The notes under the pieces were generated by a model. The model was not told the origin of the DNA and searched no databases. It saw nothing but the letters and a program-made list of their open reading frames with translations. DNA of 56,140 nt from Macrostomum lignano. Lineage: Eukaryota. The position numbers were made by a program, and so were the translations under genes. Shown one piece after another: positions 1-56,140 of the stretch (the first letter of the stretch is position 1; each line of letters starts with the position of its first letter). Location of the stretch: the NCBI GenBank assembly GCA_002269645.1, contig NIVC01002031.1, positions 1 through 56,140 of the forward strand, given 5' to 3'.

Positions 1-721
1 TGCTCAGGGTTTGTGTCTCTCATCTCTTGTCTCATATTTATCTGCTCTTATCTTCTCTCTCATCTCTTGTCTCATTTTTATCTGCTCTTATCTTCTCTCT
101 CATCTCTTGTCTCATTTTTATCTGCTCTTATCTTCTCTCTCATCTCTTGTCTCATTTTTATCTGCTCTTATCTTCTCTCTCATCTCTTGTCTCATTTTTC
201 TCTGCTCTTATCTTCTCTCTCATCTCTTGTCTCATTTTTCTCTGCTCTTATCTTCTCTCTCATCTCTTGTCTCATTTTTCTGCTCTTATCTTCTCTCTCA
301 TCTCTTGTCTCATTTTTCTCTGCTCTTATCTTCTCTCTCATCTCTTGTCTCATTTTTCTCTGCTCTTATCTTCTCTCTCATCTCTTGTCTCATTTTTCTC
401 TGCTCTTATCTTCTCTCTCATCTCTTGTCTCATTTTTCTCTGCTCTTATCTTCTCTCTCATCTCTTGTCTCATTTTTATCTGCTCTTATCTTCTCTCTCA
501 TCTCTTGTCTCATTTTTCTCTGCTCTTATCTTCTCTCTCATCTCTTGTCTCATTTTTATCTGCTCTTATCTTCTCTCTCATCTCTTGTCTCATTTTTATC
601 TGCTCTTATCTTCTCTCTCATCTCTTGTCTCATTTTTCTCTGTTCTTCTCTTCCATCTTCTTCCCCTCCACTTTTCTCTTCTCTCCCTCTCTTCTTCCCT
701 CCCTCTTTCCTCGCCTCGTCC

Positions 722-790
<69 letters not shown>
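1..790. repeat. 40-bp minisatellite (TCTGCTCTTATCTTCTCTCTCATCTCTTGTCTCATTTTT[A/C]), ~16 copies, followed by a (CT)n microsatellite
   Basis: The unit is directly visible from ~15 to ~640. (CT)n runs ~722-790. The ORFs here are repeat translations. Confidence 0.95.
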
Positions 791-792
<2 letters not shown>

Positions 793-1451
793 ACCATCTT
801 CTCTCCTACCTGGCCCGCAGCCATGAGCTGAATTATTTATCTGGCCGCTCAATGACCCGCAATGTCAGACAGGTGAGCTGCCGCTAAATGATCTCTCGTG
901 TGCAATTTACAAATAATTATCCAATTAGTAATACGGGACCCCAAAAGTTTTATACGGTATACACAAAACAGATAAATACGTACGCGCGTGTAGAACATAA
1001 CAGTATTTGTTAGCAATAGCTTTTACTGTATATAATTACATACATATTATTCATATGTTTTTGTTAAATAATTTTAAATATAACAACAAGTGGTCGACTA
1101 GATTGACTGTTTAGGGGGGGGGGGGGGCAGGGGGCCGTGACAACGCCAAATAGAGACTGACAGACGGACACAACATCTCGGGATTTGCGGGAGGCTGGCT
1201 GCGTCAAGAGAGACAGTGAGAGGAGCTGAGGCTGGGAGCTGCGGACCGCCAGCCACTTAGAGTTTGAAGCCAGCCCGCAGTGTAAAAAAGGCGAACCAAA
1301 ATAACAGATAGACAGTAAACTAACACAAACACTGCTGCAAATGTTGCAATTCAGTAACAGTATAAACATTATTGTCAGCTATTAATGATATAAATATCAA
1401 ACGGCTTGTCAGCTTCAAACGGACTCTGTTCAGTTAAATTGATAAACACTG

Positions 1452-2460
1452 GGCTGCCCCCCCTCCCCCAGATGCTTCAGAGGCCGCTGACTCCCCCCCA
1501 GATGCTTCAGAGGCCGCTGACTCCCCCCCAGATGCTTCAGTGGCTGCTGCCCTCCCCAGATGCTTCAGTGGCCGCTGCCCCTCGCCAATGGTTCAGAGGC
1601 CGCTGCCCCGCCCCCTCCCCAGATGCTTCAGTGGCTGCTGCCCCTCCCTTAGATGCTTCAGTGGCCGCTGCCCCCACCCCTCCCCAGATGCTTCAGTGGC
1701 CGCTGCCCCCTCGCCCAAATGGTTCAGAGGCCGCTGCCCCGCCCCCCCCCAGATGCTTCAGTGGCCGCTGCCCCGCCCCTCCCCAGATGCTTCAGTGGCC
1801 GCTGCCCCTCCCTTAGATGCTTCAGTGGCTGCTGCCCCTCCCCAGATGCTTCAGTGGCCGCTGCCCCCTCGCCCAAATGGTTCAGAGGCCGCTGCCCCTC
1901 GCCCAAATGGTTCAGAGGCCGCTGCCCCGCCCCCTCCCCAGATGCTTCAGTGGCCGCTGCCCCCTCGCCCAAATGGTTCAGTGGCCGCTGCCCGCCCCCT
2001 CCCCAGATGCTTCAGTGGCCGCTGCCCCCTCGCCCAAATGGTTCAGAGGCCGCCTGCCCCATTCCAGATGCTTCAGAGGCCGCTGACTCCCCCTCAGATG
2101 CTTAGAGGCCGCTGCCCATCCCCCAAATGCTTCAGTGGCCGCTGCCCCCTCGCCGCCCAAATGGTTCAGAGGCCGCTGCCCCCTTCCAGATGCTTCAGAG
2201 GCCGCTGACTCCCTCCTCCAGATGCTTCAGAGGCCGCTGCCCCCCTCCAGATGCTTCAGAGGCCGCTGCCCCCTCCCCAGATGCTTCAGTGGCCGCTGCC
2301 CCCTCGCCCAAATGGTTCAGAGGCCGCTGCCCCCTTCCAGATGCTTCAGAGGCCGCTGACTTCCCTCTCCAGATGCTTCAGAGGCCGCTGCCCATCCCCC
2401 AGATGCTTCAGAGGGCCCCTTTCCCCCTCCCCCAGATGCTTCAGAGGCCACTGCCCCCAG
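1452..2460. repeat. GC-rich degenerate minisatellite, ~27-30-bp units (CCCAGATGCTTCAGTGGCCGCTGCCCC with a CGCCCAAATGGTTCAGAGGCCGCTGCCCC variant)
   Basis: Two interspersed unit variants are visible throughout. Confidence 0.9.
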
Positions 2461-3100
2461 TTTAAGCTTCCAAACAAATTTCACCCACGTCATCAAGAAA
2501 ACCAGTGACGCTTAAAAAATAAAACGAGCTGACCGAATTAATTTCATTAATAACCAACGGCCGTTAGCAATCACAAAAGTACATAATAGAGGACGGGTGG
2601 GGAACACGAGCAACTGTTGGGAGGAGGGGATTAAGGACCGATACACTACAAAGACTAAGTCAGCTGCTGTTTAATCTACATTAATTAAACTACAATAGGC
2701 GGCAGTAGTCACAATTCTTAGAATAATAGAAAAACATTTAGCCGCAGCGCAAAATTCGAAACTGACTACTACTTTTTTGCGTTGTAAGTAGCAAGTGATG
2801 AAAAATTCGGCCTAAATTGAGGTTGTTTTTACCGCTTTATAAAGTATATTACTCTACATATCGGCAAGACCGAACTAATCTTTTAATACGCACTGACGAC
2901 TTGAATTGCGCTGAGCTGCGCGCCTCACTAATAAAAAATCGACAACACCCATAGACCAGAAACAAAAAAACAAACAAACACACACACACGTATGCATAAG
3001 TGTGTAGGTATATATATATATGCTATATAAATGTTGTCAACAAAACAGCGCCGCTAATCCCCTTTCCCATCTGGTCACAGTACTGGACAAAACTCATTAG

Positions 3101-6100
3101 TCACTGGCTCGGAGCCCTCGACGTGGCGGCCACAACGTCGGCGCAGCTGCTAGTCGGTGGCGCTAAATCGGCGCCGCCTCCGCCTCCGCCGGCGCCGCCA
3201 CCGAAGCACGACAGCACGCCGCCAGGTCCGTGAAACAGCTGCTGCTGCTGAGCCTGATGGTCGAACATCAGCGAAGAGGCCGACGACACGGCGAAGGCGA
3301 GTTCGGATAGCCCAGCATGGAGGTCTGACCGCCACCGCTGCTCCAGCAGAAATCGTTGCCGCTGGCTGGCGAAGAGTTCATCAGCGACTTCAAGTCCACC
3401 AGTTCGCGATCTTTGGTTTGAATCAGGTCTGCGAGCGGCGAGGGGTCGGTTTGGAAGGAGGTGCAGCCATTCTTGCTTGGGCTTTGACGATAAGTTTAGA
3501 CAAGCGTTACTTCTTCAGGTGCGATTTTCTATTGGTGTTAGGGGTGATTCCTATTGGGTTCAGGGGCGATTCTTATTGGACTCGGGGGGCGATTCTTATT
3601 GGACTCAGGGGCGATTCTTATTGGACTCGGGGGCGATTCTTATTGGACTCAGGGGCGATTCTTATTGGACTCGGGGGTGATTATTGTTGGGTTCAGGGGC
3701 GATTCTTATTGGACTCGGGGTGATTCTTATTGGACTCAGGGGCGATTCTTATTGGACTCAGGGGCGATTCTTATTGGACTCAGGGGCGATTCTTATTGGA
3801 CTCAGGGGTGATTCTTTTTGGGTTCAGGGGCGATTCTTATTGGACTCAGGGGTGATTCTTTTTGGGTTCAGGGGCGATTCTTATTGGACTCGGGGCGATT
3901 CTTATTGGACTCAGGGGCGATTCTTTTTGGGTTCAGGGGCGATTCTTTTTGGGTTCAGGGGCGATTCTTATTGGACTCGGGGCGATTCTTATTGGACTCA
4001 GGGGCGATTCTTATTGGACTCGGGGTGATTATTGTTGGGTTCAGGCGATTCTTATTGGACTCAGGGGCGATTCTTATTGGACTCAGGGGTGATTATTGTT
4101 GGGTTCAGGCGATTCTTATTGGACTCAGGGATGATTATTGTTGGGTTCAGGGGCGATTCTTATTGGACTCAGGGGCGATTCTTTTTGGACTCAGGGGTGA
4201 TTCTTATTGGACTCAGGGGCGATTCTTATTGGACTCAGGGATGATTATTGTTGGGTTCAGGGGCGATTCTTATTGGACTCGGGGGTGATTATTGTTGGGT
4301 TCAGGGCGATTCTTATTGGACTCAGGGCGATTCTTATTGGACTCAGGGGTGATTCTTGGACTCAGGAGGCGATTTTCATTGGGCTCATGGGGATTTTTTT
4401 GGACTTGTGAGGCGAGTATTCTCAAGGTTGATTGGCGATCACTCATTCCTTCGCGGGTTCACAGAACACTCACTCTGAAAATAGTCGATATCCCTGCGCG
4501 CCTTGTGCAGCGCGGACAGCAGGTCCTGCTTCATCTTGTTCTCATCGCGCAGAGCCTGGTCCAGCACGGCGTTCTTTTCCTTCATGGCGTTGAGCGCCGT
4601 CATCAGCACCTCGCGCTCGCGGCTCTCCTCGCGCATCTTGGCCAACTCGCGCAGCTCAACTTCGCGCGCTCGCGCCGTTTCATCTTTTGCGCGCAGCTCC
4701 CTACGAGCGGCCTTGAGCTCGGACTCAAGCTGGGATCTGACGGAGGAGGAAGAGTGCAGGGATCTTGGCTTAATGGGAAGAATAGTGTAGTGCTATAGTC
4801 TCGACCCTAAGAATCCAGCAGGAATCTCACCCCTAATAAGAATCTAATCAGGAATCTCACCCCTAATGAGAATTTAATCAGGAATCTCTCCCCCAATAAG
4901 AATCAAATCAGGAATCTCACCCCTAATAAGAATCAAACCAGGAATCTCACCCCTAATGAGAAATGAGAATCAAATAAGGAATCTCACCCCTAAAAAAACT
5001 CGATCAGGAATCTCATCCCTAATAGGAATCTAATCAGATCTCACCCCTATTGAGAATCAAATCAGGAATCTCAACCCCAATAAGAATCAAATCAGGAATC
5101 TCACCCCTAATGAGAATCAAATCAGGAATCTCACCCCTAATAAAACTCGATCAAGAATCTCATCCCTAGTAAGAATCAAATCAGGAATCTCACCCCTATT
5201 GAGAATCAAATCAGGAATCTCACTTCTAGTAAGAATCAAATCAGGAATCTCACCCCTAATGAGAATCAAATCGGGAATCTCACCCTCAATAAGAATCAAA
5301 TCAGGAATCTCACCCCTAATAAAACTCGATCAGGAATCTCATCCCTAGTAAGAATCAAATCAGGAATCTCACCCCTAATGAGAATCAAATCAAGAATCTC
5401 ACCCCTAAGAGTTCATTTAAAATATCAAGCTCGAACCGCAGCACTCACCGTCGGACCGGCAGTGCTCAGAGGTACACTCGTTGCTCTGTCTGACGGTGCA
5501 CAGATTCGACAGCAGCTCCTCCTTGGCTCGCCTCTCCCTATCCAGAGCCGCCTCAGTAGCCTGTCTGACCTTCCGCTCTTCCGCCAGCTTCTTCTCCAAC
5601 TGCTGGCAGTTGGCCTTGTCAGTCTGGCTCCGCTGTACAAGATTGTGCAGCCGATTCTGCAAAGACTCATTGTCCTGCCGAACCGAGCTCAGCTCCATGC
5701 GCACCTGCTTCTCTGCCCCGGCCAGATTGGCCAGCTGAGAGCGCAGATCCGATTCGACGCTTCTTGAGGATTGCAGATCGCCGCGAAGGCGCTTCACGTC
5801 TGTCTCCAGGCGCTGGTAGCACGGGTCAGTGTTCAGCACCTGGGGGTAGGCGGGAAGGTCAGGATTTGGCGTGACAATGAGGAGAGGGAAACAATAGATA
5901 GAATGGATACAGAACAGGTTAAATTGGGTGTGAACAGAGATAGAATGGATGGGAATGGGGATAGATGTGCATTTTGAATAGAACGGGTATGAACGGGGAG
6001 ACAGTGCGCGTGAACGGGGATAGAATAGGTGTGAACGGGGATAGAATAGGTGTGAACGGGGATAGAATAGGTGTGAACGGGGATAGAATAGGTGTGAACG

Positions 6101-9100
6101 GGGATAGAATAGGTGTGAACGGGGATAGAATAGGTGTGAACGGGGATAGAATAGGTGTGAACGGGGATAGAATAGGTGTGAACGGGGATAGAATAGGTGT
6201 GAACAGGGATAAATTGGGTGTGAACGGGGATAGAATGGGTGTGAATGGGGATAAAATGGGTGTGAACGGGGATAGAATGGGTGTGAACGGGATTCGGAAG
6301 CTAGAAACGGTGTGAAAAGATGCACCCCGCGACACGAAAATTTAAACAGGCAGCGTAAACAAAAAAAATTTCATTCCTCACCTTCTTCTTCGGGCCGTCC
6401 TTTCCGCCGCCGCTCCCGCCGCCGCCCCCGAGCTTCTTCACATTCTTATAGCTGGTCTTGGCGCACGCTGAGTTCGACTCCTCCTCGTGCTGCGGTGCGT
6501 TCAAATTTACATCCGGCCTCTGTTGCTGCTGCTGTTGTTGCTGCTGTTGCTGCTTCTCGCAGAACTCTTGACTGCCTGCGCTGTCGTCGTGGCCCGACGC
6601 AACCGAGGCCGCTGCCGCCGCCGCCGCTGCCAGCTTCTTCATCAGGCCGACACCGCCACCGCCGCCGCCAGCAGCCGTGATAGCCGAGGTCACGGAAGTC
6701 GCAGTGGCATCGTCGCCGTCAACAATCTCATTGTAATGCCCATTGTGCTGCGCCTCTTCGCTGTCTAGACCGGCGCCTCCGCTGCCATTACCGATGCTGC
6801 CGTTGGTCTCGGAGGGCGGCAGGCCCAGCGCCTTGTCCAGCAAGTCGAAGTGGAAACTGTTGCGCTGCCGCACCTGAGCGATTGAGCAGGTGAGATTTTG
6901 GGTGCGGTCAATCGGATTCTCAAATAGGTCAGGGGAGGGATTCCCAAATAGGTCAGGGGAGGGATTCCCAAATAGGTCAGGGGAGGGATTCCCAAATAGG
7001 TCAGGGGAGGGATTCCCAAATAGGTCAGGGGAGGGATTCCCAAATGGGTCAGGGGAGGGATTCCCAAATGGGTCAGGGGAGGGATTCCCAAATGGGTCAG
7101 GGGAGGGATTCCCAAATGGGTCAGGGGAGGGATTCCCAAATGGGTCAGGGGGTTTCAAATGGGTCAAGGGGCGATACTCAAATGGGTCAAGGGGCGATTC
7201 TTAAATACGTCAGAGGAGGGATTCCCAAATGGATCAAGGGAGGGGAATTCCAAATAGGTGACAGCAAGGGCGAGTTCAAGCCCCCAAAAAGGGGATGGCG
7301 TGCCAGTACATAGCTAATAGTATATCTCACCTCATGCTGCTTCCGCAATCGATACCGATAGCACAGGTAAGTCTTGAATCCAAAGCCCAGCGTCACAATG
7401 GGATAGCCAATAGAGTGGGCGGCGAACGGCCGGCACAGGTCTACGTTAAACGGCAGATTCCGCATCTGACGCAGTCGGATGGAAAATTCTACGTAGACAA
7501 ATAGGGTCCAGAGCAGAATGGTAGGGATGCTGACTCCGCGCTCTGCGATTGGAGAAAATGTGCATGCATAGATGAAATTAATCGCCCCACAGACCCCTGA
7601 AAGAACCGCCTCACAGAACCCTTAGGAACCGCCTCACAACCCCCTTCAAGAACCGCCTCACAACCCCCTTCAAGAACCGCCCCACAACCCCCTTCAAGAA
7701 CCGCCTCACAACCCCCTTCAAGAACCGCCCCACAAACCCCTTCAAGAACCGCCTCACAGAACCCTTAGGAACCGCCTCACAACCCCTTCAAGAACCGCCT
7801 CACAACCCCCTTCAAGAACCGCCTCACAACCCCTTCAAGAACCGCCCCACAACCCCCTTCAAGAACCGCCTCACAACCCCCTTCAAGAACCGCCCCACAA
7901 CCCCCTTCAAGAACCGCCCCACAAACCCCTTCAAGAACCGCCTCACAGAACCCTTAGGAACCGCCTCACAACCCCTTCAAGAACCGCCTCACAACCCCCT
8001 TCAAGAACCGCCTCACAACCCCCTTCAAGAACCGCCCCACAACCCCCTTCAAGAACCGCCTCACAACCCCCTTCAAGAACCGCCTCACAACCCCCTTCAA
8101 GAACCGCCTCACAACCCCCTTCAAGAACCGCCCCACAACCCCCTTCAAGAACCGCCTCACAACCCCCTTCAAGAACCGCCTCACAACCCCCTTCATGAAC
8201 CGCCCCACAACCCCCTTCAAGAACCGCCTCACAACCCCCTTCAAGAACCGCCCCACAACCCCCTTCAAGAACCGCCCCACAACCCCCTTCAAGAACCGCC
8301 TCACAAACGCCTTCAAGAATCGCCTCACTAATTCCTTCACAATCTCCCTACAAACTGTTTCAGAATCTCCCTACAAAACTGTTTCAGAATCTCCCTACAA
8401 ACTGTCTACAAATGGCCCTACAAAACTGATTCAGAATGGCCCTACAAAACTGTTTCAGAATGGCCCTACGAAACTGTTTCAGAATGGCCCTACAAAACTG
8501 ATTCAGAATGGCCCTACAAAACTGATTCAGAATGGCCCTACAAAACTGATTCAGAATGGCCCTACAAAACTGTTTCAGAATGGCCCTACAAAACTGATTC
8601 AGAATGGCCCTACAAAACTGATTCAGAATGGCCCTACAAAACTGATTCAGAATGGCCCTACAAAACTGATTCAGAATGGCCCTACAAAACTGTTTCAGAA
8701 TGGCCCTACAAAACTGTTTCAGAATGGCCCTACAAAACTGATTCAGAATCTCCCTACAAAACTGATTCAGAATGGCCCTACAAAACTGTTTCAGAATGGC
8801 CCTACAAAACTGATTCAGAATCTCCCTACGAAACTGTTTCAGAATGGCCCTACAAAACTGTATCAGAATGGCCCTACAAAACTGATTCAGAATCTCCCTA
8901 CAAAACTGTTTCAGAATGGCCCTACAAAACTGTTTCAGAATCTCCCTACAAAACTGTTTCAGAATGGCCCTACAAAACTGATTCAGAATGGCCCAACAAA
9001 ACTGTTTCAGAATGGCCCTACAAAACTGTTTCAGAATGGCCCTACAAAACTGATTCAGAATCTCCCTACAAAACTGTTTCAGAATGGCCCTACAAAACTG

Positions 9101-12100
9101 ATTCAGAATGGCCCTACAAAACTGTTTCAGAATGGCCCTACAAAACTGTTTCAGAATGGCCCTACAAAACTGATTCAGAATCTCCCTACAAAACTGATTC
9201 AGAATGGCCCTACAAAACTGTATCAGAATCTCCCTACAAAACTGTTTCAGAATGGCCCTACAAAACTGTATCAGAATGGCCCTACAAAACTGATTCAGAA
9301 TCTCCCTACAAAACTGTTTCAGAATGGCCCTACAAAACTGTTTCAGAATCTCCCTACAAAACTGATTCAGAATGGCCCTACAAAACTGTTTCAGAATGGC
9401 CCTACAAAACTGTTTCAGAATGGCCCTACAAAACTGATTCAGAATCTCCCTACAAAACTGTTTCAGAATGGCCCTACAAAACTGTATCAGAATGGCCCTA
9501 CAAAACTGTTTCAGAATCTCCCTACAAAACTGTTTCAGAATGGCCCTACAAAACTGTTTCAGAATGGCCCTACAAAACTGTTTCAGAATCTCCCTACAAA
9601 ACTGTTTCAGAATGGCCCTACAAAACTGTTTCAGAATGGCCCAACAAAACTGTTTCAGAATGGCCCTACAAAACTGTTTCAGAATGGCCCTACAAAACTG
9701 TTTCAGAATGGCCCTACAAAACTGATTCAGAATCTCCCTACAAAACTGATTCAGAATGGCCCTACAAAACTGTTTCAGAATGGCCCTACAAAACTGATTC
9801 AGAATCTCCCTACAAAACTGTTTCAGAATGGCCCTACAAAACTGATTCAGAATCTCCCTACAAAACTGATTCAGAATCTCCCTACAAAACTGTTTCAGAA
9901 TGGCCCTACAAAACTGATTCAGAATCTCCCTACAAAACTGTTTCAGAATGGCCCTACAAAACTGTTTCAGAATGGCCCTACAAAACTGTTTCAGAATCTC
10001 CCTACAAAACTGTTTCAGAATGGCCCTACAAAACTGTTTCAGAATGGCCCAACAAAACTGTTTCAGATTTCAGAATGGCCCTACAAAACTGATTCAGAAT
10101 GGCCCTACAAAACTGATTCAGAATCTCCCTACAAAACTGATTCAGAATCTCCCTACAAAACTGTTTCAGAATGGCCCTACAAAACTGTTTCAGAATGGCC
10201 CAACAAAACTGTTTCAGATTTCAGAATGGCCCTACAAAACTGATTCAGAATGGCCCTACAAAACTGATTCAGAATCTCCCTACAAAACTGTTTCAGAATC
10301 TCCCTACAAAACTGATTCAGAATCTCAGTACAAAACTGTTTCAGAATCTGCCTACAAAACTGTTTCAGAATCTCCCTCTAATCCTTCTATAAACGTGCTC
10401 GCCACTCAAGAAAGGCTCACCTGAATTCCAGACGAACTGCACCCACACGTAGGTGCTGGCCAAGAAGAACAACCAGTGCACGGGAACAAAAAGGTACAAG
10501 ATGACATCTGATGTGAGACCGAGGCATAAAAAGAACAGCAGGAACATAATACCCTGGTAGCGATAGGAGTCATGGAGGGAGCGCAGCAGGAGCCAACAGG
10601 GCCACAGATATTCGAAGCGGAATTCCAATAGAAAGTCGAGCATAAGTACGACAGCCCATATCAGCAGGAACTTCAGGTATAGCAGGACACTGTTGGTGAG
10701 GTTAAAATCAATAATTTTAACATTTAGTGACAACTAGAGCATAAAACTAATACTCATAGTTCTCTCTATAAGACAGAGACAAAGATAAATTAGCCTGGTA
10801 TAATTATAATTATAAGTTATATATGTTATAATTCATTCTACCTTGCAAAAAATTGAATATGAATAGTTGATAATAAAAATATACTTAAATTGCATAGTAT
10901 TTAAGTTAAAGGAAACAAGATGCCACCAGCTTCTAACATTGGTTTTTTCTAGTGTCTATAGCATATAATTCTAGTATGTAGAATGCTAGGCAAGCTTGGG
11001 CGCAACCTAGGGATTCACCCGGCTGTTTCTATTGGCAACACACACATGTAAGTCACTATTGGACAGAATAGTAGTCACGTGACTACTCTCAGCCAATAGT
11101 GACTTACATGTGTGTGTTGCCAATAGAAACGGCTGGATGATTCCCAAGGTTGTGCATGTATGATGCTAGGTAAAGTTTTTATTACAATATCAATTGATGA
11201 TTATAGTAATATTTTTTATTCCTTGGTTAAATATAAAACAATAACATTCTAATATTCTACTAGCCAACCTGACTGATCTAGCTGGCAAGGGGCCTAACCA
11301 AGGTAGATTGCAAAAATGCCTACCCAAAAACACATGTAATACTAACTAAATGATAAAGGGCCATTCCATATAATTATGGTTGTAACATGACAGACTATTT
11401 TACTTATAAAATGAAATCTAATAATAGAATATACTAAACCAATATTTTGAATGAAATATTATTTTGTCAAGAATATGTTTATAAAGTTTCATATAGATAT
11501 CATCATTAGTATAGATGCTATTAAACCTTGAATGGCACTTATGGTTATAACAACAGGATTTTTGACATATAGAAACTAAAAGGTAAAAGTCTTATAACAT
11601 TTTTCATTTTTGATTTTTTGCAATAATTTTTTTTAAATTTGACTAAGAACATCTTTAGAAGTCATACTCTTTTATTAATATATATAAACTCAAAAAGGCA
11701 ACAAAGATACAAAAGAAAAGGCAGCCTTATGGTTGTAACAATATGGTCCTAACATATTTTTTTCTGTCAATTCAGTAACTTCAAGGTACCAATATATTAA
11801 AAATATAATAGATTATATGGTTGCTAATGTTTTTATCTGATGATGCAGGTACTATAATTTTATATATAGTTTGTTTTAACCTTCTAAAGCTTTCTATTTG
11901 TTTTTAAAAGGTACATAAACTTAATGATGTCTTTCGCTTAGAAAATGTCCAATTTTTTACAAAAATAACTTTTTGCCAATTGATGACATACTAATCCAAC
12001 ATTTTATCATTTATTTATTCTTAAATTGTATACATTACATACAAAAAAGATTTGGTAAAAAAAATTGGCTGATAAGGCAATGACAAGCAAAAATATTGAA

Positions 12101-14405
12101 TTTTTTCTATTTTCCAAATATGTCCATCTTATATGGAATAGGCCCAAAGCATTTGGTCTTTATAATATAGGCATAGTTACTCCTGCCATTTACCCAAAAG
12201 TACATTAATTTTTGCTTAGGTTTCTTTTATGGGTAAGTCATATTTTTGGTCAAAAGTAAATTGCATAGCCAGTATAAATCTGGGAGTTGCACATATATGG
12301 TAGGGCTCCTTAGATATTGCATAATGATATAATTACTAATAACAAAAAGTATCAATTACTAATTTGGCTAAGTAAATTTACCGAAATTCATGTATAGGTG
12401 TCTGTTGTGAACATACATGCATAATTGCTAGCTGACCTGGCTGATCTGGCCACCATAAATTGTGGTAGACCAGGGGTAAGTCACAAAAATACCCATCCTA
12501 AAGAATACAGATGTAGTACTAATTAGATGATGAGGCATTTAGCCCTTAAAAGTGTCATAGTTACTCCTGCCATTTACCCAAAATTGCGTAAATGTTGTTC
12601 TAGGGTTTCTTTCATAGGTAAGTCACATTTTTGGTTATAAAGTAAGTCGCATAGCCAGTGTAAATCACGGGGGTTGTGCATATATGCTCATGAATGTTTA
12701 TAAATATAAAATAATGGCTGCAAAAGCATGTTAAAACAAAGGAAAAGTGTGTTATTAAATTGGACATCCCGTGTATCTGAGAATGTAATATATACATAGT
12801 GCATAGGGGCCACTTGACATTTTTTTTATTTTGTCAATTTTCTTTGCATGGCATATTTTTGTGAATCCCTTTCTTTGACATTGTAACCAATAGAAAGACC
12901 TTATTAGACATATAAGAAAATAATTTTTTTTCTAAGTCTTAAAGTTTTTTGCTTATTACAAGGTTGCCCAACCTTTTTAAAATTAACAAACATTTCTTAG
13001 AAAGGACTTTCAAAACTCAAGGATAAATGATAGATAATACAAACTCAATTAAATTAAAAGATAAGGCTAATATAGTATGCATTGAAAAATACTATTGTAT
13101 TAAAGGAATTATCCAAATAACAAATTATATACAATTTTTCCCTTTATTAATTATTGCCAAATTTGCCTAGATTGTTGCCAAATTTCCTTAGATTGTTGCC
13201 AAATTTGCTTTTGCCAAATTGGTCCATTGTGAATCTCTGTTGCTGAATTTGTTTATTGCCAAATTGGTCACAACCTAGCTAAAGCAGGTATATGTTATAG
13301 GTAGTTGTTATTGTTATAGTGATCATATAAATGAGATGGTTATTTTTACAGTTAATACTTAAAACAAATACAATCTAAATGAAGTAACAAACTTGCTATA
13401 CAAATATTATGATGGCTAAATTAAAAAAAATAAAGAAACATTTCATTTTATTAATAAATACAATGGTAACTTCTATGGTTCTTGTCATGGTAGCTAAATT
13501 TAGGTAATTGTTACTATTACGTACCTTGTAATTTAATAGAAATTTCTTCCACATGACCATAATTATAAAAATAACCATTTTGCTTCCTATCTACAGTGAT
13601 TATAAAAATAACAGTTTTGCTATTTATATGGTTACATTAAGTAAAGACCATAGGCCCACATAGAGTCTTATGTATTAACTGTAAAAATAACTGTTTTGTT
13701 ATTTATACAGTCACCGTAACAATAACAACTGCCAAAGCTTTAATAAAAGATAAAAACAAAACAAAAAGAACAACAATTAATTAAAGCCAAAGAAAAAGAT
13801 TCTAATTGCATATAGGCCTAGTCCTAGCTATACTCCTATAATACATATATATAATATAAACATTAGTCATAAAACATGTTGCATTTTTATAGAAAACTAT
13901 TTTACTAGCTAGAGCTATATATATAGGCCTAGTCATTGCCTATATTATATATAAGCTGCATATTTACCTCTTAGATTTATATACTTTTTTGTTATTATTG
14001 GTAGCATGGTTTACTAAAAAAAGCAGCTAATGAGCCAACAATGTTGAAATTTAAAATCTTATTCTTAATCTTAATATTTTGCTGGGCTTAAATGCAACCA
14101 AAGCAAGAATTTTATTTAGGCCTATTGCATTAAATTTATATTAAATCTAGACTGAAAATAAAATTTACACTGAACTCTTGCCTACAGCACTAAAATCTTG
14201 CATACGAAAAATTGTTTGTCATTAATTGAGAACTGGACTTGCTTGCCCCTTAGCAAAATCACCTATGACCTAGGACCTAGACCTAATTTTTTAGTTCTTT
14301 GACACTCGCAAACTATGAAAATTGAAGAAATTGCAAAAAATCTTACCCAGAGTTCGAAGACTCTACAAACTTGCTTCGTCTACTCGATCTTCCACGCTTC
14401 GCCAT
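3101..14405 (-). CDS. MACO1: Macoilin (TMEM57), 7 exons, with two apparent 1-nt frameshifts in this sequence
   Basis: Exons (minus): 14405-14347 ([20 protein letters not shown]), 10689-10421 ([30 protein letters not shown]...[10 protein letters not shown]), 7542-7331 ([23 protein letters not shown]), 6873-6382, 5839-5449 (coiled coil [26 protein letters not shown]), 4736-4474 ([13 protein letters not shown]), 3428-3268 or to 3101. All junctions are GT-AG. Phases agree except exon 5 to exon 6. The motifs match well-known macoilin N-terminal TM and C-terminal coiled-coil sequence. Confidence 0.93.
3523..4370. repeat. ~22-bp minisatellite (GGGGCGATTCTTATTGGACTCA) in macoilin intron 6
   Basis: Tandem units are directly visible. 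Confidence 0.92.
4808..5408. repeat. ~30-bp minisatellite (GGAATCTCACCCCTAATAAGAATCAAATCA) in macoilin intron 5
   Basis: Tandem units are directly visible. Confidence 0.92.
5935..6295. repeat. 21-bp minisatellite (GAACGGGGATAGAATAGGTGT) in macoilin intron 4
   Basis: Near-perfect tandem units. Confidence 0.93.
6915..7255. repeat. 24-bp minisatellite (CAAAT[A/G]GGTCAGGGGAGGGATTCC) in macoilin intron 3
   Basis: Near-perfect tandem units. Confidence 0.93.
7590..10378. repeat. Two abutting minisatellites in macoilin intron 2: ~24-bp AAGAACCGCCTCACAACCCCCTTC (to ~8330), then 21-bp CAGAATGGCCCTACAAAACTG[A/T]TT (~95 copies)
   Basis: Units are directly visible. The 682-aa ORF at 8195-10243 is only the stop-free 21-bp array. 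Confidence 0.95.
11000..11156. repeat. ~155-bp near-perfect palindrome (foldback/MITE-like) in macoilin intron 1
   Basis: The arms share a perfect 38-bp inverted segment (GTTTCTATTGG...CACTATTGG). The centre is AGTAGTCAC|GTGACTACT with no loop. Confidence 0.9.
11358..12145. mobile_element. Possible degenerate non-autonomous DNA transposon (imperfect TIR GGGCC[T]ATTCCATATAA)
   Basis: GGGCCATTCCATATAA at 11358 is inverted relative to TTATATGGAATAGGCCC at ~12129-12145. The interior is AT-rich and non-coding. No clear TSD. Confidence 0.35.
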
Positions 14406-16030
14406 ATCAATTTGTGGTATACGGCGTCGAAAATGCATCACTAGCAATTATTAAATTTCTAGACAAATAACAGAAAACAAGCAACCGCGTACTTTTTAAT
14501 TTTTTCAGATATAACAAAAATTATAAACATTTTCCACTAAAATTACGCTTATTGTTAATAATCACCAAATGCGCTAACTAATTCCTACTTTCTGCAACAA
14601 ATAAATATGCTAGCAATCAAGTGAAGTTTGACGACAGATATTACCGAAGTTTCACAGTCGGTGGCAATGTAATTTGTGCGATATATGTTAATAACGCAAT
14701 CATTACCTTAATAGACGTTCCTAATTTTACTAATTTAAATTAATAGTTGCGGTCTTACGGAACAGGGCCAGATGGACAGCTGCCCCTTGCTATTAAGATA
14801 GGAGGCACGGTGTATATGTGCTTCAGCTCTCATCTCTATATATCATGTAATTTGCTCGACTGCCAGCAATTGGGTCGTGAATATGTGTAGGGTAGGGAAA
14901 GGTCAATTAGACACAGATGTTCTCAAAGGTATCCAGGAGCCAATACAAGTCATTCTTGTGGTACCAAAGGTACCAAAGTAACACAAAATCTCATATCTGC
15001 TTCGCGTTTATGGGATCTCAAATTTACGTGTCTGTAGCGCTAAAATAATTACCGCTCAAATCTCGACTGTTGCGCAAAAAAAGCGTTCCCGAAAAAGAGA
15101 ATTTTTTATAGTGATTGAAAATTTTAATGATTCTTCCCCCTTATTTTAAAAGTGTTCCGCGGCGCTTTCTCCATTAATTTCCGCTACATCTTTACCCAAG
15201 GTTTTTCTTATACATGCACTGATCATGAAGAGCTTCGATCGCGAAGATTTTTTAGGGCACGAAAAAAGCACTTTTTTAATTGCTGACGATTGCAGCAATC
15301 CATCTTTTGGCGCCTTTTCAGCGCCTCTTCTAAAAATACATGCATATATTGTTGTAGAACTTTGGTAGAACTACTCACATATGTACATGCGCTGTTTTTA
15401 CTTTAATTTCCATGGTGCATAAATGAATGTAAGTTATATACATGTAGACTCCATAGCAACCCATAAATGTACGTGTTTACGTACTGTATATATATATATA
15501 TATTACTACTGAAGAAATATATCTAGAGTTATATACATGTAGTAACGTTTGAGCTTCTCTTCATTTCGATACAAAATGTATGTGTAGAATAAAAATAGGG
15601 TAGGGGAACAAGGCAGTTTTCTTAAGATCGACCCAATCACTGTTTTAGTGTTGAAAATCGTGAAATTTCTTATCTCCGTAGTGTATTTTTCCGGTGAAAC
15701 CTGCCTTTAAAACTATTTCTGAACGTAAAGCTTTATAAATATCGATAGAACAATAAGAAAGGCACAACATATCAAAAGATGAACACAGGATCTGCCTCCT
15801 ATCGAAAGCAATAACAATTTTTGTGCTGAAAAAATTAAAACCTCCTATCTCTGTAGTGTATTTTTCGGCGAATAGTTGCCTTCAAAACATTTACCATAGA
15901 TTTCGAGTGTAGCGTCCTATATATATGTTACTTGAGTAGTCCTGGGTATTACATGTACATTTATGTACGAGTACACATGTAGTGTGGCATTACATGTACA
16001 ATGTATACAACTGTATTGCATAGTTTTTTT

Positions 16031-16318
16031 ACACCTGCCCTAACAAGCAGATGTGCAATCGACAGCTCACCGACAGCTATTTGCGCGGTGCATCTGAAGG
16101 CTGCGTACGGCTGTTGAATCCAAGGACTGGGGGGTCGCGAAACCCACCCTCAATTACCCCCCAGCTAATAATGTTGGCACCCATTTTACAACTGGATGAA
16201 CTCAAGCAATGTAGAGTTGTCTTACTCCAGGACACAAATTGTTCCGGTGGGATCGGGAATCGAACCCACCACCTTTCAGTAGTGAGTCTGAAACTCTAAA
16301 CACTAGTCCACTAGCCTG
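16031..16318 (-). mobile_element. tRNA-derived CORE-type SINE (copy 1)
   Basis: The minus strand has an A-box-like 5' end and B-box GGTTCGATTCC, followed by a MIR/CORE-like segment. It aligns by eye with the copies at 40330 and 47690. Confidence 0.75.
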
Positions 16319-16956
16319 AAATTGCATAGTATTACATGTAGAATGTACCTTTAAGAAAAAAAATATGATTTACAATATGGATTTCCATTTACACTGTACA
16401 AGTACATTTAAATTCTTACAATCAACAGAAAAACGTTTTAAATATATTCTACTTTGTCTTTAGCTCGTATCTGTCGTAGAACGTTATTAAAAAGAGAATT
16501 TTTAAGGACAAACCAATGCAAACTGCATGGTAATAAGGTGCTAAAAAGTGGTTGCAAATTCAATCTTCCTTTTTACAGACAGGATTAAACTTGAGTACCG
16601 CTGTTTTTAGCAATTGTTGGTTGCGGACAGCAATTGGCACCTGCTTCTTATGTTGCTTAAAGATTTTGGCTTTTTTAAAAGGCGCGAACGCAATAAGATT
16701 ATAGAGGTCCAAAAAGACCGCTTGGCAACTTCTATTGAATGAATTTTGAGGGGGGAGGTGATAAAGATTCTTAAGTAGAGCAGGTGTGAAAAAATATCTG
16801 TGCTTATTTGTAGTTCTTAGATACAGCAGCACAGCTGGAAACTGCGAATAAGACTGCCGTTGGTTGTGAAAAATCAATTAGAAGACAATAATTTTCTCTG
16901 AGCACAGTCAGGTGGTCTCAACAAAACATGAGAGGATGTCGGCGATAGAGAGATTC

Positions 16957-17572
16957 TGTGAGATGAGATTCGGTGAGTTGAGATTCGGTGAGATGAGATT
17001 CAGTGAGATGAGATTCGGTGAGATTCGATTCGGTAAGGTGAGATTCGGTGAGATGAGATTCGGTAAGGTGAGATTCGGTGAGATAAGATTCGGTAAGATG
17101 AGATTCAGTGAGATTCGATTCGGTAAGGTGAGATTCGGTGAGATTCGATTCGGTAAGGTGAGATTTGGTGAGATGAGATTCGGTAAGGTGCGATTTTGTG
17201 GGATGAGATTCGGTCAGATGAGATTTAATGAGTTGAGATTCGATGAGTTGAGATTCGACGATATGAAATTGGTGAGATGAGACTCGGTGAGATGAGATTC
17301 GGTGAGATGATAATCGGTAATTTGAGATTTGGTGAGATGAGATTCGGTGAGTTGAGATTCGGTAAGGTGAGATTCGGTGAGATGAGCTTCGGTAAGGTAA
17401 GATTCGGTGAGATGAGATTCGATGAGTTGAGATTCGGTAAGGTGAGATTCGGTGAGATGAGATTCGGTGAGGTGGGATTCGGTGAGATGAGCTTCGGTAA
17501 GGTGGGATTCGGTGAGATGATATTCGGTGAGATAAGATTCGGTGAGATGAGCTTTGTCGAGATGAGATTTGA
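16957..17572. repeat. GAGATTCGGTGAGAT-type 10/15-bp minisatellite
   Basis: Tandem units are directly visible. Confidence 0.9.
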
Positions 17573-18264
17573 GTAAGCGAGGAGTAAGAGTGCAACATAT
17601 CGACTTTGCCAAGTCAGCAATCCTTTTTTTGATAACGAATCAAAAATTTAAAGCAGCTGAACTTGCTTCTACGAGCGTATTGGCTATAACTCTATATATT
17701 CTCTAACCTTATGACGTCATAACCAAACTGGCGGTCTTCCCAATGATGCCGAGGTGAAAATAGCTCGAATTTCAAAGTGTGAAAAATTCTGCACAATCAA
17801 GTCCTGTCTGGTGTTGAGTTTTTTCTCAACATTAGCAAAACACCCCCAGGCGATGTGCCGGCGAATGCATGGGATCATTTTGAGTCGTTTTTGTTCCCCT
17901 CACCCGAAGTGAGGCCTGATTTATGACTTGCTAAAAGTCTCAATTATATTAGAAAGGTGGGCAAGAAGGCCTGTGAGACCTGCTGCAACCTACCTGAGCT
18001 CAGCTCACAGGTCTGACTTGCAGGAAAAATTTATAACTTTTCTGATTTGTCTATCGACTGCCTGGCCAGACATAATTACTGCATGCTCAATTACAGTGAG
18101 GTGATTTTCTAATTAACACTTCACCTTTTTCTTATCGTGCTCTGCTTTTTGTGCTGGTCCTCAATTTATGTACGAGTCTGCTTGTTCAAATGCTGCGGCT
18201 CTGACACTCTCAGATGCATATATATATCTCTTTGCATATTCACCTGATGTCCGCTCATCATTCC

Positions 18265-18665
18265 CCCAATCCACCCACCCATCAATCCACCCAACAATCC
18301 ATCTATCTATCCACCATCTATCCACCCATCCATCCAACCAACTATCTACCCTATCCACCAATCTATCCACCTAACTATCTATCCATCTATCCACCTGCAA
18401 CTATCCACTCATCTATCCACTCATCCACCCGTCTATCCACCCATCCACCCAACTATCCACCTATCTATCCTCCCATCTATCGAACAATCTATTCACCCAT
18501 CCACTCAACTATCCACCCATCTATCCACCCATCTATCCACCCATCTATCCACCCATCCACCCAACTATCCACTCATCTATCCACTCATCTATCCACCCAT
18601 CCACCCATCTATCCACTCAACTATCCACCCATCTATCCACCCATCCACCCAACTATCCACCCATA
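18265..18665. repeat. Compound (CCAT/CTAT/CCAC)n microsatellite
   Basis: Directly visible. Confidence 0.88.
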
Positions 18666-19044
18666 AACAGTCATATATTTATAGATTGATTAATAACATA
18701 ACAAATAATCGAAGTCAATTTGAAATCAAGCTGTAAATTTGAATTTCAAATTGAAGCATATATATTAACAAAACAAAAGTCCACGCAAAATTTTAACTGC
18801 TGCAAGCGTACATGTACATGTCAGTAAATTTATTAGATGTGTCAAGTGGCTCTAACGTAATACAAATATTAAATATTTATTTTAAAAAAGAAACATAACA
18901 TAGATACAACACGGAGTAGCAAAAAAAGAAGCAAATGGATTTTCAATTGTACTACTAATGGCTAAGTAGTGCAAAGGGACATTTTTCTCTCTAACGGAAT
19001 CAGTCTTTGAGTAGCTAATAATGGCAATTGAGAAGCTGAATCAA

Positions 19045-22000
19045 TTAGAATTTCCTTTGTTCCAGGTGCGAATGCCACTGGTGATAATAGGGGCCGCTGT
19101 AGGGCAGCCCCATCTGTTGGTGATGGTTGCCATAGTAACTCGGCCAGAACTGGCCGAACGAGTCAGCGGCAGCTGCGGCAGCGGCAGCGGCGGCAGCAGC
19201 GGAGGCTGAGGCTGTTGATGAGGCTTCGCGCTTCATCGCCACAACCCGAAGCGATTGGCTCTCGTCTGCTGCTTTTCTGGGGCTCCTCGCTTCCGGCAGG
19301 GCTTCGGCCTGCTTGCTGCCGCTGCTGCTGTCGCTGTTCTTGGCGGCCGCGGCTGCTGCGGCGGCTGCTGCTGCGGCGGCGGCCACCACGGCGCTGTGAC
19401 TGATCTTCTTGGAGCCTCTGCGAACGCAGGTAGAGAAGAGGTGCGTAACTTATTGCAGGTTGTAATATGCAAGCATGAAATAGATTGACTGTTGGATAGT
19501 AAAATAGGCTGCAAGTTGACTCTTAATACACTGTAGAAACATTAAAGGATAGAGTAGATGAAAGCGTAAATTTTCGGGATCTTGAGGCTGGTTGGTAAGC
19601 AGGAACGTAGGTGAGTAGAGGTTGGGGTTGGGTTAGATGAGGTACATGTAGAATCGTAGATAGTGAGGTAAGGTTGGTAGGTTGGCGTAGGTAGATAGAG
19701 GTAGGTAGTTAGAGGTAGGTAAGCAGGTAGGTAGGTAGATAGTTAGGTAGATAGGTAGGTAGATAGGTAGGTAAGGTAGGTAGATAGGTAGGTAGTTAGA
19801 TACTCGTAGGTAAGGTAGGTGGGTAGATACATATGTAGGTAGATAGGTAGCTCAGCAAGCAGACAGTTAGGTAGGTAGAGAGGTAGTTTTAGAAACAGAC
19901 AGCACAGTCAGCTGATTGAGCGAGTATGAAACCAGACTTAAAAACACGTAACCAGCCAGGTACAGACCTTTTGCCGGTGACCCGAAAGCCCTTAGCGAAC
20001 GGATTGCAGTCGATCTTCAGCTGGGTGATGCGCTGGTTCTGATAGGCGGTCACGGCGATGAACTCAGCCAGGGGGAAGTCGAAGCTGCCGTAGGCAACGA
20101 ACCGGGAGTGCAGCCAGGCGGACTCCTCGATCTCGGCCACGTACAGCCGCGGCCGGTACTTGTGCATGCTGTTCAGGATGATCTGCGGGTGGCATTTTTT
20201 GGATTAGCACTTAAAATTCGTCGGTTTGTTCACTTCTCCAGATGAGTTGGAATTTCGGGATTTGGGATTGAGGATTTCAGGATTTGGGATTGATTTGGGA
20301 TTTGAGGATTTAGGATTTCAGGATTTGAGGATTTAGGATTTCAGGATTTGGGATTTGAGGAGTTGAGATTTGAGCATTTTGGGGGTATTGGATTTGAGGA
20401 TTTGGGATTTGAGGATTTGGAATTTGAGGATTTGGGATTTGAGGATTTGGGATTTGAGGATTTGGGATTTGAGGATTTGGGATTTGAGGATTTGGGATTT
20501 GAGGATTAGGGATTTTAGGACATGGGATTTGAGGATTTAGGATTTGAGAATTTTGGGATCAATGTAATCAACAAATCGAGATCCGAGTTTTGGGATTTGT
20601 ACATCCAACTGAACTCACGTGACCGTGCGGATCCATGCCATTATTAGTGAGCTTCATCCTGAGGAAGCTGACCGGCTGCTTGAGCCAGTGCGCACCGCTG
20701 GCGGGCGAGTCGGGGTGCATGAAGCAGCGGTGCGCCGGCGCCGGCTCGCCTTTGCCCACCACCAGCCAGCGGCTGCTCTGGAACTTCCAGCGGCAGTCGG
20801 CCACAGGCTCAACAGTGAGGTACACGCAGTAGCGCTTGTCCGGCTCCAGGCCGCTCAGCCGCAGCTTCAGCGATGGGAACATCCGCCTGCCCGACTTGGT
20901 GATGATCATCTCGGTGCCCACTGCGGCGAAGGCCTCCCACAGGCGGCTGTCCTCCAGCTCGGCGTTCACCTCCGGCCCGAGACGGCGCAGGGGCGGCGCC
21001 GGTGGCGGCTGCAGCGGCGACTGCGGAGACGGAGATTGTTGGGGTAGCCAGGCGGGCTGAGCCTGAGGATGGTGCTGCTGATGATGAGGCTGATGGGGAT
21101 GCTGGTACTGCTGATGATGGTTCTGAAGCTGATCCTGCTGCTGCTGCGGAGGAGGATGCGGATATGGTACCGGCGGCTGCGGCGAAGTGTCCTCGTCCGG
21201 GACAGCGGCGGCTGCAGGATCTGAAAGGTGATGCGATTGTCAAATATTGCCACTGTGATTGTCATCTGCTGTCATTGTGATTATCATCTGTTGTCACTGT
21301 GATTGTCAACTGCTGTCATTGTGATTGTCAACTGCTGTCATTGTGATTGTCAACTGCTGTCATTGTGATTGTCATCTGCTGTCATTGTGATTATCAACTG
21401 CTGTCATTGTGATTGTCACCTGCTGTCATTGTGATTATCAACTGTTGTCATTGTGATTGTCACCTGCTGTCATTGTGATTGTCAACTGCTGTCATTGTGA
21501 TTGTCAACTGCTGCCATTGTGATTGTCAACTGCTGTCACTGTGATTGTCAACTGCTGTCACTGTGATTGTCAACTGCTGTCATTGTGATTGTCAACTGCT
21601 GTCACTGTGATTGTCAACTGCTGTCATTGTGATTGTCAACTGCTGTCATTGTGATTGTCACCTGCTGTCATTGTGACTGCCATCTGATGTTATTGCGATT
21701 GTCATCTGCTATCATTGTGATTGCCATATGCTGTCATTGTGACTGTGATCTGCTGTTATTATGATTGCCATCTGCTGTCATGGTGATGGTCAACTGCTTG
21801 AAGCAATGGCTACTAAGATGACCAGACCAAGAAGACGGAATCCAATGACGAAATGACCCAATAACCACACTCAATGACCTAGTAAAAATGATCTGAGAAA
21901 AATCCCAATACAAGAATATCAACCGCTACAGAGAATCTTTGCCTCTACAAATTGCAGAGCACAAAATCAAATTACCGCCATCTAAATGCGGAAAACTGCC

Positions 22001-23810
22001 ATCTAGCCGCAATAAATAACAAATTTATCTCATATAGAATTCAATGCGCAATGCGATATAGGAGAAGCTGCAAGCATCAATTATGCTGTGAGAAGCATTA
22101 GCGACCTTGGGATTAGTGAGTAAGATTCAGCAGGGGTCTATATAGGATCAAGGTCCTAAGGGATGATAGGCTGAACGAAATTATAACAAATTTTGTTATA
22201 GGGGCTCATGAAGGAAAAAGAAGAATTACTGTTTCAAGCGTTCGGAAGGCATGTTTTGCCAGTCTATAGCCATATATCTAATATGCCACCACATCTGCAG
22301 ATAGAAGCGCCAAGCTTTCTCTTTCTTGACCTGAGAATTTCCTTCAGATGATTCTTTGGCAAATTGAAATTAAATATACAATAAAATCATTAAAAAACTA
22401 CTTAAAGTTTCGTTAGAATTGACAATTTAGATTTGGTTAAACTAAATTAATATGTACACATTGCCAATGCAGTGCCAATGTACATTACGCCACTGGGTGT
22501 GGGCCAACTGATAAGAAATATGAAGATGAGAAAGGGGAGATGCATGGGGGCTTGAAGAGTTCACGGACTTGTTGAAACTCTTACAAATTAAAATGGATGA
22601 CCCCTAATTATTAATCTAGCCTATTAAATACGCGGTATCTGTATGTAAGTTTGTCTTTTGGTTTATCTATAAACCCACTGGGTCAACCTAATCTAACAAG
22701 TATAGATACATGAGGTAACAAGACATCATATTGTATATGCGCACATTATTTTGATTTTGAGTTATAAATGAAAACTAACTATACAACACTGCAGAACTGC
22801 AGGGGGGAGACAATAAAGACTCAAATATATAGTTTTAGCCCATGTAATCACTCAAACCAAAATCCATCTAGTTGTGGCTTGCTGAAGCAATATAGAAATT
22901 TTTTATGTTTCATGTTTGCTTGGGTTCATTTTGTGTGCTCTTGTTGTCCGTCGAATATTGATTGGGCAAGCAGGTATGTGCCTGCTGGCACCCTTTGGTG
23001 CTGGCGCCCCTTGGTGCTGGCGCCCCTTGGTGCTGGCGCCCCTTGGTGCTGGCGCCCCTTGGTGCTGGCGCCCCTTGGTGCTGGCGCCCCTTGGTGCTGG
23101 CGCCCCTTGGTGCTGGCGCCCCTTGGTGCTGGCGCCCCTTGGTGCTGGCGCCCCTTGGTGCTGGCGCCCCTTGGTGCTGGCGCCCCTTGGTGCTGGCGCC
23201 CCTTGGTGCTGGCGCCCCTTGGTGCTGGCGCCCCTTGGTGCTGGCGCCCCTTGGTGCTGGCGCCCCTTGGTGCTGGCGCCCCTTGGTGCTGGCGCCCCTT
23301 GGTGCTGGCGCCCCTTGGTGCTGGCGCCCCTTGGTGCTGGCGCCCCTTGGTGCTGGCGCCCCTTGGTGCTGACTGACGCCTCTCGTTGTCGGTCCTCGTT
23401 AGCCCCCCGCTCCCCAAAGACGCGCCCCCAGCGCAATAAAACACCAAGGTTGCGCCCCTGGACAGGCAATTACTATTACTAATTCGTAGTTATTTTGGCT
23501 TGGACTTTTAAGTTTCAACACTGGCCTAGTTGATAGTTGAACAGTTAAAAATATCTAAGTCAAATTTACGCAACTGTAACTTACCTTGAAATCCAAAACT
23601 GCCATTGTTGTTGTCATTATCATTATTATTACAGCTCTGATAACAATAGGCCGCGGCAGTGGCTGCTGGCATCGACAAATTACTGCCGACGTCATTGAAG
23701 CAGTCACTGTAGTGCTGCTGCTGCTGCTGTTGCGCGACATCAGCTAGATGATGCTGAGGATGATGCATTAGACGGCTACTCCAGCTGCCTGGATCGCAAG
23801 CTCCGTACAT
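19045..23810 (-). CDS. T-box transcription factor, 4 exons, most similar to the Tbx6 group (subfamily tentative)
   Basis: Exons (minus): 23810-23585, 21220-20619, 20182-19968, 19417-19045. All are GT-AG and in phase. T-box: LWEAFAAVGTEMIITKSGRRMFP...HPDSPASGAHWLKQPVSF..KLTNNGMDPHGH|IILNSMHKYRPR...FIAVTAYQNQRITQLKIDCNPFAKGFR. The DPHGH and F..VGTEM motifs resemble Tbx6. The N- and C-termini are Q/H/P- and A-rich. Confidence 0.92.
19620..19885. repeat. (AGGT/AGAT)n microsatellite in T-box intron 3
   Basis: Directly visible. Confidence 0.88.
20255..20560. repeat. 15-bp GAGGATTTGGGATTT minisatellite in T-box intron 2
   Basis: Directly visible. Confidence 0.9.
21250..21760. repeat. 22-bp CTGTCATTGTGATTGTCAACTG minisatellite at the 3' end of T-box intron 1
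   Basis: Directly visible. Confidence 0.9.
22995..23369. repeat. Perfect 16-bp minisatellite (TTGGTGCTGGCGCCCC), ~23 copies, in T-box intron 1
   Basis: No variant units seen in the array. Confidence 0.95.
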
Positions 23811-24794
23811 GCTGATTGCTCAGTACAAACAGATCAAAGTCAATCGCTTCAATTAGTCCTCTTTTACTTTCACTACTTTTCACAGACCGCGAGAGAAGCG
23901 CCCGGATTAAATATCATTAGATAGGCCTGGTGGTGCCTTGAGAGGGGTCGGGGCCTAGAGTCAGCGCTAAGAGAGAGGAATGTGGGGGGTTGGGCCGGCC
24001 ACTCGTCTCCTATTGGCTGGGAGGGCTGCGCTTGCCCCACCACCCAGCCCAGCCCCACACATCCCGACTGTTTCACTGTCGCTAATTCCTGCCAGAGCCC
24101 ATGGAGCTTTACAAGTTGGCTTAGTTAGTCTGGGACTCTCAGTCTCTCAGCAGACAAGCAGAACAGTGAAGTCAAGCCAACCACAAACCGTTTCAACCCG
24201 ACAAAGGCTATCCGCTAATACCCGCAGTCCTGCTAATGGCTATTAAAAGCCGATATTTGCAAAAAATGCCGATTTTAAATGAAAAGAAATGTGCGATGAT
24301 GCCAATGAATATTATTGCATTTTACTCTAAAACTATATAGGCCGTCGGAAAGATCAAAGACCGTTTAGGGGCCGGCTTAAATGCCTAAATATAACAAACA
24401 AACCGCTCCCAGTCAGTTGTTTTTGTTTTACGTATTAGCAGTGCAGTAGCATCGTATGTTCTTATTCATTCGAATCGACGGTTTAGGGTCAAAGTTTGAG
24501 TCGAGCTTTTAGTGATAGAGTCGCAGAAAAGTTCAAATCAAAGCAATAAGTTGTTAAGGTACCGTTAATGTATATCTTATCTATTTATTTAAATTAAGTC
24601 GCAGACTCAATTAAGTTTCTTTGAGGACAGTTTGGTGGGCGCTTTGGAGTCGCTATGGGGCGCTTCTGCCCTGCACGGCGAATAAACGACTTCCATAGGA
24701 TTGCGGGTATTGACGGTCCCACATGGCTACCTGGCTAGTGATGACCTGTCTATAGGATTAGATGGCGCTAAAAAGGATTAAACGGCACCTAAGA

Positions 24795-25320
24795 GAGATT
24801 AGATGGAATCGAAGAGGGACGCCGAAGAGGGATTAGATGTCTCCAAAGAGGGATTAGATGACGCCGAAGAGGGATTAAATGATGCCGAAGAGGGATTAGA
24901 TGACGCCGAAGAGGGATTAAATGATGCCGAAGAGGAATTAGATGACGCCGAAGAGGAATTAGATGACGCCGAAGAGGAATTAGATGACGCCGAAGAGGGA
25001 TTAGATGATGCCGAAGAGGGATTAGATGACGCCGAAGAGGGATTAGATGACGCCGAAGAGGGATTAGATGACGCCGAAGAGGGATTAGATAGCACTAAAA
25101 GAGATGAGATGTCGCCAAAGAGGAATTAGATATCGCCGAAGAGAGATAAGATGACACCGAAGAGGGATTAGATGTCTTCGAAGAGGGATTAGATGTCTTC
25201 GAAGAGGGATTAGATGTCTCCAAATAGGAATTAGTTGTCGCCGAAGAGGGATTAGATGTCGCCAAAGATGGATTAGATATCGCCAAAGAGGGATTAGAAA
25301 GCGCCGAAAGAGATTAGAGG
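24795..25320. repeat. 21-bp GAAGAGGGATTAGATGACGCC minisatellite
   Basis: Directly visible. The DDAEEGL ORF is its translation. Confidence 0.9.
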
Positions 25321-26099
25321 CGCCGCTATATTGGCAATCCATAGCATGAGAGTAGAACTATTCATTCCTCGAGTGCATGCAAAGTGTAAATGGAATTCCC
25401 ATAAAGTCAGCTTGATCCAATTACAGTCTCCTCTCTGTATCACTATGGCAATTTTTATATGTTTAGACGGAATGTGTAGGCACAGCGCAACGCAACACTG
25501 CAAGGTACATTTGAGTCAGTGCAAAGGAGGTGTCACCAATGCATGCAGGTTTATAAAATTGGCAAACAAACAAAACCCGAACACAATTGAATCGACACAC
25601 ACGAACTCAGAATTTGCCCGGAGACCAAACAATTCTTTATATGTTGAATATAGTAAGGCATTGTGGCTCTTCACGCCTCTCTTGGCTTTCAAACTCTGTA
25701 CATCACAGACAGGCAGTTTAGGCTCAGCTCAGTGCGCAGTTTCCGTACACAAGGCAGCGCCCTGCAGCTATTTAAGCGATGCTTTGGTTTTTCATTCATT
25801 TAGCAATCTTCCAAGGTTCCATGCAGCCTTGCGTAAGTCGGGCATGAGTCTGGATTCATGGCCTTCATGCAGTTCTTCACGCACCCGCTTGCTGCGGGGC
25901 ATTTTGAATTGTAGAAATGCCATCATCAGCTTTATTGATTGAATTTCATTCATATTTTGGCTGTGATTCTATCATAAGGTGTTGGCTGGGGTTTGGGCTA
26001 AGCAAATCTTTGCTGATCGCTATATTTGAGCTCTCAAGTCGTATAACCAATCTGTATCTACATCTCACTCATGACTCTCACACCAAATCTTACTCCTCC

Positions 26100-26720
26100 A
26101 TTTGACTCTCTCACACTGCACTTTGAATCTCTCACACTCTCACTTTGAATCTCTCACACTCTCACTTTGAATCTCTCACACTCTCACTTTGAATCTCTCA
26201 CACTCTCACCTCTCACCCTAAATCTCACACCCTCACCCTAAATCTAACACTCTCACCCTAAATCTAACCCCCTCACCCTAAATCTCACAACCTCACCCTA
26301 AATATCACACTCTCACTTTAAATCTCAAAATCTCACCCTGAATCTCACACTATCACCCTAAATCTCACATTCTCAACGTAAATCTCACATTCTCACCCTA
26401 AATCTAACACTCACCCTAAATCTCACATTCTGACCCTAAGTCTCACACTCTCACTTTAACTCTCTCACACTCTCACTTTAACTCTCTCACACTCTCACTT
26501 TAAATATCTCACACTCTCACACTAAATCTCACACTCTCACCCTAAATCTCGCAATCCCACCCTAAATCTCACAATCTCACCCTAAATCTCACACTCATTT
26601 TAAATCTCACCCATAATATCAATCTATCGCACGCTCAATCTCACTCTCCGACTCTCAAATCCCACTCTACTTCTCACTCCCCCAACAAATCCCACTCTAC
26701 TTCTCACTCCCCCAACAAAT
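26100..26720. repeat. ~20-bp CTCACCCTAAATCTCACACT degenerate minisatellite
   Basis: Directly visible. Confidence 0.85.
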
Positions 26721-27124
26721 CTCGCTCTGAATTTCACTCAAATCTTACCCTACACAGTCATTCTTACTATATTAAATCAACATCCTTTCGCCAAACGGCA
26801 TATTATCAAAGATGTTTTTACCACCAAACGAATGTTCCCTAGAAATTCAATTTGAAAACGAAAATGTGCTAAATAGGGGCCTGCAGTGCGCAAACACAAG
26901 CTGATGCTGCAACTATTATTTATAACTCGAATAGCAATGGAAAAGCCAAAGTTTTTTACCTACACTATAATTATCTAGAAACATGACTCACCTATCTCAG
27001 TTAGCACCTTTCACCTGTTCTGTCAGTCAGCTTACTGATATCATTGATTCCTTTTGCTTTAACTAACCTTTTTGTAAGTCCCAGTTTTATTAGAAAACAA
27101 TGCTGCTGCCTCAGGCTTTGATTT

Positions 27125-28080
27125 TAATGGGGGTGAGACTGGGCTGGGGTGACACTGAAAGAGATGGGTGAGAGTGGGGTGAGACTGGGGTGAGACTGGG
27201 GAGAGACTGGGGGAGAGACTGGGGAGAGACTGGGGGAGAGACTGGGTTGAGAAATGGGGAGAGACTGGGTTGAGAAATGGGGAGAGACTGGGGTGAGAAA
27301 TGGGGGAGAGACTGGGGAGAGAATGGGGGAGAGTGGGGGAGAGACTGGGGAGAGACTGGGGTGAGACTGGGGTGAGACTGGGGAGAGACTGGGGGAGAGA
27401 CTGGGTTGAGAAATGGGGGAGAGACTGGGGTGAGAAATGAAGGAGAGACTAGGGTGAGAATGGGGGAGAGTGGGGGAGAGACTGGGGAGAGACTGGGAAG
27501 AGACTGGGAAGAGACTGGGGTGAGACTGAGGGAGAGACTGTGGCAGAGACTGGGGTGAGACTGGGGTGAGACTGAAGAGAGACAGGGAGAGAATGGGGAA
27601 GAGACTGGGGTGAGACTGGGGGAGAGACTGTGGCAGAGACTGGGGTGAGACTGGGGTGAGACTTGCGCAGAGACTGGGGGAGAGACTGGGGGAGAGACTG
27701 GGGGAGAGACTGGGGGAGAGACTGGGGGAGAGACTGGGAGAGAGACTGGGAGAGACTGGGGGAGAGACTGGGAGAGAGACTGGTAGAGACTGGGAGAGAC
27801 TGGGAGAGACTGGGAGAGACTGGGAGAGAGACTGGGAGAGACTGGGAGAGACTGGGAGAGACTGGGAGAGAGACTGGGAGAGACTGGGAGAGACTGGGAG
27901 AGACTGGGAGAGAGACTGGGAGAGACTGGGAGAGACTGTGGGACAGACTGGGAGAGACTGGGAGAGACTGGGAGAGACTGGGAGAGAGACTGGGAGAGAC
28001 TGTGGGACAGACTGGGAGAGACTGTGGGACAGACTGGGAGAGACTGTGGGACAGACTGGGAGAGACTGGGAGAGACACTG
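27125..28080. repeat. G/A-rich GAGACTGG(G)n repeat
   Basis: Directly visible. Confidence 0.9.
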
Positions 28081-28679
28081 GGGACTTACTGGAGGAGAAG
28101 GAGGTTGATAAGACCTAGATTTCACTTGCCAAAATGTTGCAAGCATCTTGGGGCCCTCACTGCATGTGATCGTCACTCGTCAGCTGCTGTTCATTGCTCA
28201 GCGTCAGCATGATGAATGAGTGAGAGAGACGGAACTGAGCAGTCGCATTGAGTGCCATATCCGGCCACTCAGCGATGGCTGCGGTGAACTCTGAGGGAAT
28301 CGGCGGCAACTCAGCCTCCGGGTTTGTGTCCAGTGAAAACAAAATTAATTGCTGCTATTCAGCAAAGCGGCTGCCAAATGGAGACTGGCATCACACTTTC
28401 AGCTTCCCGATGTTGATCTGCGCAACCTGGCAATTTAGGAGACGCGCAAGCGGTTGCACGGAGACAACACAGGACTGCAGATGTTCAAAATTTATTAATA
28501 CTCTTGACTTAGTTGGGTAGTAATGGCGTCATTACTACTCATTTGATTTGCAATATTTTACGAAATTTTATACGTACATGCGTTGGCTTCTACTTGCGGT
28601 AGTGCAGATAGACATATTTTCGTTTTATTTAAAAGCTTCAATACAATGGCTTTGTTGAGCTCAATTTACAGTACACAGT

Positions 28680-29205
28680 ACTGAGGAGAAAGAGGGGAGG
28701 GGAGAGGCGAGAGGAGAAAGGAGAGAGGAGAGAGGAGAGAGGAGAGAGGATAGAGAAGAGAGGAGCGAGGAGCGAGGAGAGAGGATAGAGAAGAGAGGAG
28801 CGAGGAGCGAGGAGAGAGGAGAGAGTAGAGAGGAGCGAGGAGAGAGAAGAGAGTAGAGAGGAGAGAGGAGAGAGGAGAGAGGAGAGAGTAGAGAGGAGAG
28901 GAGAGAGGAGAGAGGAGCGAGGAGCGAGGAGAGAGTAGAGAGGAGAGGAGAGAGGAGAGAGGAGCGAGGAGCGAGGAGCGAGGAGAGAGAAGAGAGTAGA
29001 GAGGAGAGAGGAGAGAGGAGAGAGGAGAGAGTAGAGAGGAGAGGAGAGAGGAGAGAGGAGCGAGGAGCGAGGAGAGAGGAGCGAGGAGAGAGAAGAGAGT
29101 AGAGAGGAGAGAGGAGAGAGGAGAGAGGAGAGAGTAGAAAGGAGAGAGGAGAGAGGAGAGAGGAGAGAAAATAGAGATTGGAGAAAATAGAGATTGGAGA
29201 GAAGA
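28680..29205. repeat. (GGAGA/GGAGCGA)n purine-rich repeat
   Basis: Directly visible. Confidence 0.9.
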
Positions 29206-29994
29206 GTTGAAGGGGTAGGCCAATTCGGATTAGAATAGCAAAGAATACAAATCCTAACTGATTTCAATCAACAGTGCCACATACTACGAAACACCAATTT
29301 TAAAAAAACATCTATCTCCGCTTTTTATAGTTTTCCTTGTTATAAACATTTATAAATTCATACAAGCATTGTGGTACAGCTGATTCGGTTTGATAATTCC
29401 ACTGAAGTTTGATATACCAGTTTATTAGTTATTTACCATCGGACGGAAATATAGTACATCAAAAGATAAAAATATGTTTTGTACATTACGACCTTCGTAT
29501 ACTCCTATTGTTCGTATTCTTATTCGAAATATCACTGGCTTCTGTTTAAATAGTATACATGTACAAGCGCATTCGTTAAGAAGGGAAATGTGCGTCTTGA
29601 AAAAACGAAGTTCTCTTTTTATTTTTCGATATAAACATCTAAAATATGAATATTTTTAGAAATTATAATATTTATAACATTTTGCCACCACTACGGTGCG
29701 AAAACAAAAATAACACTTCACAGGATGAATATAGTTTGAAGAGGACAATAGTCAGCTGCTCAGCCAATGGAAGGCTTTAGCAGTTGCTGCTACGAGTGTA
29801 GGTATTTTAAACAACATCATGTTTACTGTGCAATCTTAGGTTTAAATGTCTGTAATGTGCATGATTTAGTTCCTAATTATACGCAATAGTATTGTCGTGG
29901 ATAATCCGTGGAATTTCTTTCTAATTTCTTTTATATAAAAAGTTTCAATGCAAACAGAGCAGTTTAGGGCTGTTCAATTCGAAGAAATTTCAGC

Positions 29995-32731
29995 ATGGAT
30001 TCTAAATTTTATTTTAGTATTCTCAGTTATCTGTTGGCATTGAATCATTTCCTATCGGTAAGATTCTGGAGAACTTTGTCGCTGTGTCTATCTTACTCAA
30101 CAATTCTATAATTTCTCACTACACTTTCAACAGGTAGTGCAAGCAGCCGGCTACCTGCAGATTAAGTTCAACCGGTACACCAATCATGACGGCCGTGTCG
30201 AGGACGGCAGTCTCTGCGATCCGTTCGGTGCCACCTATGTTGGCGATAATTGCGACCCCGTGTTCCGGCTGAGGGTCAACAAGGGGGGAGGAGGAGGGTG
30301 AGTGAGGGTTTTAATCTGCAGTCCATATTTCCTATTGCTGAGATCAGTTCTGCGTGATTACCACGGCCTCATCTCTCTGCAGCGGAAATCTATACGACTA
30401 TCAGCAACCGGGCGTCTATGACAACCAAAACACCATCGACTTTGGATCAAAGTTCGGCAGCGTCCCGAATCCTGTGCCGATCGCGATGAACTTCCCTAAT
30501 CCGGTAAGACTGTACTCATGAGGGAGAGGAGACTGTACTCACGAACCGCTCTCGGAGCCTTGAGTGATTCTTCATTGTGCATCACAATATTCTAATAAAC
30601 TGTTTGCTACCAAATTTCGCAAACCGCTTTAGGGACACGCGTACGTCAAAGTCGATGTAGTGGACAAAGACACGTTTCCACCAGACGACCCGATGAGCAA
30701 ATTCACCGCCTCGCTGCCTCTCATTGCCGACAATGTCAGGAGAGACATGGAGCTGATCAGTCCGGCTCGACATCACCGACTATCCATAACTCACTGGTTC
30801 ACCTGCTACACGAATTTCTACAGACAGGATTGCAACACCTATTGTGTAGCTCAGAACGACGATGTGAATGGTCATTATACCTGCGACTCGAATGGCAGAA
30901 AAGTGTGCATGATTGGTAAGAGCATCTGGTGATGGCTTGTTTTATTAAACCAAGCAGTAATGCATGACGGAATCGTTTAATCAGAGACTTGCTTGTAACA
31001 AATGAACTGCAGGTTGGACGGGAGCCGACTGTACTCAGCCGGACCCCTGCATCCCGAGTCCGTGTCTCAACGGAGCTACTTGCTCCAATGTCGGAGGAGT
31101 CGCCAGCTGCTCCTGTCCGTCGGGCTTCACTGGTAGCCGATGCGAGACCGATATCGACGAGTGTAAGGCCGTCGAATCGCCCTGTCTGAACAACGCTACA
31201 TGTGAGAACACGATTGGCAGTTTCCGCTGCAAGTGCTCACTCAGCTTCACTGGCGAACGCTGTGAGACCGACGTGAACGAGTGCGAGAGCAAGACGTCAG
31301 TGTGCCTAAACAACAGCACCTGTGAAAATACGTTCGGCGGCTTCAACTGCAGCTGTCCGCCGGGTCTGACTGGGCACCGGTGCGAGCTCGATGTGGACGA
31401 GTGTGCAAACGGGACATCAGCTTGTGCGAACGGTGGTACCTGCGTGAATGTGTTTGGTAATTACACCTGCCAGTGCGACTCTGGATTCACTGGCACACTT
31501 TGCGAAGAAGACGTCGACGAGTGCACAGAGTCGCCATGCGTGAACGGAGGAACATGCGAAAATCGATTCGGAAGCTTCGAGTGCATCTGTCCTTCTGGAT
31601 TTGCTGGAAGAGTGTGTGACAAAGACGAGGACGAGTGCTTGAGGAGTCCTTGCTCGAATGGCGGTAGCTGTGTGAACACCATCGGAAACTTTACTTGTCA
31701 GTGTCCTCCGGGTTTTGAGGGTAGATTCTGCGATGAAGACGTCGACGAATGCCTAATGGCACCTTGCTTCAATGAGAGCACCTGCGTAAACACTATCGGA
31801 AACTTCACCTGTCAGTGCCCCCCGGGATTCGAAGGCAGACTCTGCGATAAAGACGTCGATGAGTGTTCGGAGTCTCCGCCAAAGTGTCGCAACGGCGGAA
31901 ACTGCACGAACACGGTTGGGAGCTTCCGTTGTACCTGCCCGACTGGATTGAACGGAACTCACTGCGAGCAGGACATCGACGAGTGCAAGCTGGCCGCCCC
32001 GCCGTGTCGAAACAACGGAAGCTGTCAGAACAGTTTTGGCGGATTTTCCTGCCGTTGCGGACCAGCGTTTAGAGGCAGACACTGTGAGATTCGCTCTGAG
32101 GCCTCGGTTGGGTCTCCGACTGGTGAAGTCTGGAAGCTTCCTGTTTTCATCGGAATTCCAGTTGCAGCACTCGCCGTTGTCTCCATTGTCATCGTCGTTA
32201 TCTGTAAAAGGAAATCGAGGTAAGAGACGACGAGCTGCAATATCAATTTGGCGAATTGAATTCAACATAAATCTAACCCTGCAGAATGCAATTTATAGCC
32301 TGACATTAAAACGCCATTCCAGTCGCAGAAGCTGCAGTGGTAGCGGGAGCGTCAGAAGCACTGATGCTGCAAGCAATGATTATTATAACACTCATGTCGA
32401 ATTCGGGTAGGTTCAAAAATCTGGTAGTTTCCTCTTCATCAAGTATGGTGGATAGCAAATGTATTGCGCTAAACCATAACTGATCTTCCTTGTTCTTGTC
32501 TGCAGCTCGACTGAAGAGCCAACTAAAGATCCAACTGAAGACCCAACTGAAGACCCAACTGAAGACCCAACTGAAGACCCAACTGAAGACCCAACTGAAG
32601 ACCCAACTGAAGACCCAACTGAAGACCCAACTGAAGACCCAACTGAAGACCCAACTGAAGACGACTACACCATCGCAGACAAAGCGGAGACACTTGAAAA
32701 TGACTATTCAACTATAACCCTATACGAGTAG
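29995..32731 (+). CDS. DSL-family (Delta-like) paralog A: signal peptide, C2/MNNL, DSL, 9 EGF, TM, tail with (TEDP)n
   Basis: Exons 29995-30057, 30134-30297, 30383-30503, 30633-30915, 31013-32219, 32323-32406, 32506-32731, all GT-AG and in phase. DSL: [47 protein letters not shown]2-9 have the Ca-binding DxD/NEC motif. TM: LPVFIGIPVAALAVVSIVIVVIC. Confidence 0.88.
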
Positions 32732-34508
32732 ACTAGTGCCGACTTATATTTATCATTATGTCCATTTGTCACCCAGAACTAAAGTTGTGAAGAAGTTGAG
32801 CGTCTGTTTCGTCTTTTTGTTAGTAGTTTTCTGCGCAGTGTCACTTAAATTTAATGTGGCAACTCAATTACTCAAATTTCTTTTCTTTCTTCGCGGGTTT
32901 TAGCCTCAAGATGGGATGCTACCGTACCAACCCCCTATCTTCATAACCCCTAAAGCACTGGATGTGACATCACCTGATCTTCACAAGCCCTATATATCAT
33001 AACCCTTAATTTTTACAACCCATAAATTTCATAAACCCGAAAGATCATTACTGCAAAATTTCAGAGCAAGCATTTTCGATTCCCCTAATCTTAACTTTTC
33101 TTAAATTTCACATTCATCGTGAGCTATGATATTTCAGGGTTTATAAAATTTGGGGCTTGTGTGGCCCCTCAACGAAGCGATTTGAAATTTTACCTTTGCA
33201 GTAGCAATCGCAATCGAAATATAGTTACCAGATACCTAAGCTAAAGAAATGACAGCTAAGATTGCACTTTGCCTGTGAGAGTATGAGGCTGAAGTCTTAG
33301 GTGCTAGCTATGTATCTATCTTCATCAATTTTGTCTTTAAATTATTTTTGTTCATAATGCTCCTCATTTTATCCGGCATGTAAATATTCATATTTTTGCT
33401 TTGTAATATTCAGATATAAAAATCAGCCTTACCTTCTTCTGCACGGTACTTCTGTACGGCTCTGTAAATACATGTTTGTGGCGGCCACAGAGACGGACGC
33501 GTCATTTGTCTATGGCCACTTCTGATTTGTGCGCCTCTCCTTACAGTTGAGGAGCCCACGGGCTGTGAGAAATAAACTAGAAAAAAATAAATAAGAGATA
33601 TTTCTACGAGGCAATTGTGCCGTCATGGTGCCACAATGCAGTCAAACAAAATCGACACACATACAGTACCAGTGTATAGTCCTTGGGAATGGTTCAAGAT
33701 GCCAAAATCATTGGATGCGGCCAGTCTAGAAGGTAATTTGAATTGGGCACTGGCACCTACGCTAGTGTCATTAAAGGGGTGCCCAAATGTCAGTCTAACC
33801 CGAGAGGGTCAGCCAAAATTTCTCTGCAAAGAAACATTCGCATTGCCGAAGAAATCACATATACCTGGATGGTGATGGATGATTAATAAGTTGAACTCTA
33901 TGGCACATCCAATCAGTGCAAATCATCATTGTGAGGTTTTGGGACATTGTCTTTAGCTTTAATGTACAGCTAGCTATACATATATTGACAATGTTACCTC
34001 GGTATGCTTTGAGCAAAAAGACCAAAGCAGACGATAGAAAGGCAGGTGAATGTGGACAAGAGTTTCCGTCAGAATTAAAAATAGTGCTGCTATTAAAAAG
34101 GGTAAGGAATCTCTAAGATGATTGCAACAAAAAACAGTGTAAATGTAACGCAAAATGAGAAAATCTAACGCGGGGCTTACGCTGCCGAGTTTCTCGTAAA
34201 CTGCAAATGAAGAGTAACTACTTTTTTACTAAGGCAGCGGCCCAAAATATGTGGTTGTGCCGAAGTGAGATTGGTAAAAGATTAAAACGGCATCATAATA
34301 TTTTTGCTCATAACATTCTTGTTTATTCCCATTCAGCCGTCAATAATTCACTTACTCGCATTCTTTCTGCGGTAAAACACAACGGTAGCAATTAAAATAA
34401 CTAGCGATACTAACGTTATTAAAACTGTGCCTTTTAGGATAGTATTCATCGCTCATCCTGAGATCCCGTCTGCACACTCGTCCACATCGAGCTCGCACCG
34501 GTGCCCAG

Positions 34509-35891
34509 TCAGACCCGGCGGACAGCTGCAGTTGAAGCCGCCGAACGTATTTTTACAGGTGCCGTTGTTGACGTCTCGCTCTCGCACTCGTTCACATCGG
34601 TCTCACAGCGGTCGCCAGTGAAGCCGAGTGAGCACTTGCAGTGGAAACTGCCAATCGTGTTCTCACACGTAGCGTTGTTCAGACAGGGCGAGTCGACGGC
34701 CTTGCACTCGTCGATATCGGTCTCGCATCGGCTACCAGTGAAGCTCGACGGACAAGTGCAGCTGGCGACTCCTCCGACATTGGAGCAGGTGGCTCCGTTG
34801 AGACACGGACTCGGGATGCAGGGGTCCGGCTGAGTACAGTCGACTCCCGTCCAACCTGCAGTTCATTTATTTTAGGATTTTTGATTATTAAGGCTGTGTA
34901 CGTTTAATTTGATTTTAGATTCCTATTTTAGTCACGTGAGGTTTGTGATCCAAGGAAAGCTACATAGTAGTTAATGGTCATTCGGTCACGGAACATGTGA
35001 TTGGTATTGCCTACCATTCATAGATTTTAATTTCTTTCGATTGCTTACCTGTCAGGCAAACCTTGGCTCCCTCCGAGCTGCAGTTGTAGTGGCCCTTGAC
35101 TTTGTCATCCTGAGTTACACAGAGCGTGTTGCAGTCAAGTCCGTAGTAGTTTGCATTGCAGTTGTACCAGTACTCCAGAGACAGTTTGTGCTTCGTTGGC
35201 TTTCTGACCAATTTGAGTTTTCTCTTGACTTTGTCGGCTCGAGCCACTAGGGCCGCTGAGAAGGAGTCTATCGGATCGTCCGACGTAACTGGATCCTTGT
35301 CGACCACTGACACCTCAATGTGAATGTATCCCTGCATGAAATTTAGTATTCGTTGCGCGTTCTGTTTCAGGTGCTATCGCGATGAAACTTGTAAGTCAGT
35401 AATTCAGACCTGGCTCATATTACCCTAGATTCAAGTCAAGAAATACTCGTAGTTTTCACTGTCTTGTAGCCATGTACATCTTACGTGGTTCTCAAAGTTC
35501 ATCGCAATAATCACGGGGTTGCTGATCTCTCCGAATTTGCTACCGAAAATGATCGTTTCACTGTCCCAGTACTGATCACGCTGTTGATAGTCGAACAGGT
35601 TATTTCTGCGCGACGCAGTGGGTATTGAGAGCAACGAGCTGGTTGAGCAATGAAGTTGAAGTTTTCACATGAATATACATGGTTAAATGCTGCTCAGAGA
35701 ATTCACCCTCCCGACACGAATCGATCCGCCACGAGTCGGAACTTCGGGTCGCATTTGTTAAAGTGATCGCAGCTGCTCCCGTCCTGACACCGGCTGTCAT
35801 CGTTGATGTAGGACAGAAACCGCAGCGTCATGTAGCCGTTGCCGTTGGCTACCCCTACGCCAGCTAGCAACAGGAGCAGCGAGAGATTCAT
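34509..35891 (-). pseudogene. DSL-family paralog B, truncated: signal peptide, C2, DSL, 2 EGF, then a frameshift (pseudogene or secreted form)
   Basis: Exons (minus): 35891-35707, 35605-35485, 35331-35049, 34855 onward. A 10-nt deletion in EGF3 (~34570) gives ...[20 protein letters not shown] with the stop at 34511-34509. EGF homology ends ~34450 and no TM exon was found. Confidence 0.8.
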
Positions 35892-36399
35892 AGTGGAGAA
35901 TTATTTTTCGATTACTTTCTATACTAAGAATTTATGCAACTTTTTTCGCTTCAGTCCTGGAGAAGTGGCTTCAGCCTATTTCAACACTTTAGGTGTTAAT
36001 ATTGGCAGATTTTTCTGCTTAACTTAAAAAATTTTCGCTTTTTTATTTCTGTTAATTTCAACTGTGCTTCGCATTGCTTAAATTGGCACTGAAATTTCGT
36101 TTGTAGCCGTTTCAAATTTTCAAAATCATGTCTAATAATCGTCGGCAGACAGCGATATTCAGATTGATCGATAATTTCTGCCTGCTATTTCTGTATTTAT
36201 AAGCTTCAATTTTAGATTTCGTACTAGCAATCAGCGACCGCTGTTGGGGAGCCAACAAAGAATGAAATAATTTTTTCCAATAAAATGCATGTTGTTTCTG
36301 ACCTCCCGGTCTTGACATCTCAGCGTACGAATATACTTAGGGATTTAATTTTCATATAAAGATTCAGTCATAATTTGAAGGCTTGGATGGTGAGGCCTT

Positions 36400-39300
36400 C
36401 ACAATGTACACATACTGAGCGAGACTAATTTTCTTGGTAATTTAAAATCTTGGTAAAAAATCTGCCGATGTCAAGCTCCACAATCAGTAAATTATTTAAT
36501 TAGCATTAATTGCATGGCGAAAGGTCTAAACAAGTCATGATTTTTATCCAAGGACCATTGATATTTTAAGCTAGGGTCGTTGCACTATTACATGCATGTT
36601 ATGTATAGTGTATTATATAATTTTTGTGACAGTTTATTGTATAAATTCGTGTGCATAGCCTAGAATTGGAAACAATTTATAGTGTTAAATAAATAGAAAG
36701 TAAGTTACACATAGTAATAGAAAAGTATAACTAAAAAACAGTAAGAAATACAGATAGGCGACAAATTTATGTCTTTTCAAATTGTAGAAAAAAATTTTAG
36801 TTCTTGGTGTAGCCACAGTTGGAGTAAAGCCGAGAGAAAATTTGTGGCAGAATGTCCATAGACTATTTCGTGCCATGAGAGTCTAAAACACTGCATGACA
36901 TGAGAAGCCTTGCTGTGAAGTTTCAGGGGTTGGTTTGTCTATGACCAGACCTCAAAATAGAGAGCTCCAACTGTAACCTCACCAAAAATTAAACAAAAAC
37001 CTGAATTTGTCCCCCATTTGTCAAAACAAGAATTTTGGTGCACCAATCGGTTTTAAAGTAACTCGGATATTATTGCACCTTCAACAGAACTGCTTACAGC
37101 ACAGTAGCCCATTTTACAGATGCCGCGAGCTGTACACCGTGATGCACCTGAGCAAACGCCGAGCATACTCCGGATGAGTTGCATCCACCTTGAACCGTTG
37201 ACTCCACATGTCGCTGAAGTCGCGATGTGCCGACTCCATCGCCTGCTCAGACCAAAACCCAAGGCCTCGGCGACACCCATATTGTACTGCCATCGCTTCC
37301 AAAAACTGCGGCACGTGGTCAATGAGGGCATGGGCCTTCGGAGTGATGTTGATGGCCAGAGCGTGGTATGCCGCCTCGAACTCTTTGACTGCTGTATCGT
37401 AGCCTTCAAGCAGTTGTTGGCCGAAGCACTTCTGCTGGACAGCTCGCAGGCAGCTGAATGCATGGGCGACAGGCACTCCGCTGAAGGCAGCGTGGTCAGC
37501 GAGGATCTGGCGCAGGCTGTCGACTCCACCAAGCAGTCGGTCGCACTCATTGCCATTGAACTGGCTGCCATGATACGGTGAGCGCCGTACATGAAGAGCC
37601 TCAGCCCACTGTGCAGCACGGACTCCGTCGGGACCCAATGCTGTCAGGCGCTGCTCAAGCTCGTCGTACAGCCTGTTGACAAGGCCTAGCAGCAGGTGGA
37701 GCTCCATGGGTGGCACGGCTTCTAGCGTGTTTGAACTGTCTGGCCAATTCAGCAGTGGTTGCCTGATGCAGTTGTAGAATGGCTCTCCTGATGGCTTTGA
37801 GCTTCGTTGCCCCTCGATGCGCTGATACTGAGCAGCTTGGCTGCGAATAGAGCCGAAAGTCCGCAATCTGACACTGCGATGGGGATTGGCGAACTCTTTT
37901 CGAGGCGTCTCGCACCACGGGCAGGGATGGGCGCTGCTGGCGCTCTGCAGTCCAAGAAGCACATTTGCAAGTTTCATGTCCACGGAGCTGCAGAAAGACA
38001 CGTCTTCTAGGTTCAGCAGATTGAGCACAGTTCGCACGTTCTCATAGTACTCCGGTACTTTTTCAACTGCTGCGATAATTATTAGCTTCTTTACACCACC
38101 TTCGGCAAAAGGGCTGCTGCCGGCCTCGGTGACACCGCCTAGTAGAACAGATGACTGCTCCCCGGACCGGACCAATGTCATGCAAACTTTAAAAAAGCCG
38201 CGTCCTCCATCAATACCAATCTTAAGCAGGAAGCTGCCAGGATCAGGATCCATTCTCCGCCGTGCCAGCACGTAGCCCACCAAGGCAGAGACGTTGGAGC
38301 AGAACACAACAGTCCGCGTTTCAAATTCGCCCGTGCTGCAACGGACCTGGACTGACTCTGTTGCATAAAATGGATCCAACTCGCTATTCAATTCTGCCAG
38401 GCGATGCAGGAGGTTTGGCTCGATCGAACTGCGACCCTTCCACTCACGGAAGAACTGGGCCGCCTGTCTGGTTTGCCGACCACTCAAACCGATCGCATCC
38501 TGCATCCTGGCAATCTCACTAGCCGGCACTGCTATGTCACCAAATGCACCCGCGGAGCACCTGCTACTCTGAGCGGACACGCTTAGCGTGATTGGGCGGC
38601 CTCGAGTTGCCAGCCGAATAGGCGAATCGCCACCTGCGTCTGTTAACTTGGCTTTGAGGACGTCACTAACATGAATTTCTGAACCACGCGGATCACGTGA
38701 CAGCTCAGAGCAGATGTTATTTAGCCAGCGAGATTGCGTACAGGCGTGGCTAAGACCCCTGCCAATGGTGGAGTGACATCTCTGGCAGATTGTGATGGGA
38801 CGAGCAGGTGGCACCTCCTTGTTTGGCGAATCGGTTTTCGGTCTGCCAAGGCGATGCGGCTCCGGCTTCCAGGTGCCGAGTCCTTTGCCGATTGGACTTT
38901 CTCTGGCAATCTCACAGAGACAGCAGCTGCACTTCGGGTGGCCCCTTGTTTCCTTTGTCGGTACGACTTTTGAAAAATCAAAAGGGGCAGGAAGAGCTTC
39001 AGAAGTTCGATTCCCCCGTTCAATATCCAGCAGCAGACCCTGGCATCGAGCACATAGAGCAGCTGGGAGAAACTCGTTCTTCAAATCGTAGTTTGCATAA
39101 AAGTACCGCTGTATGCGAGGTAGAGCTGCTTTGCCAATGCGCTGCATGCCTGACCCGCGCTTAAAGCACACAAGGCAGACCTTCAGCCGGTTCTCTTCGT
39201 GAGATTTTGAGTAGTTTGGCATGGTGGTGTTCAGTTCAAGGCTTTTCAATTCCTAAATGCTGAGATGAGCTGATTTATGCTAAATTAATCATTTATATAG

Positions 39301-39455
39301 CTCAAAAACAAAAAATCTGCCTGTCTGAGAGTGACGCTAAATGCACTCCATTTTTTCGGTGACGCAACTGACGCTACACTGATAGAGGTTGATCATGCGC
39401 ACTTAGGGGTGTACGGCGCCTCAGCTTTCGCTATTCGTCATGCATGTACACTGTG
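36400..39455 (-). mobile_element. Chapaev-like (CMC/Transib-related) DNA transposon, apparently intact
   Basis: Ends are CACAATGTACA (36400) and TGTACACTGTG (39445-39455), a 10/11 inverted match. CCTT flanks both ends (36396-36399 and 39456-39459), a 4-bp TSD. The element carries one uninterrupted transposase ORF. Confidence 0.75.
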
Positions 39456-39620
39456 CCTTGGGGCTTGGGGGTACGCACTCATGGGTGTGTATTTTGCCTT
39501 TAATTTAAAAAATCAATGGTCCTTGGATAAAAATCAAGACTTGTTTAGACCTTTCGCCATGCAATTAATGCTAATTAAATAATTTACTGATTGTGGAGCT
39601 TCACATCGGCAGATTTTTTA
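36454..39620. repeat. 116-bp inverted repeat pair, 36454-36569 and 39505-39620 (3 mismatches)
   Basis: Direct comparison of TAAAAAATCTGCCGATG...GGACCATTGAT with its reverse complement. Confidence 0.92.
37114..39222 (-). CDS. DDE transposase (~702 aa) with an N-terminal Chapa/RAG1-like zinc finger
   Basis: H-x7-C-x2-C...P-x3-C-x2-C (SHEENRLKVCLVC...LPAALCARC). Catalytic-core motifs GIDGGRG, SVDMKL, CPWCE, PMELHLLLG, FNGNECDRLL, ITPKAHALIDHV, WSEQAMESAH. No stops or frameshifts. Confidence 0.88.
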   Translation of the reverse strand: MPNYSKSHEENRLKVCLVCFKRGSGMQRIGKAALPRIQRYFYANYDLKNEFLPAALCARCQGLLLDIERGNRTSEALPAPFDFSKVVPTKETRGHPKCSCCLCEIARESPIGKGLGTWKPEPHRLGRPKTDSPNKEVPPARPITICQRCHSTIGRGLSHACTQSRWLNNICSELSRDPRGSEIHVSDVLKAKLTDAGGDSPIRLATRGRPITLSVSAQSSRCSAGAFGDIAVPASEIARMQDAIGLSGRQTRQAAQFFREWKGRSSIEPNLLHRLAELNSELDPFYATESVQVRCSTGEFETRTVVFCSNVSALVGYVLARRRMDPDPGSFLLKIGIDGGRGFFKVCMTLVRSGEQSSVLLGGVTEAGSSPFAEGGVKKLIIIAAVEKVPEYYENVRTVLNLLNLEDVSFCSSVDMKLANVLLGLQSASSAHPCPWCETPRKEFANPHRSVRLRTFGSIRSQAAQYQRIEGQRSSKPSGEPFYNCIRQPLLNWPDSSNTLEAVPPMELHLLLGLVNRLYDELEQRLTALGPDGVRAAQWAEALHVRRSPYHGSQFNGNECDRLLGGVDSLRQILADHAAFSGVPVAHAFSCLRAVQQKCFGQQLLEGYDTAVKEFEAAYHALAINITPKAHALIDHVPQFLEAMAVQYGCRRGLGFWSEQAMESAHRDFSDMWSQRFKVDATHPEYARRLLRCITVYSSRHL

Positions 39621-39836
39621 AAAACTCTAGAAAAATACTTACCAGGTAATGGTAAACACAATAAAGCAGGTCGCTTTGTACTAGATTTTTTTAACCCTTA
39701 CACGCAGCTCCTGCGCGCTGTTAACAGAAATAGAATTGATAGAATTACTATATAAAACGGTGAAACATGACGTGTGTTTTGCTCGACAAGAAGCAAAATT
39801 ATCACGACTAATACCTCAATTCAATAACTCTCCCCA

Positions 39837-42800
39837 ATGATTTTACAGCTACTCTTGTTGCTAACTGGCGCAAGCGTCGTCAATAGCAACGGCTACATGA
39901 CGCTGCGGTTTCTGTCCTACATCAACCATGACAGCCGGTGTCAGGACGGGACATACTGCGATCCCTTCGGCCTCACGTACGTCGGAGACAAGTGCGACCC
40001 GCAACTTAGACTGATGGCCGACCGATCTGTGCCTGGAGGGTAAGTTTACTGAGCAGTTTTAAAGTAGCAGCTCATTTCAACCATATTATTTAAACAAACA
40101 AACAAAAAATCACCCACTGATTTCGTACAGAAACGGCCTGTTCGACTATCAGCAGCTGGGTGTCTACTGGGACACGGAGACCATCAATTTCGGAAGCCGA
40201 TTCGGAGAAATCAGCAATCCTGTGATCATCGCGATGAACTTTCAAAACCACGTAAGATACGCTCACAAGTTTTGTTGGAAAGTCGGCAAAAAGGACATTA
40301 TTCTAGATAAATATTGAGTTAGCAGATGGGCAGATGTGCAACCGATAGCTCAGCCGCAGCTCAAGGCTGCGTACGGCTGTTCATTCCAAGGAATGGGGGT
40401 CGCTGGCACCCATTTTACAGTTGGGTGAACTGAAGCAATGCAGAGTTAAGTGTCTTGCTCAAGGACACAAATTGTTCCAGTGGGCTTTGACCTTGACCTT
40501 TAAATTGACCTTTAAGTCGACAGTCCGACGCTCTAAACTCTAGGCTACACCCCCTCTCTGCTACACCCCCTCTCTGCTAGGCTACACCCCCTCTCTGCTA
40601 GGCTACACCCCCTCTCTGCTAGGCTACACCACCTCTCTGCTAGGCTACACCCCTCTCTGCTAGGCTACACCACCTCTCTGCTAGGCTACACCCCCTCTCT
40701 GCTAGGCTACACCCCCTCTCTCTGCTAGGCTACACCCCCTCTCTACTAGGTTACACCCCCCTCTCTACTAGGTTACACCCCCCTCTCTGCTAGGCTACAA
40801 CCCCTCTCTGCTAGGTTACACCACCTCTCTGCTAGGCTACAACCCCAATAAAAAAACGAGCAGAAACTAAAGCTACGAGCGTAAAACAAAAAATAAAACA
40901 GAAGCTAAAAAGAGCTGATTCCCAGCCTCATTCGGGTCTCATCACAGTCCTTAGTCACGTCGAGGCAGACGCGTATTTAATAAAGCAAATCCCCCAATCC
41001 ACACCAAATATTATCCAGGGGCATATTTACGTCACAGTATTGGCGGTAGACAAGGATCCCACTCCCCCGGACGATCCAATGGACACATTCTCAGCGGCGC
41101 TGGTGGCTCGAGCCGACAAAGTCAAGAGAAGAGTCGAAATGCTCAGTCAGCCAACAAACCACAAACTGTCCACTGAGTACTGGTACAGCTGCCATGCAAA
41201 CTACTACGGACTTGACTGCAACACGTTCTGCCAACCTCAGAATGACAACGTCAGGGGCCACTACAGCTGCAGCTCGGAGGGAGCTATGATGTGCTTCACA
41301 GGTACACAGCAATCATTTTATATAATTTCCAATAGTTTTTTATATTAATGTGAACTAAAAAGACAATTCGTCATCGAAAAATAAAATAAATGAACTGCAG
41401 GTTGGACGGGAGTCGACTGTACTCAGCCGGACCCCTGCATCCCGAGTCCGTGTCTCAACGGAGCCACCTGCTCCAATGTCGGAGGAGTCGCCAGCTGCAC
41501 CTGTCCGTCGGGCTTCACTGGTAGCCGATGCGACACCGATATCGACGAGTGCAAGGCCGTCGACTCGCCCTGTCTGAACAACGCTACATGTGAGAACACG
41601 ATTGGCAGTTTCCACTGCAAGTGCTCACTCGGCTTCACTGGCGAACGCTGTGAGACCGATGTGAACGAGTGCGACAGCGAGACGTCAGTGTGTCTCAACC
41701 ATGGTACCTGTGAAAATACGTTCGGCGGCTTCAACTGCAGCTGTCCGCCGGGTCTGACTGGGCACCGGTGCGAGCTCGATGTGGACGAGTGTGCAAACGG
41801 GACATCAACTTGTGCGAACGGTGGTACCTGCGTGAATGTGTTTGGTAATTACACCTGCCAGTGCGACTCCGGATTCACTGGACCACTTTGCGAAGAAGAC
41901 GTCGACGAGTGCGCAGAGTCGCCATGCGTGAACGGAGGAACATGCGAGAATCGATTCGGAAGCTTCAAGTGCATCTGTCCTTCTGGATTTGCTGGAAGAG
42001 TGTGTGACAAAGACGAGGACGAGTGCCTGAGGAGTCCTTGCTCGAATGGCGGTAGCTGTGTGAACACCTTCGGAAACTTTACTTGTTTGTGTTCGGCAGG
42101 TTTTACTGGCAGTTTGTGCGATGAAGATATCGACGAATGCCTAATGGCACCTTGCTTCAATGAGAGCACCTGCGTAAACACTATCGGGAACTTCACCTGT
42201 CAGTGTCCTCCGGGGTTCGAAGGCAGACTCTGCGATGAAGACGTCGACGAATGCTCGGAGTCTCCGCCAAAGTGCCGCAACGGCGGAAACTGCACGAACA
42301 CGCTTGGGAGCTTCCGTTGTACCTGCCCGACTGGACTGACCGGACCTCACTGCGAGCAGGACATCGACGAGTGCAAGCTGGCCGCCCCGACGTGTCGAAA
42401 CAACGGAAGCTGTCAGAACAGCTTTGGCGGATTTTCCTACCGTTGCGGACCAGAGTTTAGAGGCAGACGCTGTGAGATTCGCGCTGAGGCCTCGGTTGGG
42501 TCAACGACTGAGGAGCCCTCGAAACTTCTCGTTTATATTCTAATTGGAGTTGGAGTACTCCTAATTGGCGCTATTTCTGTTGCTGTTGGCATTGCTGTCT
42601 ACAGAATTAGAAGAAGGTAAAAACAATTTCAATCACTTATGAAAATAAATTTCATCACAAATCGTGCTGATGGGATTGCATTTACTAAATCACCCGCAGC
42701 GGCAGAAGCAATATCTCTGGAGCTGAGAACAATGAGACCGTATCTGACTGCGCTGCTATCGAACAGGGGTAAGGAAAATATTTCTGCAACTTTCTTCTTT

Positions 42801-42914
42801 CGGGAATCCGAATGTTGACTGAGATAGATTTTTTTAAAATTATTCTATTCTACTTTCAGGCTGAGTAACCCTGCCTACATGAGCACTGCAGAGATCGGCT
42901 TGCAAGAAAACTAA
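39837..42914 (+). CDS. DSL-family paralog C: signal peptide, C2, DSL, 9 EGF, TM, lysine-free tail with NPAY
   Basis: Exons 39837-40039, 40131-40251, 41019-41301, 41401-42616, 42700-42768, 42860-42914, all in phase. DSL: [46 protein letters not shown]: LLVYILIGVGVLLIGAISVAVGIAVY. Confidence 0.88.
40330..40546 (-). mobile_element. Internally deleted CORE-type SINE (copy 2) in intron 2 of paralog C
   Basis: Shares GGCTGCGTACGGCTGTT, GGCACCCATTTTACA and GGACACAAATTGTTCC with copy 1. Confidence 0.7.
40540..40845. repeat. ~21-bp TAGGCTACACCCCCTCTCTGC minisatellite
   Basis: Directly visible. It starts at the 5' end of the SINE. Confidence 0.9.
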
Positions 42915-43436
42915 CAAAATTCTTGCCAATTGCGTGTCTAGGTGTAACCTGCCTGTTACCTTGCATGTTGCTAATGCTGAAGAAGACGTTGATATGAAGA
43001 CGTAGCCATGTAGCATGTAAATTTCTGCATCCAGAGGCCATTCCTAAATGGCAGATGCGTTCAAACTTTTCTATATACTGAACTTTTGATCATACTAGAA
43101 TATTCGGAGCTACATGGCTACATTAAAACTTACGCAGCTTTTTAAGTATGTACACCTGTAAATTTAATATTTTTAATGTTTTAATGTTTTAATCGCATCG
43201 TTTTAAACATTTCCCAAAGTTTTCAATCTTTATTCTGTCTGTAAAGCTTTAACACGAACGAGTTTTAAAGGCGAAAGGAAGTATAAGTTCGCTGTCATCT
43301 TGCCCTCTTGGTTCACTAATCCTTGCAACTACGGGTGGAATTCCAACTGCAGCAGGGGCTTTAGCACCAGGTGGCGAGGGGCCTCATACAGTTGTTGCCA
43401 GCCAGTTAGAGGAGCCATGGTTCCCTTTGCCTGATT

Positions 43437-43480
43437 GACTGACTGACTGACTGACTGACTGACTGACTGACTGACTGACT
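43437..43480. repeat. (TGAC)n microsatellite
   Basis: Directly visible. Confidence 0.9.
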
Positions 43481-44456
43481 TGTTGATTAAATTCATCGAA
43501 GCTCAATACCATTTTAGTCTTTAATTAAACAGAAAAATAACCGAACTCATTTTGAAATAAAGCACTTGGAACCAAAATGAGAAGAAATAATAAGATGGGA
43601 TAGCTAAGTTATGAATTAGTGACTTTTTTAATTTTAGCTCGTAATATTTTTGGTGATTATTTTCTGTTGAAATTAAATTAAAATCTAAAGTCCTTAAAGA
43701 GCATATGATTTCGGAGGAAAGAATACAGAAAGAAAAAATCAGAAAAACAAAGTGGAGAGAAAGTTATAAAAGGCAGCTTTCCGCAAATTTCAAAAGAAAT
43801 TCCGCAAGCTACTTTAAAAAAACATCGCACCTGCATCTTTAACAATTTGTACATAGTATAATTGCGTACATTACAGTAGCTATTTGATAAAAATAGGATA
43901 ACTGTTAATGATCCAGTATAGCAACTCGTACTAAAAATGAGTTCGTCTGTTTATTTAAGTACTAAAACTCATATTCACGCGGCAATGAAAGCTTATGCAG
44001 GAATACAGAATTTCTCACTTCGTCAAATACTTGTCAAGCATGACATTAAAATAGCGAAAGAGTAAATCCTAATAACCGATTTTACTCACCTGGGCCACAT
44101 TATACAAAACAGCTATTTTTTGAAGAAACAACTTTCATTGTTTCTTAATGTTAGCCGATGCGAATATTTATTTGTTACGCTTTGCATATTATTTAAATAT
44201 CCCAGGTTTCTATTCAGAAGAGAGTTATTGTTTATCCCAAGCTGCATTCGTAAAAATAGAATATGATGCTTCAAAAGCAAACCCTCTCTTTAATCTTTCT
44301 AGTTGGCTGTACGCATCCAAGTACTATGGACTCGCTGCAGTCCTCGGCAGACTTTCTGTTTACTAATTTGATATAAATATTTTCTTGAAATTCTACAAAA
44401 GCTTTTGTGCCCCCGAGTTGCAATAACAATGAACACTTGACAGGGTTCATTTACAG

Positions 44457-44620
44457 CAGGGTTCGGCAAAATTTGCCTCGCGGGCCCCATGCGACCCGCC
44501 AAGCCTCTCTATCCGGCCCGGGTCCTTTGAAAGGTTTGTGTCTCTTCTCAGCTCTCTTCTCTGTAATCTTGTCTCTCCTCTTTGGCCCGCAGCCATTATG
44601 GTAAGAAGTTTGCCCACCCC
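44457..44620. mobile_element. Short hAT-like MITE
   Basis: The left end CAGGGTTCGGCAAA and the degenerate right end TTTGCCCACCCC resemble hAT termini. The interior has GGCCCG motifs. The right terminus is incomplete and no TSD was confirmed. Confidence 0.5.
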
Positions 44621-44838
44621 AAATTATACAGCCTGAGGACAATAGATGTTTTATATTTAGAAATGTTGCGCAATGTGCAATGTGTCTGACGTACTTAGTT
44701 CCTTATTAATGTCTCACATCTATGGGTATTGCCGTGGATAATCCGTGGAATTTCCTTTCAAAGCAGCGCCAAATGCATATAAAATTTGAATACATAAAAA
44801 GGCATTTTAGGCGGCTGCTCAATTCGAAAAACCTCACC

Positions 44839-46568
44839 ATGACTTCTAAATTGTCTTTCGGAATTTGCAGTTGTCTGTTGGGATTGACTCATTTCCTATC
44901 GGTAAGGTTCTTGAGAACTATGACGTTGCGTCTAGCTCACTTGAATTCTATAATTTCTCACTACACGTTCAACAGGCAGTTCAGGGAGCTGGCTACCTGC
45001 AGATCAGGTTCAACCGGTACACCAATCACGAAGGCCGTGTCGAGGACGGCAGTCTCTGCGACCCGTTCGGTGCCACCTATGTTGGCGATAATTGCGACCC
45101 CGTGTTCCGGCTGAGGGTCAACAAGGGGGGAGAAGGAGGGTTAGTGAGGGTTTCAATCTGCAGTCCATATTTCTTACAGCTGAGATAAGTTTTGCATGGC
45201 CTCATCTCTCTGCAGCGGTAATCTGCACGACTATCAGCAACCGGGCGTCTATGACAACCAAAATACCATCGACTTTGGATCAAAGTTCGGCAGCGTCCCG
45301 AATCCTGTGCCGATCGCGATGAACTTCCCTAATCCAGTAAGGCTGTACTCACGAACCGCTCTCAGAGCCCTTGAGTGATTCTTCATTCTGCAGCACAATA
45401 TTCTAATAAACTGTTTGCTACCAAATTTCGCAAACCGCTTTAGGGACACGCGTACGTCAAAGTCGATGTAGTGGACAAAGACACGTTTCCACCAGACGAC
45501 CCGATGAGCAAATTCACCGCCTCGCTGCCTCTCATTGCCGACAATGTCAGGAGAGACATGGAGCTGACCAGTCCGGCTCGACATCACCGACTATCCATGA
45601 CTCACTGGTTCACCTGCTACACGAATTTCTACGGACAGGATTGCAACACCTATTGTGTAGCTCAGAACGACGATGTGAATGGTCATTATACCTGCGACTC
45701 GAATGGCAGAAGAGTGTGCATGATTGGTAAGAGCGTCTGGTGATGGCTTGTTCTATTACAGCAAGCAGTAATTCAGAACGGAGTTCTTTACGTCTGTGTT
45801 GCAGGATTTACTGGCACTCTGTGCAATGAAGATATCGACGAGTGCCTGATGTCGTCACCTTGCTCCAATGAGAGCACTTGTGTGAACACTATCGGAAACT
45901 TCAAGTGCATGTGTCCTCCGGGGTTCGAAGGCAGACTCTGCGATGAAGATATCAACGAGTGCTCGGAGTCTCCACCAAAGTGTCGCAACGGCGGAAACTG
46001 TACGAACACGGTTGGGAGCTTCCGTTGTACCTGCCCGACTGGACTGACGGGACGTCACTGCGAGCAGGACATCGACGAGTGCAAGCTGGCCGCCCCGCCG
46101 TGTCGAAACAACGGAAGCTGTCAGAACAGCTTTGGCGGATTTTCCTGCCGTTGCGGACCAGCGTTTAGAGGCAGACGCTGTGAGATTCGCGCTGAGGCCT
46201 CGGTTGGGTCTCCGACTGAGGCTCTCTGGAAACTGCCAGTAATCATCGTCTCAGCAGTCTTGGGGACAGCGATTATCGCTGTCATAATTGCGCTTGTTGT
46301 CTATCAAAGAAGGAATAGGTAAGTGCATATTGATAGAGGAAGCTGACTACAGAAGTGCTAGTAAATACGGTGTTTGCTATAGATTGAATTTATTGATTAA
46401 ATGGCTGCAAAACATATTTTCAGTAGCAGAGGCACTGCTGGCTACGAGGATAATGAGAGCAGGTAAGAATGTGTCAGTTGTTGCATTCCGGAGTCTATAA
46501 GTTTGACCATTGCTCTTCTATAAATGAATTTCAATTCCAGATTCGATAACGAAGCATACGCAGCATAA
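44839..46568 (+). CDS. DSL-family paralog D: signal peptide, C2, DSL, only 3 EGF, TM, lysine-free tail with FDNEAY
   Basis: Exons 44839-44901, 44976-45139, 45216-45336, 45444-45726, 45805-46318, 46424-46462, 46541-46568, all in phase. The 5' half is nearly identical to paralog A. Confidence 0.86.
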
Positions 46569-47332
46569 CTGCTCTGAGTTGAACGCTTAACAGGACTGCT
46601 ATGTAACCTGTGGATTAAACGTTTGTACAAGGATTTTCGTGCTTGACATACATAATTAAAATTAAATCCTCTTAGGTAATGAAGTCAATGACTAGGAAAT
46701 GTCCCTTGCCAATGTCCTCCGGAGTTCGAAGATATTTATTCATCAGATATATACCAGTAAATTTCATAAATTTCGGTGGAGGCATTTGCACTTGCATGCT
46801 ACGCCATGTACATATGCTTGCTCCGAATCTTCTATGTAGATGCACCATGTAACAACATCATCATTTAAATCTAGCGTACTGTACACGAGTATTAAGCATT
46901 GTTGCATTGTCCTGCAAAAATTTGCCATTTTCTGTTGTTTGGAGTGAAACGATTTGGTCGCTTGTAAAGACAAATTTTACTTAAAAAAACAACTTAAAAA
47001 TAAAGCAAATTTTAAATACGTTTTGCTGATATATTAAAAGTGCCACACTGCTTTCTTGTCGCTCGTACCAGATTTTTAACAGAGGTGCTTTAAATAATTC
47101 ACTAGACTAGAGCATCAAAATTTTGAAACATTTTTTTAAACTTTTACTTAAATCTAATAATTAAGGTTTTATATATGTATAGCATTTTCAATTCAGTTGA
47201 ATATTTCATCGTGCGCGAATGTCTAGCTCTATTTAACTATTATACATATCCACATTTCAATGTTGCATTTGTTACACCGTCTCCTAATCCATATTACTCG
47301 TAAATATAATGCGGAGGTTATATTCGGTTAGG

Positions 47333-47660
47333 GTCACTGAATCAATCCCAAGGTCACTGATAGTTCAGTCACTGAATGAATTCCAAGATCAGTGATAGTT
47401 CAGTCACTGAATGAGTAATAAGGTCACTGATGTTAGTTCAGTCACTGAATGAATCTCAAGGTCACTGATAGCTCAGTCACTGAATGAATCTCAAGGTCAC
47501 TGATAGCTCAGTCACTGAATGAATCTCAAGGTCACTGATAGTTCAGTCACTGAATGAATCCCAAGGTCACTGATGTTAGTTCAGTCACTGAATGAATCCC
47601 AAGGTCACTGATAGCTCAGTCACATGAGTCTCAAGGTCACTGATAGCTCAGTCACATGAC
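47333..47660. repeat. ~35-bp AAGGTCACTGATAGTTCAGTCACTGAATGAATCTC minisatellite
   Basis: Directly visible. Confidence 0.88.
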
Positions 47661-47689
47661 GCACATGATGCACTACCCACTATTTCACA

Positions 47690-47983
47690 TGATGACTCAG
47701 TATGGGTTCTGGCTAAGTTCACGGCTGAAAGGTCGGGGGTTCGATTCTCGACCCACACGGAACAATTTGTGTCCTTGAGAAAGACACTTAACTCTGCATT
47801 GCTTCAGTTCACACAGCCGTAAAATTGGTGCCACCATTGGCTGGGGTAATTGAGGGTAGATATCGTATGTAAGTGGCGCCCCCCCCAGTCTTTGGAATGA
47901 ACAGCCGTACGCAGCCTTCAGATGCGCTGCGCAATAGCTGCGGCTGAGATGTCGGTTGCACATCTGCCTATTCGGGCGGGTGT
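47690..47983 (+). mobile_element. tRNA-derived CORE-type SINE (copy 3)
   Basis: B-box GGTTCGATTCT, then TGTGTCCTTGAGAAAGACACTTAACTC...TTGCTTCAGT...GTAAAATTGG (MIR/CORE-like). It is the reverse complement of copy 1. Confidence 0.75.
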
Positions 47984-48674
47984 CATCAATTACTAATTAT
48001 TATTATGCATTTGGGTCCGTAGTCATAGTTTTTTAATTGTGTATTAACTCTATTTTCTAGATATAAAATAATTATCAGGATGCAATAAGTACATAGCGTA
48101 AAGTACATAGATTTGCATTATTTGCATCACAAATTTACTTACCTAGCTAATTTTAATTAGCAGCAGACGACTCAGTAAACAACTAAATATATCCGTTGGA
48201 TTTAAATTATAAACCAGGCTTTAATTTATTTTCTCACAAGTCCGAAATAAGGAAACTGATCTGTATGAAATAAATTGTATCAAAAAAGATTTCTTATCAA
48301 TACTCGTAAATGTCGTCAAGATACTACAATGTACTAGGATAAAGGTGGTCTGACGCATCCATTGCATCCATGATCAACGTTGTGATTACCTTGTACATTA
48401 GAAATTTGGGAAGTTATTAATTTATCATTGTTCGATTAGCTATACAGAAAAATAAAGCAGATTTTTAATACTAGAATATTTAGATGGATAAGTGTACCAA
48501 TTTATAGCAAAATACGTTTTCACATGATATACAAAGTGGGTTGCATTTACAGGGATGCTTATTAATACTGGAATAAGTTGAGAATATGCCAGCAGAGTCT
48601 CGAGTTCAGAAAAAAGTCGCAATTGGTCAAAAACCTGAGATCAGGTGTAGCCTTCTCTGAGGCAGCTGGCGACA

Positions 48675-51600
48675 TCAATACCTCATCGGTTTGAATGTAG
48701 AATCGCTGTCAATGTAAAAGGTGACGCTTCGAGTCGACAAATTACCTTCGATTACTAAATCAAAGAAATCAATGCTTACTCCGTATTATATGTATGATTG
48801 TCCACCATATCTGGCTCGACTGTACTGCCTCGACGGGACCTGCTAATCACGGAGTTGAGAAAGTTAGGTTTATCTGTTTACGGCCTCAAAGAATGTTAAC
48901 AGAATGTTCAGTGTTAATACCTGACTGCCTGTGAAATACGTTCGCTGTTCGTGATGCCGGCGACAGTCAGTATGAACGCTACGATCAGAATGACACCACC
49001 GACAGTTGCTAAGGCAATGATGAGGGTCTGCTGATTCGGCTCCGCAGGTTTCTCTGCTGTCTCGCAAAGTCGTCCGCTGAATCCATCGGGACACTGGCAT
49101 CTGTAGCTGCCAAATTCGTTCACGCAGGTGCTGCCGCTCGCGCAGTCGGACTTGCCCTCGCACTCGTCTACATCGATCTCGCATCGGCTGCCTGTTAATC
49201 CCACGGCACAGATGCAGTTGAATCCGCCGAAGGTGTTCAGGCAGGTGCCGCCGATGCCGCAAGGTGAGGCCGATATCTCGCACTCGTCAGCGTCTGCCTC
49301 GCAGCGACTGCCGACAAAGTTTCCTGGACAGAGACAACTGAACCCGCCGAATGTGTTTTGACAAGTGCCTCCGTTCAGACACAGCGAAGTCCCATTCTCA
49401 CACTCATTCACATCTGCCTCACAACGGGCGCCTGTGAAGTTTGGCGGACAACTGCAGTTGAATGCACCGAATGTGTTCAGACAGGTGCCTCCATTATGAC
49501 ACGGGGAAGTGCCTGAATCACACTCGTTCACGTCCCAGCCGCAGAGGCTTCCAGTAAAGCCCGAAGGACAGTTGCAGTTGAATCCGCCAAAGGTGTTAAT
49601 ACAGGTACCTCCGTTCAGACAGAGTGAAGTTCCTGTGTCGCACTCGTCCACGTCAGTCTCACAAAGACTGCCATTAAAGTTTGGGGGACAACTGCAGTTG
49701 AATGCACCGAATTTGTTTAGACAGGTGCCTCCATTCTGACACGGGAAAGTGCCTGAATCACACTCGTTCACGTCCGAGCCGCAGAGGCTGCCAGTAAAAC
49801 CCGAAGGACAGTTGCAGTTGAATCCGCCAAAGGTGTTAATACACGTACCTCCGTTCAGACAGAGTGAGGTTCCTGTGTCGCACTCGTTCACGTCAGTCTC
49901 ACAAAGACTGCCATTAAAGTTCGGCGGGCAGCTGCAGTTGAATCCGCCAAAAGTGTTGATGCAGGTGCCATTGTTCTGGCACGGTGGAATGTCTAGAGCG
50001 CATTCGTTCAGATCCTCACAACGACTGCCAGTAGAGTTTTCCGGGCAGACACAATCGAATCCTCCATAGGTGTTTAGGCACGTTCCTCCATTCGAGCAGG
50101 TCGGCAGATCAAGTTCGCATTCGTTGACATCCGTCTCGCAGCGGCTTCCGTTGAAGTTTGGCGTGCAGGTGCAGTTGGCAATGTCGCCGACATTGGAACA
50201 GGTGCCTCCGTTGTAGCACGGGCTTTCGAGACACGGAATCAGTCGGGTGCAGTTGGTGCCCATCCAGTCTGTAAACGTATTACAATTAAAAATGCAAACA
50301 TTTCAGCAGCAGTCAACAAACTAAAAGACACATATTAGTAGTGACCTCGAAGCTCACCTGACATGCAAACTTTGTTGCCATTAGAATCGCAGGTATAGTG
50401 GCCTGTAGAGTCATTGCGAGGCTTGCAAAGTGTGTTACAGTCCAGTCCGTAGTAATGGCTGTGGCAGGTGTACCAATAGGTAATTGATAGCCTGTGGTGC
50501 CTCGGAGAACTGTAGATGTCCATGTTTCTCCTTACTGAGTCAGCCCGAGCCGGTAGACTTGCGTAGAAATGGTCCATATGGTCGTCGTAAAATTCGTCTT
50601 TGTCCATCGCGACAACCGTTATTTGTATGCTGCCCTGTTAATGTTAGAAATGTTGAGATGTGGCGTTCTGGTCACAGATATATTGTACTGTAGGTAGCTA
50701 TACAAACTAAAAGTACTAAGATTGCATACCGGATTCCAGTAGGGCATGTCTATAACGACTGGATTGGCAATTTCACCGAACCTGCCGCCGAAGTTGACAA
50801 TGTCCGAATCCCCATAGTATCCAGCTTGACCGTAGTTAAATAGATTGTTCCTGTGGGCAGGAATTTCGAATGGCAATCGTTAACTCAAGGTAAATTCAAT
50901 AACTCTCCCGCCAAAACTACTAAGTAGAATTAGACTAGTAATCTTAGCCCCCACATGGGTAGACAACGGAAGAAGTAGTAAGATTAAAAACTCTTAGAGA
51001 TTGATCTCTAATCCTTGGCAGCTCAGAATTCCCCCTTGAGCCAGTGAAATCCTAATAAATTCTTCACGGAAATCCCTAGGGAATGCCTTAGGAATGCCTT
51101 GGGAATCTCAGCATTCTACATTTATCGATGGCATTTCAGCAATTCCAGCGTAGTCTTAGCAACCCCCCCCCCCCAAAAAATGAGCTATATAATCTCAGCA
51201 AAATATCGAGGCACAGCTAAATTTTTTCAATCCACAATTATTAAACAAAGCATCCCATATTATTTAATCTACAGTGCTTGTTGGTTTAGTTGCCAAAAAC
51301 AAATTCAAACAGGGTCTTTTTAACATTACACCGATGGATGGATGGTTAGCATGTCTGTCGGATTGCTGTAGGGAGCGAAAGCACAAGCAGAACTTATTAA
51401 TCTACCGTGAACATCTCTTTCTAAAGGCCCTCGTCAGCAGCAATAATTTACCCTCCGGCGTTGGTCCTGTCAGCAAAGAGTTGGAATTTCGGATCGCAGG
51501 CTGACTCTCTCCAGGAAAAGAACGTGTCGCAGTACGTCCCGTCCGAGGCTCTGCTGTCATGATTATAGTAGGTGTGGAATTGTACATGCATGGACCCAGT

Positions 51601-51763
51601 ACCGCCGACCTGTAGCAGATTGCGATTAAGGAACCATTGTAATCAAAGTTTGCCATTGCCACACCTAGTATGTTTGCAAAAGGATTTGCGAGTAACTTAC
51701 GGTTCCACACAAAAGAACGATTAAAAAAGCGACCGTCGATGAGATTGAATTTAAACGGCACAT
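48675..51763 (-). CDS. DSL-family paralog E: signal peptide, C2, DSL, 10 EGF, TM, tail with DNHTY
   Basis: Exons (minus): 51763-51701, 51609-51452, 50850-50730, 50634-50358, 50268-48921, 48839-48780, 48705-48675 (last exon less certain). DSL: [45 protein letters not shown]: [24 protein letters not shown]. Confidence 0.86.
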
Positions 51764-52214
51764 TTCGTTAAACTTGAGGAATTTTTTTCAAACAGAGCCT
51801 TACGAGCCTTACTGTTTTATAGCCAATACTAGGACACATACACTGGTACCTTTGTGTGCTTGTAGGGGGTCCACTTTAGCTCAGGTGCTATCTAGTGTAT
51901 ATTTTTAAGAAACTTGTTTATCTACAAAATCTATTTATTTGGACTTTACCATCAACGAGTAGATGCAGTAAATCTATTTATGGATATGCAGCATCAACTA
52001 TATCAGCTTAACTGGACACTTTTTGATGAGTTTGAACAAGAAAAGAAAAAACATCCTTGTGCCTTGCGTTTTTATTGCACAGAGATGCGTTTTTATTGTC
52101 GATTGCATATATAGAATAAATTGACTGTTACCTAGTGCAAACTGTGCACCAGCTGACTTGTGCAACATTCTGTAAACATTGAATACAATTGAAAAGGTAC
52201 CTGTGCATCTGAAC

Positions 52215-52501
52215 GCACGCGAAGGTGTATTCAGCACGCCAGTGAAGTATGAGACAGACCAGGCCTATGGGCTACGGTCTGCGATGCTTCACGCCTGCCC
52301 CTATCTTCAGCAGGTCAAGGCTGGAGAGGGAGGTCTGCACCCGCTATTTGCCGCTGGCAGCCGCAGACCCCCCCTCACGCTGTTTCACAAGTCGACCCAG
52401 GGTACTCGTCCCCGCGTGTGTTCAAGGCAGACCCTAGGGCTGCTGGACAGACTGGGCTCCGACGCTGGCGACCCATCCAGTGGCTTCGGCCAAATTTGGG
52501 T
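52215..52501 (+). ncRNA. Candidate HDV-like (CPEB3-type) self-cleaving ribozyme at the retrotransposon 5' end
   Basis: P1 GCACGCG (52215-52221) pairs with CGCGUGU (52413-52419) with a G1.U wobble. P2 ACCCA (52395-52399) pairs with UGGGU (52497-52501). P3 GGG/CCC encloses L3 UACUCGU. G52420 is available for P1.1. J4/2 is C-C-A-A-A (52490-52494). Folded by eye only. Confidence 0.7.
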
Positions 52502-52683
52502 ATGCGGGTCTGGCTTGCCAGCCTGCAGGCCGTGGTACTGCTTAACGTACCCCCTTATGCCTAAGGTGTTTGACCGTGCCGATGGGCTGGAAGGCCGGGG
52601 GGTTGTCCGGTCGCTAGCGGTCCTTTTCTTTTTCTTCTTTCCTCTTTTTTTGTGACTCAGCTCACTCCTTCCCGCTTTCAGCT

Positions 52684-53772
52684 ATGGCGTCATCCGCCTC
52701 TTTCAACCCCGCTGAAGCCGGGGCCCCGGCAACTCCGGCCGGTGACTCTGGCACCAGCGCCGCCCCACCGGGGGCAGATGGGCTTGCCGCCGGCTCGGCC
52801 GGTGACATGCCCGCACGCGCAACCGGGCCCTCCGCTGAAGCCCGACGCACCCGCAACCAACGCCGCAACGAGCGGCGACGGCGACTACGGGTACTGCGGG
52901 CCGGCCACCGGCGGAGGGGAACCTAGGGAGGGCGAGGCTGCTGTTGGGCCGAAAGGAACCACAGCAACCCCTGCCCCCAGGATACAACCCCCGCTGGTGA
53001 GCCACCCAGTATATCTGCTACAAGCGCGGCCGGGCCTTCGGGAACCGCCGCCACCAACTACGCCTCAAAGGTCAAGCTCCAACCGGCGGTCATCGTCTTC
53101 GGGGAAGAGCAGGACCTCACGGCCGACGAGCTCGACAGTGCCTGGCGCACCATCGATGCTGCGCTCATCGACCAGCTCCTGGCGGGCCGCCCTGTGAGCG
53201 TGGTCAAGTCTGCCAAGACCGACGGCTGCATCTTCATCTGGTGCAGCTCGGAGGAGAGCAGCCGCAATCTACGCGAGCTTCTGCCAAAGCTGAACTGGCC
53301 CAAGAAGCTCGGCAAGCTCGTCTTCGCCAGCGAGGGCGAACGACAGAAGACCCAGCGCTTTCGCGTCTGGATCCCGGCCGGCAGTGCCATTAAGTCCGGA
53401 GATCAGCTTAGGCAAATATTGCTAAAGCTGCACCCCGACCTTGAGGTCAACGGGCTCCTACACCACGCCACTTCCCGCAAGGAGAAGGGGGCTACGGTGA
53501 TCCTAGGGCTCTCTGATGACTGGGCTAAGCGCTTGCCGCCTAAGTCCACAATTCATATTGGTCTGACTCAGCTGACCATCCTCCGTTGCGAGGAGCGGAA
53601 AGCTGATGAAGCCAAGAATGCCAAAGCTTCCGAAACCGGAACTGGGGCCCAGGCTCCTCCGGCAAAGAAGCCGAGGCAAACGGCCGATCCTATGCCGGTA
53701 AGGCAGTTCGCGCTGCTGAAACCGGAAATCGCAATCGCAGACCCGCCAGGAGCACCCGGAGGTCCGGCCTGA
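52684..53772 (+). pseudogene. Retrotransposon ORF1 (gag-like), frameshifted
   Basis: ATG at 52684. An Arg-rich RRTRNQRRNERRRRLR segment. Reading switches frame near 52920-53010 into NYASKVKLQPAVIVF...DELDSAWR...RFRVWIP...TIHIGLTQLTILR. Confidence 0.7.
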
Positions 53773-54128
53773 TCCAGCGCGCGCTGGACCAGGCCAAGAA
53801 CCTTCGTGCGCATCGTGAGCGGGCCCGCGCTTCTCGCGCTCCACCCAACAGCCAGAAGGCCAGACTCTAAGCGGGAGGCTCCGACCGACTGGTTCGAGTC
53901 TGTGACTCACCAGGAGGCTGGCGCCACCCGCATCGACCTGACCGACGAGGCAGAGGGGACGGGCAGTGACAGCACCGAAGCACGCAGGGAGGCGACGGTA
54001 ACGTCCACGCTGGGCTCACGCCGCGGAGGACTCCACAGCCACCCTAACTGCTGAGGACGCTGAAACTCCCATGGAGGTCTGCGGGTCACCCACCACTGAA
54101 AAGGAGGAGGATGACCTGCTCAACGATT

Positions 54129-56140
54129 CCCAACTGCGTGATAATGATCAGCGACCAAGGAATCCATTGCCTGCAGATTAATCTGCAGCACTGCGTCGCA
54201 GCCTCGGTCAACCTTATGCGTTACGCCGAGCTCGACAAGCCGGGGCTCATCCTCGTCCAGGACCCCTGGACTCTCAGAGGTAAGCCTCAGAACGCCCCTG
54301 CTGGCTACAATTGTTTTTATACTTGCCCTCGCGAGGCCAACCAGCCTCCCAGAGCTTGCATCTTTGCGAGCAAAACGCTCAGTGCGTGGCTCAGATCGGA
54401 CCTGTCCAACAGGGACATCTGCGTCATCCAATCCGAGGACCTTCTTCCTGGGAAGACCACCCTCATTGCCTCGGTTTACCTACCAGGCGATGCTGCGGTC
54501 GTCCCCAGAGCCCTCGCTACGCTGGTAGAGCTCTGCTCTGCCAAAAACTACGAGCTCATGGTTGCCGGCGACATCAACGCCCACCACACTCACTGGGGCA
54601 GCACTGGCATTAATCAGAGAGGCGAAGACCTCCTAGCCTACGTTGCCTCTACGACCCTCGAGTTCTGCAACTCTGGTCCACCCCTACCTTTGACAACGGA
54701 CGGTGGTCGGAGGTGATCGACGCTACGCTCGCAACGCCCAGACTCTACCAGAGTATTGGAGCGTGGCGGTGCTTCCAGTGTCCTCACTCTCGATCACAAG
54801 TTCATCTCCTTCAACCTAATGGCCGCGCGTAGCGCAACTCGTGTTACGTGGAGACGGAACGCCAGAAATACGGATTGGGAAACCTTCGGGCTCGCCCTGA
54901 AGGAATTCCATCGGTCTCCTGGCCAACCATCCACGATCACGTCGTGCCGAGAGGCGGATGAGTGCGCGACTGTTTTGACAGAGACGCTAACCGCCGCCTT
55001 TGAGGCGTCCTGCCCTTTAAAAGCCTATAAAGGGAAAAATCGGCGCCGTGGTGGAATCCCGAGCTCGGCAACCTCCGTCGCAGGGCTAAGAGACTCCACC
55101 GCAGAGCAACTAAAACTAAGAGCCCTGCAGACCAAACGCCTATCATGAAGCAATTCATGAGTTTAAAAGGAGGTTAGGAATGCAAAGGCTCAAAAATGGC
55201 GACAATACTGTGAGGAGCTAGAGGGCTCACGCCCCACCTCCAGAGTTGTGAAAGCGCTCACGCTGGACAAAATGTCTAAGCTCTCCTCGGTCAAACGCAC
55301 CGACGGTACGTCCACGGACAACCCAGGGGAAACGCTTGATGTAATGCTCACTGCGTTTTTCCCCAACGAGCCAGCTAACCAGACCACTCCGGATCACTCG
55401 GAGGGAGGTCACGCGCTGGCTGCCTCTATCATCACGGAGGACCGCATTGTGAGAGCGGCAAATTCCTTCAAGCCTTTCAAAGCCAGGACCCGACGGCATT
55501 GTACCGGCCCTTCTAAGAGAGGCGGTTAAATGCCCAGGCTTCCTGCGCAAACTTTGCAGCCTTCTTCGGGCATGCATCACGCTTGGTTATGTCCCACAGG
55601 CTTGGACCGAGGCAAAGGTGATCTTTATCCCTAAGCCAGGCCGCTCGGACTACCATTCTATCAAATCCTTCAGACCGATCAGCTTGACCTCCTCCCTGGT
55701 CAAGCTGATGGAGAGACTGGTGCTTTGGCGCCTTCTCTCTGTTGAGCTGAAGAACAAACCTCTCAGCGAGAACCAGCACGCTTTTCGGGCGGGTCGCTCC
55801 ACTGAAAGCGCGCTGCACGTCCTGGTCGATAAACTCGAGAAGCCGTGCTTGGTAATGGCTTTGCTCTGGGGATCTTCCTGGATATCATTGGCGCCTTCGA
55901 TAACGTCCTCTTTGAGGCGTTCCGAAGAGCTCTTTGTGAGAGGCAAACGCACTCACATCTCACCAGATGGATCATGTACATGATCAGCCATCGCACGGCC
56001 ACCGCCAGTCTGCTGGGCTACCAGAGGACGGTCCCCGTCTGCAAAGGTAGCCCGCAAGGTGGGGTGCTGTCTCCAGTTCTCTGGAATATGGTCATCGATG
56101 AGCTCCTCCGGGATGTTCGGCCTGACCCATTCTGAAAGTT
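54129..56140 (+). pseudogene. Retrotransposon ORF2 (AP endonuclease and reverse transcriptase), frameshifted, incomplete at the window end
   Basis: Motifs are spread over ORFs 54111-54716, 54756-55148, 55248-55529, 55618-55983 and 55845-56135 in different frames. Confidence 0.85.

Follow-up and report, generated by a model that had tools for sequence, protein, structure and literature searches.

A tandem cluster of five DOS-less DSL genes in Macrostomum lignano: candidate divergent members of the Notch ligand superfamily

The locus and its genes

The window analysed here, a stretch of 56,140 nucleotides of the Macrostomum lignano genome (assembly GCA_002269645.1, contig NIVC01002031.1, positions 1 to 56,140 of the forward strand), contains within 22 kb (29995-51763) five adjoining, intron-bearing DSL genes, designated A to E and oriented +, -, +, + and - (Table 1); scanning the window for further DSL-type sequence yielded none beyond these five. 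The gene models were built from six-frame blocks and spliced by hand. All introns of the five genes are GT-AG without exception, and the frames of A, C, D and E are completely open over 6-7 exons with canonical splice sites. The splice models bear out the original prediction of five clustered paralogs that share a 121-nt exon and a 277-283-nt exon, on the strands and at the coordinates it gave, the limits of the region being the ATG codons of gene A (29995) and gene E (51763). The longer of these exons codes for the last strands of the C2 domain and for the greater part of the DSL domain that follows it. Exon sizes agree with those of P0036, an unlinked M. lignano paralogue (locus L001) that has an exon of ~121 nt and in which the equivalent of the DSL exon is interrupted by one extra intron. 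The tail exons are conserved in phase (84, 69, 39 and 60 nt) and have their counterpart in the 84-nt first tail exon of the annotated P0036; the splice models of the tails are based on sequence and on analogy to this one paralogue.

Table 1. Coordinates of the genes and of selected features within the window
Feature	Strand	Position	Description
Gene A, 715 aa	+	29995..32731	signal peptide, C2 head, DSL, 9 EGFs, TM, 107-aa tail
Gene A exons	+	29995-30057, 30134-30297, 30383-30503, 30633-30915, 31013-32219, 32323-32406, 32506-32731	
Gene B, broken	-	34509..35891	head, DSL, 2 intact EGFs, then frameshift
Gene B exons	-	35891-35707, 35605-35485, 35331-35049, 34855-34509	
Gene B deletion	-	between 34570 and 34569	10 nt, frameshift
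Gene B stop	-	34455-34453	in-frame TGA
Gene B orphan ORF	-	to 34351	TM-like
Gene C, 648 aa	+	39837..42914	B-type head, DSL, 9 EGFs, TM, 45-aa tail
Gene C exons	+	39837-40039, 40131-40251, 41019-41301, 41401-42616, 42700-42768, 42860-42914	
Gene D, 403 aa	+	44839..46568	A-type head, DSL, 3 EGFs, TM, 26-aa tail
Gene D exons	+	44839-44901, 44976-45139, 45216-45336, 45444-45726, 45805-46318, 46424-46462, 46541-46568	
Gene D deletion junction	+	near 45786-45790	A-like up to 45790, C-like (EGF6-9) from 45786 (blastn)
Gene E, 685 aa	-	48675..51763	third head type, DSL, 10 EGFs, TM, tail with DNHTYNT
Gene E exons	-	51763-51701, 51609-51452, 50850-50730, 50634-50358, 50268-48921, 48839-48780, 48705-48675	
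Gene E tandem duplication	-	49339-49969	240 nt, two EGFs
121-nt exon, A to E	+, -, +, +, -	30383-30503, 35605-35485, 40131-40251, 45216-45336, 50850-50730	present in 5/5 genes
DSL exon, A to E	+, -, +, +, -	30633-30915, 35331-35049, 41019-41301, 45444-45726, 50634-50358	283 nt in A-D, 277 nt in E
Homogenised stalk tract of A	+	30997..32172	pairs with C 41385-42560 (93%), B 34871-34449 (92%), D 45822-46248 (89%); blastn

One of the five genes, B, is broken: a 10-nt deletion shifts its frame, and an in-frame TGA precedes a TM-like segment that survives as an orphan open frame. A B-like segment with its third EGF intact is included in P0002, a fused M. lignano gene model. The predicted EGF numbers (9, 2, 9, 3 and 10) are reproduced by cysteine pattern as counts, but the two of B result from the 10-nt deletion and the three of D from an internal deletion that put intron 4 directly next to mid-EGF sequence. 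In C, the ninth EGF has a cysteine replaced by tyrosine, the other eight being complete, and the EGFs of E include a tandem duplication of two repeats. A young transposon lies ~117 nt upstream of gene C.

Domain architecture

All five proteins pass the Pfam DSL profile (PF01414) with 50.6-63.4 bits against a cut-off of 24.2 (A, 51-53 bits; B, 58; E, 63), and A matches EGF_CA at 1e-62. The intact genes encode a signal peptide, a C2 domain, DSL, one plain EGF, two to nine calcium-binding EGFs (cbEGFs), a TM helix and a short tail, a type I membrane plan with the EGF repeats between DSL and TM that is seen in A, C, D and E and is broken in B. EGF1 is an ordinary six-cysteine repeat and every later EGF opens with D-x-D/N-E-C, which is the calcium-binding type, so that the proposed direct passage from DSL into ordinary, mostly calcium-binding EGFs is confirmed. 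The claimed absence of DOS-type EGF1-2 and of a vWC domain holds as well. The published Komatsu consensus for DOS, applied as a regular expression (PMC2504490), matches none of the five genes, whereas it recognises the Jagged-1 sequence used as a control, which came in part from the profile alignment. Pfam EGF_DL_JAG and JAG1-like_EGF2 remain below cut-off in full-length A and are not listed for E; where these profiles do match, they fall on later EGFs and not on those following DSL. VWC was not found in the five heads, in full-length A and E, or in the exon-5 open frames of A, C and E, and the Pfam scans gave no match to an EMI or Nimrod-type domain.

The profile check envisaged in the original prediction came out divided, since DSL is recognised in 5/5 proteins and Pfam MNNL is not matched, either at E<=1 in the five heads or at E<=0.1 in full-length A and E; MNNL likewise fails to match the relatives from Patella and Helobdella. 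A head profile built from all five proteins nevertheless aligns over its full length (positions 5-197) with the C2 and DSL region of Jagged-1 (4cbz, E 4.8e-17); DLL4, DLL1 and fly Delta align with it as well. The M. lignano protein P0006, with a head 98% identical to that of gene A, was modelled with AlphaFold from a 29-sequence alignment (pLDDT 77 overall, mostly 80-95 in the head), and the top PDB matches of the model are DLL1 (E 1e-26), Jagged-1, DLL4, Jagged-2 and fly Serrate and Delta. The profile alignment and the predicted fold indicate that, despite the MNNL miss, the head is a ligand-type C2 domain placed right before DSL. The receptor-facing surface appears altered: in place of the Jagged-1 Notch-contact residue F207, A-D have V and E has T, the two arginines of the Jagged-1 face are retained only in E, as K and R, and F207 and the arginine pair are not conserved in most non-canonical C2-DSL relatives either. 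In D, the last loop of DSL has been remade as CMIGFTGTLC.

Cytoplasmic tails

The tails contain no lysine in C (45 aa), D (26 aa) and P0036 (80 aa), and one in E. A true NPxY occurs only in C, where the tail ends in LSNPAY...QEN; the other window tails have NxxY, as FDNEAY in D, DNHTY in E, and NDYY. The tail of A carries (PTED)x11 together with tyrosine motifs, a microsatellite-like repeat having grown within it. The C-termini (...TLYE, ...LQEN, ...AYAA and ...PMRY) include no ATEV or other PDZ-type ending, and no ITAM-type YxxL/I pair is evident in the window tails. Nxx[YF] is present in 17/17 tails of related non-canonical C2-DSL proteins and the stricter hydrophobic-x-N-x-x-[YF] in 14 of the 17, compared with 1.8 +/- 1.2 in shuffled tails and with none of 2000 shuffles reaching the observed value, in a sample that takes in kin sequences such as three gastropod orthologues. 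The FxNxx[YF] form is kept from cnidarians to flatworms. The motif could act in receptor-type inward signalling and not in ligand endocytosis.

Head and stalk mosaic

Variable heads, stalks of variable length and tyrosine-motif tails had been predicted and are indeed present, and the heads and stalks have different histories. Heads of different types share ~50% amino-acid identity, with dS of 1.7 (A-C), 4.9 (A-B) and up to saturation, whereas stalk dS is 0.04-0.26 (A-C 0.137, A-B 0.113). The heads diverged anciently and the EGF stalk was homogenised recently. The homogenised tract begins 16-19 nt within intron 4 and stops just short of the TM-coding part. Since dN/dS is well below 1 in each comparison (0.09-0.30 in heads, 0.26-0.55 in stalks), the three old head lineages (A/D, B/C and E) are under purifying selection. 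The family expanded through local duplication and inversion, its stalk being repeatedly homogenised or swapped among neighbours and altered in length by deletion (D) and by duplication of two EGFs (E).

Relatives

UniProt already contains near-identical proteins of M. lignano, uncharacterised and named 'Delta-like protein': the head of A is 98% identical to A0A1I8FHT9 and that of E to part of A0A1I8HSG3. In the head, the copies P0006 and P0002 from elsewhere in M. lignano are 98% identical to A and E, respectively. A profile of the five DSL exons retrieved 1146 library proteins at E<=0.001. In a neighbor-joining tree with Jagged-1 as outgroup and sole canonical ligand, all other sequences being non-canonical DSL heads, taken from the 150 top-ranking hits in a library of 1.84 billion proteins and from the clusters to which these hits belong, the window genes fall in a Macrostomum-only clade (bootstrap 99). 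Patella P0181, Helobdella P0121 and others have the same plan of C2-DSL, ordinary EGFs, TM and Nxx[YF] tail; identity to lophotrochozoan and cnidarian relatives is 25-30% in the head, and one Nematostella relative is labelled 'protein draper' by NCBI. 'Delta-like' or 'DSL-like' proteins with varying domain sets have been described in Platynereis, Helobdella, Schmidtea, molluscs and cnidarians, and DOS-less ones were previously reported in annelids, molluscs, planarians and cnidarians (PMC5356439; PMC8166818; PMC11801701). Planarians have seven Delta/Jagged-family homologues that were tested by RNAi, with delta-2 implicated in glia regeneration (PMC11801701). The original proposal of an independent lineage-specific family is thus sustained by the clade, but the architecture was already known elsewhere: the cluster is no new system, but genes of a type familiar from related animals have truly expanded in this lineage. 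What is new here is the head/stalk mosaic, the frameshift of B, the deletion in D, the lysine-poor tails with an NxxY that distant relatives share, and the lack of conservation of F207.

Possible functions

Judging from the sequences, we favour, with moderate confidence, the view that these single-pass membrane proteins form a tandem family specific to Macrostomum, are divergent, DSL-only members of the ligand superfamily and most plausibly serve as Notch ligands or modulators. The C2-DSL head would touch an EGF-repeat receptor, most likely a Notch paralogue, on the same or a neighbouring cell, with partner or affinity set by head type and reach by stalk length. Because the tails are nearly lysine-free and retain an LDL-receptor-like (F/L)xNxxY, uptake would proceed through PTB-domain clathrin adaptors and not through Mindbomb/Neuralized ubiquitylation, and with such ubiquitin-independent uptake the proteins would act as activators in limited contexts or as cis-inhibitors, comparable to the artificial Dl-LDL+ chimera or to DLL3. 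Gene B would be a remnant, either decaying or secreted. A wider and doubtful proposal is that these genes represent an old and so far unrecognised second C2-DSL class, extending from cnidarians to spiralians, in which the hallmark (F/L)xNxx(Y/F) tail replaces the Mindbomb/Neuralized sites and whose members would be naturally occurring DSL ligands or receptors that do without ubiquitin; the modular Macrostomum repertoire, with exchangeable heads, varied stalks, private tails and gene conversion confined to the stalk, might then constitute a combinatorial code for cell recognition or Notch tuning.

The most serious alternative, although we consider it rather unlikely, is that the proteins are non-Notch recognition, adhesion or engulfment receptors, the head binding another partner and NxxY signaling inward via PTB adaptors, as in CED-1/Draper/MEGF10 or the LDL-receptor family. 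The unconserved F207 and arginine pair, here and in most non-canonical relatives, the tail motif shared between cnidarians and flatworms, and the 'draper' label of the Nematostella protein are compatible with such a role, as is the reported binding of a C. elegans DSL ligand to latrophilin, a non-Notch partner (PMC12255766). However, Notch ligands are so far the only proteins known to carry the C2-DSL module, they also make up all the top sequence and fold matches, and the domain and motif searches described above found no EMI/Nimrod-type domain and no evident ITAM-type pair.

It is improbable that the genes encode dedicated DLL3-like cis-inhibitors or decoys, damping canonical ligands in the same cell without activation in trans, with B-type copies perhaps being secreted antagonists. 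Short, lysine-free tails without a PDZ motif are a feature of DLL3 (PMC2171428), the DSL face is divergent, competition with full ligands has been proposed for DSL-only proteins (PMC2504490), and shortened mollusc Delta2 forms without a TM segment exist (PMC8166818). Against this, the conserved endocytic-type motif points to regulated internalisation, and there is one context in which Dl-LDL+ signals; the rigid stalk, 9-10 cbEGFs long, is not easily explained in a purely cis-acting or Golgi-resident protein, and the window DSL, at 50-63 bits, is not degenerate. That the cluster consists mostly of non-functional recent copies with no distinct biology, in a repeat-rich and recently duplicated genome, is very unlikely: the frameshift and premature stop of B, the missing cysteine of C, the large deletion in D, the transposon near C and the microsatellite-like expansion in A would fit decay, but A, C, D and E have intact frames, dN/dS stays low even in the anciently diverged heads, and tail motifs are shared with distant species. 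An artefact of the assembly that set collapsed or duplicated haplotypes side by side is hardly credible even with the close paralogues P0006 and P0002 elsewhere, given that no common pattern of head type, EGF number, tail, intron length and orientation unites the copies, that their most similar segments are only 88-95% identical, and that the best pair reaches 88-93% identity over parts alone. The copies are thus not the haplotype duplicates that would have counted against the original prediction.

Macrostomum lignano is a transgenic model for regeneration and stem-cell research, so that studies of neoblast fate and tissue patterning need to know which Notch-type ligands it has. This one locus illustrates the diversification of a ligand family: heads that face the receptor are old and have been kept, the EGF spacer has undergone homogenisation, shortening or lengthening, and the tails have switched to lysine-poor NxxY forms. 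If the tails drive ubiquitin-independent endocytosis, the proteins would be natural counterparts of the engineered Delta variant. That variant, Dl-LDL+, was used in arguing that endocytosis of the ligand is in itself what activates Notch. Should the proteins not contact Notch, the C2-DSL module would have been put to new use with a different partner. In both cases the interest is moderate and chiefly for specialists; extra Delta-like genes in spiralians are already established.

Comparison with known systems

Canonical Delta/DLL1 and Jagged/Serrate share with the window genes the order of parts (signal peptide, C2, DSL, EGFs, TM, tail) and the C-x-x-G-W-x-G-x-x-C end of DSL, and canonical Delta and Jagged provide their best sequence and fold matches. 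Canonical bilaterian Delta is defined as MNLL-DSL-9 EGF-TM-ATEV (PMC5356439). The window proteins differ in lacking DOS-type EGF1-2, VWC and an MNNL match, in having cbEGFs from EGF2 onwards and a non-aromatic equivalent of F207, and in their short, lysine-poor tails, where NxxY replaces the Mib/Neur docking sites and the PDZ motif; compared with Jagged/Serrate, which has VWC and at least 16 EGFs, they have no VWC and at most 10 EGFs. DSL without DOS is also found in the DSL-only ligands of C. elegans (LAG-2, APX-1 and DSL-1) and mammals (DLL3 and DLL4) (PMC2504490), a likeness of architecture; the window genes form a separate clade. In the C. elegans model such ligands work together with a secreted partner that carries the DOS motif. 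DLL3 acts only in cis and has a small, lysine-free intracellular domain without a PDZ motif (PMC2171428), resembling the window tails, but its DSL is degenerate while those of the window score well. The accounts consulted on these nematode and mammalian ligands describe no counterpart to the long cbEGF stalks and NxxY tails.

CED-1/Draper/MEGF10 proteins combine an EGF-repeat ectodomain, a single TM and an NPxY-type tail, a resemblance of design only: the window head is C2-DSL, with no EMI/Nimrod domain, and of the tail signals only the NxxY part is present, with no paired YxxL ITAM. Closer in its parts is the Dl-LDL+ chimera, described in PMC3241720 after Wang and Struhl 2004, in which a Delta ectodomain and TM are joined to the NPxY of the LDL receptor, so that a DSL ectodomain is followed by a lysine-free tail with an FxNPxY-type motif as sole recognisable signal, and which shows that a ligand so built can send a Notch signal without ubiquitylation. 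Unlike the window genes, it is artificial, and by that account it is active in one context only, signaling at the wing margin and not in lateral inhibition (PMC3241720; PMC3063240). Platynereis Dl-like1-3, Schmidtea delta-1 to delta-6, the Delta2/DSL expansions of molluscs and the multi-DSL proteins of Nematostella likewise have non-canonical domain sets, and the lophotrochozoan and cnidarian Delta-like proteins likewise arose by lineage-specific duplications with uncertain orthology (PMC5356439; PMC8166818; PMC11801701). Compared with these relatives, only the M. lignano genes were observed to lie in a compact cluster of five, to combine heads and stalks as a mosaic and to have near-lysine-free tails.

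Results

Gene models were built from stop-to-stop blocks on the proper strands with inspection of every boundary, and the five DSL genes that had been proposed from the sequence (A to E) were all recovered as intron-containing models in which every intron is GT-AG and every frame closes. The common exon layout held up as well: the 121-nt exon is found in all five genes, and the DSL exon, put at 277–283 nt in the original prediction, measures 283 nt in A–D and 277 nt in E. The end phase of exon 5 is identical in every gene, and the length of the following exon is always divisible by three (84, 69, 39 and 60 nt). Matching exon sizes, including the ~121-nt exon and the 84-nt first tail exon, recur in P0036 (PAA55287.1), an unlinked annotated M. 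lignano paralogue in which the equivalent of the DSL exon is interrupted by one extra intron. A splice linking the second EGF repeat of B to its TM-like ORF was dropped since no in-frame donor/acceptor pair joins the two, and for this reason B is treated as truncated. No extra copies of the cluster genes were detected by tblastn in the rest of the window.

Features of the window
Feature	Position	Strand	Remarks
Mini-/microsatellite arrays	1-830, 1400-2470, 3700-4300, 5900-7140, 8000-10400, 16900-17600, 22900-23480, 27100-29200, 40540-40846, 47333-47655
Macoilin-family exons	5417-6325, 10365-10733	-	Pfam PF09726, E 1e-27 and 5e-44
Spurious 'QNGPTKL' ORF	8195-10243		682 aa
T-box DNA-binding domain exon	20568-20969	-	Pfam PF00907, E 1.7e-42
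Gene A	29995-32731	+	7 exons, 715 aa
Array in last exon of A	32510-32662		12-nt unit ACTGAAGACCCA, 12.8 copies, 97% match; encodes (PTED)x11 in the tail, labelled PT repeat by Pfam
Gene B	35891-34509	-	truncated
DNA-transposon-like element	36454-39720
Inverted repeats of element	36454-36569, 39505-39620		116 nt, 97% identical
ORF of element	37114-39249	-	intronless, 711 aa
Gene C	39837-42914	+	6 exons, 648 aa
Gene D	44839-46568	+	7 exons, 403 aa
Gene E	51763-48675	-	7 exons, 685 aa
Tandem duplication in exon 5 of E	49339-49969		240-nt unit, 2.6 copies, 87% match
GC-rich block	from near 52000		56-61% GC
Non-LTR retrotransposon fragment	54111-55983	+	Exo_endo_phos_2 endonuclease and RVT_1 reverse transcriptase

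The T-box domain exon belongs to a gene for a T-box transcription factor that lies ~9 kb upstream of the cluster, and the exons of the macoilin-family gene are broken up by long, coding-looking minisatellites. Satellite arrays are very numerous and yield long spurious ORFs; one array lies within intron 2 of gene C. The retrotransposon fragment sits in the GC-rich block. Between B and C there is a DNA-transposon-like element that ends ~117 nt upstream of the ATG of gene C; no Pfam domain was found in its ORF, the product of which is 98% identical to an M. lignano protein. The 3.2-kb unit at 36454-39620 has a counterpart of 99% DNA identity on another M. lignano contig, with inverted repeats that are 100 nt longer, and because the whole unit recurs there without the flanking genes, the possibility that the B–C inverted repeat is a duplicated promoter was rejected. 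The protein and DNA matches of the element assign the window to M. lignano.

All five genes score far over the cut-off of the Pfam DSL model. The EGF numbers originally counted (9, 2, 9, 3 and 10) agree with the cysteine pattern, which gives 9 in A, 2 in B, 8 plus one repeat with a Cys-to-Tyr change in C, 3 in D and 10 in E, and each repeat but the first opens with the calcium-binding D-x-D/N-E-C. The published consensus for the DOS motif, which spans EGF1-2 of canonical ligands (PMC2504490), matches the Jagged-1 control and none of the five genes, and neither the Jagged VWC domain, already reported missing, nor MNNL, by which the ligand head was to be recognized, has a model match in the five heads, full-length A and E, or the exon-5 ORFs of A, C and E. 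The five heads, taken as a profile, nevertheless align end to end with the C2+DSL region of Jagged-1 (E 4.8e-17); DLL4, DLL1 and fly Delta are aligned as well. An AlphaFold model was computed for P0006, an M. lignano protein with a head 98% identical to that of A; without an alignment the pLDDT is 37, and with a 29-sequence alignment it is 77 overall and mostly 80–95 in the head. The best PDB matches of this model are DLL1, Jagged-1, DLL4, Jagged-2, Serrate and Delta, and its stalk EGFs resemble EGF11-13 of Notch (41–46% identity). Profile and model together identify the ~150-aa head as a ligand-type C2 domain despite the failure of the MNNL model.

A search of 1.84 billion representative proteins with a profile built from the DSL-exon translations gave 1146 matches at E<=0.001. 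The closest are M. lignano entries automatically annotated as 'Delta-like protein', among them A0A1I8FHT9, with a head 98% identical to that of A, and A0A1I8HSG3, a fused gene model of one E-like and one B-like copy; P0036 and P0062, two more M. lignano paralogues, are 36–50% identical. Outside the genus, the best matches (among them Patella, Helobdella, gastropods, many cnidarians and transcript assemblies) are just 25–30% identical. All M. lignano sequences fall into a single clade (bootstrap 99) in a neighbor-joining tree that comprises 40 C2+DSL heads and has Jagged-1 as its root. The DOS motif is present in none of 157 relatives (the best 150 of the 1146 matches and a few cluster members). 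P0036 stands alone at its locus (NIVC01002776.1:85122-108135), with no other DSL gene closer than 10 kb, so that the family is not generally clustered in tandem.

Comparison of the five genes by blastn reveals a mosaic. A and D are 88% identical from the 5' flank through intron 4, and the heads of B and C are 72–83% identical, whereas exon 5 is common to A, B, C and D at 89–95% identity, in a tract that begins 16–19 nt inside intron 4 and ends just ahead of the TM-coding part. By Nei-Gojobori estimates, dS in head versus stalk is 1.7 versus 0.137 for A–C, 4.9 versus 0.113 for A–B, 0.51 versus 0.036 for B–C, and 0.13 versus 0.26 for A–D, with dN/dS of 0.09–0.55 in all comparisons of heads and stalks. 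These head dS and dN/dS values show that the heads are old lineages under purifying selection, and the very different dS of head and stalk means that the stalk was recently homogenised or swapped, through gene conversion or a crossing-over within intron 4. The stalks also differ in length. In D, EGF1-5 are gone along with most of EGF6, and a formerly coding CAG now serves as the splice acceptor, so that the last DSL loop is rebuilt as CMIGFTGTLC; in E, the duplicated 240-nt unit equals two EGF repeats, and the stalk thus grows in two-EGF steps.

Discussion

The DOS-less, lineage-specific DSL family that had been proposed is real, but it does not constitute a new class, because non-canonical Delta-like genes are already well documented: Platynereis has three extra ones, and Helobdella, Schmidtea and Lottia two each, with untraceable orthology (PMC5356439); seven Delta/Jagged homologues are described in Schmidtea (PMC11801701), and DOS-less DSL ligands in C. 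elegans and mammals (DLL3, DLL4) (PMC2504490). No publication on Macrostomum DSL genes, or on the present cluster, turned up in our literature search. The best reading, to which we give about an even chance, is that the genes encode divergent Notch ligands or modulators of the DSL-only type and form a lineage-specific family.

A role as receptors unrelated to Notch, the other option originally offered, appears unlikely. In Jagged-1, F199, R201, R203, D205 and F207 form the conserved face with which the DSL domain binds Notch, and F207A eliminates binding, according to published work.

Residues of the cluster proteins at the Notch-contact positions of Jagged-1
Jagged-1	A	B	C	D	E
F199	Y	L	F	Y	L
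R201	V	V	Q	V	K
R203	Q	Q	Q	Q	R
D205	D	D	D	D	D
F207	V	V	V	V	T

At the F207 position, most other non-canonical DSL proteins likewise have no aromatic residue; P0036, with a tryptophan there, may be the more Notch-competent family member.

A purely cis-inhibitory role is improbable in our estimate. The cytoplasmic tails are short and nearly lysine-free (no lysine in C, D and P0036, with 45, 26 and 80 aa, respectively, and one in E) and in this resemble the tail of DLL3, a protein that cannot activate Notch in trans (PMC2171428). Decay of gene copies is very improbable. B carries a 10-nt deletion in EGF3 and an in-frame TGA ahead of the TM-like ORF, and EGF3 is intact in the B-like copy within the M. 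lignano fused gene model P0002.

If the cluster encodes Notch ligands or modulators, endocytosis of these proteins would be adaptor-driven, not ubiquitin-driven. An NxxY element is kept in every tail of the window genes (ASNDYY, LSNPAY, FDNEAY and VDNHTY in A, C, D and E) and in P0036 (LENSAY), and relatives from other phyla have the same motif (FDNSLY, FENILY, FENEAF, FRNPTF, FQNPLY, ISNPFY, YNNPLF). In non-canonical C2-DSL proteins of cnidarian, mollusc and flatworm origin (window A, C, D and E; P0036, Patella P0181, P0080, P0082, P0007, P0019, P0023 and others), Nxx(Y/F) occurs in 17 of 17 tails, and in 14 the residue two positions upstream is hydrophobic, as in (F/L)xNxx(Y/F), against 1.8 +/- 1.2 in shuffles, none of 2000 of which reach 14, a statistic that kinship inflates. 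No paper tying NPxY tails to DSL proteins was found in the literature search. The head/stalk mosaic and this conserved tail motif are the parts that deserve follow-up. The tail pattern is that of the FxNPxY internalisation signal of the LDL receptor, and an engineered lysine-free Delta equipped with it restored wing-margin signalling but not signalling in lateral inhibition (PMC3241720, PMC3063240).

Follow-up and report, generated by a model that had tools for sequence, protein, structure and literature searches.

Delta, Serrate and Jagged, the canonical ligands of the DSL family, are type I proteins with an N-terminal module, a DSL domain (PF01414), tandem EGF repeats, a transmembrane (TM) helix and a cytoplasmic tail of about 120-215 aa with 7-8% Lys; the Lys-rich tails of Delta and Jagged mostly lack an FxNxxY motif. 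Tail signals of the NPxY type occur in the EGF-repeat type I receptors Draper/CED-1/MEGF10, where they recruit the PTB adaptor GULP/Ced-6. An artificial chimera, Dl-LDL+, was reportedly described by Wang and Struhl in 2004. This lysine-less Delta carrying the LDL-receptor (LDLR) signal undergoes NPxY-dependent endocytosis, induces Wg and partly signals in Drosophila (PMC3241720), so the precedent that the initial annotation of this locus invoked is real, and K-free Delta itself retains some activity (PMC5675594).

The window analysed here (56,140 nucleotides, positions 1 to 56,140 of Macrostomum lignano contig NIVC01002031.1) holds five tandem Delta-like (DSL-EGF-TM) genes, A to E, which are part of an array of paralogues (Table 1). 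We reassembled A, C, D and E by hand, with canonical GT-AG splice junctions throughout, and these models reproduce the spliced tails that had been proposed at the same positions. Like canonical ligands, they are type I membrane proteins: a signal peptide and a divergent MNNL-like N-terminus precede the DSL domain, 3-10 EGF repeats follow it, and a TM helix leads into the tail. They differ in that most of their EGF repeats are calcium-binding and their tails are short (26-107 aa) and Lys-poor, with no ATEV or other PDZ-binding end, no NEQN-type (NxxN) Neuralized motif and no IKNTW-type Mib1 N-box, but with FxNxxY instead. To call the tails otherwise dissimilar, as was done initially, is an overstatement: all four share a three-exon structure, phase-2 junctions and a basic, then S/R-rich start, and are thus paralogous rather than independent. 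Gene B keeps the exons for the signal/MNNL-like part, the DSL domain and the first EGF repeat, then meets a frameshift near 34512, lacks TM and tail, and is probably a pseudogene.

Table 1. Delta-like genes, tails and tail motifs in the window.
Feature	Position	Strand	Basis or remark
Gene A, Delta-like ligand, 715 aa, 7 coding exons	29995..32731	+	hand model, GT-AG junctions
Gene A exons	29995-30057, 30134-30297, 30383-30503, 30633-30915, 31013-32219, 32323-32406, 32506-32731	+	
Gene A tail, KRKSSRR..ASNDYYNT..(PTED)n..LENDYSTITLYE, 4 Lys		+	
Gene A SNDYY	32372-32386	+	
Gene A ENDY	32696-32707	+	
Gene B, shortened Delta-like copy	34450..35900	-	open-frame scan
Gene C, Delta-like ligand, 648 aa	39837..42914	+	hand model, GenBank 3'-partial model, duplicate C'
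Gene C exons	39837-40039, 40131-40251, 41019-41301, 41401-42616, 42700-42768, 42860-42914	+	tail start 42603
Gene C tail, RIRRSGRSNISGAENNETVSDCAAIEQGLSNPAYMSTAEIGLQEN, 0 Lys	exons ..42616 / 42700-42768 / 42860-42914	+	
Gene C LSNPAY motif, last coding exon	42861..42878	+	same in C'
Gene D, short Delta-like ligand, 403 aa, only 3 EGF repeats	44839..46568	+	hand model, identical to GenBank P0007
Gene D exons	44839-44901, 44976-45139, 45216-45336, 45444-45726, 45805-46318, 46424-46462, 46541-46568	+	
Gene D tail, QRRNSSRGTAGYEDNESRFDNEAYAA, 26 aa, 0 Lys	exons ..46318 / 46424-46462 / 46541-46568	+	
Gene D FDNEAY motif, last coding exon	46542..46559	+	kept in D'
Gene E, Delta-like ligand, 685 aa	48675..51763	-	hand model, GT-AG junctions
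Gene E exons	51763-51701, 51609-51452, 50850-50730, 50634-50358, 50268-48921, 48839-48780, 48705-48675	-	
Gene E tail, 1 Lys	exons ..48921 / 48839-48780 / 48705-48675	-	
Gene E VDNHTY motif, penultimate coding exon	48788..48805	-	VDNHTN in duplicate E'

The GenBank annotation of M. lignano was built on transcripts assembled from RNA-seq data with genome guidance (PMC5730564), and its models place the tail exons where the hand models do. On the same contig, P0007 (BOX15_Mlig022047g1) equals our D model including the tail, and the C model, which is 3'-partial (621 aa, ending at 42739), shares the exon 4/5 junction 42616/42700. A duplicate locus (L001), about 95% identical to the window cluster and holding copies A' to E', adds a complete C' (P0001, 95% identical to C), D', and an A' that terminates at the stop predicted for A, all with agreeing tail exons; its B' is shortened in the same manner as B. 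Neither E in the window nor E' in the duplicate locus has an annotated transcript. LSNPAY is identical in C and C', and FDNEAY of D differs from D' by one synonymous change (TTC to TTT), with five replacements among the other ~20 tail codons. One might ask whether the tail features are mere inherited noise in recently duplicated, partly decaying genes. The state of B, the loss of seven EGF repeats from D, the missing E and E' transcripts, the loss of Tyr in E' and a D/D' tail divergence about equal to that of introns would all fit, but C, D, C', D' and A' are all transcribed and their reading frames are intact, and the C-terminal motif is kept in C/C', D/D', the M. lignano paralogue P0036 and distant phyla, far beyond chance. 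We consider this explanation very improbable.

That the genes encode DSL-family ligands, as first proposed, is borne out by Pfam DSL scores of 42-62 bits (C 51.8, E 61.5) against a cut-off of 24.2, and the EGF domains likewise exceed Pfam thresholds; an MNNL domain was not detected by Pfam in the cluster proteins. The DSL domain also sets them apart from Draper/CED-1/MEGF10, whose N-termini are of the EMI/Nimrod type and which lack DSL. A Nematostella protein related to the subfamily carries the automatic name 'protein draper'. The RPRDD stretch of the DSL domain of canonical ligands has diverged to QPQND in C and VAQND in A, so that Notch binding is not assured. In their N-terminal regions, A, C, E and P0036 most closely resemble motif-bearing bivalve and nemertean proteins, with canonical-end Deltas ranking 32nd or lower. 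Judged by these sequence comparisons, the cluster proteins belong to a widespread invertebrate DSL subfamily distinct from canonical Delta/Serrate.

That subfamily has short cytoplasmic tails, and the motif is what is conserved in them. Mollusc and echinoderm relatives in a first sample carry FENQLY, FDNVLY, FENILY, TNPVY, INPAY or VNPVF, and a profile search of 1.84 billion representatives with the MNNL-DSL region as query recovered many further motif-bearing tails from bivalves, gastropods, nemerteans, a brachiopod, annelids, crinoids, cnidarians and the sponges Oscarella and Oopsacas. In this sample, whose TM/tail boundaries are heuristic and whose database gene models vary in quality, [FLIVMY]xNxx[YF] occurs in 38 of 52 non-canonical tails (mean 4.6 and maximum 10 in 500 shuffles) and NPx[YF] in 16 (1.6 expected). 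An unbiased gapped-dipeptide scan ranked N..Y first (z = 10.5; 35/47 tails, where 9.3 are expected), with F....Y and F.N next, and the subfamily consensus reads (S/G/A)-F-(D/E)-N-x-(L/A/I/V)-Y-x-(E/D). Other M. lignano Delta-like proteins have it too: P0036 (TNEIY, LENSAY), P0257 (ENPVY) and P0278 (DNPVY). Initially, all tails in the window were said to keep NxxY. C and D do, as do C' and D'; the only copy in E is NHTY, against NHTN in E'; A contains the reported SNDYY and YSTI (as NDYSTI), and its C-terminal copy, NDY, is one residue short. As in the LDLR, the arrangement is Phe at -5, Asn at -3 and Tyr at 0 in a short tail (FDNEAY in D, FDNPVY in LDLR); unlike in the LDLR, Pro at -2 is not conserved, being present at N+1 in only about a quarter of motifs (D has NEAY). 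A Pro at this position is often important for PTB recognition. These enrichments, like the gene structures, the DSL membership and the transcript-supported tail exons, come directly from the analysis, and on their basis NxxY is an ancient, strongly conserved LDLR-type (FxNxxY) motif of an invertebrate Delta-like clade, on which we found no paper in the literature.

What might read such a motif? Shc-type PTB domains favour a hydrophobic residue five before Tyr and Asn at -3. The subfamily tails match this consensus, acidic residues often follow the Tyr, and an LNX1 NPAY peptide is bound by the SHC PTB domain only if phosphorylated (PMC7373230). The motif could in principle be a phosphotyrosine dock (hydrophobic-x-N-P-x-pY) for Shc/IRS-type PTB or SH2 domains, with a role in signalling back into the ligand-bearing cell instead of endocytosis, but 9 of 43 instances have Phe in place of Tyr, which Dab/Numb-type PTB domains tolerate and phosphotyrosine readers do not, and we give the idea little credence. 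The Numb PTB domain takes the same LNX1 NPAY unphosphorylated, and Phe can stand for Tyr (PMC7373230). The subfamily element falls into one motif class with this NPAY and with FxNPxY of the LDLR; LSNPAY of C and LDNPAY and LDNPTY of Oscarella Delta-like proteins resemble these Numb ligands (LNX1 NPAY, LNX2 NPAF), yet complete Numb is reported to be bilaterian-specific (PMC2770060) and the motif is present in sponge and cnidarian proteins.

Of the tail positions, only Asn is invariant across the M. lignano paralogues, and the Mib1 N-box likewise has a pivotal central Asn (JAG1 N1124, Delta N684; PMC11887331). It is conceivable that the motif is a Mind bomb docking site, related or ancestral to the N-box to which the MZM domain binds, which would make these ordinary E3-dependent ligands with no PTB signal; Mindbomb exists in non-bilaterians, whereas complete Numb and Neuralized are reported to be bilaterian-specific (PMC2770060), and the motif too occurs outside bilaterians, in sponges. 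The aromatic residue at N+3 and Phe at N-2 are, however, enriched as much as the Asn, and N+3 after hydrophobic-x-N is Y or F in 39 subfamily cases as opposed to mostly D, T, N or L in canonical tails. Moreover, C and D offer Mib1 no Lys substrate, and the 26-aa D tail has no evident C-box-like second site. Docking of Mind bomb thus seems unlikely to us. The best reading, to which we assign a probability of roughly 0.55, is that these are DSL ligands of a non-canonical kind whose tails carry a sorting or endocytic signal of the PTB-adaptor type.

The lysine content of the tails calls for a different judgement. The hand models confirm no Lys in C and D and one in E, but its absence does not stand as a beyond-chance, selected or defining trait, unlike the tail sequences, tail exons, DSL identity, conserved FxNxxY and LDLR precedent in the initial annotation. 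At the family frequency of 5.7%, zero Lys is expected with P = 0.07 (C) and 0.22 (D), and the depletion vanishes once the background is the remainder of these proteins, with 2-2.7% Lys (P = 0.32 and 0.52). C' and D' encode ENNKT and EDKES, one Lys each at different positions (E to K, N to K), and at ~95% identity this means that Lys is tolerated in these tails. Only 3 of 52 family tails are Lys-free, and most motif-bearing relatives have several lysines. In C and D, the lack of Lys follows, without selection, from tails that are very short and rich in Arg in a Lys-poor protein.

Vertebrate DLL3 is also a divergent DSL ligand, and according to the initial annotation its tail has no lysines. DLL3 fails to activate Notch in trans and dampens signalling cell-autonomously (PMC2171428). 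It is a vertebrate paralogue, with no orthology implied, and in M. lignano the Lys lack differs even between duplicates. Could the cluster proteins nonetheless be Notch ligands that are strictly independent of ubiquitin, or decoys that inhibit in cis as DLL3 does, their Lys purged by selection and NxxY replacing the Mib/Neur-ubiquitin-epsin route? Beyond C and D, the P0036 tail has no Lys in 78 aa (P = 0.01), P0257 one in 126, and a Haliotis relative none in 257; taken together, the M. lignano tails have 5 Lys among 295 aa, where relatives have 5.7% (P about 0.004 once the repeat block is left out); and past the first 12 residues Lys makes up 4.0% of subfamily and 7.4% of canonical tails. The missing canonical E3 and PDZ motifs and the partial activity of K-free Delta and Dl-LDL+ point the same way. 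Set against the lysines of C' and D', the four in A and one in E, and the Lys-bearing relatives, this proposal strikes us as quite improbable.

Returning to the adaptor-type signal, we infer adaptor binding, endocytosis and Notch signalling of the cluster proteins. Most likely, a PTB- or FERM-type adaptor, with Dab, ARH, Numb, GULP/Ced-6 and SNX17 as candidates, would bind the unphosphorylated motif, link the ligand to clathrin-mediated internalisation and/or recycling, and thereby set its surface level and polarity. Dl-LDL+ is engineered, whereas the M. lignano proteins are natural, their binding by Dab, ARH or other adaptors putative. If they engage Notch, the motif could give them the endocytic pull that Mib/Neur-ubiquitin-epsin gives canonical ligands.

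The NxxY motif in the cytoplasmic tails of the Delta-like genes A, C, D and E, to which the initial annotation drew attention, is meaningful well beyond the window, and its conservation in related species is broader than that annotation realised. Among DSL-containing matches to C, mollusc and echinoderm proteins automatically named 'fibropellin-1-like' or 'delta-like' have short tails with FENQLY, FDNVLY, FENILY, TNPVY, INPAY or VNPVF, and canonical Deltas with NEQNAV, IKNTWDK and ATEV are without such a motif. A MNNL-DSL profile that included no tail residues, searched against 1.84 billion representatives, returned 150 proteins, many with tails that carry the motif; the 30 representatives whose source was looked up include bivalves, gastropods, nemerteans, Lingula, Capitella, Owenia, crinoids, Nematostella, Exaiptasia and one medusozoan, as well as the sponges Oscarella and Oopsacas. 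The pattern [FLIVMY]xNxx[YF] is found in 38 of 52 non-canonical tails from many phyla (mean 4.6 and maximum 10 in 500 shuffles), and NPx[YF] in 16 of the 52, where 1.6 were expected. When all gapped residue pairs were scanned, N..Y came first (35 of 47 tails against 9.3 expected, z = 10.5), with F....Y and F.N the next most enriched, and the consensus reads (S/G/A)-F-(D/E)-N-x-(L/A/I/V)-Y-x-(E/D).

By domain content the genes are members of the DSL family. In each intact protein a signal peptide and an N-terminal region of ~165 aa precede the DSL domain, which is followed by EGF repeats, a TM helix (a hydrophobic segment of ~23 aa followed by a basic stop-transfer sequence) and a short tail. 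The DSL domain (Pfam PF01414, cut-off 24.2 bits) scores 51.8 in C, 61.5 in E, 49.4 in D and 42.2 in P0036, a more distant M. lignano paralogue, and C and E each have 8-9 EGF/EGF_CA matches, D having 3. Where canonical ligands have RPRDD, the DSL domain reads KPRND in E, QPQND in C and VAQND in A. MNNL (PF07657) was not detected in the Pfam search of these proteins; the ~165-aa region aligns with that of mollusc and echinoderm Delta-like proteins, and when it is used as a profile it finds DSL proteins, among them some annotated with PF07657 (e.g. P0121). In blastp with the N-terminal regions of A, C, E and P0036, the best matches are motif-bearing bivalve and nemertean proteins, and the first Delta with a canonical end ranks 32nd or lower; together with the tail motif, this ranking indicates that ectodomain and tail delimit the same subfamily. 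The M. lignano genes belong to it as defined by N-terminal similarity and a short tail with [FLIVMY]xNxx[YF]: C, D, E and P0036 carry this motif, and the tail of A has just A-S-N-D-Y-Y, a looser NxxY that lacks the hydrophobic residue at -5.

Open-frame scans and hand splicing of the window place five Delta-like genes in tandem, with GT-AG ends and a pyrimidine-rich acceptor at every intron placed by hand (see the table). Gene B is a probable pseudogene that keeps its signal, N-terminal, DSL and first EGF exons before running into a frameshift. The whole cluster is repeated as A'-B'-C'-D'-E' on a second contig, NIVC01001731.1, at ~92-97% nucleotide identity (~79% in the D tail region), in a genome where the DV1 line is described as having large duplicated blocks at least 95% identical (PMC5730564). 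B' (7314-8638 of that contig, minus strand) is truncated just as B is, so the truncation is older than the duplication of the locus. D is without about seven EGF repeats that are present in A and C: at its exon 4/5 junction (45726/45805) the acceptor at 45805 fuses ..CMIG, where the DSL domain ends, directly to FTGTLC from an EGF repeat further along, preserving cysteine pattern and reading frame, and the transcript-based GenBank model confirms this short form.

Positions of the Delta-like genes and other features in the window
Feature	Positions	Strand	Basis or remark
Gene A	29995-32731	+	open-frame scan and hand splicing
Gene B	~35900-34450	-	frameshift near 34512; without TM or tail
Gene C	39837-42914	+	open-frame scan and hand splicing
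Gene D	44839-46568	+	hand splicing; same as GenBank D model
Gene E	51763-48675	-	open-frame scan and hand splicing; without gene model
TM-exon donor of A	32218-32224	+	
TM-exon donor of C	42615-42621	+	
TM-exon donor of D	46317-46323	+	
TM-exon donor of E	48922-48914	-	
PTED repeat in A tail	32519-32660		11 units
Macoilin family exon	10365-10733	-	Pfam PF09726, E = 4.7e-44; N-terminal part
T-box DNA-binding domain exon	20568-20969	-	Pfam PF00907, E = 1.7e-42
Intact ORF between B and C	37114-39249	-	711 aa
LINE-type retrotransposon fragment	54111-55983	+	endonuclease PF14529 and reverse transcriptase PF00078
Minisatellite arrays	1-10400, 16900-17620, 22900-23480, 27100-29270		
'NGPTKLIQ' repeat ORF	8195-10243		682 aa, spurious

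Around the cluster, the T-box exon indicates a T-box transcription factor gene upstream of the Delta-like genes, and an exon for the N-terminal part of a Macoilin family protein is also present. The intact ORF between B and C has a Cys/His-rich N-terminus and no Pfam match, and may encode a domesticated or active transposon protein. The LINE-type fragment lies in GC-rich surroundings (56-61%). Minisatellite arrays are many and long, which fits the highly repetitive M. lignano genome, and they give rise to spurious long ORFs in several frames.

Hand-built models of A, C, D and E reproduce exactly the spliced tails of the initial annotation. The C tail is RIRRSGRSNISGAENNETVSDCAAIEQGLSNPAYMSTAEIGLQEN (45 aa, no Lys) and the D tail QRRNSSRGTAGYEDNESRFDNEAYAA (26 aa, no Lys); that of E has one Lys, and that of A, KRKSSRR..ASNDYYNT..PTKD(PTED)n..ADKAETLENDYSTITLYE, has four. 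M. lignano proteins are the best matches to the model of gene C, and GenBank models of the M. lignano assembly derive from genome-guided RNA-seq transcript assembly (PMC5730564), so that they supply much of the transcript check of the tail exons. The GenBank D model, BOX15_Mlig022047g1 on NIVC01002031.1 of GCA_002269645.1 (Mlig_3_7), which is the contig of the window, is identical to ours, tail included; the C model is incomplete at its 3' end (621 aa, last position 42739), and its length fits only if the exon 4/5 junction is 42616/42700, so that the junction we placed by hand is the one used; and on the duplicate contig the annotated gene ends at 12833 (C') and 17150 (D') match the stop codons reached by splicing the tails. 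The annotation of the two contigs contains no model for E or E', and the E tail is thus a prediction from sequence. All four tails share a three-exon layout, in which a TM exon ending in phase 2 is followed by a small S/R-rich exon also ending in phase 2 and by a terminal exon, and they are therefore not independent of one another. The A tail contains an 11-unit tandem repeat of PTED (CCAACTGAAGAC), and the A' repeat (about 5560-5700 of the duplicate contig) has one unit fewer and starts PTKEPTED. The donor that follows the TM exon reads AG|GTAA or AG|GTATTAA in each of the four intact genes, such that a retained intron brings an in-frame stop within one or two codons; retention would yield a tail-less ligand (..RIRRR*, ..QRRNR*, ..KRKSR* or ..AVRY*), and the UniProt model A0A1I8FHT9 ends at such an intron.

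Within M. lignano the motif differs between copies. The Asn is the sole invariant tail column among the paralogues in a MAFFT alignment, which brings the NxxY of A and E, encoded in the penultimate exon, into one column with that of C and D, encoded in the last exon; P0036 has both, which suggests that two copies are ancestral. The C-terminal copy in A is shortened to NDY. LSNPAY, with NPxY present and Leu at -5, is kept in both C and C'; FDNEAY of D has the F, N and Y and no Pro; and VDNHTY of E has become VDNHTN in E'. Between D and D' the motif shows one synonymous change, and the rest of the 26-aa tail shows five replacements. Few substitutions separate the two loci (4 in the tail of C and 7 in that of D), and their introns resemble each other about as much as their exons do, so that only the observation on the D motif is suggestive of selection.

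The other half of the initial annotation, that the tails are meaningfully lysine-free, found little support in comparisons, and we regard it as ordinary. At the 5.7% Lys of related tails, the probability of having no Lys is 0.07 for C and 0.22 for D; at the 2-2.7% of the rest of the same proteins it is 0.32 and 0.52. C' and D' each have one Lys (ENNKT against ENNET in C, EDKES against EDNES in D); lysines thus arise freely, and not at one fixed site. Counts of four in A and one each in E, C' and D' also mean that there is no conserved absence of tail lysine of the kind seen in DLL3, of which the M. lignano genes are not orthologues. Taken together, the M. lignano tails contain little lysine (5 of 295 residues), as do those of the more distant paralogues P0036 (0 of 78) and P0257 (1 of 126), a poverty that may reflect the general Arg-over-Lys bias of the organism. 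Only 3 of 52 tails in the wider subfamily are without lysine. Past the 12 juxtamembrane residues, Lys makes up 4.0% of subfamily tails versus 7.4% of canonical Delta/Jagged tails; the subfamily is thus relatively lysine-poor, not lysine-free. The strongest lysine-free case seen in it is a Haliotis rubra protein (XP_046542316.1) with a repetitive tail of 257 aa that has no Lys and ends DENPYVHLVVINR; the corresponding tail of H. asinina, 205 aa long, has 3 Lys.

What might read such a motif? Its spacing and key residues are those of the LDL-receptor FxNPxY, although Pro is present in only 12 of 43 subfamily instances, and those of the LNX1 NPAY, which binds the Numb PTB domain without phosphorylation (PMC7373230). 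That phosphorylation-free binding, together with Phe in place of Tyr in 9 of 43 instances, points to a PTB reader of the Dab/Numb/ARH/GULP type or a FERM reader of the SNX17 type rather than a phosphotyrosine reader. Judging from the tail sequences, the most likely function would be recognition by such a putative adaptor, leading to clathrin endocytosis and/or recycling of the ligand, and by analogy the proteins would work most like LDLR-type cargo. In the main rival reading, Mind bomb would dock at the motif with the Asn as its centre: JAG1 and Delta have N-boxes that need their central Asn (PMC11887331), and Mindbomb is reported in non-bilaterians, unlike complete Numb or Neuralized (PMC2770060), but Phe and Tyr are enriched as strongly as Asn in subfamily tails, and in canonical tails the place of the Tyr is taken by different residues. 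The tails of A, C, D, E and P0036 lack the features of canonical Mib1/Neuralized-dependent Delta: they contain neither NxxN nor an IKNTW-like box, do not end in ATEV or xxIV, and carry 0-4 Lys, whereas canonical Delta tails in the same searches have those docking and end features and 7.9% Lys.

As for adaptor-mediated endocytosis, results from Drosophila make it plausible that natural ligands may signal through the motif without ubiquitin. When the LDLR NPxY signal takes the place of the Delta tail, the resulting lysine-less ligand is taken up moderately fast and induces Wingless, yet fails to sustain lateral inhibition (PMC3241720), and K-free Delta retains partial activity (PMC5675594). Overall, the interpretation in the initial annotation is partly supported. 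Evolutionary surveys (PMC2770060, PMC8166818) note Delta-like expansions and do not discuss tail motifs, and our literature search found no paper on conserved natural FxNxxY/NPxY in DSL-ligand tails, an absence that is weak evidence given the incomplete coverage of the search. The ligand family and the motif class are already known; their conserved combination across many phyla is apparently new.

How ligand endocytosis makes the force that activates Notch, and whether ubiquitylation is intrinsically required, are central questions in the field, and what has been learned to date rests on engineered fly ligands, namely Delta with its lysines changed to arginine and Delta joined to the LDL-receptor NPxY. 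A large natural DSL clade with FxNxxY in place of the Mib/Neur docking boxes would supply naturally occurring test cases, as well as an evolutionary approach to the question of which endocytic route came first. We speculate, at odds of roughly one in five, that Delta ligands of ancestral metazoans may have been endocytosed by means of FxNxxY, a motif now seen from sponges and cnidarians through to spiralians and echinoderms, acting via PTB-type clathrin adaptors independently of ubiquitin, and that canonical bilaterian Delta/Serrate later replaced the motif or remodelled it into the Asn-centred Mib1 N-box, favouring the Mib/Neur-ubiquitin-epsin route. For the M. lignano genome itself, the five-gene tandem cluster and its duplicated copy are clarified, B is flagged as a pseudogene, and partial models are corrected, the C model being 3'-truncated and the A-like UniProt model stopping at a retained intron. 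Every M. lignano Delta-like tail recovered has a motif of this kind and almost no lysine, and if our proposal is true, the Notch ligands of this flatworm would signal naturally without ubiquitylation.

Follow-up and report, generated by a model that had tools for sequence, protein, structure and literature searches.

A candidate large HDV-like ribozyme at the start of a decayed APE/RT LINE

Introduction

Where does a non-LTR retrotransposon begin, and can its own RNA define that point? It is well established that HDV-like ribozymes occur at the 5' termini of such elements, with examples in R2, R4, Dong, Baggins, RTE and L1Tc/ingi, and the L3 loop of the family follows the pattern U-N-C-N-C-G-N. 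The role proposed for these LINE ribozymes is the release of the element RNA from a co-transcript (PMC3774820; PMC6765202). Within L3 there are conserved C and G sites (PMC3774820). An initial annotation of a contig of Macrostomum lignano read positions 52215-52501 as a ribozyme of this kind located at the first base of a LINE. We have analyzed this locus to find out if the leader of the element does encode an HDV-like ribozyme or is only a GC-rich, hairpin-rich sequence that looks like one. Throughout, the window refers to the whole stretch of DNA analyzed (56,140 nucleotides).

A LINE at a compositional boundary

Change-point analysis placed a rise in GC content, from ~35% to ~60%, near position 52196 (2-lnL range, 52190-52234). 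Downstream of this rise the window contains a single decayed non-LTR retrotransposon of the APE/RT LINE type (Table 1). The predicted cleavage site had been described as lying close to the switch from AT-rich to GC-rich DNA, and this was confirmed, G52215 being within the change-point interval. Directly upstream of that site, the AT-rich DNA contains the motif GTGCA four times within 75 nt (52134-52208); this could be host DNA, a promoter or chance. Another peculiarity of the leader is a pyrimidine tract of 33 nt (52623-52655), nearly all T or C, found between the conserved block described below and the ATG of ORF1 (52684).

Self-BLAST revealed no second copy of the element within the window, and searches of metagenome contigs, either with an exact 20-mer of the core or with an ORF2-based scan, gave no second copy of the family. 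The ORF1 protein search produced no database relative. For ORF2 the best database matches reached 34% identity. The initial annotation called the element LOA-like; the placement supported by its relatives goes only as far as the group of LINEs bearing RNase H and an ORF1 of the DUF4780 type.

The rest of the window provides the genomic setting. Three long ORFs at 31273-32223 (+), 41661-42620 (+) and 48914-50263 (-) code for calcium-binding EGF repeats that bear Delta/Jagged-type EGF signatures; judging from these signatures, Notch-ligand-like or EGF-repeat genes seem to be clustered here. The LINE is located ~2 kb beyond the last of them. Other ORFs include a fragment of the Macoilin family at 5417-6325 (-), a pentapeptide-repeat ORF at 16918-17598 (-), an ORF of 682 aa at 8195-10243 (+) with sub-threshold Pfam matches only, and one of 711 aa at 37114-39249 (-) that had no Pfam family.

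Table 1. Coordinates of the predicted ribozyme and of the other features of the LINE in the window
Feature	Position	Strand	Remarks
P1 5' strand GCACGCG	52215..52221	+	predicted cleavage 5' of G52215, the would-be first base of the element
J1/2	52222..52394	+	173 nt; three hairpins; MFE of the isolated segment -70.9 kcal/mol
P2 5' strand ACCCA (5-bp P2 of the initial annotation)	52395..52399	+	5' strand of the 11-bp alternative at 52388-52398
P3 GGG/CCC and L3 UACUCGU	52400..52412	+	P3 52400-02 with 52410-12; L3 52403-09
P1 3' strand CGCGUGU	52413..52419	+	duplex -10.4 kcal/mol
J1/4 G-U	52420..52421	+	possible partners for a 2-bp P1.1
P4 domain	52422..52489	+	68 nt; imperfect base, strong inner 10-bp helix
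J4/2 CCAAAUU	52490..52496	+	C52490 and C52491 are the candidates for the catalytic C
P2 3' strand UGGGU (5-bp P2)	52497..52501	+	5 bp; duplex -5.8 kcal/mol
Alternative P2 3' strand GGGUC[U]GGCUUG (11-bp P2)	52506..52517	+	pairs with CAAGUCGACCC at 52388-98
Proximal 5'-UTR block	52558..52626	+	common to the window element and lepidopteran LINEs with DUF4780 ORF1; nhmmer E=6e-12
ORF1	52684..53772	+	one in-frame stop at 52924-26; weak colinear similarity to DUF4780 ORF1
ORF2	54111..56140	+	Exo_endo_phos_2 and RVT_1 (endonuclease, reverse transcriptase); several stops/frameshifts; continues past the window end, inside the RT

Pairings of the predicted ribozyme core

All the pairings of the initial annotation were found in place and in the correct nesting, both by direct reading and by an independent script that located them again. 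The order of the strands is P1-J1/2-P2-P3-L3-P3'-P1'-J1/4-P4-J4/2-P2', that of a nested double pseudoknot. P1 consists of 7 bp, Watson-Crick throughout except for the G52215.U52419 wobble, in agreement with the 6-7 bp and first G.U pair that characterize the family. P3 has the expected 3 bp and L3 the expected ~7 nt, the loop following the family pattern given above; only 13 cores with this P3/L3 pattern exist in the whole window, counting both strands. P1.1 had been described as a single pair of the G in J1/4. G52420 can indeed pair, and two base pairs are possible instead of one (C52405-G52420 and A52404-U52421), so that, as read from the sequence, the 1-2 bp between L3 and J1/4 typical of the family are available. 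P2 should stack on P3 with at least 5 bp, and two helices could do so, either the 5 bp abutting P3 or an 11-bp helix separated from it by a spacer of 1 nt.

The peripheral domains are large. J1/2 is a closed domain, with a closing helix (52225-35/52379-88) that leaves linkers of 3 nt to P1 and 6 nt to P2. It had been said to be strongly self-paired, and the three hairpins named in support of that are all present in its MFE fold. Its length, which had also been called unusual, has precedents: the J1/2 of the silkmoth R2 ribozymes measures 216-498 nt (PMC3774820). Regarding P4, the closing pairing TCAAGGC/GCTTCGG exists and is imperfect, with an A.C mismatch and two G.U pairs; a stronger 10-bp helix, ~GGCUGCUGGA (from ~52437) with UCCAGUGGCU (52476-85), overlaps it. 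J4/2 offers CCAA or CAAA for the canonical C-N-R-A, with 2-3 additional nt intervening before the 5-bp P2. This junction had already been recognized as longer than usual; the excess is 2-3 nt rather than the 1-2 originally counted. Whichever P2 is chosen, the case for a ribozyme is weakest at J4/2.

Predicted ribozymes at the 5' ends of related elements

The nearest ORF2 relatives, P0001 and P0002, are encoded on eukaryotic contigs (ENA ERZ25067590), their ORF2 being 34% identical to that of the window. The elements at these loci (L001 and L002) have APE-RT and an RNase H ORF, accompanied in L002 by a DUF4780 ORF1. Both contain compact canonical HDV-like candidates (L002:4025-4098 and L001:2079-2152) that match the strict descriptor specified below. 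Over the full length of the models, they scored 31.9 and 31.2 bits (L002 and L001, respectively) with drz-agam-1, with a threshold of 37, and ~32 bits with HDV-F-prausnitzii, with a threshold of 44. They fall just below the gathering scores of Rfam and would therefore be missed by routine annotation. When L001 and L002 were compared, the identity went from 0.2-0.4 upstream to 0.94-0.98 exactly from G1, a jump that, on the basis of this alignment, has the expected signature of a 5' end defined by a ribozyme. The device and its place are those predicted in the window, in the same type of element (APE-RT-RNase H with DUF4780 ORF1), with L3 UCCACGU or UUCACGU and 1-nt extra base after C-N-R-A as further likenesses. 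On the other hand, their J1/2 has only 9 nt, P4 is a 5-bp hairpin, the scores approach the Rfam thresholds and the rest of the 5' UTR could not be aligned with that of the window.

A layout more similar to that of the window was found in two other elements, L004 (a Logan contig; the relatives of its ORF1 are from Lepidoptera) and L008. Like the window element, they have a terminal P1, a closed J1/2, the succession P3-L3-P3'-P1'-GG, a P2 3' strand of the GGGUC-U-G type and the proximal UTR block. The first bases of both are GGGGGGG, complementary to CCCUCCU in L004 and to CCCCCCU in L008, and the C/U difference between the two P1' strands preserves the pairing with G. P1' comes directly after ACG-L3-CGU and is followed by GG; L3 is UCCACGA in L004 and the 8-nt UCCGCCGU in L008. 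The closing helix of the long J1/2 (~125 nt in L004) is a 7-bp GCUAGAG/CUCUAGC located 2 nt after P1, and in the relatives it begins 2-3 nt after P1. Upstream of the G-run, L008 has unrelated AT-rich DNA. The identity between L004 and L008 was 86-95% in P1 and the closing helix, the core and P4, and decreased to 56% in the interior of J1/2 and to 63% in the middle of the UTR. What separates both from the window is the sequence of P1 and P3, entirely different, the 8-nt L3 of L008, a J4/2 of 17-19 nt (with non-canonical junctions, CAUA and CGGU, and a P2 that is non-canonical too) and the distance from core to proximal block, longer by ~300 nt. Across the families the P1 sequence is thus wholly different yet complementary, and one compensatory pair appears in P2 between L004 and L008. 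The large layout proposed for the window thus recurs, with other P1 and P3 sequences, in the family with which the leader block is shared.

As for the remaining contigs, L009 and L010 retained only the proximal block, with no core that we considered convincing, and in L003, L005, L006, L007 and L011 the 5' leader was absent or the elements were truncated. A P2 located far downstream in L004 (629-635, after CGAAUC) was also considered and rejected, as it is not kept in L008 and its UCGGG pairs locally with CCCGA. Two further features of these contigs deserve mention. L008 has, ~20 nt before the LINE begins, a perfect palindromic hairpin in its AT-rich DNA (L008:6-48, CCCACTAGTTCCTTTGAAA...TTTCAAAGGAACTAGTGGG), possibly the terminus of another mobile element. 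The sequence CCGAG[C/T]GATCCA, which holds the 5' strand of P2 (L004:129-141), is found as a direct repeat ~210 nt downstream (L004:339-351), and also in L008.

The proximal block was located at L004:537-639, L008:605-707, L009:2824-2928, L010:2825-2929 and L011:2870-2923. It comprises an invariant AAGGUGU, the elements ACCGUGCCGA / ACCGUGCC and a 5-bp stem ACCGU/RCGGU, together with a 7-bp hairpin (52593-52612 in the window) that covaries, with four compensatory pairs and 100% pairing. No Rfam family matched the block at 52558-52626. A gapped pattern derived from it gave more than 120 matches in viral contigs that were attributed to chance, as judged with nhmmer. As a tentative suggestion, the DUF4780-ORF1 LINEs of Lepidoptera and of the host of the window might share a leader of two modules, the first a large HDV-like subtype (closed J1/2 of 120-175 nt, long bulged GGGUC-U-G P2, J4/2 of 16-19 nt) and the second this separate structured block upstream of ORF1, perhaps serving in cap-independent translation or in the recognition of the RNA by the proteins of the element itself.

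Two candidate P2 helices

The relatives are also informative about which P2 the ribozyme would use. The pairing ACCCA/UGGGU of the initial annotation exists, and it is probably not the best P2, given that the 11-bp alternative has a counterpart in them. This longer helix, with one bulge, has an energy of -14.8 kcal/mol vs. -5.8 for the shorter one. Its 3' strand was the best partner within the 280 nt downstream, a result equalled in 2.7% of shuffles, and the base-pair probability in the ensemble was ~0.5. The corresponding helices of the relatives, GCGAUCC/GGGUC[U]GC in L004 and GUGAUCC/GAGUC[U]AC in L008, have the same bulged form in the same place and differ by one compensatory change from C-G to U-A. 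Besides, long P2 helices accompany a large J1/2 in Agam-2 and in silkmoth R2 (PMC4908430; PMC3774820). We therefore take seriously, at somewhat less than even confidence, a version of the same ribozyme in which P2 is the bulged helix 52388-98/52506-17, the molecule would end at 52517, and ACCCA/UGGGU would be a competing or transient register. The cost is a J4/2 of 16 nt, long like those of the lepidopteran relatives, that ends in AUGC and has no C-N-R-A adjoining P2'; with the 5-bp P2, J4/2 stays close to canonical apart from its 2-3 additional nt. Also against it are the C.A mismatch in the helix of L008 and the fact that the comparison involves three sequences only.

Predicted cleavage and decay of the copy

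Taken with either P2, the region from 52215 to ~52501-52517 is probably the 5' leader of the decayed APE/RT LINE, encoding a predicted large HDV-like ribozyme, and it is similarly probable that the ancestral element made use of it. The ribozyme proposed by the initial annotation at the 5' end gains from the rarity of the motif, its position at the boundary and the cores at the 5' ends of the relatives, and loses from the lack of Rfam matches and the long J4/2. From what is known of the family (PMC3774820; PMC6765202), we infer the following course of events. A longer RNA containing the element would be transcribed, either by read-through or by internal transcription. Its first 7 nt would pair just 3' of the P3/L3 hairpin to form P1, J1/2 would fold on itself setting P1 and P2 side by side, and P1.1 would be formed by L3 and J1/4. 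C52490 or C52491, at the start of J4/2, would then act with Mg2+ in catalysing cleavage, the 2'-OH of C52214 attacking the phosphodiester at 52214/52215. This would release the upstream RNA and leave an element RNA starting with a 5'-OH at G52215, and reverse transcription up to that end would produce new copies beginning at the same base.

That this exact copy still cleaves is less likely than its use by the ancestor. The ORF1 stop and the several breaks of ORF2 mean that the ribozyme may be mutated too, and it is conceivable, if somewhat unlikely, that only the master element had an active ribozyme and the decayed copy no longer cleaves, for example as a result of the extra J4/2 bases (2-3 nt too many) or of the A.C mismatch in P4. 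The core helices are all still perfect, however, something unlikely after heavy decay.

Chance resemblance and an alternative cleavage site

A GC-rich and hairpin-rich leader could also be an internal promoter or a translation element that was never self-cleaving and resembles a ribozyme by chance. A loose descriptor, with helices only, L3 free and a J1/2 of up to 250 nt, illustrates the problem, as it matched ~12 distinct places in the window; the helices alone are consequently not significant. A strict descriptor that adds the L3 pattern behaved differently. The number of matches expected per block-shuffled window, both strands included, was 0.095. When the first 600 nt of the element were shuffled, 0.12% (0.0012) of the shuffles gave any match and 0.02% (0.0002) gave one with P1 at 25 nt or less from the boundary. 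A scan of natural, unrelated DNA (2.1 Mb) gave 3 matches, i.e. 1.4 per Mb. In the real window the strict descriptor had only one match besides the 52215 site, at 38725-38410 (-). This second match falls inside the 711-aa ORF mentioned above, a point in favor of chance resemblance in general, but its P3 contains two G.U wobbles and we judged it to be a chance match itself. The data thus support a match that is statistically unusual and lies where the composition changes, at the 5' boundary of an APE/RT LINE.

The searches with covariance models proposed by the initial annotation (HDV-like and CPEB3) gave no match in the window. Specifically, no HDV-type match was obtained with Rfam at gathering score over the whole window, nor at E<=10 on 52100-52700 and 52385-52510 (HDV, CPEB3, drz-agam and F. 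prausnitzii families); the weak matches in these regions were miRNA-like only, to the long hairpin of J1/2. Because the models cannot absorb a J1/2 of 173 nt, this absence is a weak negative. Thermodynamic folding did not help either. The MFE of the whole region had a z of -1.6, which is not unusually stable, and in the nested ensemble P1, P3 and the 5-bp P2 had a probability of ~0. The same result was obtained for the compact ribozyme of L002, in which P1 had a probability of 0.01. We have thus rejected nested folding as a test, and the values of ~0 for the window carry little weight. The non-canonical J4/2, the missing Rfam match and the ordinary folding energy fit a leader without ribozyme activity; the local rate of ~1e-3 for the strict descriptor and the presence of the device at the 5' ends of relatives oppose it, and on balance we regard chance resemblance as improbable.

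Cleavage at 52233/52234, with the second GCACGC (52234-39) pairing with 52414-19 as a 6-bp P1 (-8.0 kcal/mol), would still be within the change-point interval, but it is very improbable, with a P1 one pair shorter and an overlap with the J1/2 closing helix strand 52225-35, a helix that in the relatives comes 2-3 nt after P1.

Comparison with known systems

The presence of ribozymes at LINE 5' ends and of long J1/2 domains is already documented, so the window provides at most a new example and no new principle, in a lineage where such a ribozyme seems to be unannotated. If it cleaves, it would add to the LINEs with a 5' end set by a ribozyme a lineage with APE-RT, RNase H (in the relatives) and DUF4780-type ORF1 that has relatives across Lepidoptera. 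A further natural case of large J1/2 would also become available for studying how peripheral domains tune folding, and the true 5' boundary of the repeat family would be fixed for annotation. The known picture of how such elements work would be unchanged.

With the known 5' ribozymes of LINEs, the window shares the order of the double pseudoknot, the G.U at the cleavage site, the 3-bp P3, the 7-nt L3 and P1.1, as well as a location ahead of ORF1 that starts with the element's first base. It differs in the 2-3 additional nt of J4/2, the ambiguous P2, the predicted status of its cleavage and the lack of an Rfam match, and in an element family with database relatives no closer than 34% in ORF2. 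The closest structural parallels are the large ribozymes. A long J1/2, a long P2 and a variable P4 and J4/2 all have precedent (PMC3774820; PMC4908430). The mosquito drz-Agam-2 combines a P2 of 12 bp with a P1.2 'pinch' (PMC4908430; PMC3774820), and experiments have demonstrated that a closed J1/2 with short linkers activates large HDV-like ribozymes (PMC4908430). The window resembles drz-Agam-2 and silkmoth R2 in its long structured J1/2 with a closing helix and short linkers (the 'P1.2 pinch' layout), in its variable P4 and J4/2 and, should the 11-bp helix be the one used, in its long P2. Unlike them, its J1/2 has three hairpins, its sequence is unrelated, and the element that hosts it is neither an R2 nor an RTE.
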